This document shows positions 1 to 64,000 of a DNA stretch of 64,000 nucleotides, one piece after another (the first letter of the stretch is position 1; the number at the start of each line of letters is the position of its first letter). The DNA comes from a virus, in IMG/VR virus record IMGVR_UViG_3300049149_000013, positions 2,647 through 66,646 of that record; one strand, written 5' to 3'. Under the pieces are notes generated by a model. The model had not been told where the DNA came from and did no database searches. It worked only from the letters and a program-made list of their open reading frames with translations. The position numbers and the translations under genes were made by a program.

Positions 1-2
1 TC

Positions 3-287
3 TTCTACTCGCTGGACTACTCTTATATCAACTTCGAGCAATCACGGTTCCGCATACTCAATTATGACAAAAACTTCGGCAAGTACATTTTTTTGCTTGC
101 CAAGAACACGGTCGATGAAGTAATATACGCAGCGATCCGGACTAAGAAGAAGGTAGCTGATTTGGTGATCGACCGTTTTCGTAAGAGGACAAAACATGCC
201 AGACAATCTCAGCAAGCGAATCGAAAGCCTGAAGGGGAAACTAAAGGCGAAACCAGGAGAAGCCTCCCCATCGACTTCTCCACCTGA
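3..287 (+). CDS. SNF2-like helicase, C-terminal fragment (5' truncated)
   Basis: Frame is open from base 3: FYSLDYSYINFEQSRFRI...LLAKNTVDEVIY resembles helicase motif VI and the TVDE tail of phage SNF2 helicases. Confidence 0.7.
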   Translation, partial: FYSLDYSYINFEQSRFRILNYDKNFGKYIFLLAKNTVDEVIYAAIRTKKKVADLVIDRFRKRTKHARQSQQANRKPEGETKGETRRSLPIDFST

Positions 288-552
288 TGAGGTAAAGAAA
301 GTGGCAAAAGTCAAGAAAATCGTGAAGAAGGCAGTTAAAGCCAAGAACGGCGGTGGCGCACCGCGCGGACCGCAGGAAGTTCCTGATGGCTTCGTCTCGA
401 TTGCACAGCTAGCCGAGGAGGCGGAAATCACTCCCCAGTCAGCCCGTGTAAAGCTCCGCTCTTCAGATGTCGAACGTCCCGAGGGGCGTTGGCTCTGGAA
501 GTCGGGATCTAGCCAGCTGAAGGCTGCGCGCAAGGTCCTGGGTCTTGGCTAA
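196..552 (+). CDS. Small Lys-rich putative DNA-binding protein
   Basis: Basic N-terminal half; HTH-like C-terminus (SIAQLAEEAEITPQSARVKLR); AAGAGG RBS upstream. Confidence 0.6.
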   Translation: MPDNLSKRIESLKGKLKAKPGEASPSTSPPDEVKKVAKVKKIVKKAVKAKNGGGAPRGPQEVPDGFVSIAQLAEEAEITPQSARVKLRSSDVERPEGRWLWKSGSSQLKAARKVLGLG

Positions 553-964
553 GCCCGAGAACGGGTTATGGAAGTTCCTGCGGGCACGGATGCCCGTAGG
601 GACCCACTTCTCCCGTATTGAATCGCTCGATACAGCACCTGGCTTCCCCGACGTTCACTATACCCTGAAAGGCATGACCGGTAGCATGGAGCTTAAGTGC
701 CAGGAGTTCCCTACTGGTGAGTTTCCCTTTAAGGACGAATTACGCAAATCCCAGAAAGAGTGGATTGCAGATGAGTTAGCAGCTGGTGGCAAGGTCATCC
801 TAGTCCTTCAATGCCGCCAGATGATCTACTTCCTGGATGGACTATACGCTAACCAGCTCGATTCGATGACTGAATTAGATTGTAACGAACGTGCGGTAGT
901 GTTATGGACGAAGGGAGTATCCTGCAACGTTACCGCACTGGCCGAGTTCATGACGCAGACGTAA
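545..964 (+). CDS. VRR-NUC / Holliday-junction resolvase-like PD-(D/E)XK nuclease
   Basis: PGFPDV...MELK...LRKSQKEW motif pattern; lies next to the helicase. Confidence 0.75.
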   Translation: MAKPENGLWKFLRARMPVGTHFSRIESLDTAPGFPDVHYTLKGMTGSMELKCQEFPTGEFPFKDELRKSQKEWIADELAAGGKVILVLQCRQMIYFLDGLYANQLDSMTELDCNERAVVLWTKGVSCNVTALAEFMTQT

Positions 965-1239
965 GCTTTGCTGTAATCTTCCGCTCCCGGGGACGGTCTC
1001 TATGCTATACTTACCCCATACGGTCCCCATAGAGGGCCGATTCCCCGGGAATCGGGGAACCCCCCGAGAATCCGCCTTAAACGTCGCGCAGGGCTGCATA
1101 CGAGGCCGCAGGTGCGCCGATCTGCCGCCCCCCGGTACCCTACTAGCGACCCCCCTCCCTAAAACCGCGCCTAGGGCTTCCTATTGCGTTGTAGCTAGCT
1201 GCCTAGCTTACGCTTTGGCTTCGGATCGAAAAGGAACTG

Positions 1240-2562
1240 ATGATGAGAATAGCGTTCTGCACTACTTGTAAAGGGCGGGCACATCACGTAGCACGGACGT
1301 TACCAATCAACTTAGCTGACAACGACGATTACCAGGATTGCGTATTCGTCATCGTAGATTATGGTAGTCCCGATGGACTGATCGACTACCTGCGGAAGAA
1401 CCACGAGAAAGAACTTCAGAGTAACAGGGTGGTAGTCTACTCTGCTCCCAACGCGGGTCCGTTCCGAATGGCGCATGCGAAGAATATGGCTCACCGTCTT
1501 GGGATTCACGAAGGAGCCAAGATCCTCTGCAACCTGGATGCCGATAATATGACCGGCAAAGGATTTGCCAAGTATATAGCCAACCACTTTACGATGGAAG
1601 GTATGGATACCTTTCTCTGGGCGCGAATGATTCCCGGCGTATTCGCCCGGGGTATCTCAGGGAGGATTGTAGTGCCTGCGCAGATGTTCCTTAAGGCAGG
1701 TGGCTATAACGAGCAGTTTGAGAACTGGGGTCCGGACGACAAGGATTTTAACGCGCGGCTCTCCCGTATGAACTACCGACCCTTTGAGATTCCCGGGGAC
1801 TATCTGAAAGGCATCAAGCACGATGATAGAATCCGGTTCAAGGAGTATCCGCACGTTCGCCCGCCGCCGGATAGCTCGCAGGAACAACCCATCGATCCCT
1901 GCGCGCCGAATATCTCCAATAACGGCAACATCGGTTGCGGCGTGGTTAAGAGCCTCTGGCATCGTATGACCTTGCCGCTCGGGCATATCGCCACGCGGGT
2001 TTTCGGCATTGGCATGCACAAGACCGGCACGACCTCGCTATGCGCAGCGCTAACCATGCTCGGCATGGATTGCTCGCACTGGACGACGGCTCGCCATGCC
2101 CGTACGATCTGGGAACAGATGAGAGCCGAGGGTCATTCGGTAGAGCTGGAACGCTACTACGCGGCCACCGATCTTCCCATCTCCCTGCTATACAAGGAAC
2201 TCGACCGAGCTTACCCGGGATCGAAATTCATCCTAACCCTGAGACCCGAAGAACAATGGCTAGACAGCATAGAGGCTCACTTTAGTGAACGTAACCCGTA
2301 CCGCAATACTTGGGATATTGATTGTTTTACTCATCGCGTACATCGTGAACTCTACGGACGAAAGACCTTCGACCGACAAACCATGCACGATGCTTACATC
2401 AAACATAATCGCGAAGTGTTAGATTACTTTCGCAACCGGCCTCACGATCTACTGTTAGTTCATATGGATAGCAACAGTATTTGGCCTAAGCTTTGCGGTT
2501 TCCTAGGCGCGGTATGCCCGGGAGATCCCTACCCTCGGGAGAATATGACACGCGCTAGCTAA
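1240..2562 (+). CDS. GT-A/GT2 glycosyltransferase fused to a sulfotransferase domain
   Basis: N-terminal VDYGSPDG, DAD and GGYNE..ENWGPDDKD motifs; C-terminal FGIGMHKTGTTSL (PAPS-binding), YPGSKFILTLR and WPKLCGFLG. Confidence 0.85.
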   Translation: MMRIAFCTTCKGRAHHVARTLPINLADNDDYQDCVFVIVDYGSPDGLIDYLRKNHEKELQSNRVVVYSAPNAGPFRMAHAKNMAHRLGIHEGAKILCNLDADNMTGKGFAKYIANHFTMEGMDTFLWARMIPGVFARGISGRIVVPAQMFLKAGGYNEQFENWGPDDKDFNARLSRMNYRPFEIPGDYLKGIKHDDRIRFKEYPHVRPPPDSSQEQPIDPCAPNISNNGNIGCGVVKSLWHRMTLPLGHIATRVFGIGMHKTGTTSLCAALTMLGMDCSHWTTARHARTIWEQMRAEGHSVELERYYAATDLPISLLYKELDRAYPGSKFILTLRPEEQWLDSIEAHFSERNPYRNTWDIDCFTHRVHRELYGRKTFDRQTMHDAYIKHNREVLDYFRNRPHDLLLVHMDSNSIWPKLCGFLGAVCPGDPYPRENMTRAS

Positions 2563-2617
2563 CAGCTCGCTCCCGGGCGTATACTAGGCGCGGACCTTAG
2601 CGCTAAGGAGGCCCAAG

Positions 2618-2860
2618 ATGATAATGAAGAAGATCTTATGGATGATCCCTGCGTTAGCACTCGCATCCCCAGTGCTAGCAACGGGTGTTTACGAAGCCCA
2701 CAATAAGTGGCCGGGGATGGAACGTGAACACAATCATGGAGATTGTGATCATAAGGAATGCAAAGCGGGTGATCCGGTTGGCGTTCCTGAACCAGGCACG
2801 GCAGCACTGTTAGTGCTTGGGATCGGCGGTATCATTGCGGCAACACGCCGCAGGAGGTAA
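2618..2860 (+). CDS. Small PEP-CTERM sorting-domain protein
   Basis: Signal peptide; C-terminal VPEPGT, TM helix and RRRR; AAGGAGG RBS. Confidence 0.85.
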   Translation: MIMKKILWMIPALALASPVLATGVYEAHNKWPGMEREHNHGDCDHKECKAGDPVGVPEPGTAALLVLGIGGIIAATRRRR

Positions 2861-2866
2861 GGGCGA

Positions 2867-3517
2867 ATGAATAAGTTGGTAGTCCTGGCGGCTGCTGCAA
2901 TGATGGGAACTGCCGCCGCCCATGCTACGGAGGTGTTATCGTTCGGCCAGAGCGTCGCTGGTTCCGCGCCTATTACAGGTACGGAATCCGGAGGCGTCAC
3001 GACCATAATGGCGAACGCTGCACCTATCTCCTTGACGTCCTGTCTCTTGTGCTCGACGATCATCGGCTCTGAGACCCTGACCCTTGATGCGACGAGTGTC
3101 GGACCGGCGTTCAGCTTCCACGGCTTCGTGGTGCAGAACTTCACTGGCACTTTTGAGATTCTGTCGTCTACGGGTCAGAATATCCTTTCGGGATCGTTCA
3201 GCGATGCAACGTTTGGCGCAGGAACAAGTCTCACGCTCTCGGCATCAAATGCCTTCAATGGGGAAACGTTGACCTTCACGTCAGGCGTGATTAAATCATC
3301 GATTCTCGATCCGAAGGCAATGAGCTTGAGTCTTGCGGACGTTACTCCATTCGTAGGCACGACTGACGGATCGCTATCATCCTTCACAGGATCGATTGCG
3401 GGTACCTTTAGTGCCTCACCCCGGGTAACGGGAGTTCCAGAGCCAGGAGCGGCATCGATGATGCTGCTTGGGCTTGCGGGAATCGGCGTTGCCGCATGGA
3501 GACGGAGACGTAAGTAA
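2867..3517 (+). CDS. PEP-CTERM sorting-domain protein (Ser/Thr-rich)
   Basis: Signal peptide ending in AHA; C-terminal VPEPGAASMMLLGLAGIGVAAWRRRRK. Confidence 0.92.
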   Translation: MNKLVVLAAAAMMGTAAAHATEVLSFGQSVAGSAPITGTESGGVTTIMANAAPISLTSCLLCSTIIGSETLTLDATSVGPAFSFHGFVVQNFTGTFEILSSTGQNILSGSFSDATFGAGTSLTLSASNAFNGETLTFTSGVIKSSILDPKAMSLSLADVTPFVGTTDGSLSSFTGSIAGTFSASPRVTGVPEPGAASMMLLGLAGIGVAAWRRRRK

Positions 3518-3528
3518 TCCTGAGACTA

Positions 3529-3557
3529 GGGGCGGGCAGGAGGCCCGCCTCTTTTTT
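3529..3557 (+). terminator. Rho-independent terminator
   Basis: GGCGGGC/GCCCGCC stem followed by CTTTTTT. Confidence 0.8.
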
Positions 3558-3575
3558 AACCTTCAGGAGATGACA

Positions 3576-3764
3576 ATGCCAATGGTTCATACACTTCTAG
3601 TCTTTCTCATCCTTATCGCAATCATCGGACTGATCCTTTGGGGAGTCGGGCAGATCCCCGGCATCCCGCCAATCGTAAAGACCATAGCCTACGTAGTAGT
3701 CGGCGTCATCCTGTTGCTTTATCTATTGGAACTAGTAAGCGGCGGACAACTCTCGCTGAAATAA
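3576..3764 (+). CDS. Small two-TM membrane protein
   Basis: AGGAG RBS; two hydrophobic helices separated by IPGIPP. Confidence 0.7.
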   Translation: MPMVHTLLVFLILIAIIGLILWGVGQIPGIPPIVKTIAYVVVGVILLLYLLELVSGGQLSLK

Positions 3765-3765
3765 T

Positions 3766-4059
3766 ATGCTTATTCGACAGCTCCGTTCAGTCTGGGTTCC
3801 TTATGAGGTCCTTCACGAGGCCGATCCTAGGGGAAAGCTCTGCAACGACATCCCGAGGTTCTGCCACCCCGAGGAGTGCAAGGACTTCATTCAGTTCAAC
3901 GGGAGCAAGCTCAGGAAGCGATTAATTCAATTCCGTGAGCACTATGAAGAAGAATTCAAAAAGCAATATGCAATGGGAGTGGGCCGCACGATTAAATGGC
4001 GGTACGGCCCATCCTATGCAGGCATCACTCACGACCGGCACGGTGATCGTGATTACTAG
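3766..4059 (+). CDS. Hypothetical protein
   Basis: Starts 1 nt after the previous stop and converges on the late arm. Confidence 0.5.
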   Translation: MLIRQLRSVWVPYEVLHEADPRGKLCNDIPRFCHPEECKDFIQFNGSKLRKRLIQFREHYEEEFKKQYAMGVGRTIKWRYGPSYAGITHDRHGDRDY

Positions 4060-5315
4060 ACCTTAAAGCTTCCCAGCCGTTCCTTCGACCGGTTAATCGA
4101 TTGATTGATATTACGCATTGCTCCAGGTAGCGGTATGCGCGGCCTGCGAGCACCAGGGAACCCCGCATGTTGCCCTGCCATCGGTCCGCTTATTAGGCTT
4201 TGCAGGGGTGAAGGCGGACGCATCATTTGCCCGGGCATCTGGCCTGGCAGCGTCGGCATTCCTCCGGGGGGCGATATCCTACCGCCTCGTGCCCTCATCC
4301 CAGCGCGCATTCCCTGGAACGGCATCGGACGCATCATGCCAGGATGCACCATCGGTGGGCGCATTGCCGGAGCACGCCCGATACCTCCCTGCTGCGCTGC
4401 CGCTAGTTGTGGGCCTAGCTGACTAAGCATGCCACCTGCCATCGGTGGGCGAACGCCTCCAGCCGCCACACCGCCCGGGCCTAGCTGGAAGGGATTACCA
4501 CCCGTAACATTACCCATGCCACTAGGTCCGCCCGCAGGACCCGCATTCCATGCCCCCCCTGGACCAAATCCTTGCATCGGTCCCGCGCCTCCCGCTCCTG
4601 CCCCCATTATGCTACCTATATTACCAAATGCTCCACCACCGGATACCGGCCCCGCCTGCGGTCCACCAGGAGGAGTTGGCGTAGGCGGAGGAGACATCAT
4701 TCCACCGAGTGCTCCGCCACCTCCCGGCGGCATCTGTACGGGTCCACTAAACCCACCGCGCATGCTAGGTGGCAAGTTATTATTCTGCTGAATAAGCGAA
4801 GACCAGAGACTAGGCGGAATGCCCGTAGGTGGGGGTTGATTCGGATCTGCGTACCCGAAGCTCCCCGGACCCTGCGGCACCGCTGTACCTGCTCCACCAG
4901 CTCCTCCGAACAAACCTCCAAAGCCCGTAGCACCAGGATTAGCATTCTTAAGGTTAGCGATCATGCTAGCCAGATCGGGTGTAGCCTGCTGAGGAGGCTT
5001 ATATCCTGGTTGAGCCATAGGAGACCTAGGATCGAGCGTACTGCCGAAATACCCAGGACTACCGGGACCGGATGTCGGGAAGCCCCCGCCACCAGTAGGA
5101 GGTTGATTTAGAGCGGTACCTGCGGCTCCGAGACCGGCAGCCATACCGCCTAACTGATACTTCTTGCGGCCTTTCATTGCGCGACTTAACATAGCCGATC
5201 CTTTATCAGCTTGGTTGAATTCTGACGATACTTTCTGTGGTGGGCAGGATTCGTAGCCAGCACCATGCGAGCATGCTGCCATAAACCGTGCCTGCTCCGG
5301 TGTCTTGCTAGGCAT
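4056..5315 (-). CDS. Gly/Pro/Met-rich putative internal virion protein
   Basis: Last gene of the late arm; MPSKTPEQARFMAA N-terminus; YQLGG and ARGG motifs; low complexity. Confidence 0.7.
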   Translation of the reverse strand: MPSKTPEQARFMAACSHGAGYESCPPQKVSSEFNQADKGSAMLSRAMKGRKKYQLGGMAAGLGAAGTALNQPPTGGGGFPTSGPGSPGYFGSTLDPRSPMAQPGYKPPQQATPDLASMIANLKNANPGATGFGGLFGGAGGAGTAVPQGPGSFGYADPNQPPPTGIPPSLWSSLIQQNNNLPPSMRGGFSGPVQMPPGGGGALGGMMSPPPTPTPPGGPQAGPVSGGGAFGNIGSIMGAGAGGAGPMQGFGPGGAWNAGPAGGPSGMGNVTGGNPFQLGPGGVAAGGVRPPMAGGMLSQLGPQLAAAQQGGIGRAPAMRPPMVHPGMMRPMPFQGMRAGMRARGGRISPPGGMPTLPGQMPGQMMRPPSPLQSLISGPMAGQHAGFPGARRPRIPLPGAMRNINQSINRSKERLGSFKV

Positions 5316-5995
5316 TACTTTAAATCCTTCGGGTCAAAAACCGCGAGTGAGTTTAGATCATTCCTACCTGCTAGTTCGTCAGTTCCCATAAAATCCCGGT
5401 AATAGGCTGAATCATAACCTAACCCTTGCAAACGTTCTTGCATCTTCAGCAACTCGGGCGTACTCAGATTAATACCCATTGTAATCGATCTACGGGGCAG
5501 ACGGTCTATGTAAGTAAACCCTCGACTTGGTTCCCATTCAGGATCAGCAGCCAGGAACTTAGCTAGATTCTGTCCACTAGGCGCGAAGCGATCCGCGCGT
5601 TCCATTACGGCTTGTCGTAGCTGAGGATTATCCGAAAGCGCTGTCGAGAGCATATCATGGTAAAGGTCCCTTCCCATATTCCCAGGCAAGAGGGAAAGTG
5701 GATTTGATACATTAGGGTTAACCTCGAACACCTTATAACCTCGACCCCGATCCGCCGCTATCGCCGCTGCATGCTCGGGATGCTCCGCCAAATGCACAGC
5801 TCCAGGCAGAAGTGTGCCTCGTTCTCCAGGTATAATTCTAGTAAAGGTAGTAGGATCTGTTTTTCCCCCATGATACCATGGATGGCTCTGGATCTCCTCT
5901 AGTAACTGAGCTAGTCTCTCAGCTACGTTTACCTCGCCTCCGCCCGCGAAGTAACCCCCTAGCAGGACCACCCTGCGCCATTGCCGGTTCCTCAT
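5315..5995 (-). CDS. ADP-ribosyltransferase-like (ART-PolyVal-type) domain, probably the frameshifted C-terminus of the upstream large protein
   Basis: WYHG...GAVHLA...NPL...GYDS...LAVFDPKDLK pattern; FAGGGEVNVAERLAQL near its start matches MAGGGEIGLAERLAQL in the upstream ORF. Confidence 0.6.
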   Translation of the reverse strand: MRNRQWRRVVLLGGYFAGGGEVNVAERLAQLLEEIQSHPWYHGGKTDPTTFTRIIPGERGTLLPGAVHLAEHPEHAAAIAADRGRGYKVFEVNPNVSNPLSLLPGNMGRDLYHDMLSTALSDNPQLRQAVMERADRFAPSGQNLAKFLAADPEWEPSRGFTYIDRLPRRSITMGINLSTPELLKMQERLQGLGYDSAYYRDFMGTDELAGRNDLNSLAVFDPKDLK

Positions 5996-8900
5996 CCTCA
6001 GGCTGCGGCTGATACTCCTTCTGCATCCTGCCCAGATCCCGATTCGTCATCCTGCCCATAGCCTGCATAGCTATCTCACGACCCAGGGGAGCTTCCATCT
6101 CCTCCTGAGCCTCCGCTACATCGTCCGAGGTAAAGTGAATCGGCGCAGACGGACCGAAATAATTCTCATGCTTACCTATCAGCTCCTTCAGGCGCTCAAG
6201 CAGATCCCGATGAGCGTCTGCTCGCTGCTGAGTCTCTATCTCGTCATCGGACATTGCAGGCTCGGCGGGCGGAGGAGGTTCCCCCGGCTGACCTCCAATA
6301 GTCGGATGTTGCAGGGTGTGAAGTCTATTCCTCGTAGCTTCCCAGTCTATCCCACCACCCTCAGCCATCCCTCCCCCGCCCCCATCATCTACTCCCGAGG
6401 TTCCCGGCACGGTCGTATAGAGCGCAGGCGAACCATACATGTGTTTAAAGTGACCGCCTCTCGCCTGACCCGGAGGCTTATCATAGATGCTAGTCCAATT
6501 GCGGCTCTGAATATCCTTAGCATGCTCTGCCATCTCAGGACTGGTCTCGGCTACCTGGGTAAAGATATCCTGAGGCTTTGCTTCTGTTGCCCAGCCCCGG
6601 TTAAGGACATCGGCAGCATGGGCCTTCATCTCCGGGCTTGAGGTAAGTTTCTCCCAGAGCTGGGCGAGCCTCTCAGCAAGGCCGATCTCTCCACCCCCTG
6701 CCATGCGGGGAGGCGGCGCGCTCTGCCCCATAAACATTCGACGCTGGAGCAACTGATCTAAGAAGTTTTCCTCGGTCTCAGGAGGTGGGGTCTGCCCGCC
6801 TTCCGCCATGCCTGCCGTTACCGGACTTCCGCCCGGGAAGTGAACTGTCTGACCTTCATCTAGGCCACGCAGATGCCGTTGATAGGCTTCGTCGCCAATC
6901 TCCTTCTGGATATCCTTGCCGACGCTGGTATCTTCCGGTTCAACCGAGTTCGGGTCCGGTCCCTGATGCCTGGCATGTTCGATCATTTGTTCGGGACGCA
7001 TCCGGCCTCCACCGCCTCCACCCCTAAGTCGGTCGAGCGCATCCCCTGCCGAGCCTATCAGCGCGTTAAGGCTACCCCATTCGGTAGCCATTGCCGGCCA
7101 ACTACGCAACGGGGAAGCTCCTAGCCAACCCATTAAATGAGAACCTGCACCTTCGGCAGGAAGGCCCGGGATCGGGATAACCGCTGAAGGAGCTTCCTCA
7201 AAGAAATGTTGCTTAAACGTATGGGCTGGCGGTAATCCTACGCTACGTTGGATCTTCCCCTCAAGAGCCTCGGCCCGCTCACCTGCCGCTTTCGATCCAG
7301 GCATCATCGAGGAGATTGGATGACCCTTCGATTCGTCACCTAGGTTAGCTCCCAGCAATCTAGCCGGTAGTGTGGCATATCCCTCGAATAGCCGAGCGAG
7401 GGCATGAGGTGTCGAGTATAGCCTATCGAGTATCAGGGGAGGTGTAGACCCCGGACCGGGATGGAGAATATCCCCTCCTGCCACCAGATGACCTTGCGGA
7501 TCAGTACCATAAACCTGTTTTGCCAACGAGGTAACGGCACGCGCCGCAAGTTCCCCGGGAGGATTATCGGGGTCATCGTACTTAGCTGGATCTGTTCCAG
7601 CTGCCTTCATCTCCGCTGCCGCCTCGGCCTCTCTCTCAGCAATTGATCTCTGAACTCTATTTCTCAAAGCCGTAAGCGATGATTCGTAATCCGGCTGATA
7701 GTTCGCCGGGATACCCTCGTTACCCTTAATCGTTGGTCCGGTAATAAGGTCTGACAGGGAAGGACCACCTTCCTGGAAATGCTTGCGGGTCATCGGATTA
7801 GAGGTATAGGTTGGCTTCTGCTCCTCCTCGGATGCCTGCGCCAGCATATACTCCTGCATTTTCTTCAGAAGTTCCTTATGAGCTTCCTGTTCTTCGCCAG
7901 GTACTTGCCTCTCACTCTCAACTAGAACATTCTCAAGACTCGGCTGATCCCCTGTTGTCGAACCACCCTCGGCATGCTCGGTTACGGCAGGAGTCTTACC
8001 GGCTGCGGCCATACGGTCGTAGATTAGATCCTCAGGGTTAATACCGGACTGCTGCAACTGATTGCCTACCTGGCGGATATGGGCGGCATCGGCATCCTGG
8101 ATTTCCCCGACCGGCGTACGCATGAAATCATGGTACCTTTCGAGGAAGTGCTCAATAAGCTCGGAGAGGTTCACTGCGGTCTTAACCTCACCGCCCCCGG
8201 CCATGCCATGCTGCTGCCGTTCGTCCTCGCGCGAGACGAGGTAATCAGTGCTATACCCTAAGTGATGAAGGGCATGTCTTAGATGGTCCACTGGACCTCC
8301 GTGCTTCCAGACCGGTACGCCTGCTGCCTTAACGCGCGCTAAGTCATCTGGATTAGTCATATCAATTGCATTCTCAAATGTCTTTTTACGAAGTGGGTTC
8401 TGTTCAGGAGGCGCTTTATAAGTTTGCTCGTACCAGTCCCAGAGCGGACGCATCGACTCACCGGCCTCGCGGGATGCTTGCTCCCAGTTATAGTGCATAT
8501 TCTGGTAAGCACGGGAACGCTGCATATCCGCCCATGCCTGCTGATTCTTCGGCTCATCTTCTACCCAGTTATCCTCCTCATCGTAGTGGCCACTCTCCCG
8601 AGGACGGTACTGCATTTCTACATCATTAATTTCTTTGGCATGTTTGCGCATATCCGCAATAGCCTTATAAAACTTATCCTCCATCGTTCCTTCTGCGGCG
8701 GGAACGTCTTCACCAGTTTCGGGATTAAAGGCACCTAATCCCATCTCCTCACGTTTCTCTACTGGAACCTTATCAACCATATGCTGCCAGAGCCGTTCGT
8801 ACTTGCCTGGAACCTCGTACCTATTCCATTCATCGCCCTCGGCGTTTAGAACCTGGCGGATATAGTTATCAAGTGTCGGGTGGGCCCAATCGGGCACGTC

Positions 8901-10394
8901 CGCTAGTTCCTGTCCCCTAAAGTCGCCTATCTCCCGGGTAAAGGGTCGAGGAGGCCAGTTTAGATTCGGTTCTGGCTTCGCATGCAATGTAACGTCCATC
9001 GGGCGGTATGGTAACTGAAAGCGCTGTGCTAGATCCTTAAGTACCGAGGGATAACTGATATTATAGTTATAGTTCTGCCCCGTAGCTTGATCAGCACTAA
9101 AGCGACGGCCATAGAACGCATTCTGGTCGTTACCGCTCGCAAGTCCTAGTCCCATATCACCGGTATGCGCAGCGTCGGCCAATGCTTTGCGCATTTCCAG
9201 ACCGACAAACCCCTGAGTAGTCTTAAACGGTGTATCGGGGATTTTCGCTCTAAGCCGCGCCACCTCATTCTTCAAGGCATTTAATCTCGCCTGAAGATTC
9301 GGATCAGTATTGAATTGTAGATTTCCTTCCTGATCGAAATAAGGGGTCTGTGCCCGACGCATAACCGCATTCGGTTCACGGAAAAGCTCCATCCCCTCAA
9401 TCTCTCTGATCCGAGCTAGATCCGCAGGAGTTTGGTAACCGACCTTAGTAGCCTTCGACGCCTCACGGAGCTTTTGAAGTTCCTGCCAACGAGGGTCCTC
9501 AGCGAGTATATTCCCGCCTCGGGCACCCTCCGTTCCAAACCGGAGTGCATCGGTAATAACGTCACGCGCCCAAGGACCGGCCTGAAAGCCTTCACGATCA
9601 TCGAACATATTCGTCATCAGGTCCTGGGCCAGATCCTGCATGCGAGTAAGATTCTCAGGGGTAGGAGCCCACCCTCCTGGCTTAATCGCTTTCTGGTGCC
9701 GGTCGGATTGGATCTCGTCTATCACCCTCATCGTGCGGCCTTCGGGTGTACCGGTAGCACCCATACCGGTGCTCTCGCCCCAGAGTGGCAGACGGTTGCT
9801 GCGGTTCCAGGAGATATCCCGATCCGAGAAGTGGCTTTGATACTGACCGAAGTCCGGCGAGCGTGTCACGTCGAGCTGGTAAGCCTTAGCTCCATAAGGC
9901 GACGCTGGATTACCCGGCCCACTATCACCCCGCTCTGCATGGGAATACTCGGAATACTGAGGGCTTCCTGCCGTAACACGCCGCTGACCGCCTGCACCGG
10001 TAGTAGAAACACCTGCCTGGGCTAGTTGCCTCTGCTCGCGGGTCGTACCAGCTTGGGCAAGATCAGAACCGAGCTGTACGTTCAGGTTCGGAGCATTCTG
10101 CATATAGAGCTGGAGAATATCAGCTCGACTTACCTTCTGATTAGGCTTCAGTGTCTGGAGATAGGGAACAATCTTTGAATAATCAAGCTCCTCCTTCTTC
10201 AGAGGAAAATCTACACCGGCTCGGCTTGCGATCTGCCCGGGCTTAAGATAGCCAGCCCACTCCTGAGCAGTCATCGCCTCGCGGGGCGAATTATCGATCA
10301 GACCCTTTAGGGTAGAGAACATCCCATAGCGCGGGACCTTGCCGGTCAGATACTCGGCAAGATGCTCAAGCTCGGGTAAATTGATCTTAGGCAT
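5919..10394 (-). CDS. Large polyvalent / internal virion (ejection) protein
   Basis: About 1490 aa; likely start MPKINL right after the upstream stop; IDEIQSD motif of large polyvalent phage proteins; about 9 xAxGG-type motifs. Confidence 0.8.
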   Translation of the reverse strand: MPKINLPELEHLAEYLTGKVPRYGMFSTLKGLIDNSPREAMTAQEWAGYLKPGQIASRAGVDFPLKKEELDYSKIVPYLQTLKPNQKVSRADILQLYMQNAPNLNVQLGSDLAQAGTTREQRQLAQAGVSTTGAGGQRRVTAGSPQYSEYSHAERGDSGPGNPASPYGAKAYQLDVTRSPDFGQYQSHFSDRDISWNRSNRLPLWGESTGMGATGTPEGRTMRVIDEIQSDRHQKAIKPGGWAPTPENLTRMQDLAQDLMTNMFDDREGFQAGPWARDVITDALRFGTEGARGGNILAEDPRWQELQKLREASKATKVGYQTPADLARIREIEGMELFREPNAVMRRAQTPYFDQEGNLQFNTDPNLQARLNALKNEVARLRAKIPDTPFKTTQGFVGLEMRKALADAAHTGDMGLGLASGNDQNAFYGRRFSADQATGQNYNYNISYPSVLKDLAQRFQLPYRPMDVTLHAKPEPNLNWPPRPFTREIGDFRGQELADVPDWAHPTLDNYIRQVLNAEGDEWNRYEVPGKYERLWQHMVDKVPVEKREEMGLGAFNPETGEDVPAAEGTMEDKFYKAIADMRKHAKEINDVEMQYRPRESGHYDEEDNWVEDEPKNQQAWADMQRSRAYQNMHYNWEQASREAGESMRPLWDWYEQTYKAPPEQNPLRKKTFENAIDMTNPDDLARVKAAGVPVWKHGGPVDHLRHALHHLGYSTDYLVSREDERQQHGMAGGGEVKTAVNLSELIEHFLERYHDFMRTPVGEIQDADAAHIRQVGNQLQQSGINPEDLIYDRMAAAGKTPAVTEHAEGGSTTGDQPSLENVLVESERQVPGEEQEAHKELLKKMQEYMLAQASEEEQKPTYTSNPMTRKHFQEGGPSLSDLITGPTIKGNEGIPANYQPDYESSLTALRNRVQRSIAEREAEAAAEMKAAGTDPAKYDDPDNPPGELAARAVTSLAKQVYGTDPQGHLVAGGDILHPGPGSTPPLILDRLYSTPHALARLFEGYATLPARLLGANLGDESKGHPISSMMPGSKAAGERAEALEGKIQRSVGLPPAHTFKQHFFEEAPSAVIPIPGLPAEGAGSHLMGWLGASPLRSWPAMATEWGSLNALIGSAGDALDRLRGGGGGGRMRPEQMIEHARHQGPDPNSVEPEDTSVGKDIQKEIGDEAYQRHLRGLDEGQTVHFPGGSPVTAGMAEGGQTPPPETEENFLDQLLQRRMFMGQSAPPPRMAGGGEIGLAERLAQLWEKLTSSPEMKAHAADVLNRGWATEAKPQDIFTQVAETSPEMAEHAKDIQSRNWTSIYDKPPGQARGGHFKHMYGSPALYTTVPGTSGVDDGGGGGMAEGGGIDWEATRNRLHTLQHPTIGGQPGEPPPPAEPAMSDDEIETQQRADAHRDLLERLKELIGKHENYFGPSAPIHFTSDDVAEAQEEMEAPLGREIAMQAMGRMTNRDLGRMQKEYQPQPEDEEPAMAQGGPARGLLRGRRRGKRS

Positions 10395-10395
10395 C

Positions 10396-13300
10396 TTACT
10401 GACCCTGCTGCGGAGTAGGCGTAAGCGCTGCCGCTCCACCGCCTGCCGTAGCTCCACCGATTAAGCCAGAGACGTTCTTCTGGCTCCGTAACGCATCAGC
10501 TGTCTGCTGGAGTCTGCTCATCTTCTCCCTAGCATGAGGATCGTTCGCCATAGTTCCCATCGTCTCGGAAATCTCACCTGCCTTGCCCGGGCGCATTAGC
10601 TGACCTCGGACCATCTGACCTATCGAGAGCGGCTGCTGGCTAATATTCAAACCTGCCTCTCCCGCTCTGATCAAACGTCGGCCGGTTCCAAAGACCTCTG
10701 CCTGGCGGGTAAGAGAATCGATAAACCTCTGACCCTCCGCTGGATTATCGAAGATCGCCATAATCTTCGCCTTCAGGTTCGGGTTAGCTACTACAGCCAT
10801 CGCGGTATTACGGTTAGCTCCCATATTGCCAATCTTCTGCATAATGCCTTCGGCTACACCGGTGCGGTACGCATCCCGGGCACTCCAGTCGAGCTTGCCC
10901 ATCAGTTGCTTGACTTCCTCAGGAGTCAGCTTATCGAAGGTCTCCCGGCCACCGCGCAGTGCATCCATAATATCGAGGTCGCCCGCGTACTGATCGCGAG
11001 CCTCCCGGTAGGGACTGCGGCCATTCGGCAGCGTAGTAGCCTGATCGAGTTCCTTTACCAGGTTAGAGCGCATATCACGCAGGATACGACCCTGCGGCGA
11101 CGCCTGGTAGTTAATGCCGGTACCCTCCTCCTGGAGAATCATCTGATCGAGTGCCCGCTTGACTTCATCAAGGTATTGCAGGGTAGGATTCTGCACCATG
11201 CCTGCTACGTCTGGGCGACCGATAGGTATCATCCTATCCTGCATCATACGAAAGGCCCGCGCCGACGCTTCTTGACCGCTAGGAGTATTCAGGATCTGGG
11301 AGAGCGTCTGCGTCTTGACACTTGGGAATTGTGAAAATGCCTGATCATAAAGCGGCGCGGCTTTAGTATAGAGAGCATTCCTCAGCTCCTCGGTCTTGGC
11401 GTAGTAATCATCGGGCTTAAGACCCCGGTTGACTATATCGCCAGTCCCACCTGTCATACCTGCCTCGCGCTCCTGCAAGGCTCCGAGCAAAGCATTCGAC
11501 TCTGGCACATCCTTGCGTATCGCTGCCGAGGTCAATCCAACCGAGCGTGGCCCCGCAGCCTCGGCTACCGTTGACGGTATGCCCATACGAGCGTCTTTCG
11601 CCAGAATATCAGCAATTTCCCTGACGCCTCCTTCTGGTCTATCGAGATTCATCGCCTCAAGCGACTTACGCACTCCTGGCCCCGCAGAACGGGTAAGCTC
11701 GTTGGTAAGCCTCAGGAGAGGAGCGGAAGCACCACGACCGGCACCCGCAAGCAGTGGGCCAAGCATCGCACCGCTGGCTGCTCCCGGGAGAAAGTCATCG
11801 CCACCTCCCATCTCGCCTGATATCCCGCCGGTCAGTGCGCCTACTCCCGAGGCAGTCAGGTGAGGATGACGAGCCATAAAGCGTGCTGCCGCAGCTGGCC
11901 TGCGCAGGGCTGCCAGACCTGCTGCCGTAGTAGCGCCAGCCCCCAGAGCTTCCCCTAGTAAGTTTTCAGCCGGGGAATCCGGATCTTCTGGACGCCCCGC
12001 AGCCTTAAGTGATAATCCCTGGATAAGAGCATTCAGAGAGTTCCTTATCTCGGGATCAGCCTGCTCGGGCTGTCCACCTTCCTGCATACCTCTTTTAAGC
12101 CTATCTAATTGCTCCTTGAAAGTTTGTTCAAACTGTTCCTCATAGCGTTGAAGTTCGGTATCTTCTTCCCGGCGTTTCTGGTCGGCTTGACGAGCCTCAT
12201 AATCTGAAAGATGCTCAACCGTCTGTTCGTTAGGATCGTAAACCCTAGATAGGTTCTTGGAAGGCCCCTGTTCCTCTACCTCACCGCCTTCCGCCATACC
12301 TCCGGCAGGCTGCGTATCCGAAGGCTGAGGATGATAGCTAACGTCTGGCTCCTGGGTCCCGGGAGGTCCCGCACCTGGCGCACCTACTTCCTCGGTCTGA
12401 ACCTGGGGATTCTGATTCCTAAAGTAATCCTTCCAGTCCATCCGCTTCGGATTTAGAGGCTTCAGTCCATTCTTCAGGAATGGCGCACTATGGTCGAAGA
12501 TCGGGTTATCATTAATATACGTATCCCAAGCCTGAGTAGCACCCGCCAATGTTCGGTGGAGTCCGAAATATGCCTGTTCAAACTGGTGCCGTTGCAGATT
12601 ATTATTCAGGGTAATGCGTAGAGCCTCGGCAATGGCATCGTTGGTAGCCTTGGGCTTATCCGTACCGATCATTGCTGACTGGAAGAGACCGAGGTCGCGG
12701 TTTGTAACGCGCCCGAAGCCTTTCGAGGGAATAGCCTGCGCAACAGTATCGGCAGCGAGCTTATCCATCGTCTGAATGCTAGACTTCAGGTGAGCTACGA
12801 TTGAAGGAGGCCAGATATTAATACCACCCTCAGTACCTACCTCGGCACCGGCACCGTGCGGCCCCGCGTGTATCCCTCCGATACGTACTGGAGCGATCAT
12901 AGGACCTGTAGCCGTCGTGGTATTTAACTGCTGAAACTCATCAAGGTTCCGCAGAGCTTTCATCATCTGCTCATCGTTCGCACCGTAGTCAGCAAACTGC
13001 TTATCAGCGGCTTTCTGTTCGCTACTATAGAAGTTCTGGCGTTGCTTAGTTGACATATGCACAACATCGGGCATGCCAACGGGATTAAACGGCACGCCCG
13101 CCAGATTCGCATTCTCAAGCTTCTCCTCAGGGGTTAGTTGGGTCTCATCGATACCTGCCCGCGCCTTAGCCTCCGCAATGGCCGTATCGTTCAACTGCTT
13201 AACCAATGCACGGTAGGCAGGGCTAAATCCACTACCTGGATCCCCGGGAACTAGATAAGCCCGTGGACCGAGCTGATCTAGCGCTATCTTACCGAAGCTG

Positions 13301-13938
13301 GACTGAGGCTTCATCCCCGCCTGTTGCGCAGGGGTAGTAGCCATACGACCGAGAGCGGTCATAGCCGACTTGCCCAGCTCGGTCTCTTGCCGTTGCATCA
13401 TCTCCAGGAGCTTGCGCTTACCCTCGGCGGTCTGAGTATCGATACCCCTGATCTTCTCGGCTAGGTCAGCACCACCGAGAGTCTGGAGGTATTGCATGAT
13501 TGCCGTGCGCTGTTGTGCCGCCTGAGCTGCCTCCTCTTGAGCGATCTGTCCTAACTGAGACTGAAGCGCTCCATACATGCCTACGCCCGGGACCGGCTTC
13601 GCTGCCGCAGCCTGGATCTGGAGAGCCTTCTCATGCTCGCTCGGAACACCATACTTCCAGTAGTTTTGCAAAAGAATCTGCTGGGCATTTCTAAGTGCTG
13701 CCTTGGAAGCCTCGGCGCTGCTCTCTATGTCCTTACCGATCTTCTCGGTTTCACCCTCATGCTTGCCGATACGAGACAGGATCTTGCGAGCTTCGTCCTG
13801 AGCTTCCTTGGTCGTAGTCGCCTGCGTAGCGCCAGCCGGGATAACGTCGGGATCACCCTCACCCCGAATACTCTCAAGTGCCGAGCGTACGTCATCGGGC
13901 GATGCCGTCTGGGAAACAATGTCTTCTGGTGTTGACAT
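10396..13938 (-). CDS. Large internal virion / DNA injection protein
   Basis: 1180 aa, helical with Gly/Ala-rich hydrophobic stretches; position matches the P22 gp16/gp20-type ejection module. Confidence 0.75.
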   Translation of the reverse strand: MSTPEDIVSQTASPDDVRSALESIRGEGDPDVIPAGATQATTTKEAQDEARKILSRIGKHEGETEKIGKDIESSAEASKAALRNAQQILLQNYWKYGVPSEHEKALQIQAAAAKPVPGVGMYGALQSQLGQIAQEEAAQAAQQRTAIMQYLQTLGGADLAEKIRGIDTQTAEGKRKLLEMMQRQETELGKSAMTALGRMATTPAQQAGMKPQSSFGKIALDQLGPRAYLVPGDPGSGFSPAYRALVKQLNDTAIAEAKARAGIDETQLTPEEKLENANLAGVPFNPVGMPDVVHMSTKQRQNFYSSEQKAADKQFADYGANDEQMMKALRNLDEFQQLNTTTATGPMIAPVRIGGIHAGPHGAGAEVGTEGGINIWPPSIVAHLKSSIQTMDKLAADTVAQAIPSKGFGRVTNRDLGLFQSAMIGTDKPKATNDAIAEALRITLNNNLQRHQFEQAYFGLHRTLAGATQAWDTYINDNPIFDHSAPFLKNGLKPLNPKRMDWKDYFRNQNPQVQTEEVGAPGAGPPGTQEPDVSYHPQPSDTQPAGGMAEGGEVEEQGPSKNLSRVYDPNEQTVEHLSDYEARQADQKRREEDTELQRYEEQFEQTFKEQLDRLKRGMQEGGQPEQADPEIRNSLNALIQGLSLKAAGRPEDPDSPAENLLGEALGAGATTAAGLAALRRPAAAARFMARHPHLTASGVGALTGGISGEMGGGDDFLPGAASGAMLGPLLAGAGRGASAPLLRLTNELTRSAGPGVRKSLEAMNLDRPEGGVREIADILAKDARMGIPSTVAEAAGPRSVGLTSAAIRKDVPESNALLGALQEREAGMTGGTGDIVNRGLKPDDYYAKTEELRNALYTKAAPLYDQAFSQFPSVKTQTLSQILNTPSGQEASARAFRMMQDRMIPIGRPDVAGMVQNPTLQYLDEVKRALDQMILQEEGTGINYQASPQGRILRDMRSNLVKELDQATTLPNGRSPYREARDQYAGDLDIMDALRGGRETFDKLTPEEVKQLMGKLDWSARDAYRTGVAEGIMQKIGNMGANRNTAMAVVANPNLKAKIMAIFDNPAEGQRFIDSLTRQAEVFGTGRRLIRAGEAGLNISQQPLSIGQMVRGQLMRPGKAGEISETMGTMANDPHAREKMSRLQQTADALRSQKNVSGLIGGATAGGGAAALTPTPQQGQ

Positions 13939-13939
13939 A

Positions 13940-14953
13940 TCAATTTCTCACTAAACAACCTAGCGCACCTACGCGACCACCTCTTGCGCCAGGATTCGAG
14001 AAGAGTGATTGCATGCCGGTAAGTGCGCCAAGGAACGGAGTCTGTGATCCGCCTTGCTGCCACGGAACAACCTGCTGCTGGGTCGTAGTGCCGCCAGGAG
14101 TTGTGCCGGGGATCGTACCCTGCATAAGTCCCTGCAACCATCCGAGTTGCTGGTACGGCCATTGCTGCTGCTGACCAAACTGCTGACGAGCATAATCGAG
14201 GTTCGCTTGCTGGTTCGCCTGGAGTTCCTGACCTGCAACGTCGAGCGCTCCTGCACCCTGAAGACCGAGTTGCTGACCAGTACCGGCAAGCTGTCCGAGC
14301 GCACCGGCACCCTCGTAGCCGAGACCCCCATATGTCTGGCCTAGCGCCCCGAGAGCCTGACCCCCGGCCAGTGCCGATTGCTGAGCATTGGTATACGCAT
14401 TCGCCAAAGCAGCCTGCGAGGTATCCTGGATATTCTGGGTAATCTGTTTAGCCGCCTGTCCGAGTGCGCCGACATCGCCCGAGGACATCGGCTGGCCTGC
14501 CGCCGTAAACTGATTCGTAATCGACGGCATCAACTGATTCTGCCAATACTGCGTCGCGGTATCCTCGGCCTTCTGGATTACGTTCTGAGTATACGGATTC
14601 ATCATATCCGGGGTTACATTCATCGAGCGGTTAACAGCCGCTTGCGCTCCCGGCAGCATGCCTAGCCCACTGGTAAATCCCTGAGTTCCCAGGTTAATAG
14701 CCGAAGTCAGAGTAGGTTGATACCCTCCCTGCAAGCCCGAGACGATTCCTGCTGCCTGCTGGCTATACGGAGTCTGGCCCGCTACTCCCGGCCCTTGGTA
14801 TGCCTGGTAGGGCTGGGACGCTAGCGCTGCACCTTCCGACAGAATTCCCTGAGCATAGTCCTGCAACCAGGTAGGAACATTCGTCGTATTCTGCCCAGTA
14901 TTAGTTACCTGAGTGGGAGGTGTGCCCTGAAAGAGCATATCTAAGGAACCCAT
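13940..14953 (-). CDS. Putative DNA pilot/ejection protein
   Basis: Gln/Gly/Ala-rich 337 aa in the ejection module; C-terminal ARGG. Confidence 0.65.
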   Translation of the reverse strand: MGSLDMLFQGTPPTQVTNTGQNTTNVPTWLQDYAQGILSEGAALASQPYQAYQGPGVAGQTPYSQQAAGIVSGLQGGYQPTLTSAINLGTQGFTSGLGMLPGAQAAVNRSMNVTPDMMNPYTQNVIQKAEDTATQYWQNQLMPSITNQFTAAGQPMSSGDVGALGQAAKQITQNIQDTSQAALANAYTNAQQSALAGGQALGALGQTYGGLGYEGAGALGQLAGTGQQLGLQGAGALDVAGQELQANQQANLDYARQQFGQQQQWPYQQLGWLQGLMQGTIPGTTPGGTTTQQQVVPWQQGGSQTPFLGALTGMQSLFSNPGARGGRVGALGCLVRN

Positions 14954-14954
14954 T

Positions 14955-17285
14955 TTACTTTCTCCCCTTACCCATATAGGCAGCCGGGGGCTTCGCCTTC
15001 ATAAACTGTTTACCTTTCGACATCGGCTTGGCAGCACTGCGGCGCAGGTTCTCACGCAATTGATCAAGCTTCGCTGCGCCTGCCTTATTAGAGCCATTGC
15101 CTAGCAGACTTACGGTATTCGCATCAAACACGTACTCGCCATCGGAAAGCTGTGCCGGGATATTGTCGCTAGTCCCGTCGCCTGGGCCTACGGCATGATG
15201 CTGCACAGCAGAGTCAAACTCGGGCATTAGCGCATCTAATGCAGAACCTCCTCGGGCACGGCCAGGAGGCATACGAGGGCGAGGTACCGGCATCTGTGGC
15301 GCAGGAGCAGCGGGGGGTGTAGCAGCTGTCGGCGGTGGAACTAGACCGGTCATCTGCGTCATTGGCATCTGGTTATTCTGGAAGAACTGAGCCTCCGGAC
15401 GCTGGCCGTACGTATACCAATCCTGCAAGCTCATCGGTCCGCCGCCCGGAAGATTCGATGGTGCCATATTCTGAGTGCGGTTAAAGATCGGTGCCCGTGG
15501 CGCAGTCGCCCCTTGCGTCATCCCCGGGGCAGCAGTCGGGGGTTTCAAGTTGGTATGCGGTCTGCCAAGCCCGAATAATGGCGCAACCGCAGCCCCAGCC
15601 TTCAGAGCATTCAGCATACCGGTGATACCACCCTGGCCGGTAAGGTTCTTCCAAGCATTCTGAAGATCTCCCTTAACGGTATGACCAGCCGGTGCATTCG
15701 GGTCCGGACTCTGGCCGACTATCTTTCCATTCTCATCTATAATCTGACCGTCCTTCGTAACCATCAGACCTGAGTTAGGGTCCCAGGCACTTCCATTCGG
15801 CAGATATACTATATCACCAGGTTCTTCGCCTCCGCCACCGCCTCCTCCTCCTCCTCCCCCTGATGGAAGAGTAGGACCCATCTCGGGAGGTGGAGCCGAG
15901 GGTTCCGCAGCCAGGTAGTAGGGAACGTCTCCCCCGCTATCACTAGAGAAGTCCCCACCAGTATCCCCACCGTCCTGGAAATGCTTGCGAGCATAGCGTG
16001 CGGCACCCCGTTCGAGATGATCGAGGCCGGATCGCTTCTTCATAAGACCACCTTCTGCACGTAAACCGAATTCAGGGGCCTGCGCCATCGCCGGTTGAGG
16101 CGTAGGACTATAACTCATTGACTGAACCGTAGGAGCGGCCATGCGAGCCGCCTGTTGAGGATTGCCTGCCCAGAATGCTTGAGTAGCTGCCTGCGTCGCA
16201 GCCGGTTGCGCCGCCTGGGTACTGCCCCAACCGGAGAACTTCGTTCCCGCCTGAGGTGACCAGCCCTGATTCTCGTAAGCACCCATAAGGCTCTGGATAG
16301 AACTCTGTAATGCCGGAGTCTCAAGAGTACCCTTAGAAGTACGAGCATTCGGGTCCCAGACATTACCCTTAGACGCTAACCAGGGATCGATAACCTTCGT
16401 CCACTGATCCTGAATCGACATATTCGGATTAATCTGACCAGAGGCGACAGCCTTATTAATCTCCTGTCCCATCTGGTTCATCATATTCTGCTCACCCATC
16501 CTACCGAAGATTCGTTCAACTGCCTCCGAATGACCAGGAGTAAGGTTTCTAGCATCCATAATACCGGCGAGGTTCGTCATAGCCTGCTGCGGACTTATTA
16601 CATTCTGACTAACCATCTGAGCTTGTTGTTGTGGATTCAACTTATTGAACTGCTGGGCAAACGCATTAAACTGACCGGTCTCCGGATCTACCGCACCACC
16701 ACCGAAGGCTGAGCTAAGTGCTCCGACCCCACCACCGATAAGCCCGCCAATGAGAGTCCCGATTCCCGGCACGATGGAACCGATAGCGGCACCTGCCTCG
16801 GCACCCTGTAGCGCGTCTGAACCCGTACTCCCCGACTTCCAGTTACTAATGGCATTATAGACGGCAAGCGGCGCAAGAACATAACCACCCATCGTAGACA
16901 TCAGGGGATTATTGAGCAGCAGTCCCGCTCCTTGAAGTCCTGAACCTAATGCCTGTCCGTAACCCTGAAATCCTCCTCGCTGTAATCCTTGGATAACGCC
17001 GAGCGCATCGAGCGCACCGGTCGCACCCATATTAAGATTCTTCGCCGTGCTCGGATCAAAACCCAAACCAGTAAGCGCACTGCCTGCCTTACCCCAGTTC
17101 TGAGTACCGAGCTTCGCTAGATCTGCGGCAGCACCTATATCCCCGGTAAAGCCTCCCCGCTCGATATTGCCATAGAGACCCGCAGCGGTTCCAGCCGCAC
17201 CTAACCCTGGGCCTAATGCAGTCCCTTTGCTAAGAGTACCGCTCAGATTGAGCAGTGCCCGTTCTCTTGGTGTCATGAAAGCCAT
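14955..17285 (-). CDS. Internal virion protein with a glycine-zipper region and a TMP-like C-terminal domain
   Basis: GAAIGSIVPGIGTLIGGLIGG glycine zipper; C-terminal GPGDGTSDNIPAQLSDGEYVFDA. Confidence 0.75.
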   Translation of the reverse strand: MAFMTPRERALLNLSGTLSKGTALGPGLGAAGTAAGLYGNIERGGFTGDIGAAADLAKLGTQNWGKAGSALTGLGFDPSTAKNLNMGATGALDALGVIQGLQRGGFQGYGQALGSGLQGAGLLLNNPLMSTMGGYVLAPLAVYNAISNWKSGSTGSDALQGAEAGAAIGSIVPGIGTLIGGLIGGGVGALSSAFGGGAVDPETGQFNAFAQQFNKLNPQQQAQMVSQNVISPQQAMTNLAGIMDARNLTPGHSEAVERIFGRMGEQNMMNQMGQEINKAVASGQINPNMSIQDQWTKVIDPWLASKGNVWDPNARTSKGTLETPALQSSIQSLMGAYENQGWSPQAGTKFSGWGSTQAAQPAATQAATQAFWAGNPQQAARMAAPTVQSMSYSPTPQPAMAQAPEFGLRAEGGLMKKRSGLDHLERGAARYARKHFQDGGDTGGDFSSDSGGDVPYYLAAEPSAPPPEMGPTLPSGGGGGGGGGGGEEPGDIVYLPNGSAWDPNSGLMVTKDGQIIDENGKIVGQSPDPNAPAGHTVKGDLQNAWKNLTGQGGITGMLNALKAGAAVAPLFGLGRPHTNLKPPTAAPGMTQGATAPRAPIFNRTQNMAPSNLPGGGPMSLQDWYTYGQRPEAQFFQNNQMPMTQMTGLVPPPTAATPPAAPAPQMPVPRPRMPPGRARGGSALDALMPEFDSAVQHHAVGPGDGTSDNIPAQLSDGEYVFDANTVSLLGNGSNKAGAAKLDQLRENLRRSAAKPMSKGKQFMKAKPPAAYMGKGRK

Positions 17286-17521
17286 TAGTAGGGTACTACC
17301 TGGTTAAACCTAGAAGCCCAGTCTACCCAATCATCGAAACCTCGCGGATCAGCAACATCGAACGACTCCAGTCTTGCAGCCTGCATTAGATCAAAAGCCC
17401 AGTCCTTCCAGTTATCAGGATTATCAAGTCTGCGTGGAGTCACTCCAAACTGATCTAAGGGAAGCATAATGAAGTCTGCCCATTCGCGAACGTCCCTCAT
17501 CCCCCGAGGATCTACGATCAT
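17285..17521 (-). CDS. Small Trp-rich phage protein
   Basis: Translationally coupled on both sides; WxDWA repeats. Confidence 0.7.
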   Translation of the reverse strand: MIVDPRGMRDVREWADFIMLPLDQFGVTPRRLDNPDNWKDWAFDLMQAARLESFDVADPRGFDDWVDWASRFNQVVPY

Positions 17522-19041
17522 TGCGTAATCCTCCCGTTATCAGGCTCGATATGGGCAAGCGTCTTTCCCATATAATAGAAACCACCCGCTACGTTAGATT
17601 CAAACCTAAATCTCAGAAGTCGGCGGGCCTCCTTAAACCGGACTATTTGCTGGTCCGCAGGGAGAGGAGAGCCAGACTGATCAGGATAGGTAACGCTCTG
17701 ACTCTCGATATCACTGGCCCGAGGATTCGCCCGCCCGATAGCCGTTACGGTTACATCACCTATCTGAACCATATCCGGCTCGATTATATCAACGCGCATG
17801 CACTTATCAAGACCCTGATCGAGAAACTCCTTCTCATCGGTTACAAAGTAGGAATCAATCGGCTGGACGTTCTGACCCGTAATCGCATCGTAGCCGGTCT
17901 CATGCTGCCAGAGGGTATACAAGCCACCTCCGGTCCCCGGATCGGTTAATAGGGGGAAAGGGTATGTGCTCGGGAAGTATCCTGAGGTCCGACCCGATCC
18001 CGGTAGGTTTGTATCATACCACGTCCCTTCGCGGACGTTATAGATCACTGCCTTGTTGCACTCGGTCGCATTGCCGAATGGGAAGCAGAACCATATCTCG
18101 CCCCAGCGCGGCACTTTAAAGACAAACGCCTTCTGGCGCTGCGTCATATTAATGCCGTCGAAGAAGAAGCTTAGGTTCAGCTGGTTAGGCACTTCACGTA
18201 CGACGCCATTGAACATCAGGAATCGATCTACTCCCATCCAGAAGTAGATACCATCGTACTCGATTACTCCTTGAGAGGATAGAATCGAACACGTATCCGA
18301 AACCGTATTGAATCTAAACGGTACACCGGTCAAAATCGCAGCGTCGAAGGTCGCCATGATCAGCGAGTCGAGTGACCAAAGCAGGAAGGCTGGGCCTCCA
18401 GCATTACGCAAGGGTAAGCCTTTGACGATCTTCTGGCCAGTGACGAAAGCTTGACCGAGAGGCGCACCGGCAAGGTTATTGATTGCCGAACAATCGACAC
18501 GCCCGTTATTCCCATAGCTAATCAGGTAGGGATAGATGGCAACGATTCCACCCGACTGGTTAGCCATTGCACTAGCTACTAATGCCGTACCTGCCGTAAT
18601 CGGCCCATAATAGATCGGCGTCTCAACGGCATTAGTGATATCCGAGAGATTCAAGCCCGGGTGAGCGCAGATATTATTCACTCCGCCCGAGGTCGTATAC
18701 ATCACATCGAACTGCCAAAGGTTATTCGGATTCGACGCAAAGCCTCCAGGCGTACGATCTACCTGAGCTAGGAAATTACCCTGAGAGTTTGTCTGCACCT
18801 GATTAACGTGAGCAATGCCCCCCATATGGGTATAATTAACCCCTGCCTGCTGGTAAGACTCCATGCCCCGGGCAGCCTCGGGGAGAGCCTGCGTAACCGA
18901 CTGGTACCCGGCCATCTTCCTCGGACGACCACGGTAGAAGCGACACCACTGGCCATCGGAATACTCGTGACCATCATAACGAGTACCGTCCCGACGAATC
19001 CCGGGCTGGGATTTAATCTCGACTGGCTTCGTCGTAGACAC
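17518..19041 (-). CDS. Tail hub / packaged-DNA stabilisation protein (P22 gp10-like)
   Basis: Beta-propeller-like composition; GEIWFCFP...AVIYNVREGTWY; position just before the ejection genes. Confidence 0.7.
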   Translation of the reverse strand: MSTTKPVEIKSQPGIRRDGTRYDGHEYSDGQWCRFYRGRPRKMAGYQSVTQALPEAARGMESYQQAGVNYTHMGGIAHVNQVQTNSQGNFLAQVDRTPGGFASNPNNLWQFDVMYTTSGGVNNICAHPGLNLSDITNAVETPIYYGPITAGTALVASAMANQSGGIVAIYPYLISYGNNGRVDCSAINNLAGAPLGQAFVTGQKIVKGLPLRNAGGPAFLLWSLDSLIMATFDAAILTGVPFRFNTVSDTCSILSSQGVIEYDGIYFWMGVDRFLMFNGVVREVPNQLNLSFFFDGINMTQRQKAFVFKVPRWGEIWFCFPFGNATECNKAVIYNVREGTWYDTNLPGSGRTSGYFPSTYPFPLLTDPGTGGGLYTLWQHETGYDAITGQNVQPIDSYFVTDEKEFLDQGLDKCMRVDIIEPDMVQIGDVTVTAIGRANPRASDIESQSVTYPDQSGSPLPADQQIVRFKEARRLLRFRFESNVAGGFYYMGKTLAHIEPDNGRITQ

Positions 19042-20798
19042 TATGCCATCCTTATCAGCATGAAATGTGAACCTAAGTTTATTATAGTAGAGCTAACATG
19101 CGAAATAGCCTGGGTCCATATCAATATCATCGAGGTAACTCCGGTAGCAACGAAGTGACCTTCGATATTAAGCTGAGTGGCGTTACTATTACCGGCACTT
19201 ACAACGCAAGCATTATTACCAGCATTACCACCCTGTCCGTAGCGAGCTGAGGTATTATTATCCAGAGCAAAGATATTGTAACTCCCTATGGAAAGATTAG
19301 CACCCATCTGAAGCTCCGCCTGTACCCCGCCTCCGGCACAACTCCAACTAGCAATACCCTTAATCTGATAGGTCCCTGCCGGAATATTAGTCAGCTGCAA
19401 TACGCTATCGTTGACAAATACTGTACTACTAGTTACGCTCTGAGTCGTAGATCGATAACAGTAAGCGATCTGACCTGCAACCATTGTCGAACAGTTTAGA
19501 GTTGTCGATCCATTATTAATCAACGGAGGAACTATCGTACCAATGAGATTCAGAGTAACGTTCGCTGTTAGCGATCCACCACCGGTCAGATTAGTCCCGG
19601 CAATAACCTGGGTCGATGTCGGCACTGCGCTGATAGCCGAGGTCGCTGCCGCTGCATTAATTGCCGTAAAGACGTTGATGCCTACGGTCGTACCACCGAG
19701 ATTGGTAAGAGCAACCGGGGCTGTCGTTGCACCCGTACCGCCTTGACCAATGGTTATCGGGAAAGCTACGGTATTGGTCAAAGCATTAACTACGTTCGTT
19801 CCATCACAGTAGAGAATATAACGATTATTCTGAGGGATAGTAGGCGGGCCTATCTGAGCTACTGTTCCTACATCAAGTGAGAAAGCTCCGGTAGTCTCGT
19901 TATCAACCCAATACTCTTGGGCCGTGCCTGGAACGATAACATGCCGGTTGCCGGTAAGCAGACCTGTAAGCTTATACCCTATCTGATTAAGTTGCCCACC
20001 CGAGAGAGTATAGTTACCCGATCCCGAAACGTCAATCGAGACAAGGTTAAATGCTCCTCCACCTGCGGTCGCTCCACCCTTCAGAGTAAAGTAATTCGCT
20101 CCATCGGTCAGGTACCACGTCGAGGCTGCTGGAGCAACGGTATCGCTAGCGTTCCCATCGACCAATGCACCACCCGGGTTTACAGTAACGTTACCACTAC
20201 CTTGATTCTTAACGACTACGAACCATCCAGCACCTACGGTAGCGGGAGCTAACAGGTTAAAGGTACCTACGCCTCCAGTCCACTGGAGCACCGTAGCACG
20301 ATCCGTATTCTGAACGTTATAGGGGCTAGTATTCTTCGGCTGGACTACCATCTGCTCGTTCAAGGTCGAGCCGATAGCCGTAAGGCCCGAGCCTGCCAGC
20401 GCTGCGGCAACCGCTACCGAGACTGAGGCACCAAACTGGAAAATACGCCACGTACCACCGGCAGTCGTATTATCAACTAAGTAAAGCTGCCAGACCGTTC
20501 CGGATACCAGAGATAACAGGGTGGATCCGGTATTGCTAAGAACCGAGGTAGTCTGGCCGCTAATGTTATTGAAGAGAGCCGTATACCCCTGTGTAACCTG
20601 GCGTGCGTCGGGCAGCGAGACTGAAAGCCCGGGAGCGCTCGGGTTCAGATCGATAATATCAGTAACTACCAGAGCACCAGCGATAGCCTGCTCGACAGGC
20701 CAGGAGAGCTGAATATTCGATGAATAGTTCAGCTGACTATAAGTCGGTTCTACGGGATAAATGTTATTCCCGCCGAAGACTTGACTAAACCCAGGCAT
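19041..20798 (-). CDS. Tail fibre/spike-like structural protein
   Basis: Beta-rich, Thr/Gly-rich; IGQGGTGAT...LTNLG fibre motif. Confidence 0.7.
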   Translation of the reverse strand: MPGFSQVFGGNNIYPVEPTYSQLNYSSNIQLSWPVEQAIAGALVVTDIIDLNPSAPGLSVSLPDARQVTQGYTALFNNISGQTTSVLSNTGSTLLSLVSGTVWQLYLVDNTTAGGTWRIFQFGASVSVAVAAALAGSGLTAIGSTLNEQMVVQPKNTSPYNVQNTDRATVLQWTGGVGTFNLLAPATVGAGWFVVVKNQGSGNVTVNPGGALVDGNASDTVAPAASTWYLTDGANYFTLKGGATAGGGAFNLVSIDVSGSGNYTLSGGQLNQIGYKLTGLLTGNRHVIVPGTAQEYWVDNETTGAFSLDVGTVAQIGPPTIPQNNRYILYCDGTNVVNALTNTVAFPITIGQGGTGATTAPVALTNLGGTTVGINVFTAINAAAATSAISAVPTSTQVIAGTNLTGGGSLTANVTLNLIGTIVPPLINNGSTTLNCSTMVAGQIAYCYRSTTQSVTSSTVFVNDSVLQLTNIPAGTYQIKGIASWSCAGGGVQAELQMGANLSIGSYNIFALDNNTSARYGQGGNAGNNACVVSAGNSNATQLNIEGHFVATGVTSMILIWTQAISHVSSTIINLGSHFMLIRMA

Positions 20799-21466
20799 TA
20801 GGCTTTACTCCTGACAGCTTCGCGATCCGCGATCTTCTGAAGATCCTGCTGATCGACGGTCGCAAGCTGTTCCTGGTAGAGAGCCTGCCAGGTCGGGATG
20901 CGCTCATCGTTCTTCAGGTAGGGAGTGGCCTCCAGCAACGCGCGGTAGAGCAAAAGATTGGGCGCGTAATCGGTAAGCCAGTTCGTCTGGTTACTGCTAT
21001 CGAGCAACGCAGGTTGGGTATAGTAATTAACCTCCCAAGGGAAATTGATTGCTGGGGTAGGCACGATCAACCAGTGATTAAACTCATAATCAGCATAGAA
21101 CTTCGGCGGCTTGGTCGCATCCGAGATATTGGCATTAGGCCAATAGGCACGGCAATATTCGTACGATCTTGGGAAGAGTGGCTGCCGGTAGTTCTGAGCC
21201 GGATCGGCAACGGTCGCTACTCCGTAATTCATCGAGACCGTCTGCCGCCAGCCATTCGGTTTCTGATAGACCGAAGTACCCGCTACTAACCCCGAAACTA
21301 CAGGAGTCAGAAAGCCCTGCACCTTTATGGCCGTAGCAATGGCTCTCTCCGCCAGGTTGATAAGGCGCGGAATCTGGTTTGCTACCTGCACGTCCAGAGG
21401 CGTACCCCGCTCCAGATATGATTGCATATCTGCGGTGAGCGAGTTGAAAGTCATTGAGGTCGGCAT
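20798..21466 (-). CDS. Head-tail adaptor (P22 gp4 / T7 gp11-like)
   Basis: INLAE...TNWLTDYAPNLLLYRALLEA.PYLKNDER pattern. Confidence 0.75.
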   Translation of the reverse strand: MPTSMTFNSLTADMQSYLERGTPLDVQVANQIPRLINLAERAIATAIKVQGFLTPVVSGLVAGTSVYQKPNGWRQTVSMNYGVATVADPAQNYRQPLFPRSYEYCRAYWPNANISDATKPPKFYADYEFNHWLIVPTPAINFPWEVNYYTQPALLDSSNQTNWLTDYAPNLLLYRALLEATPYLKNDERIPTWQALYQEQLATVDQQDLQKIADREAVRSKA

Positions 21467-21467
21467 A

Positions 21468-21677
21468 TCACTTCGCCGGTGGTGTTGTCGGTGCTACTGC
21501 GGGCGGCGCTGTTGCAGCTACGGGCTGATCAGGAATAAAGATCATATGCAGGACCGCAGCTAATGCCGTTATCATTGGGACATACATCGAAGTCTTACCC
21601 GAAGCAAGCAACAAAACAGATAACGAGTTTAGGAAATGGTCTCCATTCGACTTAAACCATTGCGTAAGCTTATCCAT
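21468..21677 (-). CDS. Small membrane protein, possible holin
   Basis: 69 aa with two short hydrophobic segments and a Pro/Ala tail. Confidence 0.45.
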   Translation of the reverse strand: MDKLTQWFKSNGDHFLNSLSVLLLASGKTSMYVPMITALAAVLHMIFIPDQPVAATAPPAVAPTTPPAK

Positions 21678-24164
21678 CTAATTGACCCTCGTGAGAACGA
21701 TGAAAGTGCCAATTCCCCCAAAAGAATTTAAGGTGGTATTAGTTGCATTTGAGGTATCCTGTGCCCAGCAAACCGAAATCCCTGCATTACCCTGAAGTGT
21801 CCCGTGAAAGGTTACCCACTCACTAGTCGAAGCACTAGTAAAGTTAATGGCATTCGCAGCATCACCTCTCTTCATAGCTGGAGTATTATTATTATATTGC
21901 CAGTAACCCGAGACTGGGAGACCCGTATTGCAAGCGCCACCGTTATTAAGAACAGCCCTATATCCACCTGCGTTCGCTCCTGCTCCGAAGTACAGGCTAA
22001 TATCAACAATAAAGTAGCCCGATGGAGTCGCAGTCACATTCAGATCCGGATCAATAGTCTGTGTCGTTGTAGTATTCCGTGATGTGCTCGTACCTTTATT
22101 CAGATAGAGAGACTGACCAACTACCAAAGAGGCTCCACTGCATGCCGTCGTACAGGTAATCGGACCTGCGGGGGCAGCAACACCATTAACATAGTAGCCA
22201 CTTGAGACGTTTATCGTTCCAGCACCCTTATCACCTCCGGTTGGAGCATTGCCTATCGTCATGCCTCCGTTACCGTATATCGTACCAAGTATAGTACCCC
22301 CGCTCTGATTAGTCCATTGCGTATTCCAGTCAGCTGCGGTAGTGCCTGCCTTTACCTGTTCACCAAACGACTGACCAGATGTAGAGCTTGCAACAACCAT
22401 CGTAGTAAAGTTATTAGCAAGACCATTAAAAGTAACACCAGTACCCGCCGTAGGTGCATTAAAGGTATAACCACCCTGAGTATTCCAACTTACGTTCTGG
22501 GTCGTATTCGGACCTAAGAAGCCCGAACCATCCCCGAAAATTTCAAAGTAGGAGGTCGAGCTGGGCCGACTCTGGACTAGTAAAGAATAATCAATAGCAC
22601 TTGATCCGGCTAGGATCTGTAGTCCCTGTGCATGATTAGCGGTATTAGAGGCAACGATCTGAGCTATCGGATTAGCTCCAGTAGAGGTAACACCACCATT
22701 ATCTACTAATAACGCACTCTGCCCAGTAGCGGTATTACCTTGGACTTCAAGAGTCTGGCCAGCCGAAGATCCTGCGAGCCTAAATTCCCCGTCATTAAAC
22801 CAGAACATATTATGATTAGGGGGTCCTAAGTTACCTGAAGCATCTCCCCTAATCAACATACTGGTAGTTCCGCCTATTACACCGAAACCTCCTACACGAA
22901 GCGAGTAGTCATTAACCGAGGTTCCGGCTTGAATGTTTAGACCAAAATTCCAATCGGTAATATTGGGTCCTACGATATTCACCGTAGGTTCTACATTAAC
23001 ATTATCCGTTTGTCCATTAACCAAAAGAGCCGGATGAGTAAACGGTGAACTATTAAAGGGGTTTATCAGCCAAGATCCATCGGAACGTATCTGACCTACC
23101 GAGATACCTTGAACTCCGAAAGATACAGGAGCTAGACCAGTAGTCCCGATTACCAACGCCTCACCTGTAGGCGCACCTGTCTGCAAAGCAAAGATCGGAG
23201 CACTTGTGCCTTGAAACCCTATGATCGCTTGATGGATAGTCTGGAGATAATCGCAACAGTTAGTATAATTCGGGATAGCCGAAAGATCATGCGCTGCTGG
23301 TAACGTCGAGTCATTCTGAAAAAGGATAGTACCAGTACCCGTAGTGCTCGTATTCTGTATGGCGACTCCGGTTAGAGCCTGCCGACCGGAGCTACCACTC
23401 CAGCCGAGGTGGGTATCGATATTACCGGTAATCGCCAGACCTATCGGGTTGCTAACCTGCTGAGGAGCACCCAGAGGGCTATTAACTTGGCTAATCATAC
23501 CATAGAAGTCGGAAATAGTTCCATAGGTACCATCCATAGTTTCCAGATTAGTCGCAGGTGAGGCTAGAGCATTATTATGAAATTTAAACGGAGCACCAGA
23601 CGAACTCTGAAACTGAATAGCAGACGAACCACCACTATTAGTACCACCAATAAAGACCGTACCCTGTGATCCGGCAGCTACGGGACTCCACTGAATAAAG
23701 GCACTCCCAGCACTACCAGAAGCAGTCATTTGCAAGATGGACGAATTACCAGAAGAATTAGTCAAAATCAGATTACTATTATTAGATGGTTGATTTATGG
23801 TCAACGTATTATTCGTATTATTCCACGCCAGATTATCGCTGCCTCCAAATGCTCCAGAGTTATTAAACTGGACATCCGTATTATTGCCAGCTGGATTTAC
23901 AGATACTGGTTGACACTGACCATCGCCTCGCAGGAAGGTAGTATTATTACAGAGAGGAGTCCAGAGACTCGTAATCTGTGTAAACGTAGTCAGAGGAGTG
24001 CCAACCGTATTGACCGGAGTCTGTTTCGTAACTCCACCCTGAACAATAATCGTTGGCTCGGTACCCGCCAACGGCACCGTCGCTTGAGGCAAATTAGTAA
24101 TCGGGATCTGCCCTAGTGCTATGGCGCAGGCGACAGCCAGTAGGGTCTGAAAGAATCTTTTCAT
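21678..24164 (-). CDS. Fibre-like beta-rich protein with an N-terminal signal-peptide-like segment
   Basis: ITNLPQAT fibre start, TTFLRGDG, VQFNNSGAFGG and GGDKGAGTIN fibre motifs; internal QAGT..D repeats. Confidence 0.7.
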   Translation of the reverse strand: MKRFFQTLLAVACAIALGQIPITNLPQATVPLAGTEPTIIVQGGVTKQTPVNTVGTPLTTFTQITSLWTPLCNNTTFLRGDGQCQPVSVNPAGNNTDVQFNNSGAFGGSDNLAWNNTNNTLTINQPSNNSNLILTNSSGNSSILQMTASGSAGSAFIQWSPVAAGSQGTVFIGGTNSGGSSAIQFQSSSGAPFKFHNNALASPATNLETMDGTYGTISDFYGMISQVNSPLGAPQQVSNPIGLAITGNIDTHLGWSGSSGRQALTGVAIQNTSTTGTGTILFQNDSTLPAAHDLSAIPNYTNCCDYLQTIHQAIIGFQGTSAPIFALQTGAPTGEALVIGTTGLAPVSFGVQGISVGQIRSDGSWLINPFNSSPFTHPALLVNGQTDNVNVEPTVNIVGPNITDWNFGLNIQAGTSVNDYSLRVGGFGVIGGTTSMLIRGDASGNLGPPNHNMFWFNDGEFRLAGSSAGQTLEVQGNTATGQSALLVDNGGVTSTGANPIAQIVASNTANHAQGLQILAGSSAIDYSLLVQSRPSSTSYFEIFGDGSGFLGPNTTQNVSWNTQGGYTFNAPTAGTGVTFNGLANNFTTMVVASSTSGQSFGEQVKAGTTAADWNTQWTNQSGGTILGTIYGNGGMTIGNAPTGGDKGAGTINVSSGYYVNGVAAPAGPITCTTACSGASLVVGQSLYLNKGTSTSRNTTTTQTIDPDLNVTATPSGYFIVDISLYFGAGANAGGYRAVLNNGGACNTGLPVSGYWQYNNNTPAMKRGDAANAINFTSASTSEWVTFHGTLQGNAGISVCWAQDTSNATNTTLNSFGGIGTFIVLTRVN

Positions 24165-24556
24165 GGTAGATCTCGTGGCCCTGGTGCAATCGGGATATCG
24201 ATATACTGACCATCCTGGGTCATAATCGCTCGACCGTCCTCCGTTACCAGTCTCTGAGCGAGGACATTAAAGATCGGGAAGCCCGCAGAACCAATAGGTG
24301 GAATACCGGTACCGTACATCCAGGTTAAACTATCGGTCAGCGGTACATCGGGACGGTAGAACGGCAGATTAATCTGCTCGGTCTGTCTCGCCGGGAGACG
24401 GTAGGGGTCTAGGACATCCAAGTCCTTAACACAAACCATTAACCCTGGAGCGTTAGGATCGGGAAAGAGGTCCTCCAAGGACATCTTGATACTGCAACGG
24501 GCACACAACCCGATGCCGTAGGTGGACCGACCTCTCGGATTCAGCCAAATGGGCAC
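24161..24556 (-). CDS. Conserved phage protein (CxxC, DPYRLP)
   Basis: GLCARC...GLMVC...DPYRLPAR; coupled to its neighbours. Confidence 0.7.
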   Translation of the reverse strand: MPIWLNPRGRSTYGIGLCARCSIKMSLEDLFPDPNAPGLMVCVKDLDVLDPYRLPARQTEQINLPFYRPDVPLTDSLTWMYGTGIPPIGSAGFPIFNVLAQRLVTEDGRAIMTQDGQYIDIPIAPGPRDLP

Positions 24557-24559
24557 GGA

Positions 24560-25633
24560 TTACCTCGTATAGTTCCAGATGCGCGGCTGTAACCACGTTG
24601 GTGCTCCGTCGGATTCAGACGCCCAGGCTCGCGCAAGCTGCTTATCAGCTTCCGGCCCAAGGAACGCCAGGACTTCCGGCTTAACTTCGGGAATCTCCAT
24701 AGCCAGATTACGCGCCAGCTCAGTCGTTATCGCTAATAGCCAGCGTTGCGGAACCTCAATGGAGACTGTCAGATCGGGACCTACATCCTGTATATATCGG
24801 CTAACGTAGAGAACAAACTGGTTAAATGTAAACTGTAACTGCGGTGCAGGCCAGACCGTAACCTGCGGCTGCTGAAGTTGCTTGTCAAACCACATCTGAA
24901 CCGGTCTGCCAGGGAAGAACTTATCCGGCAGGTTAGCGTAATCATCCATATTGATTTTCGCTACCGGTATCTCACTCGGCGTAGTCTCAAAGACTAGTTC
25001 AACGATATCGAGCGTTGTCGTTAAGCCAGCCGAGATACGATAATAGAGAAAACCACTCTCGGGCACTCCCTGGATATCCAGCCAGATCCACTGATTCTGC
25101 ACTACTGCCTGATTATTTACCGTCGCTAGTACCGTCCAAGTAACACCATCGTTCGACGCCTGCCAGGTATAACTCCAAGTCTGCGAAACGTTCGGCAGAA
25201 TACCATAGATCACCGCCTGAGCATTAGCAGGTAACTGAATCTGAATAAATCCGTTAGGAGCTACCAAGGTGCAGGCAGTAGTTAATGAACCATCGAAAGC
25301 GTAATCGGGTCTGCCGCTGGGCGAAGAAACGCTCCCAGTCGCTAACCGAGTAGAAGTCCGCAAATTGCAACTCAATACATCGATGACGTCCGTGTTCAGT
25401 GGTATATTCTGAACCGAGTCGTAGATCGGGTAGATCTGTTTCTGCTTGCACCATAGAGGGATACCTTCGTTACCCAGGGTGGAAAGATGCAGGTACAATA
25501 GCTGTTTCGCAATCTCGATGTACTCTTGCGTAATCTGCTGCGGCGCGAGCTTACACCGACCAAAGGCACGGTCAATCATATCCCCTATCGTAAAGATAGT
25601 GGTTGAGATTGTGCCGCTGGTAGTAACAGGCAC
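24560..25633 (-). CDS. Virion structural protein (connector-like, with a discoidin-like insert)
   Basis: TTSGT N-terminus; AFDG...QASNDGVTWT F5/8-type insert; GRPVQMW...VWPAP. Confidence 0.65.
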   Translation of the reverse strand: MPVTTSGTISTTIFTIGDMIDRAFGRCKLAPQQITQEYIEIAKQLLYLHLSTLGNEGIPLWCKQKQIYPIYDSVQNIPLNTDVIDVLSCNLRTSTRLATGSVSSPSGRPDYAFDGSLTTACTLVAPNGFIQIQLPANAQAVIYGILPNVSQTWSYTWQASNDGVTWTVLATVNNQAVVQNQWIWLDIQGVPESGFLYYRISAGLTTTLDIVELVFETTPSEIPVAKINMDDYANLPDKFFPGRPVQMWFDKQLQQPQVTVWPAPQLQFTFNQFVLYVSRYIQDVGPDLTVSIEVPQRWLLAITTELARNLAMEIPEVKPEVLAFLGPEADKQLARAWASESDGAPTWLQPRIWNYTR

Positions 25634-26605
25634 TTACTTGCCTCCGCGTTGGATTAACTCCCGCATACCCTTATGACCCCTCGGAGCCTCACTCTCCAAG
25701 TGCTCACTCATCTCTCTAGAATGACCACCCTTATGGTAGAGCGCTCCACCAGCGGCCAGCCGGTTAATCGTTCCACCGGTCGCATAGTTCGGCGGAATTA
25801 CCTTGGTATTATCGTGAATATGCCCGCCCTTAGCCTTATGCAGACCTTTCAGGGTTTTAGCCAGAGCCGCCCGCCGTCGCGTGGTAGGGTTAGACGAATG
25901 AGCCGCCTTCGCCAGCTTGGCAGCCGGAATCTTCTTACCCTGAGGAACTCCCAGAGTACGGTGCAAGGCTCCAGGATGCTTGATTGCTCCCTGAATCCAT
26001 TTGCCGCCTTTCGCCAGCTTATTACGGGTCTCACCGGTCTCGCCACAGGAACCACCCTTCGCCAGCCTATCCCGGGTCCTTCCCGGCTGGCCACGAGTAC
26101 CGAAGCCGCCCGCAACCCGATGAGCGGTAAAGCGGTGAGAGTCCTGCACCTTGCCAGCCTTACCAGCCAGGTTCTTCGGGTAGCTCTGATGCTCCGATTT
26201 AACGACCTTACCACCCTGGTAGTAATGCTTATGAACGTGGAAATGCCTTGCCCTGCCACCACCACCGTAGCCGGGGTTTAGCGGTGCTCTACCACCATGC
26301 TCGGTCTCGTTTACGGTCGAGGGTACTTCTCGGTGAACTGCGGCATGCCCCACATGGTGTTGTCCATCGTTAGCATTACCATGAACGGTAAGATCGGTGA
26401 TGCGGTCAGGACCAGGGCCACGACCCTTAACCGGACTTGCATGACCGAAATCACGCTCGACGGATCCACCACCAGCCAACTTATTAACCAAGCCACCCGT
26501 AGCAAGCCGATGGCCGGGGTTTGACTTGCCAAAGGTACTAAACTGGGATGCCGGAACGTTATGATGTCCGGTAACCATCCGAGTAGTATTCTTAAAGCCT
26601 TTCAT
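25634..26605 (-). CDS. Basic His/Lys-rich core protein with about 12 xAxGG-type repeats
   Basis: Start MKGFKN overlaps the upstream stop (ATGA); contains the WIQGAIKHPGALH...KKIPAAKLAKAA segment. Confidence 0.75.
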   Translation of the reverse strand: MKGFKNTTRMVTGHHNVPASQFSTFGKSNPGHRLATGGLVNKLAGGGSVERDFGHASPVKGRGPGPDRITDLTVHGNANDGQHHVGHAAVHREVPSTVNETEHGGRAPLNPGYGGGGRARHFHVHKHYYQGGKVVKSEHQSYPKNLAGKAGKVQDSHRFTAHRVAGGFGTRGQPGRTRDRLAKGGSCGETGETRNKLAKGGKWIQGAIKHPGALHRTLGVPQGKKIPAAKLAKAAHSSNPTTRRRAALAKTLKGLHKAKGGHIHDNTKVIPPNYATGGTINRLAAGGALYHKGGHSREMSEHLESEAPRGHKGMRELIQRGGK

Positions 26606-26892
26606 ACTATCCCCTGCTGTGAAACGACCATAACATCCGCCGAGACAGCTCCGGACATACGCACGGCGCGAACACCCGAAGGAATAAAGTACAGTCCGGT
26701 TGTGGCATCCTTGGTCGGAGCAGCATGCCACGTCGGGGTGATAGTTGAGTCGAAGACGTTATCCGCTGTAACCTGAGGAACGCCTGCACCAGCGGTCTGA
26801 TAATCGACCACAGTCTGCTGACCCTCCGCATAAACATCAAGGGGCACGGCAGCTGACGTTCCCGTAACCCCAGTCACTCTTATCGGTCGCAT
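26602..26892 (-). CDS. Small virion protein
   Basis: GAGGAGG RBS; beta-rich; head module. Confidence 0.65.
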   Translation of the reverse strand: MRPIRVTGVTGTSAAVPLDVYAEGQQTVVDYQTAGAGVPQVTADNVFDSTITPTWHAAPTKDATTGLYFIPSGVRAVRMSGAVSADVMVVSQQGIV

Positions 26893-26938
26893 AATACCCT
26901 CCTCAGTGCCAGGGCATCCCTGCCCTGTTCACCGGTCG

Positions 26939-27730
26939 CTAGAACGTCGGGGTTACCAGGACGTTACTCCTCTCCTTAATAACTGAGAACAGATCTACCT
27001 GCATTGTGCGAGCAACGCCGGTAGAGGCTGTGATGCCAACAGAAGGATTTATTGCCGTAGCGCTCGGCCAGCCAGTCGGCAGTGGAAACGCCGAAGAGCC
27101 ACCGAAAGAACCACGAACCGGAGCTACGACACCGGCACCGGAGAGTTCCCAAACGATACGCCCGGAAGGCGCGGCCTGATAGATCGCTCCATCCCAGTAG
27201 AACTTAAAGGTTACGAAATTCGTCAAGCCAGGGTTCAACGTAGCGACTGCTGACTGAGTAATTTTCGCGCCACCACCCGCTACCGCGATGATATTAATCG
27301 CAGACGTTCCCAGCGTCTGCATATAGATACCATCCGTAATATTCGCAGGGGTAAAGAGGGCTGCGTTAGTATTAAACATGCCAGCGAGAATATTCGCAAG
27401 AGCACTATCAACACTAAGAATCCAAGCCCCAAAGCAACGAAAGCCATTAGCCATCACATAGTCAGCGCGAGTGTTCTGCATCTGAAAGCCTGCATTCGCA
27501 TTCGCACTGCTAATCGCTTGAATTATTCCACCATCCCCGGCGATTGCCGTAAATGTCGTCCCGGCAACACCTAGGGTAGTAACGGTATAATTCGCTGTGT
27601 TGAACTCGTCAAAATCATTATTATATTCGTGAACCTTTGTCCGGTCCTCTACGGGCTGGTCGGAGAAAGTCTCCGTATCCCTGGTGTTATTAGCACCAAA
27701 CTGGTTACGGGTAATACTCAGATCGTACAT
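26939..27730 (-). CDS. Putative capsid decoration/fibre protein
   Basis: Follows MCP; NDFDEF motif; beta-rich. Confidence 0.6.
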   Translation of the reverse strand: MYDLSITRNQFGANNTRDTETFSDQPVEDRTKVHEYNNDFDEFNTANYTVTTLGVAGTTFTAIAGDGGIIQAISSANANAGFQMQNTRADYVMANGFRCFGAWILSVDSALANILAGMFNTNAALFTPANITDGIYMQTLGTSAINIIAVAGGGAKITQSAVATLNPGLTNFVTFKFYWDGAIYQAAPSGRIVWELSGAGVVAPVRGSFGGSSAFPLPTGWPSATAINPSVGITASTGVARTMQVDLFSVIKERSNVLVTPTF

Positions 27731-27824
27731 CTAAATTCTCCTATTCAGGAGGGGCAGCAAAGCCTGGGGCCATAGTGAAAACCGCACGTAAACACCTGAC
27801 GGTTAGACCTTGCCGCCCCAAACC

Positions 27825-28745
27825 TTATAGCCCTGCGGTCCCGTACATTGCCCGCCAGTCGGTCCAGGAGGGTATGTAACGCTCCGTGCTCTTGTACCGC
27901 ATGGAGTCCGTCTCGAAGTCGCCTTCCATCGACTTTTCCAGCGAGCGGCGCATGGCAAGCTTGAGACCCTGCTTCACGTCGGTCTGCACCCACCAGGCGG
28001 TAGTGCTCGTGATACGGGTAACATTCGCCTGCCCCTTCGACAGCAACCCGAGTGACTTGATCGGGTTGATATCGTTATTCGCCGTTCCTGCACGCAGCAC
28101 GGACTTCAGGAGAACCTCAGCCTGCATCACGTTGCTCGGACCGGTTACGATCTGCAACGGGTTCAGGCGAACTCGCTTGCCGTTATTGTCAACGGCATTA
28201 CGAATCTGAATAAGCATCTGCTCCAGAGAAGTCTGCGAGAGCGCAGCCGCCGTAGTCAGCACATTCGAGAAAGTGCCAGCTGGCGGAGCCAAGGGATGCG
28301 CCACGTTATTAAGGGTAACGCCATCACCTCCGTTGAAACCTACCGTAAAGGCAGTATTCAACACGTTAGCGCAAAGCGTTTCCTTCGTCTCGATCATCGA
28401 CTGACCGAGATGTTCAGCGTAGATTTGACCAATTTTAATATGGTCGCCGTCCTCGACTAGGACCTTCGTGAGTGCAAAGGCGAGACCGAACACGGCATAG
28501 ACGTAACGCTGAATAAACAGCACGCCTCCTGATTGGTACGTAACCGGCGTACCATCCGGCAGCGCAGGTGCCGCGCCCATACCGAAGAGGACTGGCTCTT
28601 CGTGATAGTTGCGGGGTGTGCCCTTGAACTCGCGGAAGACCATCTTCCACTCGTCCGAGCGCTGATCATAGATGCCATCGAACGTTTCATTAAGAATCGG
28701 TTCGACGATAGAGCGGAAATCGGTACTCCGCATCGGGACAGCCAT
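27825..28745 (-). CDS. Major capsid protein
   Basis: 306 aa; GGDGVTL...HPL, LSQTSLEQ and EGDFETDSMRYKSTERY...DWRAMYG motifs of HK97-fold MCPs; downstream of the scaffold. Confidence 0.9.
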   Translation of the reverse strand: MAVPMRSTDFRSIVEPILNETFDGIYDQRSDEWKMVFREFKGTPRNYHEEPVLFGMGAAPALPDGTPVTYQSGGVLFIQRYVYAVFGLAFALTKVLVEDGDHIKIGQIYAEHLGQSMIETKETLCANVLNTAFTVGFNGGDGVTLNNVAHPLAPPAGTFSNVLTTAAALSQTSLEQMLIQIRNAVDNNGKRVRLNPLQIVTGPSNVMQAEVLLKSVLRAGTANNDINPIKSLGLLSKGQANVTRITSTTAWWVQTDVKQGLKLAMRRSLEKSMEGDFETDSMRYKSTERYIPSWTDWRAMYGTAGL

Positions 28746-28772
28746 TGAGCTTCCTCCTTAAGGTGAGCCTGA

Positions 28773-29414
28773 TTAGTAGGCGACTTGACTCGCTACGTCC
28801 TGATGCATTGAGATCTGCACCTGAACAATAGTAAACGCATCGCCTGGCAGGTTATCGATCCTCTGAGAGAAGCCCACGATACGAAGCTGGTTAGTGCTCG
28901 TTTGAGTAAGCGAGCCGCCAGTCGTCACATCGAGAGAGACCGTGGAGAAACCAGTGGTCGTATTCCCGTTACCCGTAAGGTTGGTTGAGATCGATGCCTG
29001 TCCACCAAGCGCAGTTGCAGCAACCGAGCCGCTTGCCTGGATTTCATAGATAATCCAAGCGTCACGAGTCGCCCAGCCGACGATTGTCGTAGCAACGGTA
29101 CTTGCAGGCCAGAAATTACTGACCGTGCGGCGACCAGTCGCCGTAAGGGTAAACTCGCAACCCTGGAAAGCACCCAGGATGCGGTTAACTGCCGCGCCTG
29201 CGCCAGCCGCTCCGAGAGCGGTAGCCAGGAGCAAATTGCCCGAAGGAGTACCTGTATCTATCTGAACCGGGCTGTTCATAAAGATATTGAAGGCTGCGCC
29301 GCTGGCAATCGTAATGCCGCCGAACGGTTGTGGGCCTCCACTTACTGAGGGACGTACGGTTCCAGACGGATGAAGGCACGGCTGGAGACCGAAGGGTGCA
29401 GCAGTTGCGGACAT
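28773..29414 (-). CDS. Capsid-associated (cement/decoration) protein
   Basis: APFGLQP start and GAFQGCEF; immediately upstream of MCP. Confidence 0.65.
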   Translation of the reverse strand: MSATAAPFGLQPCLHPSGTVRPSVSGGPQPFGGITIASGAAFNIFMNSPVQIDTGTPSGNLLLATALGAAGAGAAVNRILGAFQGCEFTLTATGRRTVSNFWPASTVATTIVGWATRDAWIIYEIQASGSVAATALGGQASISTNLTGNGNTTTGFSTVSLDVTTGGSLTQTSTNQLRIVGFSQRIDNLPGDAFTIVQVQISMHQDVASQVAY

Positions 29415-29452
29415 TGAATACTCCAAAAGAGAGCTTCATTGCCGCGATCTCC

Positions 29453-30025
29453 CTAACCCACCTCTTGTTCGATGAAGCTGGGAAGCTCGCGGGCCTGTCC
29501 CAGTTCCTGCGTGCCCTGCTCGATGAGCGGACCTTTCATACGACCACCACGACGTGCTGACTGAGCAGCCTCTTCTGCGGCCCTCTGTGCAGCAGCATAT
29601 ATCGCTTCCTCTTCAGCGAGGGGCTGACGATAATGTACTTCCTGCATAAAGGCTTCGTAGAGATGAAGTGGTAGCTTTGCGGCTATCATCTCATTTACGC
29701 TGATTACGCCCGGAAACTCTGCACTCTTAGAAGCCATCGCCTCAAAGCCGGGGATTTCATGAGCTTGGATCAGCTCGTAACCCAGGCGGAGACGCCCATG
29801 GATCGGATCGCGTGAATTCTGAGTCGTTAACCAACATACGTGGTAGCCCTCGATCCTTGGAAGATCAGGCAACGCAGACTGGAAGAATGTTCGACGCAGC
29901 ATGTCAACGCGCTCAGCATCCGTATACTCCCGTCTCTGGGTAATCGGGCGGTCATTCGACTCGCGTCCCCCACGGGATTCCGAAAGCTTTCGTACACGCT
30001 TGATAGGTTTTCTTAGTTCAGACAT
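29453..30025 (-). CDS. Conserved head-module protein
   Basis: LPDLPRIEGYHVCWL...LGYE pattern; between scaffold and capsid genes. Confidence 0.65.
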   Translation of the reverse strand: MSELRKPIKRVRKLSESRGGRESNDRPITQRREYTDAERVDMLRRTFFQSALPDLPRIEGYHVCWLTTQNSRDPIHGRLRLGYELIQAHEIPGFEAMASKSAEFPGVISVNEMIAAKLPLHLYEAFMQEVHYRQPLAEEEAIYAAAQRAAEEAAQSARRGGRMKGPLIEQGTQELGQARELPSFIEQEVG

Positions 30026-30051
30026 TCTCAGCTACTCCTTTCGAGTGCTCT

Positions 30052-31023
30052 CTAGTGACGACGGTTCTCTCGGTCGTACTTCTGATATTGCTTCAGAAAC
30101 TTATCCCGAAGAACAGGGTCATCCCAGACTCCGGCTTTAATCAACGCCTCCTTACGGTCGGCATCAATATAGACTTCATTCTTGCGCAGCGGTCTCTCAC
30201 GACCACCGACTCTTACCTGAGGACCCCGGGATCGGCGCTCTTCACGTTCGCCTTCATCCCCTTCCTCTTCACGAGTATTCCGCTGCCCGTTACCAAACCG
30301 ATGAGGCATATACTTTCTTAGCCTCTCATCCAGTTCGTCCCAGTAATCTTCATTACGGGCATCGAAATTACCTTCATTCCAAAGCTGATCTTCTACCGCT
30401 TTTGCTACCCGTGAATCCGCATTACGCAGATTCGTATCATACCAAGAATGGCGTTCTGCCCACTCGCGCGCTCTCGCCTGGATCGCAGGATCAACCGAAG
30501 GCATAGTGCGTACTGTCTGAGCAGCTAGCGTCCTCTGGTTCTTCACGTTTTGCAGGGTGTAGAGTCCTGCCCGAAGGTCGTTAGCTATCCGGTCGGCTTC
30601 AGCTGCCGACTTCCCATCGGATTTATCGATAGCCATCGCCTTGATTCGCTCGGCCTCCCGAATCTGGGAGTCAAGTTCCGCAATCTTATTATCTATCAGT
30701 ACCATTTCTCCGTTAGCTACCCGAGAGTCCAGCTCCGACTGGCGGCGCTCTAACTGCTCGTTTCGCTGGCGAAGGAAGTTCAACTCCAACCGGTCACGGT
30801 TCCGGTTTTCCTTCTTACGTGCTTTTTCAGCCCGCCGTCGGCGACGGATGACCTCTCGTTCATCCTCCTCGCCTTCCTCGGCTTGGCCTAATCGTTCCTC
30901 TTCCTCTTGATCCTCCGGTTCACCGCCTTCGGCTAGATCCTCGGCGCGTTCCTCGGACTCTTCACGCACATCTTCGTCAGCACCAGGGCCGACTGGGATG
31001 ATTTCATCTTTCTCTGCGGCCAT
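30052..31023 (-). CDS. Capsid scaffolding protein
   Basis: Acidic N-terminus, coiled coil, WAERHSWY and YWDELDERL; lies between portal and MCP. Confidence 0.75.
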   Translation of the reverse strand: MAAEKDEIIPVGPGADEDVREESEERAEDLAEGGEPEDQEEEERLGQAEEGEEDEREVIRRRRRAEKARKKENRNRDRLELNFLRQRNEQLERRQSELDSRVANGEMVLIDNKIAELDSQIREAERIKAMAIDKSDGKSAAEADRIANDLRAGLYTLQNVKNQRTLAAQTVRTMPSVDPAIQARAREWAERHSWYDTNLRNADSRVAKAVEDQLWNEGNFDARNEDYWDELDERLRKYMPHRFGNGQRNTREEEGDEGEREERRSRGPQVRVGGRERPLRKNEVYIDADRKEALIKAGVWDDPVLRDKFLKQYQKYDRENRRH

Positions 31024-31042
31024 TGCAACCTCTTATCAGGGG

Positions 31043-31558
31043 TTAGATATAGGCAACCATTTCAAGTGCCTTATCTTCAGGCACCTTACCCTTTAGTTCC
31101 ATATCGTTGAAGAGAACGAACAGAGCTTTCCCATCGTCATGATCGGCATCGACCCACCATCTGTCTCCACCGTACTTGGGCACGCGCACGTAATCGCCAA
31201 CCTGGCACCACTGACCCTCCGGCCATGGCTTCAAAGTTTCGCGATTACAAAAGCAGACCGGACCAAAGGCGATAACTTTCGCCACTTGCATGTTCCATTG
31301 GTCTGTTTCGCGTGATTCCTCAACCAGCGCGATGCCACCCGCTGAGTGCGTCGGGGGCGTCTTAAGCTGAACGAGTACGTCGGAGCCGAAGGGTACGAGA
31401 CCAGGATCAGCTTTTGGGAAAGCCTGTTCCAAGGAATCGTACTTGTACGCAGCTTTCCTGAAAATTCCCTCGGTCTTACCTCCTACTGTGGCAAGACGGT
31501 CGCGGCTAACGCCTCGGTCGCGAGGTGGTTCCAGTTTGTGCGGCAAGCTTCGATCCAT
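31043..31558 (-). CDS. groES: GroES-like co-chaperonin
   Basis: PFGSDVLV...SAGGIAL...AKVIAFGP...WCQVGDYV..PKYGG. Confidence 0.85.
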   Translation of the reverse strand: MDRSLPHKLEPPRDRGVSRDRLATVGGKTEGIFRKAAYKYDSLEQAFPKADPGLVPFGSDVLVQLKTPPTHSAGGIALVEESRETDQWNMQVAKVIAFGPVCFCNRETLKPWPEGQWCQVGDYVRVPKYGGDRWWVDADHDDGKALFVLFNDMELKGKVPEDKALEMVAYI

Positions 31559-31748
31559 TCTCAAACTCCTCTTGTGCGGTTATCTCATCATTTAACAAGC
31601 GTTCGGCCATTTCTAAGCCTTGAACTACGCCGCAGGCTAATCCATAACCGTACGCTGATTGGCTCCTCTTATGCGGACTCAGTGCTTCAAGTGCATATTG
31701 CACTCTCAGCTCTTTCAGCTGGGACAGGAACCTATCTGGGGTGGGCAT
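31506..31748 (-). CDS. Hypothetical phage protein
   Basis: YG..CG..QGL..A motif, often seen just upstream of phage groES. Confidence 0.65.
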   Translation of the reverse strand: MPTPDRFLSQLKELRVQYALEALSPHKRSQSAYGYGLACGVVQGLEMAERLLNDEITAQEEFENGSKLAAQTGTTSRPRR

Positions 31749-31799
31749 AGTACGCTACTCCGGGGGGCTGCGCAAATTTCTGTCTAGCCTACGTTACAG

Positions 31800-32144
31800 C
31801 TAGAAGTTCCTTTTCCGCCCATGGGTAGGGTGTCCGCCGTGCCCGCCGTCGTGCTCCGAGGGGTGGTGATGGTGCATATGCTTATGCCCCCCGTGATGAT
31901 GCTCTGGATGATGCACTGGCGTATGATGATGCCCATGCTCTCCGTGATGCTGCGATCCCTCCTTCTCCGGATCAGTCGTATGACTATGGTCGTCGTAGTG
32001 TGCACCATGCCCCGGATGAATATGACCACCCTCATATTCCCGGTTACGGGTCGCAGACTTACCTATGGTCTCGCTAAACTCCTCATATGGACTCCTACCT
32101 TGGGCCATATTCTGGTGTTTAGTCATAATTGGCTCACCACTCAT
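31800..32144 (-). CDS. His-rich small protein
   Basis: GGAGGTGAG RBS; C-terminal half dominated by His. Confidence 0.65.
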   Translation of the reverse strand: MSGEPIMTKHQNMAQGRSPYEEFSETIGKSATRNREYEGGHIHPGHGAHYDDHSHTTDPEKEGSQHHGEHGHHHTPVHHPEHHHGGHKHMHHHHPSEHDGGHGGHPTHGRKRNF

Positions 32145-32154
32145 AACTCACCTC

Positions 32155-32379
32155 CTATCGTGTAATATGCTTAACTGCCCACATAACCGCCTCTTCCATC
32201 TTCGTAATAGCAAGGGAGAGTTCCCGTGACCTCCCTACGTCATTACAGAAGTTAACGAAGTCAACTCCAATATCCTTTATCCCCTTCATCTGAAGCTTTT
32301 CCTCATCGGAAAGGATACGGTATTCATGCCTCATTACGTTATTCGCAGTACGGTCATCCGAAGTTGCATCAATTGCCAC
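32155..32379 (-). CDS. Acb2/Tad1-like cyclic-nucleotide sponge (anti-defence) protein
   Basis: YRILSDEEKLQMKGIKDIG..F and SRELSLAITKMEEAVMWA; GTG start after GGAGG. Confidence 0.65.
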   Translation of the reverse strand: MAIDATSDDRTANNVMRHEYRILSDEEKLQMKGIKDIGVDFVNFCNDVGRSRELSLAITKMEEAVMWAVKHITR

Positions 32380-32656
32380 TTGTATCCTCCGGTTGAGTCT
32401 CTTTAGGTTCAGGCGGGGTCTTACCGAATAGATGGTCATGCACATCGGCCAGGACTGCCATGAACTCCTTACCGTGACGCTTCTCGATCAACCGAATACG
32501 CTCGCCTAGGTCCTCGTTTTCGGGAACACTCTCAACGGGAGCCGATTCAGTAGGTGGAGAAGCTTCGCCCGAAGTCTCTGACGATGTCTCCTCAACTGGT
32601 GCTTCCTCCTGGCCTTCTTCACGATGCTGTCCATGACGATGCGGATGCTTAGCCAT
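32369..32656 (-). CDS. Hypothetical acidic protein
   Basis: Coupled to the portal stop; AGGAGG RBS. Confidence 0.6.
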   Translation of the reverse strand: MAKHPHRHGQHREEGQEEAPVEETSSETSGEASPPTESAPVESVPENEDLGERIRLIEKRHGKEFMAVLADVHDHLFGKTPPEPKETQPEDTSGN

Positions 32657-35274
32657 TAGCCTATTCCTCCTGCTTCGGGACCGTGGTGCCCCATAAGGCC
32701 GGTCCCGGTTGATATATTAGTCGAGTGCCCTGTGTCGATCTTAGCGGCGGCAATTTCCAGGGCGGTAGCATTGTCCTCCGCATTAATCCGCTCGTGAGCG
32801 GCTATCTCTTGCTGAGTGCGGGCCGTCTCACCCGCCTGCTCGACTTGAGTCTGTTGCAGATCCGTAGCGTTATCCTGCTGGGTCTTCTTACCCTGCGCAT
32901 CAGTTTGCATACCTGCGATCTTCTCGCGGCTCTGATCGGTAGCTGCCTGAGCCTGTGCGCGCTTATCAGCAACGGCAAGGGCAGTCGGATCGGGCTGCTG
33001 TTGCGGCTGCTGCATGCTCTTAAGCTGTTGCATAGCCTGCTGAATAATCTGCGGGATTTGCTGAAATGCTTGGCCCGCAGCCTGCACAACTGTCTTCGAG
33101 GCAGCGGCTAAAGTCTTATCCATCTCAAGGCCAACTTCTTTATTCTTATGATGTATGCGCGCGATCTTGCCGGTATCTGCCCCGGTAGCCTTAGAGGTAA
33201 CGTCAACCATATGGGTTACATACCAATAAAGGATGTGCTCGCTAAGGTGCTGCACAGCCGGGCCTAGGAACCTATTAGCTATCGTAGGCAGCCCACCTAG
33301 CACTGGGGACTGCATAAAATCCAGTAATACCTGGACGTGCGCCAGGTGATCCTGTTCCGGATAAGCGGCGACCGGCCTACCGAGACTCATGGCGACGTTT
33401 TCGTTCACCTGATTCATCTCGGTAATCTGCGGCAGCGGCTTCAGAAGCTGAACCGCATTCGGCAGCTTAGTCCTCTGAAGTATCAGCTCCTCGACCTTAT
33501 GAGCATCGTACAGTTCCGGGTGCATATCCGACCGCTGCTGTACAATCTGAAGCTGTGCGAAACGCTGAACGTCGGAGAAGACTTCAGGATCGGAAACCGG
33601 GACGACATCGACCGGCCCTTCATAATCGGTCCGGTACGCGAGTTGTTCTCCTGCCTCATCACGAATTTCATCATCAGTAATATAGAGTCGGTTAATGCGA
33701 TGCAGAACGCCAATCAGACGATCCATCGCATGATGTAATCTCTTATGGATAGCCGATAGGACTTTCAGACCTTGCTCGATTAGAGCCAGGGTCGTCCCAA
33801 CCGGCATATTGGGTGCGCCGTCCTGGGAGAGATTCTCAAACGTCGTGCGTACAAGTTCCTCTCCTTGATCCGTACACCAGCCGAGCAACTGGTAAAGCAT
33901 CTGGCTCGGCGGATTAAACGGCAGGGGCATGACAACCTCTCGTATGTCCTTAGCACCTACCCCTCCTTCGATCTCAGTCAGTTGACCGATATTCAAGCCA
34001 AGCGTTTGGCCGGCCATGCCGGACCCTTTAAGCTTTAATCCCGTCTGGAGATTATTAACCAGAGCAGCATCAAGCAAAGCCCTAAGACTGCCAGTACCAG
34101 CGCCGGCCAAGGACCCCGCAAGATGGATAAGACCGACACTTTGCGCACCCTCCCAAGGTAGGAACTCAAAGTCTACGATCCAGCACATATTCTGATGAAG
34201 CTCGTCGTCCTCCTCCCAGTTACGGGTTATCCGCATTATCTGATGCGAGTGTGCATCCAGCTCGATAAGGTATGGAAGCGGAATGTCCGCATCTTCCTCA
34301 ACGTCTTCCATCTTCGGACGGTCGCCCGCAATCTTAATGTCATCCGCGTCCTCGATGACCGCCAATGCCTCAACGATGTAGATTGTTCTATTACCATCCT
34401 TGTTATAGGTATCGCGATCAACGCCCTGCACCTTGTCCTGGGCTTTTTCCGCCTCGGTCTCTTCGCCTTGGCGTTGAGCAGGTGGAGATATAGAAGTCGG
34501 TTTGATGTAGTATCCTGTGCGTACGCGATTATCAAACTCCGCCTGAGTGATCGAGGTACGCACCGTACGGCGCTCAGCTGAATAGAAGTCACCTGCGCCC
34601 TCCGGGATGTAAACATCATCCAAAGAGAAGAAACAGGGAACGGGACGCTTCTGGACCGAGTCAAAGACCAGGCGCATATACTGCGAGCCACCGAGTGGCT
34701 GCTGGCTGAGCAACTTCTCTAGCTGATTACGAAACTCGGGCATCTGGCGCTTAAACTGCCAGTTCATATGCTCGCACTTGCGCCGCGCCTTCTCTACCCT
34801 CGCCGGTGTAACCTTGCCTACGATATCATCCTTAACCGGACCACCAGGAGGGAAGAGTTCACCAATCGTATGCGACTGATAGTAAACCGTCGCCTTTGAC
34901 ATCATCGGATGAACTGCTTCAGACGCTCCAACGAATGCAGCGCCTCCAGGCGCTTCATCCCCAAGTCCTGTTCGCTTAATTCCTTCGGCATACTTGTCAT
35001 CGCGGTCTTTTCGGGCATCTTTATCCCGCTCGATGTATTCGAGGAGGTCGATTCCCAGGGTGGAGATTTGCCCTGTATCGAGTTCCTCAACAAGGTTGCG
35101 GTAAAACTCGTCCTCATCAGCAGTCTTACTGTCGTCCTTATCAGGGTGGATTTGGATGATTGCTCCGCCATCGTCGGTATCCTCTGGAGGCAGATGCTCA
35201 TTGGTAACTTTATCAGAGAGGGTAGGCGTATCCTCTCGATCATCATCAAAAAGCTTACTAGGATTGGCGGCCAT
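32656..35274 (-). CDS. Portal protein
   Basis: 872 aa directly after TerL; ELFPPGGPVK, PLPFNPPS, PVGTTLALIEQG and PVSDP motifs. Confidence 0.9.
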   Translation of the reverse strand: MAANPSKLFDDDREDTPTLSDKVTNEHLPPEDTDDGGAIIQIHPDKDDSKTADEDEFYRNLVEELDTGQISTLGIDLLEYIERDKDARKDRDDKYAEGIKRTGLGDEAPGGAAFVGASEAVHPMMSKATVYYQSHTIGELFPPGGPVKDDIVGKVTPARVEKARRKCEHMNWQFKRQMPEFRNQLEKLLSQQPLGGSQYMRLVFDSVQKRPVPCFFSLDDVYIPEGAGDFYSAERRTVRTSITQAEFDNRVRTGYYIKPTSISPPAQRQGEETEAEKAQDKVQGVDRDTYNKDGNRTIYIVEALAVIEDADDIKIAGDRPKMEDVEEDADIPLPYLIELDAHSHQIMRITRNWEEDDELHQNMCWIVDFEFLPWEGAQSVGLIHLAGSLAGAGTGSLRALLDAALVNNLQTGLKLKGSGMAGQTLGLNIGQLTEIEGGVGAKDIREVVMPLPFNPPSQMLYQLLGWCTDQGEELVRTTFENLSQDGAPNMPVGTTLALIEQGLKVLSAIHKRLHHAMDRLIGVLHRINRLYITDDEIRDEAGEQLAYRTDYEGPVDVVPVSDPEVFSDVQRFAQLQIVQQRSDMHPELYDAHKVEELILQRTKLPNAVQLLKPLPQITEMNQVNENVAMSLGRPVAAYPEQDHLAHVQVLLDFMQSPVLGGLPTIANRFLGPAVQHLSEHILYWYVTHMVDVTSKATGADTGKIARIHHKNKEVGLEMDKTLAAASKTVVQAAGQAFQQIPQIIQQAMQQLKSMQQPQQQPDPTALAVADKRAQAQAATDQSREKIAGMQTDAQGKKTQQDNATDLQQTQVEQAGETARTQQEIAAHERINAEDNATALEIAAAKIDTGHSTNISTGTGLMGHHGPEAGGIG

Positions 35275-35280
35275 ATATCC

Positions 35281-35511
35281 TCACATCGCAGGTCCCTGAT
35301 ACTGACCGCACCAGTCATCGCCGTGCACACCAGGCCAATGCGATTGACCATTCGGTTGTCTAATTGGAGGGTAGAACTTGCAACAGTTCATAGTGCTAGT
35401 ACCCTCGACACCAATGAAAACGCAGGTAAGACAGGAACGTCCCCGGGGGTTATCAGGAATCTGAGTATCTTGTTTCGGGGCAGCTTCTTCAGTAGGAAAG
35501 TTTACGCTCAT
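35281..35511 (-). CDS. Small Cys-rich metal-binding protein
   Basis: CxxC...C...PP...WP....DDWCGQY. Confidence 0.6.
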   Translation of the reverse strand: MSVNFPTEEAAPKQDTQIPDNPRGRSCLTCVFIGVEGTSTMNCCKFYPPIRQPNGQSHWPGVHGDDWCGQYQGPAM

Positions 35512-37034
35512 CGACCTCTCCCATCGTATGGATTACGGCGATGTCTAGAGTGCAGCTTATCAAGTGCTTTCTGACTTGCGACTTGAGGATCGTCACGCAC
35601 AGTAAACTTCATATCGAAACGGTGCATTAGCCATATCCAGGCTTGCGTTGCCGAATCGAGCAAGTCGTCATGAATCAGACTCCCCTCACCAACGTACGTA
35701 CATACCTGCGAAATCAACGGGTCTGCCCAATTCCGTGGCTCCCCCTTTACCTTTAGACTCTCTACTGCCCAGACTCTACCGTGCGGGAAGAGTGGGGAGC
35801 AGGCATGCAACCTGCTGAGTTTGTCCATCCCCTCCGGATTATAGCTCTCTGTGAGGATCTCTTCTACTGCCAATTGTTGCCGCAGAGAAATACCTGATCC
35901 TTTGTCTTCGAGGAGTATGAGATCCACAGGGCGACCTTGGTGCCGGGGACGTTGCATCTTATCGATGAGCGGGCGCAGGACCGGTTCATCTTGGTCGCCA
36001 TACGTATAGTTTCTCTCAATCTTAACTCGCTTGATAAGGGCTGGAAAGCCCAAATAGTCCTCCCACGCATCGAGCAGCATGATATGATCCGTGCGTTCGT
36101 AGGTAAAGATACCCCAAACCGAGCACGCAGTCGGATCACCGGTCTGTTCCTTCTTATCCCATTGCTTCTCCGTAAAGGCTGTATCAAGCGACATAACGAT
36201 AAGGCGGAACTTCGGCAGCTTCTTGCTCGCTGGCCAAAGCCGCCACTGCGAACGCTTAACAAAACCAGCCTCCTCCGGATCGAGGATCTCACCATAGAGT
36301 TCCTGCCGCCCGACAGCAGTACCCTCGTATTTAGCCACGTTCTCGAAAAAGGTACGTGGTAGATTATCCCGGTTCTCATAGGTACTGCCGTTGATTACGA
36401 TTGATCGCGGCAGTTTGACCAGATTCCGTATAAACGGTTTAGGCTTCGGGGTACCGGTCCAGAATATCTGTGGGTGAGGCCCGAGTCGCAGACCCATAAT
36501 AAGGTTGTCCCAAGCCTTATCAGGATAGCGCCACGAGGCAACTTCGTCGCACCAAGCACGGTGGCACTGCGGGCCTCGTAAACGCTCAGGTGTATCCGCC
36601 GAGAAGCCCTGGATGAGTGATTCGTTCCAGAGACAAATAACGAGAGGAGATTTCGTGTGCCATTTGATGAGGCTAGGAGGGATGATAGGGTACGTCCTAT
36701 TGGTGACTTTATCATAGAAGTTACCATGCAGTCCGGTCGGACCGTAGAAACAGACCTTATTCAAATCCTCGTGGGTAGGAGCAATCACGAAGTTATAACT
36801 CCCGGGATCGCGCGCTGCATTCTGCCATAGCCACTGGACCGCTGCTAAGGTCTTGCCAAATCCTCGCCCCGACTTAACACCATAAAAATCCCAATCCCGA
36901 TCTACGGGTGGCACCTGTTTCTTGCGTGCTACCCGCTTCCATAAAAGTTGAGATCGCAGGAGGTTAAGGTCATGATCAGTAAAGTGCTCTAGCTGAGCAC
37001 GCAGCTTTACTGGATCTTTGACAAAGTCTAACAT
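35508..37034 (-). CDS. terL: Terminase large subunit
   Basis: GRGFGKT Walker A, LRGPQ..WCDE Walker B, GSTYEN, and RNase H-like nuclease motifs (SLDTA, HDDLLD). Confidence 0.95.
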   Translation of the reverse strand: MLDFVKDPVKLRAQLEHFTDHDLNLLRSQLLWKRVARKKQVPPVDRDWDFYGVKSGRGFGKTLAAVQWLWQNAARDPGSYNFVIAPTHEDLNKVCFYGPTGLHGNFYDKVTNRTYPIIPPSLIKWHTKSPLVICLWNESLIQGFSADTPERLRGPQCHRAWCDEVASWRYPDKAWDNLIMGLRLGPHPQIFWTGTPKPKPFIRNLVKLPRSIVINGSTYENRDNLPRTFFENVAKYEGTAVGRQELYGEILDPEEAGFVKRSQWRLWPASKKLPKFRLIVMSLDTAFTEKQWDKKEQTGDPTACSVWGIFTYERTDHIMLLDAWEDYLGFPALIKRVKIERNYTYGDQDEPVLRPLIDKMQRPRHQGRPVDLILLEDKGSGISLRQQLAVEEILTESYNPEGMDKLSRLHACSPLFPHGRVWAVESLKVKGEPRNWADPLISQVCTYVGEGSLIHDDLLDSATQAWIWLMHRFDMKFTVRDDPQVASQKALDKLHSRHRRNPYDGRGR

Positions 37035-37036
37035 GC

Positions 37037-37075
37037 AAAATAAAAGCCGGATGAGAAGGGGGTCCCACCCGGCTT
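37037..37075 (-). terminator. Terminator-like hairpin immediately upstream of terL
   Basis: Minus strand AAGCCGGGTGGGA...TCTCATCCGGCTT followed by TTATTTT. Confidence 0.55.
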
Positions 37076-37146
37076 AACCTAAGAGGTCAATGCAGTCAGA
37101 CTCTCTAGCAATCGACACTTTAGCCTACCTCGCGACCTAATGCAAG

Positions 37147-37743
37147 TCAGTTAACCACGATATCGACATACGCAACAGCGGCTTGGGCAGCAGTCATATT
37201 TGGGGGCGGGGTTGCGCATCCCGGGCCAGAGGGTATCCCGCCCGCACCGGCACCTTGGGTCGGCGGGGCGACAGGTTTGAAACCCTCGGTTGTCCAAGTC
37301 ATCATTCCGTCCTTGATTCGAGCCATCATCTCGGCAATAGTCATCGATGGCTCCTGCGAGAGCACGAAGCATGCTCCCAGCCGCAGCAGTGCCCGGGTTG
37401 TATAGCCAAAGTAAACCGTATCGGATAGTAGATGACAGCATGCACCGTTACCCGTTGCTGCGAGGATCATATTAACCTGATACAGCTTATAGGTAAGATG
37501 CGAACAGCACGGCTGAATACCACCTAACAGAGTAGTAGGTGAGAACTCCTGCCCGGAAGTAGTCAGACTAGGGACAGAAGCGTACAGGACCGGGGTCCAC
37601 TCCGGAGGCCACGGGTAAGGAGTGACTATCGGATTAGAAACCCATACCGGTGGCGGCGGAGTCGTCGTCTGAGCGAGCGTAGTACCCGTAATCAGCACCC
37701 CCAGCAAGATGGAGAGAATAGGTCTTAGTAGAACGGTCTTCAT
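37147..37743 (-). CDS. Secreted-type Pro/Cys-containing protein
   Basis: GGAGGAGG RBS; signal peptide MKTVLLR...TLA-Q. Confidence 0.6.
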   Translation of the reverse strand: MKTVLLRPILSILLGVLITGTTLAQTTTPPPPVWVSNPIVTPYPWPPEWTPVLYASVPSLTTSGQEFSPTTLLGGIQPCCSHLTYKLYQVNMILAATGNGACCHLLSDTVYFGYTTRALLRLGACFVLSQEPSMTIAEMMARIKDGMMTWTTEGFKPVAPPTQGAGAGGIPSGPGCATPPPNMTAAQAAVAYVDIVVN

Positions 37744-37808
37744 CTGCCTCCTCCGGTTTATCAGTACGATGTCGGGGCAATCCATAACTGCTCCTCGGTG
37801 GAGTAAAG

Positions 37809-38372
37809 TCAGGATAGCGCCCTCTTATCTTTTGGACTATTGGATGCAACATCTTCAGTCCCCCTTTTTTTACGCGGCTTGCGTGGGGGAGACTGCTCTA
37901 CTTCCACCACAGGCGCATTATGACTATCCTTGAGCTGCGCTCTGAGCGTCCGGTTCTCTTGAAGTAACTCTGTAACCTGGTCTGTAAGTTTAGTAACCTG
38001 ATCGAGTAATCGGTCAAACCTCTCCTGGGAAATGCCGGATGATTGCTTTGTCGGGGTAGGCGTAGCCGCCGCAAGTCTCTCCAGATTTGCACGGTTCGGT
38101 GGTTCTTCCTTTTTGTATGGGGCCTTGGAATCAGCGAGACGTGCTCTCTCAGCAATCTCTGCCGAGGAGCGAGCAACCTGCTGATACGGGTGATCCTTGT
38201 CTGTGTTACACGCACGGCACTTTACCCAACCCCAGCGCATTACTGCGCCCAGTAGCGGCATATTAGCAGTTCCCTTGCCAGAAGTAATTATACCAGGGGT
38301 AAAGCCATTGCGACATTCCGGGTTGCGGCAGTCGCCGGTCATCTGTGAATGAATTTGATCTAGTTTACTCAT
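37809..38372 (-). CDS. Zn-finger plus coiled-coil protein
   Basis: CRNPEC and CRAC pairs; leucine-zipper-like segment. Confidence 0.6.
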   Translation of the reverse strand: MSKLDQIHSQMTGDCRNPECRNGFTPGIITSGKGTANMPLLGAVMRWGWVKCRACNTDKDHPYQQVARSSAEIAERARLADSKAPYKKEEPPNRANLERLAAATPTPTKQSSGISQERFDRLLDQVTKLTDQVTELLQENRTLRAQLKDSHNAPVVEVEQSPPRKPRKKRGTEDVASNSPKDKRALS

Positions 38373-38773
38373 CCGATTACTTCCTTCGCGTTGCGTCCTG
38401 GCATACCTTCGGCAACCATCCAGCGTTCCCAGAAGGTATCGGGAAGCTTCGGTGTCGTATCAAAGCGGCAGGAGAAGCACCAACGCCCAGAGTCCGGATC
38501 GTGGATAAACTCCGGTCGGCGTCGCCACCAGATGATCTTTCGCAGATGTCGATTATCAAAAGCAACCTCCTCCAAATCCTGTAACTCGGAAATTACCAGG
38601 TTTAAAAGAGCCTGACAAGCATCCCGACAATCCTGTTCACTGCCGATATAACGCAACATCTTATAGATAATCTCAACTCGTTGACCGGTGCCATCCGAAT
38701 GCTCGGCTATAGCAAAGCCCGCATACGGAGGTCCATCAATATGGCAAATGCCGTGTTCGTCAACTTCGGTCAT
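38369..38773 (-). CDS. Hypothetical protein
   Basis: 4-bp overlap coupling at both ends. Confidence 0.6.
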   Translation of the reverse strand: MTEVDEHGICHIDGPPYAGFAIAEHSDGTGQRVEIIYKMLRYIGSEQDCRDACQALLNLVISELQDLEEVAFDNRHLRKIIWWRRRPEFIHDPDSGRWCFSCRFDTTPKLPDTFWERWMVAEGMPGRNAKEVIG

Positions 38774-39057
38774 TGGTGCAACCTCTCATCGTCGTCGATC
38801 TCGTCCGGCCTCGACGCCGGAGTTTGTTTGACGACGCTTCGGATTGGTGGATCCCCCGTATCTACCCAGTGCTGGTATTCTTTTTCTGACCAACCGTTGT
38901 CCTTTGCTAACTGCCGGTTTCGCGCTGTATCTCTTACAGGCTCCGCAAGCCCACTCTCGATAACCCTCACTATTCCACGGCCAGTAAACTCGGGAGATAC
39001 TGGCTCCTGCTGCAAGGTCTTCAAGCCAGGTACGTTTCCTTCTCTCGGCTTGTTCAT
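38770..39057 (-). CDS. Hypothetical protein
   Basis: Coupled to the downstream ORF; an alternative frame 38786-39178 overlaps it. Confidence 0.45.
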   Translation of the reverse strand: MNKPREGNVPGLKTLQQEPVSPEFTGRGIVRVIESGLAEPVRDTARNRQLAKDNGWSEKEYQHWVDTGDPPIRSVVKQTPASRPDEIDDDERLHQ

Positions 39058-39174
39058 AATCGAATTTCTTTAGTGGGTATGCTATAATGTCGCGGATTGA
39101 CTGGACAGTTTCGGCGTACTGCTTCTCGTACTTAAAGCGTTTCAAAAACTCATAAGGCCATTCTGGATCAAAGC

Positions 39175-39444
39175 TCATAGCACCCGTTTAGGCGGTACGT
39201 ACTCTACGTGAACCTTATTGTAGTCCTTCTCGCACCGGGGATGAAGAGTTACCGTCTGTTCCACTAAGGAGTAAAAGATGGGTCGGCCCGAAACTTCACC
39301 CTCCTTCTCCTTCATCTTATCCATATTCAAATCAGCCAGCCTCTGAAGCGGGTATAGCAACCCGTTATGGTCCTCTATGACAATGCTCAGGATATCGAAC
39401 AGTTCCGGTACTACGAACTTCACTTGGTCGCGCTTCAACTTCAC
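39175..39444 (-). CDS. Hypothetical protein (adaptor-like GRP..Y motif)
   Basis: SGRPIFYS...LHP...YVP; coupled ORF. Confidence 0.5.
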   Translation of the reverse strand: MKLKRDQVKFVVPELFDILSIVIEDHNGLLYPLQRLADLNMDKMKEKEGEVSGRPIFYSLVEQTVTLHPRCEKDYNKVHVEYVPPKRVL

Positions 39445-39596
39445 AGAGCACCCCGCAGCTTCGATTCAAAATACTTAATGGCATCTTCCAAGACCTTAGC
39501 TTCTTCCTCATCGTATCTATCGACACAACCGCGCTGCTCCCGCAGCGAGACCAAAGCATAACGGATTCCCTCAGGGGTATCGACCCGACGTTTCAT
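39441..39596 (-). CDS. Hypothetical protein
   Basis: Short coupled ORF; start uncertain. Confidence 0.4.
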   Translation of the reverse strand: MKRRVDTPEGIRYALVSLREQRGCVDRYDEEEAKVLEDAIKYFESKLRGAL

Positions 39597-39621
39597 CGCC
39601 TCGATGCCCTGAATCCATTCC

Positions 39622-39993
39622 TTATGAGAACCCAATCTCGCCCTCGATATTAAGAGTGATACCGGTACCACTCCCGACCCCGGTCAGAAAGTCGGTCGAG
39701 TCAAAACGAGCATTACTAAAGTAGACATCCTGAGCTTGATTAGGCGGCAGCGAGTAGGCCGCAAAGCCAAACTCAGTTCCAGCTGCGCTACCTCCGGTCG
39801 CTCCCTTATACAGGGTTAGGGTGATAGCGCCTGCCGTACGGTTCATAGCTCGGATATGCCTGATGAGCATATACGGCTGAGTAGCCGTAATCCCAATCGG
39901 ACCGGTAAGCGCGGTGATCGCACAATTCAATAGATTACCTATCGAATTAGGTACCGCGATGGGTTCTATATTAAGGATCTTATTCGCAGCCAT
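39622..39993 (-). CDS. Small virion structural protein
   Basis: GGAGG RBS before MAANK; beta-rich. Confidence 0.65.
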   Translation of the reverse strand: MAANKILNIEPIAVPNSIGNLLNCAITALTGPIGITATQPYMLIRHIRAMNRTAGAITLTLYKGATGGSAAGTEFGFAAYSLPPNQAQDVYFSNARFDSTDFLTGVGSGTGITLNIEGEIGFS

Positions 39994-40202
39994 AGTAATC
40001 CTCCAAGAAGTGCTAGCCAATAGAGACTCATCGCCCAGGAGCCGGTCCCCGCGTTCCCGGGCAGGGGAAATATAGGAATCAACGAGACGGTTATCGGTAC
40101 GACCGGTGGTCTGATAGAGGATGCCCAAGGGAAAGTAATCTTATCCGGCCCGTATGAGACGAGCGGTGCCGCCATCGCGTTATTTAACGGTAGAAAGGTC
40201 AT
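39966..40202 (-). CDS. Small hydrophobic protein
   Basis: ATGA-coupled to the upstream gene; C-terminal TM-like segment. Confidence 0.4.
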   Translation of the reverse strand: MTFLPLNNAMAAPLVSYGPDKITFPWASSIRPPVVPITVSLIPIFPLPGNAGTGSWAMSLYWLALLGGLLWLRIRSLI

Positions 40203-41413
40203 TGCCACACCAGCAGCATGCAGGCCGCACCACCTGTAAAAGCGGGCGTATAGAGCGATATGAGTGGGTATCCTGTTATACAAGGCACTGCGATATACGT
40301 CAATGAGGTCGATCCAATTATAGTGATGGTTCCGGTAGTACCTATCGAAACCCAATCAGGCCCACCCCCGAGCGCCAGGGCGTTAGTTATCCCGAGGCCC
40401 GGAGTTGTGCTATTTCCTTTCCACTGGAAGCACGGAAACACCTGCGCCGTGGTGCCCATTACACTTGAATAGTTATTGAACGGGATCACCCCCCATACTG
40501 TAGGTGCCCAAGCGCCTGTCGTTCCGTTCGGAGACGTTGTATTAAAACCATTCTGAACCCCTCTGTTATAGTCATAAAATGGTAAGTTTCCTCCAGAGGA
40601 CGTACCACTGGTGGTATTAGCGTTATTGCACAGACAGTGGATAGTATCCGCTGTGGGGGCACCTGTGTTATCCACTGAGCGGTACAAACAGAACCCCAGG
40701 AAAGAAGTCTGCACTCCCGCAGTAACCGAGCCAAATTTAAAACCCATCCACGCTATGCCCTGCGTGGCGTTGTAGCAGAAATAACTCTGGTAGTTTGCGC
40801 CTCCGTTATTTAGGTTTGCGCTGGATCCGTAACCGGCGGCGGATCGAGATATGGTCGTCCCAGTTATGGTGCCAGCGCCGTTGGTTCCTGTGCCACAGGT
40901 TATTAACATCTGCGGCGTAGTGGTGACGTTACCGGAACCCCACTCAAGTTTAAAATATACCGGGCTGGTTGCTTGCAGTGTATCGTTGAACCTGAAAATA
41001 GAGTACCCGTAGAAAGTGGCCGTCGCCCCCGGAACCTTGAATGAAATGGTCATTGACTCCGCCGCAATCGTGCCGGGAGTCGTGCTTAGGTTGTACGTTC
41101 CGGTGCCACCGGTGCCGGTACCGAAGGAAGTGATATACGTGCCCGCTGCTATACCAGCCCCGACGACCTGCATGCCGACGCAGATGTTATTACCGCCGCT
41201 CGTAACGCTATTGACAGTTAGAACACTAGTGGCTGTCTGTGCGTTCACCACAACCGAAGCGTTGTAGTTTGAAGTCGTGATCGAGCCGGTATCGTTAACC
41301 TGCGTCAACCCAATAGCATTGAGCCCGGTCAGAATCTCATTGATATAGTTCTGCACACCAGCGTCGGTGTTCGTTACCCAAGGCTGGTTCGTGGAGGAAG
41401 TCGTCATGGTCAA
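40199..41413 (-). CDS. Thr/Gly-rich fibre/spike-like structural protein
   Basis: GAGIAAGTYITSFGTGTGGTGTYNLS repeat type. Confidence 0.65.
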   Translation of the reverse strand: MTMTTSSTNQPWVTNTDAGVQNYINEILTGLNAIGLTQVNDTGSITTSNYNASVVVNAQTATSVLTVNSVTSGGNNICVGMQVVGAGIAAGTYITSFGTGTGGTGTYNLSTTPGTIAAESMTISFKVPGATATFYGYSIFRFNDTLQATSPVYFKLEWGSGNVTTTPQMLITCGTGTNGAGTITGTTISRSAAGYGSSANLNNGGANYQSYFCYNATQGIAWMGFKFGSVTAGVQTSFLGFCLYRSVDNTGAPTADTIHCLCNNANTTSGTSSGGNLPFYDYNRGVQNGFNTTSPNGTTGAWAPTVWGVIPFNNYSSVMGTTAQVFPCFQWKGNSTTPGLGITNALALGGGPDWVSIGTTGTITIIGSTSLTYIAVPCITGYPLISLYTPAFTGGAACMLLVWQ

Positions 41414-42630
41414 TTACCTATCGCGATATAATACCCGGTACCGGCTAGGATACCACCGGTTGAGTTCGTAGCAGTGAAGCCGCTGGTCGTCACCGAATCT
41501 GCTCCGAAGGGGTAGCCATAGCTGGTCGAGTCGCCCTGAGACGGGACTACTGACCAGACGTGGTTCGGGAATGTCAGAGGGAAGGTCACAGAGGTACTGC
41601 CAGCAGACGGTAGTACGAACTGCCCCCACTGGATAATCAAGCCGCTCGGAAAAATCTGATAGCCGTTAGTGCCCAGAGACTGCGACCAGTTATTATTGGT
41701 AGCCCCCTGGGTACTCGCGGTAATGACTCCCGCCCCGCCGCCAAAGGATACGTTACCAGCATTCGACATCGCCGCCTTGACCGCCGATACTGCCTGCGCG
41801 TCGCTATAGCTGCCCGCCCAGTTCGGTGCGCCAGTGCGCTTCATGGTAACGTTAATAATAATCTCAGTAAAGAAGCTACTACTTACCAGATGGAAGTTCA
41901 GTACGTTGCCCGCTGGGATATAGATAGTCCATCCGGCCAGCGCACTATTATCGTAGGTCAGTGACGAGCTGATCGCCGGGAAAACGCCACCGGTAATCGT
42001 CGTAAAGGTCCCGTATGATCCAATAGGCGCAGTCTGTACATCGACCGAGCATGAGCCGGTCCCGCCCTTCGTCATAATGGTGCAGCGGGTGATCTGAACA
42101 TCTTCGGGAATGATGACCGCTACATCGGTCATCTGGTTCTGCTGGATAGCGGCATTGCCGCCGCTCCAGGTCGCGCCCCGTACCTGAACGACCGAGCTGG
42201 AATCTTTTCCGGGTGGCCCTATCTCGCCATCCGCACCATCCTCAGGAGGGAGAGCGAAGCCCGGTACCCCTTGAGGTCCCGTATAACCCTGAACGCCGGC
42301 CACGCCAGGCGGACCCGGTTCGCCATCTATGCCATCCTCTCCCGGTATCCCGGGTACGCCTTGACCCGTAGCCCCGGTTAGTCCCTGGGGTCCCTGAGCA
42401 CCTGGCGGTCCCGGCTCGCCGTCCAGACCATCCTCGCCCGCAACACCCTGAACGCCCGCCGCCCCGGGTGGGCCGACGATGCTGGTCTGCATGGTCGAGA
42501 GCGGAGCGGATACCGTCGTCGGTGGTGTGCCCTGATCCATTGCCACCAGCTCGGCACCGGTCAACGGCCCCGCTGGCGGCAGCTTTGAGATCGGCGTGCC
42601 GCCTGGCCCCCCTACCTGGGTCGTCGGCAT
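41410..42630 (-). CDS. Collagen-repeat tail fibre with a gp53-like C-terminal domain
   Basis: ISKLP fibre start, G-X-Y tract, NGYQIFPSGLIIQWG...VTFPLTFPN...YYIAIG. Confidence 0.85.
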   Translation of the reverse strand: MPTTQVGGPGGTPISKLPPAGPLTGAELVAMDQGTPPTTVSAPLSTMQTSIVGPPGAAGVQGVAGEDGLDGEPGPPGAQGPQGLTGATGQGVPGIPGEDGIDGEPGPPGVAGVQGYTGPQGVPGFALPPEDGADGEIGPPGKDSSSVVQVRGATWSGGNAAIQQNQMTDVAVIIPEDVQITRCTIMTKGGTGSCSVDVQTAPIGSYGTFTTITGGVFPAISSSLTYDNSALAGWTIYIPAGNVLNFHLVSSSFFTEIIINVTMKRTGAPNWAGSYSDAQAVSAVKAAMSNAGNVSFGGGAGVITASTQGATNNNWSQSLGTNGYQIFPSGLIIQWGQFVLPSAGSTSVTFPLTFPNHVWSVVPSQGDSTSYGYPFGADSVTTSGFTATNSTGGILAGTGYYIAIGN

Positions 42631-42905
42631 TAATGGCTCCGGTACATCCGCTGATGACTGAGAGCTAAGAGTTCATCCACCTTCTGCTCGACGCTGCGGT
42701 GATCGCGCTCCAGGGCATTCATGCGGGAATCGAGCAGCTGGAAGCGCCGCTCGTTATCTGCCTTGATCGCCGCATCCCTCTCATTGAGCGCCTGGATGGT
42801 AATGTTCTGACACAGCTGCTCCAGGTCGCTTTTCTGACTCTTCGTCAAGTTAAGGCTGCAACCGCTACTGGCGACCACGACCGACATAATAATAAACCAT
42901 TTCAT
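42630..42905 (-). CDS. Lipoprotein with a coiled coil
   Basis: Lipobox-like SSGC after a hydrophobic stretch. Confidence 0.55.
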   Translation of the reverse strand: MKWFIIMSVVVASSGCSLNLTKSQKSDLEQLCQNITIQALNERDAAIKADNERRFQLLDSRMNALERDHRSVEQKVDELLALSHQRMYRSH

Positions 42906-43225
42906 GTGCCTCCCTTACAGTTCTTGGGAAATGATTCATGCACGGCCTTCCAGAAAGCATTGGCTGCCAGCTGGGGATCTCCCGGCGTAGTCACGGTGCC
43001 GTCGCGCAGACTGATAACCGCCAAGCGCTCGCCCTTATTCCCATACAAAGTTATATGATCGCTGCCGGGGGGTATCTCGCCCAGTGCGCCCGCAGCCCCC
43101 ACCTTAAGTTGATCAGCAGGAGTAATTGGCGCTTTGGTAACCGGATGACCTGCCAGCAGTGCGGTACCCACAATAGCCAGCGGAGTGCCGATGCCCAGTA
43201 CCTTGGCCTTGGTATCTTCGTTCAT
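42902..43225 (-). CDS. Membrane-anchored hypothetical protein
   Basis: N-terminal TM segment; coupled ORF. Confidence 0.55.
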   Translation of the reverse strand: MNEDTKAKVLGIGTPLAIVGTALLAGHPVTKAPITPADQLKVGAAGALGEIPPGSDHITLYGNKGERLAVISLRDGTVTTPGDPQLAANAFWKAVHESFPKNCKGGT

Positions 43226-43527
43226 GCAGCCCTCCGATGGGAATGGGGATGAGGATGGGGATGGGAGTGGGTCCGCAGCGGTGCGTGACTAAAGAAGTGA
43301 TTAGCAGGGTAGGTGCGGACTCTGGCTGCCCGTATCGCCACGCCCCATCGATCGATCACATAGGCGCGTGCTGGCTGAGCATCGGCATCGATCTCATCCT
43401 GGAGCTTGTCGCAGTAGGCATACGCAGTCGAGCGCTGCGTGAAATTAACCTGAATGGTCGCCCGGAATCCGATTTTGGGGAAGCAGGTAATGGCGACTAC
43501 GCTGAAGTGCCCGCTTTCGTCCTGCAT
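43222..43527 (-). CDS. Hypothetical protein with an HP repeat tail
   Basis: Starts 3 nt downstream of TerS and overlaps the next gene. Confidence 0.55.
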   Translation of the reverse strand: MQDESGHFSVVAITCFPKIGFRATIQVNFTQRSTAYAYCDKLQDEIDADAQPARAYVIDRWGVAIRAARVRTYPANHFFSHAPLRTHSHPHPHPHSHRRAA

Positions 43528-43530
43528 GGT

Positions 43531-44127
43531 TCATGCCTCCTCCCCGGCGGGCGTGACATTCTCGCGAGCCTTCTCCTCTGCCCGTGATTTCTCCTTCTCC
43601 TGATCGGGCTTGCTGGCCACGATAGCTAAGATCGCATCAATGACCTCGTTCCGGCCATCTACCTTGATCGCCCCGTCCTTCCCAACTCCCGCCACGGTCA
43701 GCCTATCACTGCCGGGCCATTCATCCTTCTTCCTGCTGGCGAGCCAATGTTTCTGAGCCAGGAAAACTCCCGGCATATGTCTCTTAACCTTCAACACGGT
43801 CGGTGATTTCCCGCCCACTGCCTGTTCTTCGATGTAATCGTATCCGCATGCCCCTTTGAACATTGAATGGAGCACCGCGGCATCAGCCAACGTCCTGCCA
43901 TGCTCAATCGCGGCATCCAGACCGGGGTAATACTTCCGCCATTTCTTCAGGGTTTCGGGTCCGAGCCCATAAACCAGCTCGATCTCCTCGTCGGTCGCCC
44001 CCCTCATGGCGATTAACCGAACAAGTGTCTCATGGTCCGGTAGGTATACCCCATTGGGCTGGGGACTCGGTACGTCCCTAGGGGGTGGGGACGGTCTCTT
44101 GCGGCGTGCCACGCGGATTCTGCGCAT
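43531..44127 (-). CDS. terS: Terminase small subunit
   Basis: HTH (GATDEEI...TLKKW..YP), ADAAV..S.FK.ACGY, WLASR..DEW and GKDGAI. Confidence 0.8.
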   Translation of the reverse strand: MRRIRVARRKRPSPPPRDVPSPQPNGVYLPDHETLVRLIAMRGATDEEIELVYGLGPETLKKWRKYYPGLDAAIEHGRTLADAAVLHSMFKGACGYDYIEEQAVGGKSPTVLKVKRHMPGVFLAQKHWLASRKKDEWPGSDRLTVAGVGKDGAIKVDGRNEVIDAILAIVASKPDQEKEKSRAEEKARENVTPAGEEA

Positions 44128-44135
44128 GGACGCAC

Positions 44136-44165
44136 AGTATACGGGCGTAGCCTCCGGCTATGCAA
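44136..44165 (-). promoter_or_regulatory. sigma70-like promoter just upstream of terS (possibly leaderless)
   Basis: TTGCAT-N18-TATACT ending 8 nt before the ATG. Confidence 0.45.
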
Positions 44166-44207
44166 TCTGACAGGGTTTCTAACGGGTTTGGGGTCGGGTG
44201 GGTGTGC

Positions 44208-44411
44208 TTACTGAATAACTTCCATCTTCTGGCAGGTATGAGGCCAGGTCGCCCCTTTACTGGCTGCCATATGATAGAACGCCTCGCAATCCTCGATCTT
44301 GGCAAAAACCCCACCAACCGGCGGTTGACCCGCTCCTACCGTGTTCGGCTGAGGATACGGCACCCCTAGAAAAATCAGCAGATAAACGAACTTGGCGCAT
44401 ACCACTTGCAT
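44208..44411 (-). CDS. Small secreted-type protein
   Basis: AAGGAGAGG RBS; hydrophobic N-terminus; C-x-C pair. Confidence 0.5.
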   Translation of the reverse strand: MQVVCAKFVYLLIFLGVPYPQPNTVGAGQPPVGGVFAKIEDCEAFYHMAASKGATWPHTCQKMEVIQ

Positions 44412-44501
44412 GTTCCTCTCCTTCGTGCTGGTCAAAAAATGCCCCTCGCCACTCCCGCCCTTCGTTGGTTGACCGGAGCTTAAAGGGGCTGCTCTATGCT
44501 T

Positions 44502-44870
44502 CTAGGGGGTAATACCGGGAGGCTTGGCCTTATCCCCTTGGGATGCGGAGCTAGTTGGCACGACAACGATCATAGTCCCTACTATTTTGTGCACGCTCCT
44601 TATGAGCCTGGATGCCGTCTCGTTAAACGGCAGATCCTTCAATAATCCCTCCTCGTCCACATAGGCTATGCAGAGCTGGGTCCCGTGCCTTACGAGTGCG
44701 GGTACCTGCTCCAGCCAGCCGTTATTGATATGTTTACGTAATTCCTCGTCCGTTGGCTCCCAGCCCTCATAGTCCTCGTAATAGCTGGCCCCTTTAGCAG
44801 GGATGATAAGGAGCCTCCCCCCTATACCACCCTTTTTTCTATGGGGACCGGTAATGTCGCCGTTGACCAT
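44502..44870 (-). CDS. DUF3846-like protein
   Basis: GWLEQV...YVDEEGLLKDLPFNETA...IVG. Confidence 0.7.
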   Translation of the reverse strand: MVNGDITGPHRKKGGIGGRLLIIPAKGASYYEDYEGWEPTDEELRKHINNGWLEQVPALVRHGTQLCIAYVDEEGLLKDLPFNETASRLIRSVHKIVGTMIVVVPTSSASQGDKAKPPGITP

Positions 44871-45084
44871 ATAGTGCCCCCCTGCGGCTTTGCGCCCCGA
44901 AACTATACGCCGGGATTGAAGCTCGTGTCGAGTTATTTTGTCATTTAACTGAACTTGGCTTTAAATACTATGTATAGCGGATCGCGAGGGGCTAAGTGCG
45001 GTCACGATGGGGGGGTGTGATTTTTCGGGTGGCCCGGGGTCCCGGCCATCGTCATTTCACTTATCGACTTTACATATCACAGCA

Positions 45085-45101
45085 TGCAAGTCTCATGCCA
45101 G
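45085..45101 (-). promoter_or_regulatory. sigma54-type -24/-12 promoter facing the late arm
   Basis: CTGGCATGAGACTTGCA = TGGCAYG-N4-TTGCW with exact GG-N10-GC spacing. Confidence 0.55.
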
Positions 45102-45630
45102 CTCCTGCACCGCATTACAACGCCTAGGACGGCGCTGGTGCCGATAACGCGCCGACCCGCCACTACCCAGCGCTCCAAAGCCAGCGAGCCAGCACGAGCC
45201 GCGTACAGCGCCCGGGAACCACAGGGGAGAGCATTTCGCAGACACTTAACACTTCCAGTTACACTCCTCGTACACCACCAAATCATGCCAAAACCAATTT
45301 AACCTATTCGCAGAATAAGTATTATTGGCTCGTAAGTATCTAATCTATATAGAGTTATAGTTTAACATATTATTAAATAATAAAAACGTCTACGTATACT
45401 ACTTATTATCACGCGCGAGCAAACCAGTTTCACTTATCATCTCATTTACCATATCATTTTTACCTATCTCTTTACCGCACAAAATAAATAATGCTGCGTT
45501 GCGATTTCCCCTGCTAATTCAGGCACTTAGAGAGACTAAACGGCTTTTTTACATATTGCCAGTATTGCGTTTTCCTTAACATAATCCTAGACTTGCGCTG
45601 CGTTATTTAAATTATTGCTCGCAGGAGTCA

Positions 45631-46083
45631 ATGCTAATGCGCCAGACAGCTCGCATTTCACTTATCATCGACGCGAACAAGCCACTTAACATATATCTCG
45701 ACTCCCACGGCGACCCGAGCACCGTGCGTGATGTGTTAAATAAGGCAGTACGCGGCCATAGGCGCGACGTTTCACTTAATCCCGAGCGCATCTACTGGCG
45801 ATTCGTATATAACATAATACGCCGCACCGAATCACTTTACATAAGACCGAGGCTCTACGACTGGCGGTACGAATTTAACTTAATATCCAATCCACCGCGC
45901 GTGCATTATGTGAAAGGCACGCTAAGTGAAACGCTGCCGCTCTTTCGCTGGCTAAGCGTACCTCGGGCAAAAACCATGCCAATTAAGCCCGTTAAGCCAA
46001 AAAAATCCATTTCACTTAAGCGGCGCGGTCGGCCGTCCATATTTAGTGAAATGCAGGAACCACTGCCCGACGAGCTTAAATAA
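45631..46083 (+). CDS. Basic hypothetical protein (AT-hook-like RRGRP)
   Basis: AGGAG RBS; first gene of the plus arm. Confidence 0.55.
   Translation: MLMRQTARISLIIDANKPLNIYLDSHGDPSTVRDVLNKAVRGHRRDVSLNPERIYWRFVYNIIRRTESLYIRPRLYDWRYEFNLISNPPRVHYVKGTLSETLPLFRWLSVPRAKTMPIKPVKPKKSISLKRRGRPSIFSEMQEPLPDELK
45967..45982 (-). promoter_or_regulatory. Second sigma54-type element
   Basis: TTGGCATGGTTTTTGC with GG-N10-GC spacing. Confidence 0.4.
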
Positions 46084-46481
46084 GTGAAATGGCACGATTT
46101 TTCAGGGGATTAAGTTAAGCCAGATTTAACAATAACTGGCTGCATATAAGGCCCAAGGCAGGCAGATCGGCAGGCAGGCAATACCTACGCCTAGGGTACC
46201 TTTCACGCGGAACCTAGCGCTTCCTATTGCGTTGGAACCAGATTAAGTTAATTGGCACGATTCTTCAAGCGATTATTGTTAAATGAAATAGTGCTTGCAA
46301 GTCCAATCAGAGTATGCTATTCGCGCGCACGTTTCCTTGATTTTCGAGCCGCAAGGCCAGGTTAAGTTAAACTGAAATATTTTCGCTGATATTGTTAAAT
46401 CGGCTACCTATTCCCTAGGATGCGCGTAGATTCAAGCTCGAAGGCAGGGCAAACCGCCCGCCAAAACAGGAAGTAGCGAAA

Positions 46482-46796
46482 ATGCAGAAAGTCAAGAAAA
46501 TCCAGAAGGCCGCAAAGGCCGCTCCCGCCGCGAAGGCTGTCGCCGTAGCGGTTCCCGCAAAGGCCGCGAAGGCCGCACCGACCCAGGCCAGCGACGGTAT
46601 CGTGCTGAAGGTCGCGTTCAAGGATCTGGACGCGGAGGGTCTTAAGACTCTGCGCCGCCACCTGCGCCGTGCGTTGCGCGACAAGGATGCGCCCCAGTTC
46701 CGGTTCCACAAGCTCGGCACGCGCTGGGTTTTCCCGACCGCTCGCGACGTGCAGGTGGCCCGCGAGATCCGCAAGGGGGTGCCGAGCCTCCAGTAA
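46482..46796 (+). CDS. Ala/Lys-rich small basic protein
   Basis: Histone-like AKAAPA N-terminus; followed by a terminator. Confidence 0.7.
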   Translation: MQKVKKIQKAAKAAPAAKAVAVAVPAKAAKAAPTQASDGIVLKVAFKDLDAEGLKTLRRHLRRALRDKDAPQFRFHKLGTRWVFPTARDVQVAREIRKGVPSLQ

Positions 46797-46818
46797 CAAT
46801 AAGTAAAATCCAACCTTC

Positions 46819-46845
46819 GGGGGGGCGTTCAGCCCCCTCTTTTTT
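46819..46845 (+). terminator. Rho-independent terminator
   Basis: GGGGGC-GTTCA-GCCCCC followed by TCTTTTTT. Confidence 0.8.
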
Positions 46846-47038
46846 ACCTGTTGCAGTTAACTTATTCTGCCGATTCTAAGCCTCTCTAGGACCAGCAAAA
46901 GGGGGTCGCTACCCTCCTACCGGCCCCCCTAGTGAGTCGGCGCAGCGAGGCTTGGATTGCGGCTAATGCGATTGGCGGAAATAGGCTAGACTAGGACTGC
47001 CGACGACGCTCTTTAACATAACCGGGAGTTAACATATC

Positions 47039-47437
47039 ATGCCTAAGAAGGTGCTGAGTGCAGCGGCTGTGGCTGCTATCGATAAGGCTGAGGCAACGCG
47101 CGAGAAGGCCGAGGACCTGGTTGAGCTGGCAACGCGCGTACGCGCCTGGGGTGACGCGGACGATTGCGACAAAGTCTGCGAGTACGGTCAGCTACTCATA
47201 GACCAGATCGCGAGCCTGCTCTCCATACCAGAAGCGCGTAAGCACGCGATCAACTCAAAGGTGCTCGATGAGATCTGGCACGAGATGACGGACGACGAAG
47301 TCAAAGGCCAGGAGCAAGTCAAATCGCGACTAGCCAACAGGCGCAAGCGTTTCAAATCGCGGACACAGGCTCGCTCGCGACTTGACCGGGATTGGCAGGG
47401 ATTTATCAAAGAGGCCAAGAAGGCCGCAGGAAAATAA
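47039..47437 (+). CDS. Early hypothetical protein
   Basis: GGGAG RBS; downstream terminator. Confidence 0.7.
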   Translation: MPKKVLSAAAVAAIDKAEATREKAEDLVELATRVRAWGDADDCDKVCEYGQLLIDQIASLLSIPEARKHAINSKVLDEIWHEMTDDEVKGQEQVKSRLANRRKRFKSRTQARSRLDRDWQGFIKEAKKAAGK

Positions 47438-47445
47438 GTAAAATC

Positions 47446-47470
47446 GGCCGGGACTCACACCGGCCTTTTT
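47446..47470 (+). terminator. Rho-independent terminator
   Basis: GGCCGG...CCGGCC followed by TTTTT. Confidence 0.75.
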
Positions 47471-47544
47471 CCTTCACCTCTCTGCCTGACAAATCTTGTA
47501 GACTTTGACTGATTTTTATGCTAGTGCTGCCCTGACAAAACTAC

Positions 47545-47571
47545 TTGCCACTGGCCGCAGCGTGCTATAAT
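47545..47571 (+). promoter_or_regulatory. sigma70-like early promoter
   Basis: TTGCCA plus extended -10 TGCTATAAT (15-nt spacer). Confidence 0.5.
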
Positions 47572-47616
47572 GCGCGTGCGTTACGTTTCTCTACCGGCAA
47601 AGCAGGAGCAGCCAAC

Positions 47617-48027
47617 ATGCAGATTATCCAGAGACGAAACATCCAGTGGATCACCGAGTACGAGTTCCAGTATCTGCGGCCAGATACCAGCGGCTACTCG
47701 TTTCCATGCAGTGCAGACGGAATCATAGACGAGGCCGCACTTCAGCCCGAGGGACGCGCGAGCCTTGCACTCTGCCGCGCAGGCACGGATCCAGAGCTCA
47801 GGGAGTACGGGGTCAAGTCATACGAGCGCAAACTGGTTAGCCCGACAATCGGTCGCTGCGACTGCGGCTGCGAGCTGATGCTGGAGGGCTTTACCAACGA
47901 ATGCGCGTGCGGACGGTTCTACAACTCGGCAGGCCAGGGGCTAACCCACCCGCGCTTCTGGGGCGAGGAGACCGGCGAGCGCTTCGACGATCACGGCAAT
48001 TACATCGGGGGAGGATATGACGATTAG
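47617..48027 (+). CDS. Zn-ribbon early protein
   Basis: CDCG...CACGR.YN..GQ.L...WGEETGE; AGGAG RBS. Confidence 0.7.
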   Translation: MQIIQRRNIQWITEYEFQYLRPDTSGYSFPCSADGIIDEAALQPEGRASLALCRAGTDPELREYGVKSYERKLVSPTIGRCDCGCELMLEGFTNECACGRFYNSAGQGLTHPRFWGEETGERFDDHGNYIGGGYDD

Positions 48028-48124
48028 TGAGGAGTTCGTCTGCACGCGCTTTCTCGCGACGTGCCGCGATCCCAAGACATGCCATATATGCCGACAACCA
48101 AAAGCACGACACCAGGAGAATAAC

Positions 48125-48358
48125 ATGCCAATCGATATCTCACCAGACGGCACGCATACATACACCGGCAATGCCATTCGCATCTTCCAGTACAAAGCAG
48201 TCCAGCACGCAATCCGTATGGAAGCGCAGGGCTTCGGGCGCAGGGGCATGCGCTCTGGCTGGGCAAAGCGCTTCGGACTCTCGCCACGCGCCAAGGCGGA
48301 AGCCGTCATCGAACGTCTCCAGCAGGAGATCAACAAACTCGAAACAGAAGGAGTCTAA
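48125..48358 (+). CDS. Early hypothetical protein
   Basis: AGGAG RBS; coupled to the next gene. Confidence 0.6.
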   Translation: MPIDISPDGTHTYTGNAIRIFQYKAVQHAIRMEAQGFGRRGMRSGWAKRFGLSPRAKAEAVIERLQQEINKLETEGV

Positions 48359-48359
48359 C

Positions 48360-48803
48360 ATGCCACGTTCAATCTTCGGTTGGGATCTGCCGCCCGGGTG
48401 CAGCATGCGCGATATCGATGCGCTCAGCGAGGAGCCAGCCCTCAGTCCAGAGGGCGATAAGGTCAGCGAGATGATATCGCAGGTGCTGGAGACCGAGGGC
48501 ATCACCGGCGACGCCTACGATCAGTTGCAGGAAGATCACAGCAAGATCATCGAGCTGGTCGAGAAGGCCGCAGGTGAAAGGGAGCACGCCATCGAGCTTC
48601 TCAAGTCTACGCTGCGCTTTCTGCCGGAGCGCGGCCCGCCACCGGAATGCACCTGCAACCCCAAGCCAGGCGCGCATCAATGCACCAGCCACGAGTGCTG
48701 CGAGCCGGATATGCGCTGGTGCGAACTCCACGACGGCTGCTGGGACGAGCCGACGCTGAGGGAGGAGATCGAGGCTTTCATCAAAGACGAGGGGGCTGCA
48801 TGA
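48360..48803 (+). CDS. Early protein with a Cys-rich C-terminus
   Basis: AAGGAG RBS; FGWDLPPGC N-terminus. Confidence 0.65.
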   Translation: MPRSIFGWDLPPGCSMRDIDALSEEPALSPEGDKVSEMISQVLETEGITGDAYDQLQEDHSKIIELVEKAAGEREHAIELLKSTLRFLPERGPPPECTCNPKPGAHQCTSHECCEPDMRWCELHDGCWDEPTLREEIEAFIKDEGAA

Positions 48804-48973
48804 TCTGGATACTCTTTATGATAGGTCCGAGCGGGCATAGCTATTTTGATAGCGTGCATAAGACTCAGCAAAGCTGCGAGTTTCAAGCGGGGATGCTGGA
48901 GAAGAATCAAAGCGCATTCTGGGCTATGCACTCATGCGAGCAATGGTTAGTTCACGATTGGGAGGGCAAATGA
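48800..48973 (+). CDS. Small hypothetical protein
   Basis: ATGA coupling at both ends. Confidence 0.5.
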   Translation: MIWILFMIGPSGHSYFDSVHKTQQSCEFQAGMLEKNQSAFWAMHSCEQWLVHDWEGK

Positions 48974-49176
48974 GTTACATCAAGCCGCCTCAGATCACGA
49001 TAGATCCGGAGGATGAGCATGAAGCCTCGGAGGCCGAGTGCGCGCTGCTGCTGCTGCGGATGGGATTTAAGATCGTGCCCAAAGACAGCGAAGTGCCAAC
49101 CACCGAAGAGGAATTGCTGGAAGTGATAAAGCAAGAGGCACGGGAGAGGGCAAATGCCAAAGCTGCCAAAGATTAA
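48970..49176 (+). CDS. Small hypothetical protein
   Basis: GGAGG RBS. Confidence 0.55.
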   Translation: MSYIKPPQITIDPEDEHEASEAECALLLLRMGFKIVPKDSEVPTTEEELLEVIKQEARERANAKAAKD

Positions 49177-49411
49177 GGATACGCCGATCACTCGCACGCG
49201 CCATCGCAAGAGTAACCCAAAGATCCGCTGTTGCTGGGTCTGCGGCAAGCCCGGGGCATGCTACGGGTTCACAAGTGCGCTGCGCATGCTCGGCTACAAC
49301 ACAACGGGCACCGTTGCCCACGCTCACGTGCATTGCATCGCGCGGCTGCAACGCGAAGAGGTCAGGAAATCACCCGCGTACTTCTCACCTAAAGAACTCA
49401 AAGGAGACTAA
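49154..49411 (+). CDS. Small Zn-binding protein
   Basis: CWVC...HVHC. Confidence 0.55.
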   Translation: MPKLPKIKDTPITRTRHRKSNPKIRCCWVCGKPGACYGFTSALRMLGYNTTGTVAHAHVHCIARLQREEVRKSPAYFSPKELKGD

Positions 49412-49412
49412 C

Positions 49413-49655
49413 ATGCTACGAGAACCACTTCAAACTAACTTCGCCAAGGCACTCGTCAAGGGCCAGCGATACCTTATCACCTATAGGTTTAGCCATCAGC
49501 GGCGCAATCGCCAGTTCGTTGGGGTCTATCTAGGCGTCAATCCAGCGCTAGATGAGCTCGCTTTTAGCCTGCGCCCTGCGAGCGGCACGAGCACGATCAA
49601 AGAGCGCGACATCATCAGCTCGGTCTGCACTAACAAGCCATGCGGAGTCTGCTAA
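49413..49655 (+). CDS. Small hypothetical protein
   Basis: AAGGAG RBS. Confidence 0.55.
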   Translation: MLREPLQTNFAKALVKGQRYLITYRFSHQRRNRQFVGVYLGVNPALDELAFSLRPASGTSTIKERDIISSVCTNKPCGVC

Positions 49656-49656
49656 C

Positions 49657-49866
49657 ATGCAACTGATAATCGATCCGTACCGGCTGAGCTTGCTCAAGTC
49701 ATTGACTAAACAACTCGAAGACGTCAAGCTCGATCACGATACGGTGGATAATAACAAAACGCTATACAATAAACTGGAGGCAATCGAGGGCTGCATCGCG
49801 CAGTTCAATGAGACGGTAGGCAAGTGCATCAAGGATATCCATAAAGAGACTTTTGGCGAGGACTAA
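49657..49866 (+). CDS. Small hypothetical protein
   Basis: GGAG RBS; coupled. Confidence 0.5.
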   Translation: MQLIIDPYRLSLLKSLTKQLEDVKLDHDTVDNNKTLYNKLEAIEGCIAQFNETVGKCIKDIHKETFGED

Positions 49867-49871
49867 GAAAA

Positions 49872-50078
49872 ATGAGTAACGTGCTCACCTACGATCTAAC
49901 GCCAGATCAGCTGCGGTATATCCGCGCGACCGGCAGAGTGCCGCTTGAGTTTTTCACTACCGAGGAACTGAAAATGCTCCGGCGACTTTTGGAGGATGTA
50001 AAGGTACCGGAGCCAATCCATAAAGAGATCATCCTTATGATCGAGTACGAACTAATCAGGAGATATTCCGATGACTAA
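49872..50078 (+). CDS. Small hypothetical protein
   Basis: GAGG RBS. Confidence 0.55.
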   Translation: MSNVLTYDLTPDQLRYIRATGRVPLEFFTTEELKMLRRLLEDVKVPEPIHKEIILMIEYELIRRYSDD

Positions 50079-50334
50079 TACGGACGATCCAACGATAACT
50101 ATCAAGTACGATGAGTATGAGGATATGCACGCCCGCATCGAGTCGACAGATCAAGTGCTAGGCTATGCCACTAAGGCGTTAGTAGATCTCATAAAGGTTT
50201 GCCAGGAGGTAATCAAGCATCGCGACGACGCCCCGGATGACTTGCAGGGTTGGATTACCGAGCTGGAAGAGAACATACCCTGCGAGGACTGCCTGCATGC
50301 GCCGTGCTGCTGCGAGCCAAGGGAGATGAGATAA
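50071..50334 (+). CDS. Small protein with a C-terminal Cys cluster
   Basis: AGGAG RBS; CEDC...CCC. Confidence 0.55.
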   Translation: MTNTDDPTITIKYDEYEDMHARIESTDQVLGYATKALVDLIKVCQEVIKHRDDAPDDLQGWITELEENIPCEDCLHAPCCCEPREMR

Positions 50335-50424
50335 TGCACGTCTGGGCAGATATCGTAGCAGTAGGACAGACGCTTGCGTGGATAGCGCTCTATTACCCAA
50401 CTATAGTAATCATTAGGAGCAACG

Positions 50425-50640
50425 ATGAAGCTTTCCAAAAAAGAGAAGAAGCTGATAAAGAAACACCGCAACCGTCCGATATGGGATATCTACATCCCTC
50501 TGAACCGGGAAGAATTGGACCGGATCATTGGGAGTTTAGAAGTTCAAGAAAATGGCGCGGCTGACGAGGCGGACCCGCAGCTAGCAGATGACTACGCGAC
50601 TCTCAAACTTAAGCTGGCGGAGTACCGGGAGAAGTTATGA
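50425..50640 (+). CDS. Small hypothetical protein
   Basis: AGGAG RBS. Confidence 0.55.
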   Translation: MKLSKKEKKLIKKHRNRPIWDIYIPLNREELDRIIGSLEVQENGAADEADPQLADDYATLKLKLAEYREKL

Positions 50641-50858
50641 GCAAAGGACCTATGCAACGTCATTACTTGCTGGAGGGACGAGAGATGAGTTTCGAGGAAT
50701 TCTGGACCAAGCTATTTGGGAACTATGCGGTCGCCTTCATCCGGAATCGCGAGGGCAAGACCATCCCAATACGGCTCGGGGATCGCCACATCGCGGAGTT
50801 TTTCTGGCGGCAGGGCTTTAACGCAGCGGTTGGCGAGGTGAAGACTTCTGATGAATAA
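50637..50858 (+). CDS. Small hypothetical protein
   Basis: ATGA coupling. Confidence 0.55.
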   Translation: MSKGPMQRHYLLEGREMSFEEFWTKLFGNYAVAFIRNREGKTIPIRLGDRHIAEFFWRQGFNAAVGEVKTSDE

Positions 50859-50909
50859 TAGGCTATACTATAGCCGGACTCGATAGCACGACAACTCAGG
50901 AGAATAAAG

Positions 50910-51632
50910 ATGGATATGCAGAAAATTGTGGAACGTGTTAAGAAGATGCTTGAGATGGCTAAAGGCAAAGCTGAAGGAGGCGAGCATGAGCGTGAAAATG
51001 CAATGCGGATGGTGCATGCCTACCTCGCCAAGTATAACCTCGATATGGCTACGGTCGAGGGGTCGAAAAGCCAGCAGGCACGGAAGCAGGAGGAATCAGA
51101 GGGCGGGCCTAGGACACATCATCCGCATCAGTTTTTCGGCAGACCTTGGGCACGGTGCGCCGCCGCTGCGGTAGCGGACCTATGCTTCTGCATGTATCTG
51201 TACCGGAGCGCTCGGGTCAGCAAGGACTGCACGCACTTATTCATAGGGAGGACAGCTAATGCGGTGACTGCCTCGTATCTGGCAGAGTACGTATGCGTCA
51301 GCATCCACCAAGAGGGACGGCGCAGGCAGCGCAGGGAAGGACTCAGCAATCCGTGGTTTCTCGACTTCGCTTGGGGAGCCGCGATGATTGTGCAGGAACG
51401 TTGCAAGCTGTTAAAGCAGTCGGCAGGTCAGAAGGTTAACGGATCGGCAGGGACCGAGCTGGTACTTATGGATTACTATAAGTCTGAGCGCGCGGCGAAT
51501 GCGGACTATCAGCAGGTAGCATTCCCCCGCCTGAAGACCGGCTCGATGGGCAAGGGAGTCAGGGGAACGGGTGGCTACGCAGAAGGTCGGGAGTACGGCA
51601 GCACAATCAATCTTAATCGGCAGATGAAATAG
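50910..51632 (+). CDS. DUF2786-domain protein
   Basis: KIVERVKKMLEMA...HERENAMRM...LAKYNLD; GY.EG...G C-terminus. Confidence 0.8.
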   Translation: MDMQKIVERVKKMLEMAKGKAEGGEHERENAMRMVHAYLAKYNLDMATVEGSKSQQARKQEESEGGPRTHHPHQFFGRPWARCAAAAVADLCFCMYLYRSARVSKDCTHLFIGRTANAVTASYLAEYVCVSIHQEGRRRQRREGLSNPWFLDFAWGAAMIVQERCKLLKQSAGQKVNGSAGTELVLMDYYKSERAANADYQQVAFPRLKTGSMGKGVRGTGGYAEGREYGSTINLNRQMK

Positions 51633-51641
51633 GAGGGGCAG

Positions 51642-51908
51642 ATGTTCGTTTTCTATAAGGATGGCGTTGCGTGGTTAGATCCGACGCACGAGCCAGACGA
51701 TAATGAGCGCATCGTGCGGGGGGCAGTCGCGGCTGCATTGCCGGACATACCGGAAATAATCACGATCAATCAAATATGCGAATACGTCAAGGTAGATCAG
51801 GGAGAGTTCGGTGAATGGTTCGGGGGACATCCTCCCAGCAATTACGTCGAGTACCACTTTAACGTGCAAGGTGAAAGCGCGTTGCCTTTAAAGGAGTCCT
51901 CAGGGTGA
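51642..51908 (+). CDS. Hypothetical protein
   Basis: GGAGG RBS. Confidence 0.55.
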
Positions 51909-51940
51909 TTGAGTTAGAGGCTAGCGCCAAGGAGTCGGTC

Positions 51941-52162
51941 GTGCTTATACTTACCCGTAAGGCAGGAGAGGTCACATATATAGGTCATAACGTTACGGTC
52001 AGAGTTCTAGGGATCAAAGGCCATCAGGTGCGCCTAGGATTTGAAGCACCGGCGGAGGTAGAGATTCACAGGGAAGAGGTTTACCGGAAGATCATGCGAG
52101 AGAAATCATTAATTGGCACACAAGGAAATCGCACAAATGAAGAACGTAGTGATAAAGACTGA
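51941..52162 (+). CDS. csrA: Carbon storage regulator CsrA/RsmA homolog
   Basis: (M)[38 protein letters not shown]; AAGGAG RBS. Confidence 0.92.
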
Positions 52163-52328
52163 TAAGAAAAAGATGACTATCGAGGTCGATCTGACGAAAG
52201 AGTTCGGCTTGAGCAAGTCTGGCAAGTCGATCACCATCGCTTCCACCGAAGGCAACCATAAGGTTGAAGCCGATAGCGGGGAGGTAGTCGTTGGGCTTAA
52301 CGTCTACAAACCTGCCAAGGGGAAGTAG
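52137..52328 (+). CDS. Small conserved protein (SKSGKS...ASTEGN...GLNVYK)
   Basis: Recognisable small DNA-binding-like family pattern. Confidence 0.7.
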
Positions 52329-52558
52329 GCCGTGGCCGGTGGAGGCCGATGCCGTCTTGGATGCGGACGCAAGTTGGTTACGCATACCATAACGGAGATA
52401 TGCTCCACCTGCCTCGGCAATCTGGCAATGTGGCGGCGGCGATCTGCCGCCGACCGCATCCGATACCGAGAGACATGCGAGCTCAGACTCAGGAGGCAAG
52501 GCGAAATCGACAAAAATCCAAAGGGTTATCGTTTCAAATTTCAACGAAGAGGCACGAA

Positions 52559-52789
52559 ATGAAAATCTCAGACGAAATCATCGACGAAATGATCCGAGCC
52601 GGTATGGTTAAAGCCTTCGGAGGCACCGGGGAGGATATCAGTAGGGTTGTAGCAACCGTCAAGGACTGCGACGAGGCCACCGTCATCCTGCGCCGATCCG
52701 GCAAGGCTGTCGGTGTGCTGGTAGTCGCGGACTCCGACCACGAGGGTGCTACCAAGCGGGGTCAGGAAGTCCTCGCACAGCTTCAGTAA
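52559..52789 (+). CDS. Small hypothetical protein
   Basis: AAGAGG RBS. Confidence 0.55.
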   Translation: MKISDEIIDEMIRAGMVKAFGGTGEDISRVVATVKDCDEATVILRRSGKAVGVLVVADSDHEGATKRGQEVLAQLQ

Positions 52790-52840
52790 ACCGCATCAGT
52801 CGGGGCGCAGGGACGCGCCCTCAGCTGTTAGGAGAAATCA

Positions 52841-53275
52841 GTGAGAGTAGAAGAACAGGTAGAGGCCAACGGTCACGACGTCAGCAAGATAATCGCTAGT
52901 TACAAATCAGAGGGAAGGCAGCCAACGCTTAAGGAGTTCAAGCTTACGGACTCTCAGCTCTATACCCTGCTTCACCGGGAGGGGGTGCGGCTCTCGACCG
53001 CAGGCAAGCGCGTGAAATCGCATAGGACGCACGCTAAAGCCCGCAGAGCGGACTCACGCGCGACCCGGGGGGTAGGTAAGGGGTCCGAAAACGCCCGCCG
53101 TAGGGCTTCGTATAAAGCCCGTAGAGAGGCGCGGGAGGGGGGCGGTAGGGATGCTCTAGTCTACCTCGGAAAGGCCGCAGAGCGGCTCGTAAGCTCGTAC
53201 GGCGCAGGGTACCGGGAGGCCGGTGCTATCCTCGGCCTTGTTTCGCTCGCAATCGAGGCTCTAGGCGGGGAATAA
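52841..53275 (+). CDS. Putative HTH basic protein
   Basis: AGGAG RBS with GTG start; TLKEFKLTDSQLYTLLHREGV. Confidence 0.55.
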   Translation: MRVEEQVEANGHDVSKIIASYKSEGRQPTLKEFKLTDSQLYTLLHREGVRLSTAGKRVKSHRTHAKARRADSRATRGVGKGSENARRRASYKARREAREGGGRDALVYLGKAAERLVSSYGAGYREAGAILGLVSLAIEALGGE

Positions 53276-53297
53276 GTTAAATCGCGTTAAGTAAAAC

Positions 53298-53325
53298 GCC
53301 CGGGGCGTATAGTGACCGGGCTTTT
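53298..53325 (+). terminator. Terminator-like hairpin
   Basis: GCCCGG...CCGGGC followed by TTTT; A-run upstream. Confidence 0.5.
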
Positions 53326-53339
53326 GCTTGAGGGGTATT

Positions 53340-53591
53340 ATGAGACATAAAAGACCACCGATTGATTTTCTGGGCTGCGAGGTCTGGATTAAGGCTACTG
53401 ACCTTGAAGACTTCGATAAGTGGGTTAGGATCAACCTCAAAGCCCTCTCCAAACTATTCGCTATGAGAGCTGTCGCGGTATTCCATAACACCCGCAAGCT
53501 CCCCCCGATTGAGGAATTCGAGGGTTTCTGTCGTGACGTGCATACTCAGTGCATTGAGCATGTTACCGATGCTCATGCGACTAGGCATTAG
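53340..53591 (+). CDS. Hypothetical protein
   Basis: GAGGGG RBS; converges on the primase gene. Confidence 0.5.
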   Translation: MRHKRPPIDFLGCEVWIKATDLEDFDKWVRINLKALSKLFAMRAVAVFHNTRKLPPIEEFEGFCRDVHTQCIEHVTDAHATRH

Positions 53592-55761
53592 CCCGTTGTT
53601 TTGGCCAGAAGATATCCCGGCCCTCCGAGACCGACGCACCGATCAACCCGATTTGAATAAGCGCACTGACGATTTCTTTGAAGTCCCGTTGTCGGATGTA
53701 CCGGCATCGCCACGCTAGCCAACGAAGAGGGCAGAGACCTTTTTCCATAAGTTGACGATCTTTCTCATCCTTAGCCTCATGCTTCCATCTGCGCGTCTGA
53801 AAGATAAGACGCTCAACGTCTTTGGATTGAGCCTCGGTATAGTTGCGTGCTGCGCTCTGATCGATCCGCACTAGCCAACGCTCTACGGACCAACGCACTA
53901 ACTCTACAGCCCAAAGCGCAATCTCTCGGGTGATTACTGGCTTAATGGGATTAACCCCGACAGCAACTAACCCTGCACAAATTAAGGCATTCTGATGCGC
54001 TCGGCCCCAAAGGTCAGCGCCCCGATCCCGGCGAGCGGCCATATCCACCTGATAAGTTTGGAAATCGTCTAGGGTTGCGAAAGCCTCGTTATCCACATAA
54101 TCTACCTCGATAAACTCACCCTCGGGTAGCTTAATATCATCAAACTTCTTGAATGCGCCCTCGATGGCCGAAGGGAAACCGGTGTAGCGCTGTTCGTTCT
54201 TGCGGCTCGCATTCTCACCTGCATCGAACAGCAGAAAACGGTTGACGAATCCCGTCTGGAAATCCGTGCTGGTTATAGCCTCTAACAGAAGCTCCGGTTG
54301 CGTCATGCCCATAACCAGAAAAAACGGGTGATCGATATCGGGGATCGGATTCTTCCGCGCAGGCATGCCGAAACAGCCACAGATCGCCGTGCCATAGAGC
54401 GAGATGACGTGCGAGAGGATCGCATTCTCTTGGCTAGAGACCGATCTAGCCGAAGCTTTTAGATAGCGAGCGCACTCATCCCAAAGCCAAAGCGCGACGT
54501 GCGGCGGCTGCGCGAGTAGGTCGAGCATTGCGTGATAGGACTGCGAGCCTGTGAAACAAGATTTGTTTAATCCGAGCTTCGGTGCTAGAGTACGCAGTGC
54601 TTCCCGAATTTGATTCTTGCCTCCCGCCGTACCCGCCACACACAACATATAAGGCTGCAATGGTGTATCAAGTCCTGCGATCTTATATTTGTTCCGCGTA
54701 GCCAGCGCAGTCCCCATAAGGCCGATAGCCAGATCGAATAGAGGTTGTTTGATAATCGACCTCCGACCGGCCCACTTCATAATCTCGCCTACCAGGCCGG
54801 GAACTCTCAAATGCCTCGGATCAATCGTACCGACCGGTTCAGCTGCAATAGTATCAGGAGGGGTCTCGTCATTATCGGGTATGAATTCCTCGATGCTCAG
54901 ATAACGGCGCAGGTTTTGAACCGATAGTTCTGGCATAAAGTTCGCGAGCGTCGGCAGTCCTTGAACGTGCTTATTCGCGTGATAGGATTTGATCGTATGC
55001 TCGATTGTTCCATCCCTATCCTTGATTTCCTCGTCTGTGCTGGAAGCCGCGTCACGGACAGCCTTCATAAAAGCGCGTACTTCACCATCAGGCCATTTCG
55101 CATGCAGCAATGCGCCTGTAAGTGCGTGCACATAATCGTGCCTGGAACCTTCCTCAGGGTAGTAGTGAGCGGCGATAGCTGCGGCTGCCACCTTACTAAC
55201 GAGAGCCTTCAGCTCGCTCCACTTGATACTCGATATATCAGCGTTATTGTCGAATCTGTAGCGATCCCCGGTTGGATGCGTAGACCCGGGCAGTGCCGTT
55301 TGCGTTCCGGTTGATCGTATCTCTGCGATCATTCCGGTATCCTTCGTATGGAACTTGCTGGTCTCCGCGTACTTACAGCGGTAGATATAATGAGAACCAG
55401 GAGACTTGAATCGTCCGTAAACTAACGTATCAGGTAGGAAGTGCTGGGCAGCAACTTGAGCTTCGGGAGTGTCCAGATCAATATCGATTGCCCAAGCACT
55501 AGGCTCTCCCCATAAGCCTCCGATATTGTCTCCGGGCTTGAAGTGTTTATCCACATTCGATTCAGTAACTCGCAGATTGGTCCATCCGTTAGCCCCTTTC
55601 GCTGATCCATTTTTCTCCCCTTTTGGCCTCTTTGTGCCTGCCTCTAGCGGTATCGGATAGATACCTCGGTCTAACCAGCGGAGAGCGTGTTTCGCTGAAT
55701 TAAAAACTTTCTGCATCGCTGCCCTCAGTTCGTGAGTTGATATCTTTAACTTTGCGAGCAA
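53581..55761 (-). CDS. Bifunctional primase-polymerase (AEP) fused to a DUF3987-like helicase
   Basis: NIG...DIDLD...SHYIY...EIRS.G..T..PGS.HP Prim-Pol motifs; AGTAGGK Walker A, WDE Walker B and GFVNRFL. Confidence 0.85.
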   Translation of the reverse strand: MLAKLKISTHELRAAMQKVFNSAKHALRWLDRGIYPIPLEAGTKRPKGEKNGSAKGANGWTNLRVTESNVDKHFKPGDNIGGLWGEPSAWAIDIDLDTPEAQVAAQHFLPDTLVYGRFKSPGSHYIYRCKYAETSKFHTKDTGMIAEIRSTGTQTALPGSTHPTGDRYRFDNNADISSIKWSELKALVSKVAAAAIAAHYYPEEGSRHDYVHALTGALLHAKWPDGEVRAFMKAVRDAASSTDEEIKDRDGTIEHTIKSYHANKHVQGLPTLANFMPELSVQNLRRYLSIEEFIPDNDETPPDTIAAEPVGTIDPRHLRVPGLVGEIMKWAGRRSIIKQPLFDLAIGLMGTALATRNKYKIAGLDTPLQPYMLCVAGTAGGKNQIREALRTLAPKLGLNKSCFTGSQSYHAMLDLLAQPPHVALWLWDECARYLKASARSVSSQENAILSHVISLYGTAICGCFGMPARKNPIPDIDHPFFLVMGMTQPELLLEAITSTDFQTGFVNRFLLFDAGENASRKNEQRYTGFPSAIEGAFKKFDDIKLPEGEFIEVDYVDNEAFATLDDFQTYQVDMAARRDRGADLWGRAHQNALICAGLVAVGVNPIKPVITREIALWAVELVRWSVERWLVRIDQSAARNYTEAQSKDVERLIFQTRRWKHEAKDEKDRQLMEKGLCPLRWLAWRCRYIRQRDFKEIVSALIQIGLIGASVSEGRDIFWPKQRANA

Positions 55762-55826
55762 AGCGGGTATCTTAGCTCGCGCGAAGCGGCTTTTAAACTT
55801 GACATTTCTACCCTAGGGGCGGCAGG

Positions 55827-56357
55827 GTGAGCATAATAATTGTCGAAGGGCCGGATGGTGCGGGCAAGACTACCCTTATCCGTCGGTTACGAGAGGAGTC
55901 CAAAACGTACTTCTGGGTAGCCTCAAGCTCCGGTCGGCCTAAAACTCTAGTTCAACTCCAAGATGCCTTGCACTGGATTGCACAGAGCACATACCTCGGT
56001 ACGCCGATAGTCTGCGACCGACTTCCCCTCATCTCCGAGTCTGTATATGGTCCTATTCTTCGGGACCAATGCCTGCTAGATCAAATGGGACATAGAGAGC
56101 AGGGCGCAGCCTCGGACCTTCTGCGGCAGATCGATAGGGTCATATACTGCCGTCCTACCATAGAAACAATCAGAAGAAACCTAATCACTAGTGCCTTACC
56201 TCAACTGCATGGTGTAGTAGAAAAGCTGGATGCCTTGGTAGCACGTTACGATGAGTTAATGGACTCTCTCAGGGACGATAATATCTTTGTTCATAAGTAC
56301 GATTACCTGGCTAACTATGGTAAACCACTTGACGAGATATTCTTTGGGAGGATTTAG
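55827..56357 (+). CDS. dNMP (thymidylate-like) kinase
   Basis: IIVEGPDGAGKTT P-loop; CDR...SESVYGPILR. Confidence 0.85.
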   Translation: MSIIIVEGPDGAGKTTLIRRLREESKTYFWVASSSGRPKTLVQLQDALHWIAQSTYLGTPIVCDRLPLISESVYGPILRDQCLLDQMGHREQGAASDLLRQIDRVIYCRPTIETIRRNLITSALPQLHGVVEKLDALVARYDELMDSLRDDNIFVHKYDYLANYGKPLDEIFFGRI

Positions 56358-56980
56358 TGGATAAACTGAACGAAATCTTTCAGAGGCAAGCTGTATACGT
56401 ACGTGCTCTGACACCTACCTACCTGAGCAATGGCTTCGACTGGCACCACCGGCCTCTGCCGTGGGATCTGAGCGGACGCAAGGCGCAGGAAGAGTTCAGA
56501 CTACTGGCGTGGAGGTTTACAGAGGAGCTTATCGAAGCGCAGGAAACGTATGAATGTCATAGACATAAGGGATTCCCAGAACTATATGCTGAAGAAATGG
56601 CAGATGCTCTTCACTTCTTCGTAGAACTCTGCCTGGCGAGCGGTATCCTAGAGCATGAACTATTGCAAGGAAATACATTCGACGGAATCTTTCTACGGCA
56701 AGATTCAGCGGTAATTGAGGAACCTTGGGCTAATACGATCCGTGCGCTCGGTCTTGCAATGATGAGCTTACGTCAGCGTCCTTGGCGTACCGATTACCGG
56801 GAGACGGACAGAGCGCGTTGGGTCCTGGGCATGCACCTAGCGTTCAAAGCATTCGCGAGGGCATGCACCGATACCGGCATCACACCCGATATGCTCTACA
56901 TCGCGTATTTCAGGAAATCAAAAGTCAACGACCTCCGGATAGAACAATACGGGGTATTGCCGCATGGCTATACTCTCTGA
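56357..56980 (+). CDS. All-alpha NTP pyrophosphatase (dimeric dUTPase/MazG-like)
   Basis: EELIEA...EEMADALHF; PW motif; YFRKSKVN..R. Confidence 0.8.
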   Translation: MDKLNEIFQRQAVYVRALTPTYLSNGFDWHHRPLPWDLSGRKAQEEFRLLAWRFTEELIEAQETYECHRHKGFPELYAEEMADALHFFVELCLASGILEHELLQGNTFDGIFLRQDSAVIEEPWANTIRALGLAMMSLRQRPWRTDYRETDRARWVLGMHLAFKAFARACTDTGITPDMLYIAYFRKSKVNDLRIEQYGVLPHGYTL

Positions 56981-57761
56981 TTTAAAGTGGGGAATACCGC
57001 TGTACCTAGAGGCGGCGGAAGCGGAAACGGCAGGCTATCAGGCTATAGGCAAGGTGGTTCAGGATATCACCTATACGATGAGCAGTCTTCCTGGCTGGAC
57101 CCTAGCGGATTGGGGTTACGGATCAAATAAACACGCACAGTTAGAGAGGAACTATGTCAACCCGGAAGAATTTCACAGAGTCCGAGCTGTCCTTGCTCGA
57201 AGAGACCTTGGCAAATATACCTCCGTGGCGGTCTCTCTGCGCGGCAAGCCGAAGGATACCAGATCTCAGGGGTGGTGCATGCTATCTCTGGTTATATCGC
57301 GGACAAAGGAGTGGACTCGGGTCGAAGTGCAGTACCGCACGACGGAACTCATCCTCAAGTTTGCGGCAGACGTTTGGTTTTTGGGGGTACTTTGCGAGCA
57401 ACTCAAAATAGAGCCGGAGCGTTTCACGTTCCGCTTCGCCAACTGTGCTCTATCAGGCGCATATTTCCCCTACCTCATCGATAAGACTGACCTGGTGCGG
57501 TTCCTTGCTCGCATCAAGGAGGCAGATGAGGATTTCTTTTTTCGTACCACGCGATTCCTACTCAAAGCGAGTTATCGGAAGGATCAATATCATCCGTTCT
57601 CGCCCGAACGGGTCTCGCATCGTTACCTTTGGGAGCGGGGGACAGCACGGCAGATCCAATCAGTCAGAGATTATCTGGAACCTCTGCATCGTACCACTGG
57701 CCGCCCGCTCCCGAAGGACTTTCACGATAAATCCTACATACCGAAAGGACAACGCATATGA
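56964..57761 (+). CDS. Divergent thymidylate-synthase-fold protein (paralog 1)
   Basis: WCMLSL...QYRTTELILKFAADV aligns to the TS pattern C...YxRSxD-x7-N/D. Confidence 0.55.
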   Translation: MAILSDLKWGIPLYLEAAEAETAGYQAIGKVVQDITYTMSSLPGWTLADWGYGSNKHAQLERNYVNPEEFHRVRAVLARRDLGKYTSVAVSLRGKPKDTRSQGWCMLSLVISRTKEWTRVEVQYRTTELILKFAADVWFLGVLCEQLKIEPERFTFRFANCALSGAYFPYLIDKTDLVRFLARIKEADEDFFFRTTRFLLKASYRKDQYHPFSPERVSHRYLWERGTARQIQSVRDYLEPLHRTTGRPLPKDFHDKSYIPKGQRI

Positions 57762-58129
57762 AGATCTGCCTGATAGGTTCCTCGCGCTTTGTCGAGCAGT
57801 ATAATGAGATAAACCGCAAGCTGACCCTAGCCGGTCATGTGGTCTATTCGATTGCTACGGTATCATCGGCCTCCGGAAAACTTCAGACGCAGAAGCAACT
57901 CACCGAGGATGAGAAGGAGACCATAGATCTAGTCCACCTCCTGAAAATCCAAGAATCGGATGCGTGCTTCCTGGTTACTGATGAAACTAAGTACGTAGGC
58001 GAATCTACCCGCAGGGAAATCAAGTGGGCAGTAATGCAGGATATGGCTGTCTTAACGCATGCAGATTTGGACTATTTGCTAGATAATATCCGCGAGGGGA
58101 TGCCGGACCTAGGGAAGCCAGAGGAATGA
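57758..58129 (+). CDS. Nucleoside 2-deoxyribosyltransferase-like Rossmannoid protein
   Basis: KICLIGSSRF...L...GHVV...KI.ESDA..V....YVGESTRREI.WA. Confidence 0.7.
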   Translation: MKICLIGSSRFVEQYNEINRKLTLAGHVVYSIATVSSASGKLQTQKQLTEDEKETIDLVHLLKIQESDACFLVTDETKYVGESTRREIKWAVMQDMAVLTHADLDYLLDNIREGMPDLGKPEE

Positions 58130-58923
58130 GATACTTCAGTAGCTTTAAAGAGGCACATAGACAGCTAACGCAGGACTTCGCAGATCGTGCGTACCTGGTA
58201 CATACCGATAAGTGGCAGGCGCTTCAAATATCTGACAAGCCTGAGATGGCGATGCGAGAGCTGTTCAATGTTAGTTTCTCGGTACCGACGAGGGGTAATG
58301 AGGAGATCGTTTATTGGCAGAAGGACATACTGCCCAACCTGCCTTTCGCTGACCAGCATTTTGAGGAGCGCGTCTCGGGGATCGGTAGTAATCCTGGCAA
58401 GGCTTGGAAGATCTGGCCGTGGGGGCATTCTGCGGACGCGCATCGCACTCAGAACGGGCGATATACGCATACTTACCAGGAGCGGTTCTGGCCGAATAAC
58501 CTAGAGGACGAAGATGCCCGACCAGATGGTATACGCTATCGTTATGGCGATTACGGCGACCTGCTTAATCATCTTCGCATGGACCCTCTTAGTCGTCAAG
58601 CTTATCTTCCGATCTGGTTTCCGGAAGATGGCGCTTGCGATGGCAGAAAGCCGTGTACGCTCGGGTACCACTTCCTTATGCGGCACGATTTCCTCCATCT
58701 CACGTACTACATCCGAAGTTGTGATTTCGTTCGACACTGGCGAGATGATTGCTATCTCGCGGTCCGTTTATTGGTGGAAACCCTCCGAAGGTTACGCGAG
58801 CTGGATAGCGATTGGGGAAGTGTTAAACCGGGATTCTACGTAATGCACATAGTTTCACTTCATATGTTTATCAACGATTATGCAAAAATCCAAAAATCAG
58901 TTCAAAGCATTGCTCTTCGGTGA
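58126..58923 (+). CDS. Thymidylate synthase family enzyme (dNMP C5-transferase / hydroxymethylase-like)
   Basis: HFEERV, TYQERFW, SRQAYLPIW, KPCTLGYHF and YIRSCDFVRHWRDD. Confidence 0.85.
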   Translation: MRYFSSFKEAHRQLTQDFADRAYLVHTDKWQALQISDKPEMAMRELFNVSFSVPTRGNEEIVYWQKDILPNLPFADQHFEERVSGIGSNPGKAWKIWPWGHSADAHRTQNGRYTHTYQERFWPNNLEDEDARPDGIRYRYGDYGDLLNHLRMDPLSRQAYLPIWFPEDGACDGRKPCTLGYHFLMRHDFLHLTYYIRSCDFVRHWRDDCYLAVRLLVETLRRLRELDSDWGSVKPGFYVMHIVSLHMFINDYAKIQKSVQSIALR

Positions 58924-59350
58924 TGATGATCGAGGCTTCTTCCAGGTATGGCAATCTAACGAGCATGAACGCTTGCAAGTATGGGTATTCGGTAAGCGCG
59001 GCTCGACTAAGCTGGTCCGGCAGTTTCGAGTAGAGGACTGGGACCCCGAGATTGAGAGTCTAGATGAAGCTATTGCGATATGTAGGCGTGGGAAGAAGCG
59101 GCGCTGTATTGGGCTACCCAGAACCTACGTCTATCGCGGACCTCTGGACACACTTAGTTCCCGATTACCAGTCACGAAACTACGGTCCCGCGATATTCAG
59201 AATCCTTTGGGATCGAAAGGTGGCAAAGGAGCTAGGATCGATCAGTCAAAGAAGGTATTCGTCAAGGTTAAGGAACTACCTGATACCCGAGGAGTTGGAA
59301 AGAGTATCCGCCAAGCTTCAAAAGGGCGAAGCATCCATAAGGTTCGGTAA
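58880..59350 (+). CDS. Hypothetical protein (overlaps the next gene)
   Basis: Fills the 58923-59064 gap; 3' half overlaps paralog 3. Confidence 0.35.
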   Translation: MQKSKNQFKALLFGDDDRGFFQVWQSNEHERLQVWVFGKRGSTKLVRQFRVEDWDPEIESLDEAIAICRRGKKRRCIGLPRTYVYRGPLDTLSSRLPVTKLRSRDIQNPLGSKGGKGARIDQSKKVFVKVKELPDTRGVGKSIRQASKGRSIHKVR

Positions 59351-59621
59351 CTTAAAGGAAGGTCACGGATATAACGGTGAGCGCGGAGACTTCTGTATGG
59401 TAGCAGGGGTTATTGATCGCAGGCATGCCGTTATGTATTATCGCAGCCTAGAGCTGATAGGAGGATTCGCTTACGACCTTGCATTGCTGGCCTACCTAGA
59501 GGAGACACTTCGATGTAACTGGAAAGATATCACTTTCATAACTCATAAGGCTTTCATATTCGCCCTGAAAGGGAACTCGAATGAGAAGCTTTATCCAAAG
59601 CTTAGAAGAATATTGGACTGA
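59064..59621 (+). CDS. Divergent thymidylate-synthase-fold protein (paralog 3)
   Basis: DFCMVAG...YYRSLELIGGFAYDL. Confidence 0.55.
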   Translation: MKLLRYVGVGRSGAVLGYPEPTSIADLWTHLVPDYQSRNYGPAIFRILWDRKVAKELGSISQRRYSSRLRNYLIPEELERVSAKLQKGEASIRFGNLKEGHGYNGERGDFCMVAGVIDRRHAVMYYRSLELIGGFAYDLALLAYLEETLRCNWKDITFITHKAFIFALKGNSNEKLYPKLRRILD

Positions 59622-59767
59622 CTCTATCCATTTCCTCTTGCAGCGTGGCTGCGCGGTGATATGCGTGAAATTCTATATATGGTTTTGGGGTGCCCTCGTT
59701 GTAGGGTTCCTCTTCGGTTGGATGGCACGAACCCGACTTTGGCATTGGGATGAGGAGGAGAGGCAAC

Positions 59768-60235
59768 ATGACCCAGCAGCACCACCAGAGGACAAGGATC
59801 AGCCGCGATGACGCGCTAATGCAAATCGCGGAACTAATGTCTGAGCGCTCTACGTGTTTAAGATTGCAGGTGGGAGCGCTTGTCGCCCGGGAGGGGCGTA
59901 TTCTTGTGACCGGCTATAACGGCGCACCTTCGGGCGTGCCTCATTGTTCATCCGATACCTGCGGCGAGCGTCTGCCCTGCATCCGAGCAGTTCACGCCGA
60001 GGCTAATTGTATGGCCTTTGCCGCCAAGCACGGTATCCAGCTAGACGGCGCAGAGATGTATACTACCGACTCGCCATGCATAAATTGCGCCCACTTAATC
60101 ATTAACGCTGGGATCGCTTGCGTAACATATATGCGTGAGTACCGGGATAAGTCCCCAATCGACTGGCTGCATATGGCAGGGATTAAGACTCGCTTCCATG
60201 AGTGGGTACTCCAGAAGCGAATGGAACATGACTGA
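59768..60235 (+). CDS. dCMP deaminase
   Basis: RSTC.R.QVGA, TGYNGAPSG, HAEAN and SPCINCA. Confidence 0.92.
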   Translation: MTQQHHQRTRISRDDALMQIAELMSERSTCLRLQVGALVAREGRILVTGYNGAPSGVPHCSSDTCGERLPCIRAVHAEANCMAFAAKHGIQLDGAEMYTTDSPCINCAHLIINAGIACVTYMREYRDKSPIDWLHMAGIKTRFHEWVLQKRMEHD

Positions 60236-62744
60236 TCTTTTTCCAGAAGAGCCACGTCTCTTCGATCATAACTGCAAGCGCTGCCCGCTGCATAAGGGGG
60301 TAAAAAGTGTCTGCATCAAAGGCGACGGTCCTCAGGATGCGGAGGTCATCGTCATCGGAGAAGCGCCGGGAGGACACGAGGATCGTCAGGGAAAACCATT
60401 TGTTGGTCCAAGCGGTCAGCTATTACGGCATGAGCTTAGTAGCGCGGGCTTCAAGTCGGCATACTTCACTAATGTTGTTAAGTGTCGCCCTCCCGGCAAC
60501 CGTGATCCTACCCCTGCTGAGATCAAGTCTTGCCGTCATTACCTGGATGCCGAGCTACTTGCTATCAAAGCGAAGTACATTATTACGGCTGGACGTTTCT
60601 CTAGTAAGAGCGTTCTTAAAAGAGCCAAGATTACTCAGCAACATGGAGAAATCGTTGAACTCAATGGCAAAAGAGGTATGCCGCTTTACCACCCCGCGTA
60701 TTGCCTCAGGGACCCCTCGAAACTTCCCGCATTCAGACAAGACCTTAAACGCCTTCGTAATATCATCGACGAGGTTGCAGTTGGAGAGTTACCTAACTGG
60801 GAGATTATTCAGGACCCCGAAGCCCTCGAAAAGTTCATCCTTAGTTTCCAGGACGCGGAGGAGTTCAGCTACGACCTCGAAACGACGGGCCTATTCCCGT
60901 ACAACCGCAAAGGCGCGATCCGCTGCATCAGCATAGGTCTGGTAGACTGCGCCTATGTAATACCCCTGGAAATGCCAGGATCGATATTCCTCGGCAATCA
61001 CGAAGCGCAAGTGGCTTTCCTCCGATTGCTAGTTCAGATCGCGAACATCACCGAGAAGATAGCCATAGCTCAAAACGGTAAGTTCGATCAGCACTGGCAA
61101 AATCTAGTGCTCGGCTGCCGTTTCGAGCTTCACTTCGATACAATGCTCGCCTCTCACGTTATAGATGAGAACGAGGATCATGATCTCAAATATCTCGCGC
61201 GGAGGTGGCTCGATGCTCCTGATTACGACATACCGAAGAAAGAAAAACAAGGGAAGTTCCTTCACATTCCTGAAAAGCGGCTTGGGTATCTCCGCTATGC
61301 CGCATTTGACGCTGCATACACATTTGCCCTCTTCTGGGTCTTCCGCGAGAAGCTTCTGGAAGATCACGGGGTCCGCAGGCTGTTCTATAAGATCGTCATG
61401 CCCGCCTCCCGCGCGCTTGAGAAGATTGAAAGGCGGGGTCTTACCTTGGACCTCGATAGATATGCGCAGGTTGAAAAGGAAGTACGCAAGGAAAAACAGA
61501 AGGCTCTTGAGAATCTCAATTCGCTTGCTGGTAGGATCAATTGGAACTCTCCGCAGCAGATCCGGAAACTACTATACGAAAACCTCAAGCTTCGGACGAC
61601 TGTTAAGACAGCGAAAGGTCAGCCGAGCACGGGTGAAGACGCTATTGTCGAACTCCGTGCACAGCATCCGGTTGCGGAAGCATTAGTGAAATATCGTGAA
61701 CTGGAGAAATATTATGGCACGTATATCGAAGGCTGGAAAGAGTTTACTCACCAAGGGAGACTATACCTTAGCTATAAAATCCACGGAACCGTTACAGGAC
61801 GATATTCTAGCCGCATTCACCAAGTCCCACGGGATGGAACTATACGCAACCTTATTACTGCCCCAAGGGGATGGCAATTCGCTCAAGCTGACCTTTCCCA
61901 AGCGGAACTTAGGATTGCAGCTGAGCTTTCCCGTGATCTTGAACTCGTTACCTGCTTTCGACCAGGCGGACAAGATGTTCACTGGCGCACATTGCTCTAT
62001 ATGGTGGGGAGCGGGCGCTCCAAAGAATACTACGACCCCGCGATTCGTACCGCTCGGGAGCTAGGTGGTTATGGAAAGCTTAACCTTACTGACGCGATTG
62101 AAATTCTGGGAAAGGCGGGACACTCGAAAGCTATTGAAATATGGAAGCCCTGGAAGGAGGGCCGCAAGAAGGCTAAGGCAATTAACTTCGGATTCGTCTT
62201 TGGGATGTATGAGAATAAGTTCATTCAGCAGGCTAAGACGAAATATCAATGGGACTGCACCTACGAGGAGGCCCAAGCTTTTAGGCAAGCCTATTTTGAA
62301 CTCTATCGTGGCATACCTCCTTGGCATGATAAGCAGAAAGCGCTCGTACGCTCCGATGGTTATGTTCGAAATCTATTCGGGCGGCTGCGTCGTTTACCTG
62401 GGATATATTCGTCGGACAAAGAGCTTCGGTCAGAATGCGAGAGGCAGGCGATCAATGCGCCGGTACAGGGAACTATCGGGGATTGGAAAGCCGCAGCACT
62501 TATTGAGATCGAAGAGTCTATTCCACACGATCAGCTTAGAATCGTCGGGGAGCATCACGATGCTCTTCTCATAATTTTCCGGGATGAGTTCCGTGATTTG
62601 GTATTGCCGCGAGTTCGTGCTATAATGCGCCGGCCAAAGCTTCTTGACATATTTAAGGTGAAAACCGCTGTCCCGATGGATTCTGAAATAGAAATCGGTA
62701 ATTGGGGAGCAGGTAAAGCCTACGAGGATCCACCATGCCAATAA
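60228..62744 (+). CDS. polA: Family A DNA polymerase with an N-terminal uracil-DNA-glycosylase (family 4-like) domain and a 3'-5' exonuclease
   Basis: UDG: CKRC, GEAPG, KCRPPGNR, YHPAY. Exonuclease: DLETT, NGKFD, YAAFD. Polymerase: DLSQAELR, KAINFG, HHDA. Confidence 0.93.
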   Translation: MTDLFPEEPRLFDHNCKRCPLHKGVKSVCIKGDGPQDAEVIVIGEAPGGHEDRQGKPFVGPSGQLLRHELSSAGFKSAYFTNVVKCRPPGNRDPTPAEIKSCRHYLDAELLAIKAKYIITAGRFSSKSVLKRAKITQQHGEIVELNGKRGMPLYHPAYCLRDPSKLPAFRQDLKRLRNIIDEVAVGELPNWEIIQDPEALEKFILSFQDAEEFSYDLETTGLFPYNRKGAIRCISIGLVDCAYVIPLEMPGSIFLGNHEAQVAFLRLLVQIANITEKIAIAQNGKFDQHWQNLVLGCRFELHFDTMLASHVIDENEDHDLKYLARRWLDAPDYDIPKKEKQGKFLHIPEKRLGYLRYAAFDAAYTFALFWVFREKLLEDHGVRRLFYKIVMPASRALEKIERRGLTLDLDRYAQVEKEVRKEKQKALENLNSLAGRINWNSPQQIRKLLYENLKLRTTVKTAKGQPSTGEDAIVELRAQHPVAEALVKYRELEKYYGTYIEGWKEFTHQGRLYLSYKIHGTVTGRYSSRIHQVPRDGTIRNLITAPRGWQFAQADLSQAELRIAAELSRDLELVTCFRPGGQDVHWRTLLYMVGSGRSKEYYDPAIRTARELGGYGKLNLTDAIEILGKAGHSKAIEIWKPWKEGRKKAKAINFGFVFGMYENKFIQQAKTKYQWDCTYEEAQAFRQAYFELYRGIPPWHDKQKALVRSDGYVRNLFGRLRRLPGIYSSDKELRSECERQAINAPVQGTIGDWKAAALIEIEESIPHDQLRIVGEHHDALLIIFRDEFRDLVLPRVRAIMRRPKLLDIFKVKTAVPMDSEIEIGNWGAGKAYEDPPCQ

Positions 62745-63706
62745 CCGGCTTTTCAATGGTCAAAAGCTACCGTCGGTGCCCGAAACAGTATGAGTACAAG
62801 TACATTCAAAATCTCCAGCGCATTATGCCTCCTCCTCCTCTTATCAGGGGTAGTATTATTCACGAGATACTGGATATGCGAGCTGTACCGGGAGGGACAA
62901 AGGGGTACAAGAGCGTGCTCACCAAGTACGAGGAGAAATACGGCACCCTGTTCAAAGAGGAGCAGGAGATGTACGGGGATGACTTTCTGGCGAACATTGA
63001 ACGGGTCTATCAAGGTTATCTTCGGGAGTGGGACGATACGGACCTCGAATATATGTCATCAGAAGAGTTTATTTCTACGCCGCTCGTGGGTGACATCCTC
63101 TTCCAAGGTCATATCGATAAACGAATATTCAAAGATGGGCGTATGTGGGTTATGGACCACAAGACGCACAAGAACATCCCTACGGAGGAACAGAGGTTTA
63201 ACGACTACCAGCTCCTGATGTACGTATGGGCGTATAACCGTGAGCACCCTAAAGATAAAGTTGACGGGGTTATTTGGGACTATATTCGCACTAAGCCCCC
63301 GACGATTCCAGAGGTACTTCAGAAGGGTGGCCTATCGCAAGCGAAGAATATTGATACGGATGTTTATACGTACACCAAGGAACTCGTTAGGCATCGACTT
63401 GACCAGAAACCGTACAGAGTCTTCCTCGCAGAACTCGCCAAAAGGTCTCGGGGGAAGTTTTATCAGAGAGTATATCTCCCAGCTCCTACGAAGGCGATGA
63501 TGGAGCAGGTAGTTCAGGACTTCGCGCAGTCGTCTCAGATCATGCATGGCCTCGGGATCTATCCGCGTAGTCCCTCGCGCGAATGCAGCTGGTGTGAGTA
63601 TTACCGGATCTGTAATGCCGAGCTTCGCGGCCTGGACCACAAGTTTATCCGTGAGTCTGAATATAAGGTTGAAGAGGTGAGCGGTGATACCGCCGAGGAG
63701 GATTAA
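62735..63706 (+). CDS. Cas4-like / PD-(D/E)XK exonuclease
   Basis: RCP...GSIIHEIL, GHID...DHKT, QLLMY and CSWCEYY..C. Confidence 0.85.
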   Translation: MPITGFSMVKSYRRCPKQYEYKYIQNLQRIMPPPPLIRGSIIHEILDMRAVPGGTKGYKSVLTKYEEKYGTLFKEEQEMYGDDFLANIERVYQGYLREWDDTDLEYMSSEEFISTPLVGDILFQGHIDKRIFKDGRMWVMDHKTHKNIPTEEQRFNDYQLLMYVWAYNREHPKDKVDGVIWDYIRTKPPTIPEVLQKGGLSQAKNIDTDVYTYTKELVRHRLDQKPYRVFLAELAKRSRGKFYQRVYLPAPTKAMMEQVVQDFAQSSQIMHGLGIYPRSPSRECSWCEYYRICNAELRGLDHKFIRESEYKVEEVSGDTAEED

Positions 63707-63895
63707 TGGGTCCATCAGTAGGGGATGTTTGGACGGTAAGGGTTTTCCTAAGTAACGACCCCCGTTTGAAGATCCTGAAGATCGTAGCGTTTATGAACCT
63801 ATCAGTGCAGTGCATCGATATGGAGGAAGGCAAGACCGTATGGTATAGCAAGTCCGACCTCCAGTTCTTCGATCTGCTGGAAAGGGTAGCAGCCA

Positions 63896-64000
63896 ATGAA
63901 GAAGTTGATACGCAAGGGCAACGGGGTAGCCAGCCGAATCAAACCCCTGGAAGAGGTAGACTCACCAGTCACGATGCTGGCGTACGGACAGTCGGGAACG
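63896..64000 (+). CDS. AAA ATPase (Sak4-like), 3' truncated
   Basis: MKKLIRK...TMLAYGQSGT runs into the window end at a Walker A start; follows the exonuclease. Confidence 0.6.
   Translation, partial: MKKLIRKGNGVASRIKPLEEVDSPVTMLAYGQSGT

What the first reader, a model, noticed from the sequence alone, without database searches (positions are those of the whole stretch)
4056..26605. Shared x-A-x-Gly-Gly motif punctuating the internal virion proteins: candidate polyprotein-processing or packaging code
Seen in sequence: a [MFYLHR]-[AQ]-x-G-G motif, with close variants, recurs about 30 times in this set. The ~1490-aa protein has WKHGG, MAGGG x2, HAEGG, FQEGG, MAEGG x2, QARGG and MAQGG. The 1180-aa protein has MAEGG and MQEGG; the 776-aa protein RAEGG, FQDGG and RARGG; the 337-aa protein GARGG; the 419-aa protein YQLGG and RARGG; ORF 5315 FAGGG; and ORF 25634 about 12 copies. 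Motifs sit in low-complexity linkers between distinct segments, and I saw few comparable motifs in portal, MCP, TerL or the replication enzymes. Established: adenovirus AVP cleaves (M/I/L)XGG-X and ASFV pS273R cleaves after GG in core polyproteins; FAxGG motifs occur in siphophage tape measure proteins. Inference: this phage packages polyproteins that are cut at GG into separate cargo modules, or uses the motif as a capsid-targeting tag.
Basis: partly seen in the sequence, partly recalled or inferred. Interest (0 to 1): 0.9.

Follow-up and report, generated by a model that had tools for sequence, protein, structure and literature searches.

The report
Shared Ala-x-Gly-Gly motif in ejection proteins
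A short hydrophobic-Ala/Gln-x-Gly-Gly motif recurs in the disordered linkers of this phage's injected virion proteins, and the same motif marks the one mapped maturation cut of a phage tape-measure protein (T5), so it may be a processing or recognition site.

Summary
Shuffles give 3.4-3.9. The other 73 ORFs of the window hold 5, against 3.4 expected.

- The excess survives a control for Gly-Gly abundance (20 of 87 vs 6 of 104 GG sites, p 6e-4).
- It is selected at protein level, because the codons vary.
- It is conserved at matching positions in homologues of 23-51% identity.
- AlphaFold2 places the copies in low-confidence coil between helices.

The 776-aa protein is tape-measure-like. Its RARGG lies upstream of a module that is aligned with tape-measure proteins of lambda, T5, JBD30 and actinophages. 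In T5 pb2 the mass-spectrometry-mapped maturation cut falls after R1127, and the next residues are AEGG. That cut lies inside the motif but before the Ala, not after Gly-Gly.

No protease was found in the complete 66.6-kb genome (0 of 9 families). Processing would then depend on a host enzyme or on a protease I did not detect.

Tandem 9-residue repeats, and copies at protein termini, fit a non-cleaved docking motif equally well. The function is unproven.

The parts
14955..17285 (-). 776-aa tape-measure-like ejection protein. It has a Gly-zipper hydrophobic region (about aa 150-200). Motifs: LQRGG aa101 (16971-16985), RAEGG aa409 (16047-16061), FQDGG aa436 (15966-15980), RARGG aa676 (15246-15260). 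The last is followed by the module GPGDGTSDNIPAQLSDGEYV.
   Evidence: PHROG hits to tail lysin and tape-measure families over aa 19-256. tblastn with the C-terminal 117 aa found 42 phage records, among them Arthrobacter and Mycobacterium tape-measure proteins and Caulobacter phage GB2A 'tail length tape measure protein'. Module alignment with lambda H, T5 pb2, JBD30, Kukla and Zaria. Strict motif 4 vs 0.74 expected.
13940..14953 (-). 337-aa 'DNA ejection protein' homologue. Loose motifs WQQGG aa298 (14048-14062) and GARGG aa322 (13976-13990, 12 residues from the C-terminus).
   Evidence: phrog_4287, E 7e-6. Positional counterparts of similar size in L007/L009, L010 and L011 carry F/YAxGG 9-11 residues from their C-termini. 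No strict motif here.
10396..13938 (-). 1180-aa internal/ejection protein. Motifs MAEGG aa548 (12283-12297) and MQEGG aa618 (12073-12087), in the charged linker between the two halves.
   Evidence: No Pfam, PHROG or PDB match. MQEGG aligns in one column with Y/FQxGG in 5 of 5 homologues of 23-25% identity. Not significant on its own (2 vs 0.59, p 0.115).
5919..10457 (-). 1512-aa ORF. The likely protein is 1491 aa from M22 (start at 10394). The N-terminal ~700 aa form a conserved domain of unknown function. The C-terminal ~800 aa are helices and linkers. Motifs: WKHGG aa717 (8295-8309), MAGGG aa752 (8190-8204), HAEGG aa828 (7962-7976), FQEGG aa894 (7764-7778), MAEGG aa1217 (6795-6809), MAGGG aa1252 (6690-6704), QARGG aa1331 (6453-6467), MAEGG aa1364 (6354-6368), MAQGG aa1493 (5967-5981).
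   Evidence: Strict motif 7 vs 0.59 expected, reached in 0 of 2000 shuffles. Seven homologues of 38-51% identity. Motif columns are shared by 8/8, 8/8, 7/8, 7/8, 5/8, 5/8 and 4/8 sequences; FQEGG and QARGG occur only in the window protein. AF2: all 9 copies lie in segments with pLDDT below 50. No Pfam, PHROG, PDB or Atlas lead.
5315..5995 (-). 226-aa ORF that overlaps the end of the 1512-aa ORF by 77 nt. FAGGG aa16 (5936-5950) is followed by an amphipathic helix similar to the MAGGGEI... module of the large protein.
   Evidence: BLASTP aligns its aa 16-32 with a repeat module of P0002 (E 0.018).
4056..5315 (-). 419-aa Gly/Pro/Met-rich protein (21.5% Gly). Motifs YQLGG aa53 (5145-5159) and RARGG aa341 (4281-4295).
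   Evidence: The N-terminal 41-46 aa weakly match phrog_16759 and phrog_22033, a virion structural protein family. The motif count is not significant on its own (2 vs 0.68).
25634..26605 (-). Basic, largely disordered 323-aa protein (start M43 of the 365-aa ORF 25634-26731). Motifs (ORF numbering): LATGG aa76 (26492-26506), LAGGG aa85 (26465-26479), LAKGG aa223 (26051-26065), LAKGG aa239 (26003-26017), KAKGG aa299 (25823-25837), YATGG aa316 (25772-25786), LAAGG aa325 (25745-25759), IQRGG aa360 (25640-25654). It also has a His-rich hairpin and a small helical domain.
   Evidence: Strict motif 6 vs 0.33 expected. 404 homologues at E<=1e-3. The 120 proteins examined, window protein included, hold 466 strict motifs vs 29.4 expected, with consensus [YFMRK]-A-[KT]-G-G-[KT]-[VI]-N. 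The number of ATGGTINx units varies among the 58 aligned sequences, and GG pairs are among the few invariant columns. AF2 with the 58-sequence alignment: only aa ~202-256 are confident (pLDDT 93-96) and the repeats are coil.

Best explanation
The repeated element is a genuine short linear motif. Its consensus is aromatic/Met/basic - Ala or Gln - x - Gly - Gly - x - Val/Ile. It sits in intrinsically disordered linkers and at the ends of modules in the proteins this podophage packages and ejects.

It is the same motif that opens the conserved C-terminal module of siphophage tape-measure proteins (lambda gpH FATGG and YATGG, T5 pb2 RAEGG, JBD30 FASGG and HATGG, actinophage KAAGG, RAGGG and FALGG).

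Most likely it is the recognition site for limited proteolysis. At least some copies would be cut, above all RARGG aa676 of the tape-measure-like 776-aa protein. The cut would fall between the first residue and the Ala, as in T5 pb2 (R1127|AEGG). This would separate the giant ejection proteins into modules during virion maturation or after ejection. The protease would be a host enzyme, or a virion activity not recognisable by sequence.

Shown: the enrichment, the conservation, the predicted disorder, the alignment of the 776-aa C-terminal module with tape-measure proteins, and the coincidence of the T5 cut with the motif.

Inferred: that any copy in this phage is cleaved, at which bond, and by what.
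For: 1. Enrichment and specificity.
2. Selection at protein level: the GG codon pairs vary, and GGAGG or AGGAG occurs in only 3 of 25 copies.
3. Conservation at matching positions at 23-51% identity, and recurrence in 8 related IMG/VR loci whose large proteins are 25-30% identical.
4. Predicted disorder at the motif copies.
5. The 776-aa C-terminal module matches annotated tape-measure proteins. In the alignment with other tape-measure modules, the T5, lambda, JBD30, RW and actinophage motifs fall in one column; the window's RARGG does not.
6. T5 pb2: the published text states the cleavage site is 'after R1127', from LC-ESI-TOF-MS (PMC10038345, passages). My translation of the NC_005859 gene gives R1127 followed by AEGG. 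The 1219-aa protein has only 2 sites of the form .[AQ].GG. By my own arithmetic, chance coincidence is about 1%.
7. Lambda gpH loses a ~14-kDa C-terminal piece 'from the glycine-rich region'. The exact site and the catalyst are stated to be unknown (PMC12617516, passages). A cut at F733|A734 would give 79.8 + 12.5 kDa.
8. Host proteases do process ejection proteins: a GenBank note says the first 20 aa of P22 gp7 are removed by host OpdA. That site reads ...SYPE|KGGKGG, which is only a loose parallel.
9. No phage protease was found, which fits host-dependent processing.
10. Module boundaries track the motif: the MAQGG of the 1512-aa protein lies at a point where homologues P0002 and P0003 continue into an extra fused domain.
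Against: - There is only one experimentally mapped site (T5). It is in a distant siphophage, and its first motif residue is Arg, so the coincidence could be trypsin-like chance.
- Nothing here shows that any protein of this phage is cleaved.
- The ORF 25634 family has tandem 9-residue ATGGTINx units. If these were cut they would give nonapeptides, which seems pointless.
- The presumed counterparts of the 1180-aa protein in L007-L011 carry the motif at residues 5-7 (four of them were aligned). The presumed counterparts of the 337-aa protein carry it 9-11 residues from the C-terminus; that correspondence rests on gene position and size only. Cutting there would remove almost nothing.
- Every protein of the cassette carries at least one copy, which is what a shared tag would look like.
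- The first motif position accepts aromatic, Met, Leu, His, Arg and Lys. That is broad for a single protease's P1 residue.
- In the nearest cultured relative, Caulobacter phage RW, the four cassette proteins hold only 2 strict motifs. Multi-copy use is therefore not general.
- In the window's 776-aa protein, RARGG lies about 22 residues further upstream of the GPG...GEYV module than in other tape-measure proteins.
Confidence: 0.4

Rival explanations
1. The motif is a non-cleaved docking or retention motif. It would be a multivalent short linear motif through which all ejected proteins, and tape-measure C-termini, bind a common partner. Candidates are the portal or tail lumen, one another, a chaperone, or a host envelope component met during ejection. 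The T5 cut next to the motif would then be incidental.
For: - All 7 cassette proteins in the window carry at least one copy in strict or loose form, and the same holds in loci L007-L011.
- Copies sit at extreme N- and C-termini.
- Tandem arrays with variable copy number in the ORF 25634 family suggest binding through many weak contacts.
- Conservation extends to the Val/Ile two residues after GG.
- The copies are conserved yet predicted disordered.
Against: - No partner is identified.
- In lambda, the stretch of gpH that holds both copies (about residues 690-817) is not resolved in cryo-EM of the virion (PMC12617516). It is therefore not stably docked to a symmetric partner there.
- This reading does not explain why the T5 cut coincides with the motif.
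- A capsid-targeting role does not fit tape-measure proteins, which are tail components.
Confidence: 0.3
2. One reading: polyproteins are cut immediately after Gly-Gly by a phage-encoded cysteine protease of the adenain or pS273R kind.
For: - The consensus contains Gly-Gly and occurs in core or internal proteins, including a basic protein.
- Adenovirus and ASFV precedents, as quoted in the finding; not checked here.
Against: - Peptidase_C5, C39 and C48 give 0 matches at E<=1 in six frames of the complete 66.6-kb genome. No peptidase domain appeared in the 27 window proteins scanned with Pfam.
- The one mapped cut in a motif-bearing protein lies before the Ala, not after GG.
- The conserved hydrophobic residue would be at the fifth position before the cut, not the fourth.
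Confidence: 0.05
3. The motif has no specific recognition function. It is a flexible hinge or helix-capping element, or a by-product of Gly/Ala-rich disordered sequence that spread by duplication of modules.
For: - The proteins are Gly-rich (10-21% Gly).
- Several copies sit 1-8 residues before predicted helices.
- Some copies belong to duplicated modules, such as MAGGGE(V/I)...ERLAQL in the 1512-aa and 226-aa proteins.
Against: - The excess persists after conditioning on GG sites and in local shuffles.
- The flanking aromatic/basic residue and the Val/Ile after GG are conserved.
- The motif is kept in one alignment column at 23-25% identity while its flanks diverge.
- It recurs in unrelated tape-measure proteins.
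Confidence: 0.12
4. The signal is at DNA level, for example an internal Shine-Dalgarno-like GGAGG or another nucleotide motif, and the peptide pattern is a side effect.
For: Gly-Gly codons can spell GGAGG, and Val/Ile/Met codons two codons later could serve as starts.
Against: Only 3 of 25 copies contain GGAGG or AGGAG. Eleven different GG codon pairs are used. The amino-acid flanks are conserved.
Confidence: 0.02

Closest known systems
Maturation cleavage of siphophage tape-measure proteins (T5 pb2 to pb2* + pb2C; lambda gpH to gpH* + gpHC)
   Same: The motif is the same and opens the same C-terminal module. The T5 cut is mapped to R1127|AEGG. The lambda cut lies in the Gly-rich region that holds FATGG and YATGG. 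The window's 776-aa protein carries this module.
   Different: - Here the motif is multiplied: 22 strict copies spread over seven proteins, most without the downstream GPG...GE[FY]V module.
- The virion is podophage-like by its gene content (portal, SU10-type adaptor, no tail tube or sheath seen). The proteins would therefore be stored in or under the head, not in a tail tube.
- Cleavage is unproven here.
- The lambda site and catalyst are unknown.
Adenovirus AVP and ASFV pS273R processing of core polyproteins at Gly-Gly
   Same: A Gly-Gly-containing consensus recurs in internal virion proteins, including a basic one.
   Different: No such protease is encoded. The hydrophobic position is shifted by one. 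The only mapped bond in a motif-bearing protein lies four residues upstream of the GG|X position.
Capsid-targeting sequences of packaged proteins (T4 internal proteins; P1 DarB; passages of PMC9024508)
   Same: A short peptide signal shared by proteins that are packaged and injected.
   Different: Those signals are single and N-terminal. In the passages read, the P1 DarB signal lies within the first 30 residues, and the T4 signal is described as an N-terminal packaging signal. Here the motif is internal, multi-copy, and shared with tail-resident tape-measure proteins.
P22 gp7 N-terminal processing by host oligopeptidase A (GenBank note in NC_002371)
   Same: An ejection protein of a podophage is trimmed by a host protease next to a Gly-Gly (...SYPE|KGGKGG).
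   Different: The sequence does not fit the motif (no Ala/Gln at -2). The cut is one residue from GG, and there is a single site.
Polyvalent proteins of phages and conjugative elements (Iyer et al. 2017; recalled, not read here)
   Same: Giant multi-module proteins delivered with the DNA.
   Different: No Pfam domain of that set, or any other, was detected in the 1512-aa or 1180-aa proteins at E<=0.01, apart from one sub-threshold TetR_C_6 hit in the latter. A shared linker motif is not, to my recollection, part of that concept.

Membership tests
Tape-measure C-terminal module with the [hydrophobic/basic]-A-x-G-G motif (lambda gpH, T5 pb2, JBD30 and actinophage type) | Motif [FYMRK]-A-x-G-G at the start of the module | tested here: met
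   RARGG at aa676 of the 776-aa protein. The equivalent motifs in RW, lambda, JBD30, T5, Kukla and Zaria fall in one alignment column. The window copy lies about 22 residues further upstream than the others.
Tape-measure C-terminal module with the [hydrophobic/basic]-A-x-G-G motif (lambda gpH, T5 pb2, JBD30 and actinophage type) | Downstream GPGTGxSD-x-[IV]P-x-x-LSxGE[FYH]V segment | tested here: met
   GPGDGTSDNIPAQLSDGEYV in the 776-aa protein. tblastn gives 42 records, with E down to 3e-19 (Caulobacter phages) and 8e-8 (Arthrobacter tape-measure protein). This is met for that one copy only; the other 21 strict copies lack the segment.
Tape-measure C-terminal module with the [hydrophobic/basic]-A-x-G-G motif (lambda gpH, T5 pb2, JBD30 and actinophage type) | Gly-zipper hydrophobic stretch upstream of the motif | tested here: met
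   aa ~150-200 of the 776-aa protein match tape-measure and tail-lysin PHROGs. In lambda and JBD30 the stretch lies directly before the motif; here it lies 200-470 residues before.
Tape-measure C-terminal module with the [hydrophobic/basic]-A-x-G-G motif (lambda gpH, T5 pb2, JBD30 and actinophage type) | Proteolytic cleavage at the motif in mature virions | not testable with these tools
   Known only for T5. Testing it needs virion mass spectrometry.
Lambda-family tape measure (NCBIfam TIGR01541) | Profile match above the cut-off | tested here: not met
   Lambda gpH scores 448.7 bits. The 776-aa protein gives no TIGR01541 hit at E<=0.1.
GG|X polyprotein processing by a virus-encoded cysteine protease (adenain C5, Ulp1-like C48, C39 double-glycine peptidase) | The cognate protease is encoded by the virus | tested here: not met
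   PF00770, PF02902 and PF03412 give 0 matches at E<=1 in six frames of the complete 66,646-bp record. The ASFV C63 and poxvirus C57 families were not searched.
GG|X polyprotein processing by a virus-encoded cysteine protease (adenain C5, Ulp1-like C48, C39 double-glycine peptidase) | Cleavage directly after Gly-Gly | not testable with these tools
   The only mapped bond in a motif-bearing protein (T5) lies before the Ala.
Prohead-protease-dependent maturation of internal proteins (T4 gp21 / HK97 gp4 / ClpP-like / lambda gpC types) | A prohead protease gene in the head module | tested here: not met
   PF03420, PF04586, PF00574 and PF01343 give 0 matches. The ORFs between the scaffold-like gene and the major capsid protein gene have no Pfam hit. 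A divergent protease cannot be excluded.

The most novel reading that the evidence does not exclude
The ejection cassette encodes true polyproteins. Up to about 25 sites of the form hydrophobic|A-x-G-G would be cut by a host protease, or by an unrecognised virion protease. The products would be a score of cargo modules and, from the basic ORF 25634 family, small basic peptides. The same motif-protease pair would underlie tape-measure maturation across siphophages. That would predict the long-unknown lambda gpH cut at F733|A734 (or Y778|A779), and it would explain the host dependence of T5 tail-protein cleavage that the title of Zweig & Cummings 1973 suggests (seen only as a reference-list entry).
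Probability: 0.2. Interest if true: 0.85.

Novelty: new variant of a known kind. Interest (0 to 1): 0.6.

Why it matters
Tape-measure cleavage has been known for lambda since 1974 and for T5 since 1973. [quoted passage not shown]

Linking the mapped T5 bond to a motif conserved in lambda, JBD30, actinophage tape-measure proteins and this podophage lineage gives a concrete prediction for the lambda site. The prediction can be tested with existing strains.

For uncultured podophages of this 60-67 kb lineage, the motif is a sequence signature that picks out the ejected proteins, including a widespread basic protein family with no annotation (404 homologues). If the copies are cleavage or docking sites, they define the module boundaries of giant injected proteins whose functions are unknown. 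They would also be natural insertion points for studying cargo delivery.

Tried and rejected
- Family and structure look-ups gave no functional lead. They covered Pfam, PHROG, NCBIfam and PDB sequence searches for the 1512-aa, 1180-aa, 226-aa and 419-aa proteins and ORF 25634. The ESM Atlas search used the 1512-aa N-terminal 700 aa and scored 0.86, below the lead level. Foldseek against the PDB with the ORF 25634 model had a best E of 2.3.
- tblastn of the 1512-aa protein against 50,697 phage records found no match.
- The AF2 model of the 1512-aa C-terminal 812 aa was poor (mean pLDDT 46.9; only 8 sequences in the alignment). I used it only for order versus disorder. Because 514 of 812 residues are below pLDDT 50, finding 9 of 9 motifs in such segments is only modestly beyond chance (about 0.016 by my arithmetic).
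- I tested whether the 226-aa ORF is the homologue of the extra C-terminal domain fused in P0002 and P0003. BLASTP found only the short repeat module (E 0.018), so I rejected the idea. A frameshift joining the 1512-aa and 226-aa ORFs was considered but not tested.
- A DNA-level or internal-start explanation was rejected on codon variety.
- Literature:
  - tape measure + 'GG motif', 2 papers, neither relevant.
  - motif strings FATGG, YATGG, FAKGG, FAEGG, MAEGG with 'phage'. 65 papers held at least 2 terms and 20 were listed. Judged from titles and abstracts only, none of the 20 dealt with this motif.
  - ejection protein, podovirus, proteolysis. PhiGT1 passages were read, with nothing on the motif.
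  - tape-measure cleavage site. P1 and mEpimmI passages were irrelevant. The JBD30 paper only speculates on a cut at R1066 from a PeptideCutter prediction. The phiTE paper infers cleavage from copy number only.
  - I therefore found no printed description of this motif as a processing or docking signal. This rests on those five searches of open-access text only.
I could not see Fig. S5G, Fig. S8C or Table S3 of the T5 paper, which show the mapped site. I rely on the sentence in the main text and on a legend printed in the preprint.
I claim no specific binding pair, and RNA or DNA reads cannot show proteolysis.

Full report
**What the window is.** The window is bases 2647-66646 of a 66,646-bp virus record that CheckV rates 100% complete.
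- Minus strand: TerL (35508-37034), portal (32656-35274), a GroES-like gene, a scaffold-like gene, the major capsid protein (27825-28745), ORF 25634, and tail genes including an SU10-type adaptor (20798-21466).
- After these comes a cassette of six genes, 17285 down to 4056, that encodes the proteins in the finding.
- The nearest cultured relatives are Caulobacter phages RW, GB2A, RLK and KcrB (portal 42% identical). More distant are Roseobacter CRP-901/902 and Pelagibacter HTVC023P/027P.

**The observation.**
- The strict pattern [MFYLHR][AQ].GG occurs 22 times in the seven proteins (4,815 aa). Whole-protein shuffles give 3.44 and shuffles inside 30-residue windows give 3.87. None of 2000 shuffles exceeded 12.
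- Three proteins carry the signal: the 1512-aa protein (7 vs 0.59), ORF 25634 (6 vs 0.33) and the 776-aa protein (4 vs 0.74). The 419-, 226-, 1180- and 337-aa proteins are not significant alone.
- The other 73 ORFs (15,487 aa) hold 5 vs 3.42 expected.
- Because the pattern was chosen after looking, I ran two unbiased checks. Among all patterns of the form a.bc, A.GG ranks first (25 vs 9.7, z 5.1). Among Gly-Gly sites only, 20 of 87 in the set carry the full motif vs 6 of 104 elsewhere (Fisher p 6e-4).
- The Gly-Gly codons vary: eleven codon pairs are used, and GGAGG or AGGAG occurs in 3 of 25 copies. Selection therefore acts on the peptide.

**Conservation.**
- *1512-aa protein.* It has seven metagenomic homologues of 38-51% identity. 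In their alignment the motif columns are shared by 8/8 (VWK[HTS]GG), 8/8 ([MFHK]A[ED]GG), 7/8, 7/8, 5/8, 5/8 and 4/8 sequences. FQEGG and QARGG are private to the window protein.
- *Distant loci.* Eight IMG/VR loci, whose large proteins are 25-30% identical to the 1512-aa protein, again show [FYMHR][AQ].GG.[VIL] in the proteins of the cassette and almost none in neighbouring genes.
- *1180-aa protein.* Its MQEGG aligns in one column with Y/FQxGG in 5 of 5 homologues of 23-25% identity.
- *ORF 25634 family.* It has 404 homologues at E<=1e-3. The 120 proteins examined, which include the window's own, hold 466 strict motifs vs 29.4 expected. Many are tandem 9-residue units of the ATGGTINx kind whose number varies.
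- *Against generality.* The four cassette proteins of Caulobacter phage RW hold only 2 strict motifs.

**Structure context.**
- AF2 on the C-terminal 812 residues of the large protein gave a poor model (mean pLDDT 46.9; 8 sequences). All 9 motifs fall in segments below pLDDT 50, and several lie 1-8 residues before a predicted helix.
- AF2 on ORF 25634 used a 58-sequence alignment. It gave one confident helical domain (about residues 202-256, pLDDT 93-96) and a His-rich hairpin. The motif repeats are coil of low confidence.
- The motif is therefore conserved but predicted disordered, which is the signature of a short linear motif.

**Link to tape-measure proteins.**
- The 776-aa protein has a Gly-zipper stretch that matches tape-measure and tail-lysin PHROGs.
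- Its C-terminal 117 residues find 42 phage records by tblastn, many annotated as tape-measure proteins.
- Lambda gpH reads ...HF-ATGG... at 733 and ...GY-ATGG... at 778, just after its Gly-rich stretch. JBD30 has FASGG at 1019 and HATGG at 1081.
- Arthrobacter phage Kukla and Mycobacterium phage Zaria each have two copies of [KRF]AxGG followed by GPGT.TSD..PA.LS.GE[HFY]V.
- A multiple alignment puts these motifs and T5 RAEGG in one column.

**The key datum.**
- Translating the T5 gene gives R1127 followed by A-E-G-G. The protein has only two .[AQ].GG sites in 1219 residues.
- The one mapped tape-measure maturation cut therefore lies inside the motif, before the Ala.
[quoted passage not shown] Residues ~690-817 are unresolved in the virion (PMC12617516, passages).
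- A cut at F733|A734 would give 79.8 and 12.5 kDa, compatible with that description.
- P22 gp7 is a looser parallel. A GenBank note says host OpdA removes 20 residues, and the site reads ...SYPE|KGGKGG.

**Proteases.**
- Pfam found no peptidase in 27 window proteins.
- Six-frame searches of the whole genome were run with nine peptidase families: C5, C39, C48, S78, ClpP, S49, S77, NlpC/P60 and Prok-JAB. All gave 0 matches at E<=1.
- A divergent protease is not excluded.

**Reading.**
- I commit, at 0.4, to the motif being a recognition site for limited proteolysis, cut as in T5. The strongest case is the RARGG of the 776-aa protein.
- The main rival, at 0.3, is a non-cleaved docking motif. It is favoured by the tandem arrays, by the terminal positions (residues 5-7 of the 1180-aa counterparts; 9-11 residues from the end of the presumed 337-aa counterparts), and by the presence of the motif in every cassette protein.
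- The two readings are not exclusive: one factor could bind all copies and cut some.

**Novelty.** The T5 cleavage site and the existence of conserved tape-measure C-terminal regions are known. I did not find in print that the T5 site is an instance of a motif shared with lambda, JBD30 and actinophage tape-measure proteins, or that a podophage lineage multiplies it across all its ejection proteins and a basic protein family. I rate this a new variant of a known kind.

Noticed in passing
window 1240-3517 (+): A complete phage genome carries two cell-envelope-type genes. One is a 440-aa protein with glycosyltransferase and Sulfotransfer_4 domains (E 3e-34). The other is a 216-aa protein ending in a PEP-CTERM sorting motif (E 1e-6). 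A PEP-CTERM protein in a phage hints at a host that has an exosortase.
   Followed up: no
window 5919-5995 (-): The 1512-aa ORF and the 226-aa ORF overlap by 77 nt, and each frame encodes a motif there (MAQGG; FAGGG). GAGG lies directly against the ATG of the 226-aa ORF. Homologues P0002 and P0003 instead continue in frame into a Tat-signal-like RRGFL...GGAGA stretch and an extra ~250-aa domain. The 226-aa ORF is not homologous to that domain. A programmed frameshift was not tested.
   Followed up: partly
window 25634-26605 (-), residues 121-131 of P0009: A His-rich segment (HFHVHKHYY) is nearly invariant across the 58 aligned family members (H123, V124, H125, H127, Y128). It is predicted as a beta hairpin. 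It may bind a metal.
   Followed up: no
window 8358-10394 (-), N-terminal ~700 aa of the large protein: A well-conserved domain with many invariant residues across 8 homologues (for example E227-I-Q-S-D-R-H-Q234, P386-D-T-P-F-K391). It has no Pfam, PHROG, PDB or Atlas lead. It is probably an enzyme or a channel-forming domain of unknown kind.
   Followed up: partly
window 4056-5315 (-): By eye, the Met/Pro/Gly-rich C-terminal half of the 419-aa protein resembles the C-terminal tails of some ORF 25634 homologues, such as P0035 and P0044, which end in ...RARGG.... This suggests modules are shuffled between the two families. It was not tested by alignment.
   Followed up: no
L002 (lambda) gpH aa 778-788; L015 (JBD30) tape-measure protein aa 1081-1091: A second motif copy with nearly the same continuation in two unrelated siphophages (YATGGYVGTPG and HATGGQIGTPA). 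It lies 45 and 62 residues after the first copy.
   Followed up: partly
window 31043-31564 (-): A GroES/Cpn10-like gene lies just downstream of the portal gene in transcription order (Pfam E 1.3e-4, above the cut-off). Caulobacter phage RW has one in the same place.
   Followed up: no

Follow-up and report, generated by a model that had tools for sequence, protein, structure and literature searches.

The C-terminal segment of a 776-aa protein encoded by an uncultured podovirus (positions 14955 to 17285, minus strand) is, as judged by sequence comparison, a real conserved module that also occurs near the end of the tape measure proteins (TMPs) of long-tailed phages. With slightly better than even confidence, we interpret it as a non-enzymatic, self-pairing end module, built from a beta-hairpin and two helices, of a TMP-like ejection (internal virion) protein, with the xAxGG motif in front of it probably acting as a cleavable boundary. 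The module, which is unnamed and very widespread, comprises approx. 75 to 100 aa in the order flexible [hydrophobic or Arg]-A-x-G-G boundary, glycine loop, predicted hairpin (IPAxLS / GE[YF]V), short helix and long helix, and the podovirus form adds a basic tail after the long helix; in long-tailed phages, the same module is placed 70 to 100 residues before the TMP end, with several copies in at least one giant TMP. The window analyzed here is a stretch of 64,000 nucleotides (positions 2,647 to 66,646 of IMG/VR record IMGVR_UViG_3300049149_000013) from a complete 66,646-bp virus.

The last 124 aa of the protein matched seven PHROG families, six of which are named tail length tape measure protein (E 2.2e-5 to 6.2e-3), and all seven matches were located on the motif. 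Among PDB sequences, phmmer identified the TMPs of mycobacteriophage Douge (E 0.0012), in which the motif occurs twice, and of Pseudomonas phage JBD30 (E 0.046); the Douge match improved to E 3.4e-6 when a profile was used. The AVIO78A TMP also matched the module (E 5e-7), as did TMPs of Arthrobacter phages (tblastn). These similarities, which are far above chance, agree with the reading initially made from the sequence alone (hereafter, the sequence-only reading), which had matched the segment to the one that follows FAxGG in many TMPs. Similarity to annotated TMP copies was significant over the core (i.e., the glycine loop and IPAxLSxGE[YF]V), represented here by GPGDGTSDNIPAQLSDGEYV. The siphophage TMPs (JBD30 gp46, residues approx. 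1019-1066; Douge gp16, residues 971-1004 and 1419-1450; AVIO78A, KS9 and PA1/KOR/2010) have a similar glycine loop and hairpin and likewise carry xAxGG directly upstream of the GPGTGTSDSIPAxLSNGEFV segment. In these TMPs, on the other hand, the module is internal (68 to 92 aa before the C-terminus in AVIO78A, KS9 and PA1/KOR/2010) and is followed by a coiled coil that, according to excerpts of the structural reports, sits in the baseplate hub, while in the 776-aa protein it is placed at the very end, with an added basic tail, in a phage without a long tail.

Of 1.84 billion cluster representatives scanned, 8,919 matched the module at E ≤ 1e-3, and 2,196 still did so at E ≤ 1e-10; a strict motif regular expression fitted 59 of the 150 representatives listed, and in 57 of these 59 the start was located 70 to 84 residues before the C-terminus. 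When a 54-aa module copy from P0094, a 3,816-aa TMP with five matched stretches, was used as tblastn query, 1,374 of 50,697 phage records were matched, including records with Mycobacterium (507), Gordonia (344), Pseudomonas (203) and Vibrio (96) as hosts; among the 60 matching records listed, 48 were annotated as tape measure. The module is among the most common unnamed pieces of phage tail proteins (thousands of clusters and, by this one tblastn query, approx. 2.7% of deposited phage genomes), and neither Pfam nor NCBIfam has a model dedicated to it. A literature search for the motif strings found no paper. The 30 nearest clusters in the ESM Atlas had no Pfam family in common; the nearest cluster with a Pfam family was a crAss cargo-protein cluster (0.84), which represents a weak lead.

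At the C-terminus of the 776-aa protein (all positions on the minus strand), the sequence confirms the earlier description of RARGG followed by a conserved segment. RARGG itself, the xAxGG boundary motif (residues 676-680; positions 15246 to 15260), is separated by a 19-aa linker, SALDALMPEFDSAVQHHAV (residues 681-699; 15189 to 15245), from the core GPGDGTSDNIPAQLSDGEYV (residues 700-719; 15129 to 15188), which consists of the glycine loop and a predicted beta-hairpin (NIPAQL / EYV). The protein then continues as FDANTVSLLGNGSNKAGAAKLDQLRENLRR and ends in a helical, basic tail; residues 722-752 (15030 to 15122) comprise the short helix (ANTVSLL), a GNGS loop and the long helix (NKAGAAKLDQLRENLRR...), and residues 753-776 (14958 to 15029) the basic tail PMSKGKQFMKAKPPAAYMGKGRK. 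Among the 43 aligned sequences of alignment A1, A3, G5 and G6 of xAxGG were kept in at least 90%; invariant residues were found in the core (G26, G28, G30, D33, A37, L39, G42, E43, Y44 and V45), in the helix region (G55, G57, A61, G62, L66 and R70) and in the basic tail (G84, A90 and Y96, with K91 kept in at least 90%). PEF, which is part of the linker, is also kept in the tandem family (E122 and F123 are invariant in alignment A2), and the tandem model described below places a short strand at its EFV equivalent. An xAxGG-type motif was present in 59 of 62 module-bearing ORFs. The window carries a single module copy.

The remainder of the protein is far less conserved. Among 154 full-length relatives, conserved regions were limited to residues 697-776, plus 161-200 and 621-640, and the basic tail showed a mean identity of 0.51. 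Among 80 related loci searched by tblastn, the N-terminal 674 aa were matched in only one, the C-terminal module alone being conserved across these loci. The second most conserved region is a glycine-rich hydrophobic stretch (residues 161-194; positions 16704 to 16805, minus strand; identity 0.45-0.50), on which the matches to phrog_24596 (residues 152-208) and to the TMP family phrog_23574 (residues 134-192) fall; residues 19-256 overall showed PHROG matches to a TMP family and to a tail-associated-lysin family. This stretch is probably a membrane-inserting segment, as in TMPs, but is located near the N-terminus here and just upstream of the module in the TMPs examined.

As a SU10-type adaptor protein is encoded in the window (positions 20798 to 21466, minus strand; PF24175 SU10_adaptor, E 1e-20; homologue in 57 of 80 related loci), the phage is short-tailed. 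Its capsid protein shows 76% identity to those of Caulobacter phages GB2A, RW, RLK and KcrB, in which the homologue of the 776-aa protein ends in the same module. A 507-aa virion structural protein (positions 17518 to 19041, minus strand; phrog_3287, E 4.8e-30) represents a nozzle candidate, a name suggested by the SU10 gene order (excerpts of PMC9509320). In 70 of the 80 related loci, tblastn placed its homologue approx. 3.5 kb upstream, the strand being the same in 69; the module-bearing gene thus comes after the nozzle candidate in these 70 loci, as it does, directly, in the window. A homologue of the downstream neighbor, a 337-aa protein (positions 13940 to 14953, minus strand) that matches phrog_4287 (named DNA ejection protein; E 7e-6), begins directly after the module-bearing ORF in 57 of 80 related loci (tblastn). 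Pfam and PHROG scans of 26 window ORFs recognized no prohead protease, in agreement with the sequence-only reading, and no tail tube or tail chaperone gene. The gene of the 776-aa protein is thus not placed in a long-tail setting, between tail assembly chaperones and a distal tail protein; its neighbors are instead the SU10-type adaptor, the nozzle candidate and the phrog_4287 protein. This gene order, together with the adaptor, sustains the earlier placement of the protein among podovirus ejection genes, and the gene order suggests that it functions as an ejection protein. In the excerpted reports on phages SU10 and A4, the ejection genes (SU10 gp20-24 and A4 gp26-29) come after the nozzle and needle genes, and their products are thought to lengthen the tail across the envelope (PMC9509320, PMC12002296). 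The likeness to these and other podovirus ejection proteins is one of gene order, and the same excerpts do not mention a TMP-type module for the SU10 and A4 proteins. The 776-aa protein would most likely be the podovirus counterpart of a TMP, i.e., a channel-forming ejection protein, and the module, as the sole conserved part of a protein encoded beside the nozzle candidate, would tie podovirus ejection proteins to TMPs by homology and not only by analogy.

Structure predictions point to a module that folds when paired. The single module (102 aa from the window) gave an AlphaFold monomer model with a mean pLDDT of 55 and a pTM of 0.30, which is too low for a fold search; helices were predicted at positions 48-53 and 60-78, and the same elements reached a pLDDT of approx. 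90 in the model of a natural tandem pair (P0034; 52-sequence alignment). In this tandem model (pTM 0.59), ten-residue blocks had pLDDT values of 74-96 over residues 111-250, with all blocks but one at 80 or above, and each copy was predicted to form the same hairpin and two helices. Immediately ahead of this confidently predicted part, LASGG, the equivalent of RARGG, fell in blocks with low to moderate pLDDT values (47 and 63). The contact between copies is suggested by the pTM and the contrast with the monomer model, from one AlphaFold model of a tandem relative. A three-copy complex prediction for the module (alignment A1) reached a best score of 0.29 against a mark of 0.42 and was run without controls. 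For JBD30 residues 1022-1066, which include the motif, two helices and a short hairpin were also predicted by the authors of that structure (excerpts of PMC11445458), and the module region is described as disordered in the cryo-EM maps of JBD30 (PMC11445458), Douge and lambda (PMC12617516), again according to excerpts. If the module requires a second copy in order to fold, as these models suggest, proteins with a single copy, such as the 776-aa protein, probably pair through it between subunits. The module would then be used for assembly or docking, as a conserved end on a protein that otherwise evolves fast, and the xAxGG motif before it would form an exposed hinge where cleavage may occur during maturation, as it does in T5. 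Calcium-binding (RTX-like) and foldon-like trimer readings arose from visual inspection of the sequence only and were dropped.

The sequence-only reading had proposed that the module could itself be a small protease or reader that acts on xAxGG motifs in cis and in trans; it would then replace the missing prohead protease. This proposal is consistent with the placement of xAxGG just upstream of the module, with the lack of a recognizable protease in the ORFs scanned, with the conservation within the podovirus family of D33 and E43 (invariant in A1) and of S32 and S40 (kept in at least 90%), and with the report that the enzyme cutting lambda gpH is unknown (excerpts of PMC12617516). No peptidase family, on the other hand, was matched in Pfam, NCBIfam or the PHROGs, and the conserved Asp, Ser and Glu do not behave as an active set: when the module types are compared, the Glu of GE[YF]V alone is almost always kept. 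TMP copies, the second tandem copy and lambda have lost or exchanged Ser32, Asp33 and Asp47; three P0094 copies have Asp in place of Ser32, neither the second tandem copy nor lambda has the SD pair, and the position of Asp47 varies (N, R, K, T or P). Foldseek searches of the PDB with the tandem model gave no match at E ≤ 0.001 (best E 0.18), and the VIA wide search gave no Z ≥ 5; its best Z of 4.1 covered the helix pair only, most rows lying over residues 214-258 with the hairpin part barely covered. Six chains reached Z ≥ 2 in a second look at the Foldseek matches; the best was a 20S proteasome subunit (Z 3.1 over 53 aligned residues), and Lon accounted for two rows (Z 2.4 and 2.2). These values are far lower than those at which chance matches are frequent. 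A BFVD search with the same model gave only uncharacterised phage proteins. In addition, folding of the module by itself is not predicted, T5 pb2 is cut at AEGG without the module, and Caulobacter phage GB2A and 18 of 35 related loci carry the module without motif-rich proteins. We thus assign only a very slight probability to an enzymatic or reader function. Hardly more credible is a role in binding peptidoglycan, or in assisting its cleavage, once the expelled protein has reached the envelope. In favor of this idea, several P0094 copies flank lytic-enzyme-like regions, and the T5 fragment after the cut reportedly contains a motif that shows muralytic activity (excerpts of PMC10038345). The module is also found in phages of both Gram-positive and Gram-negative hosts, so that any cell-wall target should be universal. 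No cell-wall-binding or hydrolase family and no fold were matched, however, lambda virions are described in the excerpted report as lacking such an enzyme (PMC12617516), and the T5 segment is not detectably the same module.

A further alternative, which overlaps with the preferred end-module reading and differs from it in the main function, is that xAxGG and the module act chiefly as a signal for cleavage during maturation. In this view, some protease of host or phage origin would cut one residue before AxGG and free a C-terminal peptide of approx. 100 aa, equivalent to pb2C of T5 or gpHC of lambda, and the remaining xAxGG motifs in large virion proteins of this phage would likewise be cut. 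The cut in T5 pb2 was mapped by mass spectrometry to the bond after R1127 (Linares 2023; excerpts of PMC10038345), the R of FVPR|AEGG, which puts it exactly before AEGG in a protein with only two xAxGG motifs in 1,219 aa. The fragment released there (92 aa) and the part of the 776-aa protein that begins with RARGG (101 aa) are of similar size, and in the tandem model the equivalent motif falls in a region of low confidence directly ahead of the fold. T5 is long-tailed, though, and the module HMM gave no match in the C-terminal region of pb2, including the sequence after AEGG; the T5 cut is therefore evidence for the motif but not for the module. It is also the single mapped cut site, a literature search for other mapped TMP cleavage sites having found nothing relevant. 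Motif counts are in part consistent with multiple cut sites. Two proteins of the window, of 1,512 aa and of 365 aa (the latter at positions 25634 to 26731), each contain seven xAxGG motifs (0.76 and 0.44 expected, respectively; 0 of 2,000 shuffles reached seven in either case), and in 62 related loci 112 motifs were found downstream as compared to 67.9 expected, with numbers upstream near expectation (60 as compared to 53.3). Where 2,000 aa or more lay downstream (35 related loci), however, 18 loci had two motifs or fewer (i.e., chance level), and GB2A lacks motif-rich virion proteins. Since the residue before the Ala varies (R, F, M, H, Y or L), no known protease specificity fits. The idea that the motif marks a processing site thus gains one data point, while the earlier assignment of the module as its protease or reader finds no support; a primary function in cleavage signaling appears rather unlikely.

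Lambda provides a partial parallel. A cut of gpH at FATGG would, as computed, yield fragments of 79.6-80.1 and 12.2-12.7 kDa, compatible with the published fragments of approx. 78 and 14 kDa, for which the responsible protease is stated to be unknown (excerpts of PMC12617516), but a cut near residue 710 fits these masses equally well. Residues 731-782 of gpH (FHFATGG...RGEFVFTKEATSRIGVG...YATGG), at the start of gpHC, share with the module the order xAxGG, glycine loop, PA, GEFV and second xAxGG, lie equally far from the C-terminus and adjoin the gpH to gpH* cut as given in the excerpted text (PMC12617516); they lack the SD-x-IPA part. Direct similarity of gpH to the module HMM was not significant, the NCBIfam model TIGR01541 (tape_meas_lam_C) did not match the module at E ≤ 10 (gpH 700-853 scores 1.4e-42), hhalign gave a probability of 0.8%, and the seven PHROGs matched by the module and the 14 matched by the gpH C-terminus did not overlap. 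The module and gpH are connected only through an AVIO78A chain (E 5e-7 and E 1e-3), which suggests a weak link. The coincidence between the T5 cut and AxGG provides a concrete and cheap prediction for the unmapped gpH cut.

More broadly, xAxGG and the hairpin-helix module could form a cassette, universal among proteins that pass through phage tails, which serves both in maturation and as a joint, an extension that we regard as improbable. Two copies would clasp each other, either enclosing a cargo domain within the same chain, in giant TMPs, or joining separate chains, in podovirus ejection proteins, and the clasp would present the flexible xAxGG for a cut one residue before the Ala, perhaps aided by the module. 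If so, the 1,512-aa and 365-aa proteins would be polyproteins cut inside the virion, and gpH would be cut to gpH* at F733/A734. The natural tandem form, for structure determination, and Caulobacter phages GB2A and RW, for proteomics, represent tractable objects. The 776-aa protein also carries a second motif of the RAEGG type (LRAEGGL; residues 409-413; positions 16047 to 16061, minus strand), with the same letters, RAEGG, as the T5 pb2 cut site.

The 776-aa protein encoded at window positions 14955-17285 (minus strand) carries RARGG at residues 676-680, followed by the 19-aa linker SALDALMPEFDSAVQHHAV, the core GPGDGTSDNIPAQLSDGEYV (residues 700-719; window 15129-15188, minus strand) and FDANTVSLLGNGSNKAGAAKLDQLRENLRR, after which the basic tail KGRK ends the protein. 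Re-reading of the sequence showed that the sequence-only reading had described this C-terminus and its coordinates correctly. When 154 relatives of 550-900 aa were aligned, the window protein showed an identity of 0.5-0.78 to them over residues 697-776, as compared to 0.45-0.50 over a glycine-rich hydrophobic stretch (residues 161-200), 0.49 over residues 621-640 and low values elsewhere; the variable middle part includes a run of 12 glycines (SGGGGGGGGGGGGEE; residues 475-487, window 15825-15863, minus strand).

The window belongs to a virus record of 66,646 bp that is rated complete; the phage encodes a large terminase and an SU10-type adaptor, and its capsid protein shows 76% identity with those of Caulobacter phages GB2A, RW, RLK and KcrB. 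Genes on the minus strand are ordered adaptor (222 aa), a 585-aa protein, a nozzle candidate (507 aa, phrog_3287), the 776-aa protein with its C-terminal module, a 337-aa protein (phrog_4287, named DNA ejection protein), and proteins of 1,180 and 1,512 aa. In SU10 (PMC9509320), the genes of ejection proteins gp20-24 come after the nozzle and needle genes, and it is therefore by gene order that the 776-aa protein is a candidate ejection protein. Its GB2A homologue (gp065c, 580 aa), annotated as a tape measure protein (TMP), likewise ends in MARGGYAVKGPGTGRSDSIKANLSDGEYV. Viral contigs were subjected to a pattern scan that yielded 595 matches, 442 of them confirmed relatives; 80 loci were retained and searched with the window proteins by tblastn. 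Only 1 of these 80 loci matched the first 674 residues of the 776-aa protein; a homologue of the nozzle candidate was present in 70 loci (in 69 on the same strand; ~3.5 kb upstream), one of the adaptor in 57 and one of the 337-aa protein in 57, the last starting directly after the module-bearing ORF. Conservation of the C-terminus only, together with conserved neighbours, thus places the constraint on the module, within a protein that otherwise evolves fast amid conserved tail genes.

Of the seven PHROG families matched by the last 124 aa (E 2.2e-5 to 6.2e-3, every match on the motif), six bear the name tail length tape measure protein. Sequences of proteins with solved structures yielded two matches only, both TMPs: gp16 of mycobacteriophage Douge (1,699 aa; motif at 971-1004 and 1419-1450) and gp46 of Pseudomonas phage JBD30 (1,158 aa; motif at about 1024-1052). 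The proposed TMP likeness of this segment was thereby upheld as above chance, and the module's presence in TMPs is already implicit in the PHROG families; scans of the module against Pfam and NCBIfam found no model covering it. As only the last 33-42 TMP residues are resolved in the Douge and JBD30 (PMC11445458) structure papers, the motif itself is without a solved structure. HMMER searches of 1.84 billion cluster representatives returned 8,919 proteins with E<=1e-3, of which 2,196 also passed E<=1e-10. Among the matches listed, 59 of 150 fitted the strict motif regex, with the motif starting 70-84 residues from the C-terminus in 57 of the 59, and all 120 relatives of 426-1,358 aa were without a name or called hypothetical; many of these sit on 60-67 kb contigs.

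A 54-aa module copy from P0094, a 3,816-aa TMP with five matched stretches, several of which adjoin lytic-enzyme-like regions, found matches in 1,374 of 50,697 phage records (hosts including Mycobacterium, 507; Gordonia, 344; Pseudomonas, 203; and Vibrio, 96), and 48 of 60 among the matches listed were annotated as tape measure. The TMPs of AVIO78A, KS9 and PA1/KOR/2010 carry the module 68-92 aa from the C-terminus, where it is preceded by a hydrophobic Gly/Ala stretch and xAxGG (FATGG, LATGG, FAGGG). An 848-aa hypothetical protein of Acidovorax phage AP1 (L006 3444-5990) has an N-terminal module that is split, with GPGTGTSDSIPA and SNGEFEV ~30 residues apart. Residues 731-782 of lambda gpH show the same order of elements as the module; direct tests between the two were not significant, their PHROG families did not overlap, and the only link is a chain through AVIO78A (window, E 5e-7; lambda, E 1e-3), by which the module is probably related to gpH.

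A single module (the window's last 102 aa; AlphaFold, 43 sequences) was modelled as helices only (pLDDT 55, pTM 0.30). A large subfamily, comprising P0032, P0034 and about 50 further proteins, carries two C-terminal modules in tandem, the second copy without the G-x-G-x-SD loop. For P0034 (258 aa; 52 sequences; pTM 0.59), ten-residue blocks over residues 111-250 had mean pLDDT of 74-96, all but one at least 80, and each copy was modelled as a hairpin (DIPAML/DYV; VPARIA/EYV) followed by two helices, the first short and the second long; the JBD30 authors predicted two helices along with a short hairpin in the corresponding stretch (PMC11445458). The contrast between the tandem and single models suggests that folding of one module needs a second copy, and the two P0034 copies would be in contact. 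LASGG, ahead of the first copy, falls in blocks with pLDDT 47 and 63, outside the confident fold. With the tandem model, Foldseek against PDB gave a best E of 0.18 and the VIA wide search a best Z of 4.1 (a helix pair). In a second look, Z peaked at 3.1 for a proteasome subunit and was 2.4 and 2.2 for two Lon rows, values no better than noise; in BFVD only uncharacterised phage proteins were matched.

Using the pattern [MFYLHRWIV][AQ]xGG and 2,000 shuffles, 7 motifs were counted in the 1,512-aa protein (0.76 expected; no shuffle reached 7), 7 in a 365-aa protein (0.44 expected; 0/2,000) and 4 in the 776-aa protein (1.07 expected; 30/2,000), as compared to 0-1 in each of the tail, portal, terminase and capsid proteins. 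The enrichment in the window phage is real and is not linked to the module. Co-occurrence of module and motif-rich proteins, which had been proposed as a check, proved weak: GB2A's other virion proteins hold 0-2 loose matches apiece, and among the 35 loci whose downstream ORFs add up to at least 2,000 aa, 18 had <=2 motifs, 9 had 3-4 and 8 had 5 or more. Motif totals over loci were 112 downstream (67.9 expected) and 60 upstream (53.3 expected), counts that include some spurious frames because every Met-starting plus-strand ORF of at least 100 aa was taken; the module-bearing ORF was found by regex in 62 of 80 loci, and the remaining 18 were left out.

Linares et al. (PMC10038345) mapped the cut of T5 pb2 to the position after R1127 by mass spectrometry, and a metallopeptidase motif is reported in pb2. 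R1127 is the R of NSFVPR|AEGGMMYPG in the T5 record; as pb2 (1,219 aa) has only two xAxGG, exact coincidence has a chance of about 2 in 1,218. The module HMM did not detect the module in pb2. A mapped cut at AEGG in a protein without a detectable module supports xAxGG as a cut mark and speaks against the module as the enzyme. AEGGMMYPGVSYQMGEHGTEVVTPM directly follows the cut in pb2 (L007 14122-17781), and the record's note ties pb2 to InterPro IPR000834. For lambda, the gpH paper (PMC12617516) puts gpH* at about 78 kDa after the loss of about 14 kDa and describes site and enzyme as unknown; computed cuts at FATGG (79.6-80.1 + 12.2-12.7 kDa) and at residue 710 (77.7 + 14.6 kDa) each fit these masses.

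The sequence-only reading had cast the module as a candidate protease or reader of xAxGG motifs. This we consider very improbable, as no peptidase profile matched in Pfam, NCBIfam or PHROGs, no residue set beyond one Glu is kept across copies, a single module is not predicted to fold alone, fold searches with the tandem model returned no significant match, co-occurrence is weak and T5 is a counter-example. A role at the cell wall is scarcely more probable, and that xAxGG and module form purely a processing cassette seems rather unlikely. We lean towards reading the module as the end piece of a TMP-like ejection protein, self-pairing and not enzymatic, with the xAxGG ahead of it as a flexible hinge that may be cut. 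As far as the literature searched goes, the module as the podovirus protein's sole conserved part, the confidently predicted tandem fold and the coincidence of the T5 cut site with xAxGG are new.

Neither the 1,512-aa (5919-10457, minus strand) nor the 1,180-aa protein (10396-13938, minus strand) had a PHROG or significant Pfam match, the latter giving one sub-threshold Pfam match; as listed, the 1,512-aa ORF begins with GTG and shares 62 bases with the end of the 1,180-aa ORF, so its true start may be further downstream. The repeat of the 365-aa protein (25634-26731, minus strand) has the form (N/R)-(K/R)-L-A-x-G-G in 7 copies, with weak family matches only. Between the portal and capsid genes, a 173-aa protein (31043-31564, minus strand) has a GroES/Cpn10-like domain (PF00166, E 1.3e-4; phrog_3188). 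Two bacterial-looking plus-strand genes at the end of the phage genome, within the complete record, encode a 440-aa protein with sulfotransferase (PF17784, E 3.3e-34) and glycosyltransferase domains (1240-2562) and a 216-aa protein with a C-terminal PEP-CTERM sorting motif (2867-3517; PF07589, E 9.7e-7).

Follow-up and report, generated by a model that had tools for sequence, protein, structure and literature searches.

A soil phage operon encoding three thymidylate synthase-fold proteins and its probable role in cytosine modification

What use does a phage have for three thymidylate synthase (TS)-fold proteins in a single nucleotide-metabolism operon? The locus that raises this question lies near the end of the window (the whole 64,000-nucleotide stretch analysed here) and belongs to a complete 66.6-kb soil phage genome (CheckV, 100% complete). 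The region 55827-63706 is best explained as an early nucleotide-metabolism and replication operon of this phage, with the following genes:

55827..56357, + strand: dNMP (thymidylate-type) kinase, 176 aa (P-loop GPDGAGKTT; phrog_761 'thymidylate kinase', 5e-16)
56357..56980, + strand: all-alpha NTP pyrophosphohydrolase of the MazG/dimeric-dUTPase type, 207 aa (phrog_12184, 2.5e-13; phrog_173, 2.1e-6)
56964..57761, + strand: ORF A, predicted divergent TS-fold protein, 265 aa (AlphaFold2 model and structure matches)
57758..58129, + strand: 123-aa protein, possibly nucleoside deoxyribosyltransferase (NDT)- or dNMP N-hydrolase-like (weak leads)
58126..58923, + strand: tail-less TS homolog, 265 aa (phrog_160, PDB ThyA matches, MAFFT)
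59064..59621, + strand: ORF B, predicted minimal TS-fold paralog of ORF A, 185 aa (AlphaFold2 and Foldseek)
59750..60235, + strand: dCMP/dCTP-type deaminase, 161 aa (PF00383, 4.9e-20; MafB19-deam, 3.2e-13; phrog_174, 1.2e-48)
60135..62744, + strand: family A DNA polymerase (PolA) with 3'-5' exonuclease and an N-terminal UDG-superfamily domain (DNA_pol_A, 1.2e-68; UDG, 9.2e-31; DNA_pol_A_exo1, 1.7e-19)
62735..63706, + strand: PD-(D/E)XK (Cas4/RecB-like) exonuclease, the last gene of the conserved module (PF12705, 6.1e-21; phrog_1218, 5.1e-55)

The coordinates and motifs of the three TS-related genes agreed with a first-pass annotation of this DNA, and its claim that three TS-fold proteins share one nucleotide-metabolism operon was borne out, for the main protein (58126-58923) by sequence and for ORF A and ORF B by AlphaFold2 models. 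Judged by its sequence, the main protein is a divergent TS homolog, which matched phrog_160 'thymidylate synthase' at 2.2e-25, PDB ThyA chains from 5e-4 and Pfam PF00303, over residues 117-202 only, at 6.9e-5 (22.6 bits; cut-off 24.3 bits); TSs of its clade exceeded this cut-off in four of five related records. The superfamily signature (Pro-Cys, Arg166-Ser167-x-Asp169, His207 and the partner-subunit Arg126; E. coli ThyA numbers here and below are those given in the available text of PMC13326640) is present, as P176-C177, R197-S198-C199-D200, H246 and R157 were aligned by MAFFT to the E. coli ThyA residues and are invariant across 31 family members. The motifs read KPC(177)TLGYHF and IR(197)SCD(200)FVRHWRDD(208), with C177 at 58654-58656 and D208 at 58747-58749, while Gln158 is found at the R127 equivalent and H246 and F248 at the H207 and Y209 positions.

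It had also been proposed that all three proteins carry Asp at the position of E. coli ThyA N177. For the main TS this was supported by MAFFT, which aligned D208 to E. coli N177, T4 gp42 D179 and the corresponding Asp of PaMx74 ThyA; the position is Asp in all eight clade TSs aligned, in T4 gp42 and in PaMx74 ThyA and Asn in E. coli, and D208 is invariant in the family (31/31). A HMMER alignment to L. casei TS opened an 8-residue gap straight after RSCD and placed Leu, not Asp, at N229/N177, with low posterior confidence there. The functional reading of this Asp agrees with the accessible portions of two papers, in which Asp at the N177 position is a dCMP determinant, the N177D change confers a preference for dCMP, and this preference depends chiefly on D179 in T4 dCMP hydroxymethylase (dCH) (PMC13326640, PMC6400193).

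[quoted passage not shown] In the text available, this tail is described as sealing the active site for hydride transfer, T4 dCH as tail-less, and DHFR as required only by methylating TSs (PMC6400193). No DHFR, ThyX or second PF00303 match was found in the phage's own complete genome, DHFR was absent from all five related complete records, and neither the phage nor its five relatives encode a canonical TS. At the E. coli L143 position, where hydroxymethylases are reported to have Asp or Glu (PMC13326640, as far as its available text goes; Asp145 in T4), the acidic residue is absent from the main TS, which has Arg174, invariant in the family.

The other two proteins, ORF A and ORF B, are paralogs of each other (BLASTP, 2e-8; hhalign probability 96%, E 2.4e-9). 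Profile and AlphaFold comparisons had been suggested for these two divergent ORFs, and they gave different outcomes. By profile, hhalign of either ORF to TS reached a probability of at most 0.5%, no TS chain in the PDB was found with the ORF A or ORF B profile, and none of 40 ORF A relatives matched PF00303; the weak sequence lead to TS was a single ESM Atlas cluster (score 0.93), 13% of whose members carry PF00303. By structure prediction, both proteins are expected to have a TS fold, their confident models matching TS-family structures only. The ORF A model (pLDDT 91.2) gave top Foldseek rows that were all of the TS family and, by VIA-align, Z 12.7 to 9iqu (rmsd 3.3 A, 166 aligned), Z 10.1-10.9 to ThyA chains and Z of at least 8 for 396 of 1000 chains; it has an additional C-terminal helical part (approximately residues 177-265). 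The ORF B model (pLDDT 89.0) had 356 Foldseek matches at E <=1e-3, all of the TS family among the matches listed, and its best rows were all TS, MilA or AfhB, from E 4.7e-6, with modest TM-scores (TMq 0.36-0.56).

The putative catalytic residues of the three proteins follow a common order, namely Cys, then Arg, then Asp or Glu at +3 and Asp at +11. These are C105 (57276-57278), Y124-R125 (R125 at 57336-57338), E128, K132 and D136 (57369-57371) in ORF A, and C111 (59394-59396), Y126-R127 (R127 at 59442-59444), E130 and D138 (59475-59477) in ORF B. The Cys-to-Arg spacing is 20, 20 and 16 residues in the main TS, ORF A and ORF B, respectively, and the Arg-to-Asp spacing of +11 equals the R166-N177 distance of E. 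coli ThyA. When the window was scanned in six frames with a pattern set up after the fact, C-x(15-20)-R-x2-[DE]-x7-D, 3 of 164 ORFs (100 aa or longer) matched, exactly these three genes; residue shuffles of the ORF set gave a mean of 1.0 match overall and a maximum of 5 in 200 shuffles. In both models a strand begins with the Cys, the next one ends with the Arg, and the Asp falls within the opening turns of the helix that comes after it, the order seen in TS. Since no residue-level structural superposition underlies it, the equivalence of the ORF A and ORF B Asp to N177 is proposed by motif register and secondary-structure order, and to this extent the earlier statement on all three proteins holds. 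ORF A falls in phrog_34294, a family with no assigned function. Its relatives form 334 clusters at 50% identity, and its Cys, Arg, Glu, Lys and Asp do not vary among 40 relatives with a mean identity of 23%. Although, by motif register, Glu takes the place of the folate-contacting Asp169 and no recognisable folate-binding sequence was found in ORF A or ORF B, these conserved residues suggest that both probably bind a dCMP-type nucleotide, as partner or follow-up enzymes.

Comparison of gene order revealed a wide distribution of the module: kinase, NTP pyrophosphatase, ORF A, TS, dCMP deaminase, UDG-PolA and nuclease occur together again and again in phages infecting Proteobacteria, Actinobacteria and Clostridium. 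Among the carriers available in culture are Pseudomonas phages PMBT14 and Lebethron, Gordonia phage Yakult and Mycobacterium phage NoShow. Twenty loci were examined, comprising 16 related loci and four further phages picked via the TS, and in all 20 the gene just 5' of the clade TS is ORF A-like. ORF A was found by the A1 HMM in 15 of the 16 loci, followed each time by the TS in the same orientation, and in the 16th locus and the four further phages the gene directly upstream of the TS was the sole ORF A-profile match (E 1.6e-59 to 2.1e-3). Unrelated hosts in three bacterial phyla have phages that carry ORF A upstream of one TS clade, and the protein that constantly accompanies this clade is ORF A and not ORF B. 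ORF B is optional (9/16 loci; seven phage records by tblastn), and it is present in every one of the seven loci (of 16) with the 123-aa gene. In the window, 4-base start/stop overlaps link ORF A, the 123-aa gene and the TS.

The flanking genes had been named as a dNMP kinase, an all-alpha pyrophosphatase, an NDT-like protein and a dCMP deaminase; the kinase, pyrophosphatase and deaminase assignments stood, and the NDT-like call proved weak. The kinase matched Pfam and NCBIfam at P-loop level only, and it occupies the same slot in 14 of 16 related loci, the remaining two being cut there. The pyrophosphohydrolase is predicted to be a dCTP/dUTP-ase; it scored just under the cut-off of Pfam dUTPase_2 (2.4e-4, 21.8 versus 22.9 bits), and the genes in its slot in relatives are annotated as dUTPase, MazG or hydrolase. 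The deaminase lies between TS and PolA in 15 of 16 loci and is also paired with the TS in all four additional loci, while UDG-PolA is present in 16/16. The 57758-58129 product had no match in Pfam (PF05014 included), PHROG, NCBIfam or PDB; a tblastn match (5e-7) to a deoxyribosyltransferase-annotated gene of Anabaena phage A-1(L) and a closest named ESM Atlas cluster carrying PF05014 (score 0.87) weakly suggest an NDT- or dNMP N-hydrolase-like protein.

A pathway to a non-canonical pyrimidine, as was originally suggested, is the most likely purpose of the operon, and the module probably puts modified cytosine into phage DNA. Two observations are in line with this. Microbacterium phage Huwbert carries a full canonical ThyA (PF00303, 3e-121) directly after the clade TS, and in MW202455 a ThyX (1.2e-58) coexists with it, which argues that the clade TS is not a redundant dTMP synthase. 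Moreover, according to the available part of a preprint, metavirome contigs with modified cytosine typically have N177D TS, dCMP deaminase, MazG-type hydrolase and PolA as neighbours; the TS/dCMP deaminase/PRA-PH-type hydrolase/PolA neighbourhood surrounded 104 of the 149 deaminases encoded by contigs with predicted cytosine modification, versus 17 of 277 on unmodified ones (bioRxiv 10.1101/2024.12.05.627091).

In particular, we propose, with a probability of roughly 0.55, that the operon encodes a pre-replicative dCMP C5-modification pathway, in which a C5-modified dCTP replaces or supplements dCTP before replication. The MazG/dUTPase-type hydrolase would convert dCTP (and dUTP) to the monophosphate, and Cys177 of the tail-less TS would attack C6 of dCMP, with Asp208 serving in cytosine reading and protonation and one carbon passing from methylene-tetrahydrofolate to C5. 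Because the tail that seals the site for hydride transfer and a phage DHFR are both missing, the intermediate would most likely be hydrated to 5-hydroxymethyl-dCMP. The phage dNMP kinase and the host NDP kinase would then give the modified triphosphate for incorporation by the UDG-fused PolA, and the deaminase may supply the thymine branch from dCMP or from the modified cytosine nucleotide. ORF A would be the obligate companion of the TS clade and ORF B an optional paralog that accompanies the small NDT-like gene; with nucleophile Cys, phosphate-binding Arg and cytosine-type Asp retained, both most likely bind the same kind of nucleotide, and they may either join the TS as subunits or catalyse another C5/C6 step with a different cofactor.

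The identity of the product is the more tentative part of this proposal. 5-Hydroxymethyl-dCMP is the leading candidate, at somewhat under even odds, another modification is a lesser prospect, and 5-methyl-dCMP comes out a little lower still. The hydroxymethyl product is slightly favoured over the methyl one because the TS is tail-less and DHFR, ThyX and a second TS are all missing from the genome. Arg174 counts against it, and so do the enzymes tested in the preprint (bioRxiv 10.1101/2024.12.05.627091, available part) and the phage's own deaminase without a canonical TS. These last points favour the methyl product; the deaminase suits a pathway of the Xp12 type, where dT nucleotides arise by deamination of 5-methyl-dC nucleotides. 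Under such a scheme, which we consider unlikely though the strongest of the competitors, the TS homolog makes 5-methyl-dCMP, the deaminase turns part of the 5-methyl-dC pool into dT, the DNA has 5mC for C, and ORF A may provide the reducing or closing function that a tail-less TS lacks. The near-constant pairing of deaminase and TS and the lack of a canonical TS in the phage and its five relatives speak for it, as does the report in the same text that five of seven deaminase-linked N177D enzymes tested made 5mdCMP and that the linked deaminases prefer 5mC. However, PaMx74 ThyA has both the C-terminal tail and a DHFR, whereas neither is found here, and the clade may fall outside the enzymes tested because the screen, as described there, required PF00303 at E 1e-7 and the window enzyme scores 6.9e-5.

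Ordinary dTMP supply would need no modification at all: the TS homolog would be a divergent dUMP methylase, kinase, dUTPase and deaminase would boost dTTP, ORF A and ORF B would be either degenerate copies of TS or regulatory subunits, and the phage would have unmodified DNA. The database annotations (thymidylate kinase, dUTPase, thymidylate synthase, deaminase) and an active-looking UDG domain on PolA, which suits plain uracil avoidance, are compatible with this, but Asp instead of Asn at the N177 position in all aligned clade members, the missing tail, the ThyA or ThyX beside the clade TS in two phages, and the invariance of Cys, Arg and Asp in ORF A relatives at 23% mean identity, which argues against decay, make it improbable. 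Still less probable is that ORF A and ORF B are TS-fold decoys that leave phage nucleotides alone and bind or poison a host protein (e.g., host ThyA, in inactive heterodimers) or sequester a nucleotide. A TS fold without a recognisable folate-binding sequence and the dispensability of ORF B would suit such a role, yet the nucleophile Cys and base-reading Asp are strictly conserved and ORF A keeps its place immediately 5' of a single TS clade in phages from three bacterial phyla with unrelated hosts.

The proposed C5-modification pathway can be compared with several known systems. The Xp12/PaMx74-type pair of 5-methyl-dCMP synthase and 5mC-selective deaminase resembles the window in that an N177D TS lies by a dCMP-family deaminase, a pyrophosphohydrolase and PolA, and PaMx74 is reported to carry 5mC (bioRxiv 10.1101/2024.12.05.627091, available part). 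In contrast to the window TS, PaMx74 ThyA is full length with a long C-terminal tail and adjoins the DHFR gene frd; it belongs to a different TS clade and matched the window clade profile at only 5e-5, and an ORF A-profile search found no ORF A-like gene in PaMx74. The best structural matches of the ORF A model were AfhB and RB69 gp48 (9iqu and 9iqc; Z 12.7 and 12.3), which the available text of PMC13326640 describes as flavin-dependent 5-hydroxy-dCMP synthases, short TS-fold dCMP enzymes with a non-folate cofactor; AfhB is also among the top matches of ORF B. Sequence identity is approximately 11%, however, and the Z margin over MilA (11.4) and ThyA (~10.5) is small. The diagnostic D169N signature of this enzyme type (PMC13326640, same text) is absent: the position is Asp200 in the main TS and, by motif register, E128 in ORF A and E130 in ORF B. 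The CMP hydroxymethylase MilA (5b6d, 5jnh) shares the TS fold and the Asp at the N177 position with the main TS, is matched by the clade profile at 3.6e-4 and ranks high among ORF B structural matches (TMq 0.52-0.56), but it is a bacterial antibiotic-pathway enzyme acting on a ribonucleotide, with no phage module context. Compared with T4, the window TS shares only approximately 20% identity with the references from E. coli and T4, is divergent in its N-terminal half and has Arg where gp42 has Asp at the L143/D145 position, the hydrolase is of the all-alpha MazG/dUTPase_2 type and not of the gp56 type, the two extra TS-fold proteins have no T4 counterpart, and no DNA glucosyltransferase is conserved, the sole GT-like gene in the window being missing from five relatives. 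Nevertheless, gp42 is like the window TS in having Asp at N177/D179, in keeping Asp169 and in lacking the C-terminal tail, and the four functions of T4 gp42 dCMP hydroxymethylase, gp56 dCTPase, gp1 dNMP kinase and cd dCMP deaminase are encoded together here.

The source virus record, from which the window covers bases 2647-66646, comprises 66,646 bases with a completeness of 100% by CheckV. Soil metagenomes contain nearly the same sequence: of the 16 listed runs, 10 include half or more of the sampled words. By its terminase, tail-fibre and primase genes, the window is that of a tailed phage. The nucleotide-metabolism genes form one closely packed operon on the plus strand, as follows.

Genes of the nucleotide-metabolism operon
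55827-56357, +, dNMP kinase
56357-56980, +, MazG/dUTPase_2-type NTP pyrophosphohydrolase
56964-57761, +, ORF A
57758-58129, +, 123-aa gene
58126-58923, +, thymidylate synthase (TS) homolog
59064-59621, +, ORF B
59750-60235, +, dCMP-family deaminase
60135-62744, +, family A polymerase (PolA) with a UDG domain at the N-terminus
62735-63706, +, PD-(D/E)XK nuclease

Start/stop overlaps of 4 bases couple ORF A to the 123-aa gene and the 123-aa gene to TS. Between ORF B and the deaminase, and overlapping both annotated ends, lies a 76-aa ORF that includes a markedly hydrophobic segment (59581-59811, +); it may encode a small membrane protein, and the true start of the deaminase may lie further downstream than annotated. 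The UDG-superfamily domain of PolA (9.2e-31) carries GEAPG and HPA motifs in its translation, which we take to be family-4 UDG signatures. UDG-PolA fusions were described in 2026 in SP-15-like phages with T-modified DNA (PMC13697223). Outside the operon, a 216-aa protein (2867-3517, +) bears a C-terminal PEP-CTERM sorting motif (9.7e-7), a host-like feature which may indicate that the host has an exosortase system. The cluster matched nothing in a blastn search against phage records, and a scan of genome contigs gave two short MAG contigs only, without host information. A 440-aa protein (1240-2562, +) combines a Sulfotransfer_4 domain (3.3e-34, residues 253-438) with a preceding GT-A-type glycosyltransferase piece (Glyco_transf_7C, 3.5e-6). 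Its gene was considered as a DNA-glycosylation step of the module and rejected, being carried by none of five related complete phage records; it is probably an auxiliary gene outside the nucleotide module.

The first-pass annotation had placed the central enzyme in the TS family, and sequence comparison indicates that it is indeed a member, although a divergent one: phrog_160 matches it at 2.2e-25 and ThyA chains of the PDB from 5e-4, and PF00303 reaches 22.6 bits, below the cut-off of 24.3, over residues 117-202 only. It had also been claimed that this protein, ORF A and ORF B all carry Asp at the position of Asn177 (E. coli ThyA numbering, as for the other reference residues). In a MAFFT alignment of the window TS with seven clade relatives, E. 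coli ThyA, T4 gp42 (dCMP hydroxymethylase, dCH) and the ThyA of phage PaMx74, the R166-N177 stretch is gap-free, and D208, which is invariant among 31 family members, falls on E. coli N177, T4 D179 and the PaMx74 Asp. HMMER gives an alternative with an 8-residue gap directly after RSCD, at low posterior confidence; the ungapped register appears more likely, because the invariant R203, H204 and D208 then stay within the active-site loop, with the extra residues falling in the following helix and loop. The claim is upheld by MAFFT for the main TS, with a differing gap in HMMER, and extends by register alone to D136 of ORF A and D138 of ORF B as putative equivalents. By alignment, Arg174 of the main TS occupies the L143 position, which holds a bulky hydrophobic residue in methylases and Asp/Glu in hydroxymethylases (PMC13326640), and thus fits neither signature. 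In contrast to the D169N 5-hydroxy-dCMP synthases, the main TS retains Asp169 as D200, so it is not one of them. Its C-terminus lies 19 residues past the H207 equivalent, and it therefore has no C-terminal tail, the element that closes the TS site for hydride transfer and that is likewise missing from T4 dCH (PMC6400193). In one 406-aa TS relative (P0343), a LAGLIDADG endonuclease domain (1.2e-4) was observed upstream of the TS domain in the same ORF, which suggests an intein or homing-endonuclease insertion in the TS gene of that relative.

Database homologs at E <= 1e-3, 171 proteins for ORF A and 321 for ORF B, show that both are real and conserved genes. The two are paralogous (BLASTP 2e-8; hhalign probability of 96%), and either family HMM cross-matches the other gene in related loci. 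The motifs previously listed for all three proteins were recovered by a sequence check, and the TS motif pattern occurs in only 3 of 164 long ORFs taken from all six frames of the window, namely the main TS, ORF A and ORF B. PF00303 matched none of 40 ORF A relatives, searches of the PDB with the family profiles of ORF A and ORF B found no TS chain, and hhalign against the TS clade gave probabilities of at most 0.5%; the best of these non-significant alignments still have R-x-x-[E/D]-x7-D in register. The tie to TS is structural, as read from predicted models, and emerged from none of the sequence methods tried. For the AlphaFold2 model of ORF A (pLDDT 91.2, pTM 0.88), every top Foldseek row is TS, T4 dCMP hydroxymethylase or AfhB, the flavin-dependent 5-hydroxy-dCMP synthase. 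In VIA-align, the model matched the dCMP hydroxylase of phage HY126 (9iqu) at Z 12.7 (166 residues, rmsd 3.3 A), the CMP hydroxymethylase MilA at Z 11.4 and many ThyA chains at Z 10.1-10.9; the best structural neighbour is AfhB (9iqu), by a margin of only 1 to 2 Z units over MilA and ThyA. The model of ORF B (pLDDT 89.0), a 185-aa minimal form of the fold, had 356 Foldseek matches at E <= 1e-3, and among the matches listed all were TS family; its structural match is given by Foldseek scores only. The TS fold proposed earlier for both divergent ORFs is borne out at this level. In TS topology, Cys starts a strand, a hairpin follows, Arg ends the next strand, and Asp stands early in the following helix; the motif regions of both models have the same order of secondary structure. 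In a viral predicted-structure library, the nearest entries to ORF A were uncharacterized phage proteins (a PMBT14 protein, TM 0.78), followed by TS and dCMP hydroxymethylases. The ORF A family comprises 334 clusters at 50% identity, belongs to no Pfam family and bears the PHROG label 'unknown function'. Two automatic annotations name ORF A relatives 'pyrimidine hmase synthase', and the fold resemblance has therefore already been caught by pipelines; no paper on the ORF A/B family was found in the open-access PMC and bioRxiv literature. Domain fusions were sought in seven long ORF A relatives, and none was found.

Across 40 relatives with a mean identity of 23%, ORF A has the invariant residues K56, Y64, G103, C105, Y124, R125, E128, K132 and D136, which by register cover the positions of the nucleophile, the phosphate Arg, Asp169, Gly173 and Asn177; Gly173 lies near C5 of the substrate in ThyA (PMC13326640). 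This invariant pattern argues for a nucleotide-binding and probably catalytic protein rather than a decayed duplicate. Glu occupies the Asp169 position, again by register, in both ORF A and ORF B, which together with the absence of a recognisable folate-binding sequence suggests a co-substrate other than folate. A complex prediction between the TS and ORF A families, run without controls, scored 0.00 against a mark of 0.32 and is evidence for neither side. A less likely reading, with a probability of about 0.2, is that ORF A, joined by ORF B in some phages, would be a catalytic branch of the TS fold that is new and has changed its cofactor. With the tail-less TS it would then form a two-component system, one that yields a C5-modified dCMP beyond the reach of any single TS homolog and that occurs across siphophages from three or more bacterial phyla. 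Such a system could possibly couple folate one-carbon transfer to a flavin-type reduction, giving 5-methyl-dCMP without dihydrofolate, or 5-hydroxymethyl-dCMP might be re-activated at C6 and then oxidised or substituted to give a base not seen before.

The clade TS has tblastn matches in 117 phage records, among them 68 of Gordonia, 10 of Clostridium, nine of Mycobacterium, six of Serratia and five of Pseudomonas; ORF A has them in 26 and ORF B in seven. Sixteen loci were compared, comprising four annotated phages picked from the tblastn lists and 12 IMG/VR contigs reached via ORF A. All 16 carry the clade TS and PolA, 15 the deaminase and 14 the kinase (the remaining two are cut there); an ORF A HMM match stands directly upstream of TS in 15. 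In the one other locus, that of Gordonia phage Yakult, a distant relative of ORF A takes this upstream place (hhalign 88%; HMM E 2.1e-3). Four extra phages chosen via TS alone (Yersinia P744, Microbacterium Huwbert, Streptomyces Zuko and Mycobacterium NoShow) share the order of kinase, dUTPase/MazG, unnamed gene, TS, deaminase and PolA, and the unnamed gene is the sole ORF A-profile match in each locus (small search space, E from 1.6e-59 to 1.8e-3). All 20 of 20 loci thus have an ORF A-like gene, with selection independent of ORF A for only five of them. PaMx74 differs in having another, full-length TS clade and no ORF A-like gene. Locus searches with two distant single members (P0399 and P0376) gave no confirmed loci. 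The announcement of Serratia phage Serbin (MK608336) remarks on the kinase/TS/deaminase set and states that Serbin has 22 proteins in common with 9g/CAjan-type phages but not the queuosine (7-deazaguanine) cluster of the latter (PMC6509536); one DNA-modification module may have been swapped for another on a related backbone. No paper on DNA modification in Serbin, PMBT14 or actinophages was found in the open-access PMC and bioRxiv literature.

ORF B is present in nine of the 16 loci and the 123-aa gene in seven, only alongside ORF B (both in seven, ORF B only in two, the small gene alone in none, neither in seven). The 123-aa gene had been described as NDT-like, and the searches returned only weak NDT/dNMP-hydrolase-like leads. 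Speculatively, the pair may be an accessory sub-module, for example one sanitising an unwanted by-product nucleotide. In Yakult, the homolog of ORF B is gp44 (hhalign 100%); its gene (locus L003, 5360-6519) follows PolA and adjoins a gene annotated as DNA methyltransferase, away from TS.

Asp at N177 is regarded in published work as the determinant of dCMP over dUMP (PMC13326640; PMC6400193). According to a preprint (bioRxiv 10.1101/2024.12.05.627091), a neighbourhood of TS(N177D), deaminase, PRA-PH-type hydrolase and PolA marks modified-cytosine metavirome contigs, where it surrounds 104 of 149 deaminases, compared with 17 of 277 on other contigs. In two relatives, a bona fide enzyme for dTMP stands beside the clade TS: a canonical full-length ThyA (3e-121, full profile) directly after it in Huwbert (L022, 4959-6604), and a ThyX (1.2e-58) in the same module in MW202455 (L001, 1839-2495). 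The clade TS therefore does not serve merely as a dTMP synthase. On the N177D residue, the neighbourhood and the coexisting ThyA/ThyX, the earlier proposal of a pathway to a non-canonical pyrimidine has partial support, a dCMP-type modification pathway being likely. As to its product, DHFR was found neither in the phage's own genome nor in five related complete genomes, and in PaMx74, a carrier of 5mC, the tailed ThyA adjoins frd; the missing tail and DHFR, unlike PaMx74, tilt the assignment toward 5-hydroxymethyl-dCMP. In the preprint, 5-methyl-dCMP was made by five of seven tested enzymes, and linked deaminases favour 5mC (bioRxiv 10.1101/2024.12.05.627091). No canonical TS was found in the own genome or in the related complete genomes searched, and this, with the constant deaminase and the Arg at the L143 position, keeps 5-methyl-dCMP or another product well in play.

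Nearly every known pathway that modifies the pyrimidines of phage DNA before replication starts from a TS homolog, and such homologs also supply enzymes for epigenetic sequencing. Should ORF A prove to be catalytic, the chemistry open to the TS fold would widen again, as it recently did with the flavin-dependent 5-hydroxy-dCMP synthases; as a subunit, it would instead be part of what is, to our knowledge, the first heteromeric TS-type enzyme. Against PF00303, the clade TS falls short of the E 1e-7 threshold applied in a published screen (bioRxiv 10.1101/2024.12.05.627091). The module is present in phages of Pseudomonas, Serratia, Gordonia, Mycobacterium smegmatis, Microbacterium and Streptomyces that are in culture and easy to handle, and knowing which phages carry modified cytosine bears on restriction evasion, phage-therapy candidates and sequencing bias. 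Compared with the T4/Xp12-type pre-replicative cytosine-modification module, the system is a variant, and what sets it apart is the constant pairing of a tail-less TS clade with an uncharacterized TS-fold family.
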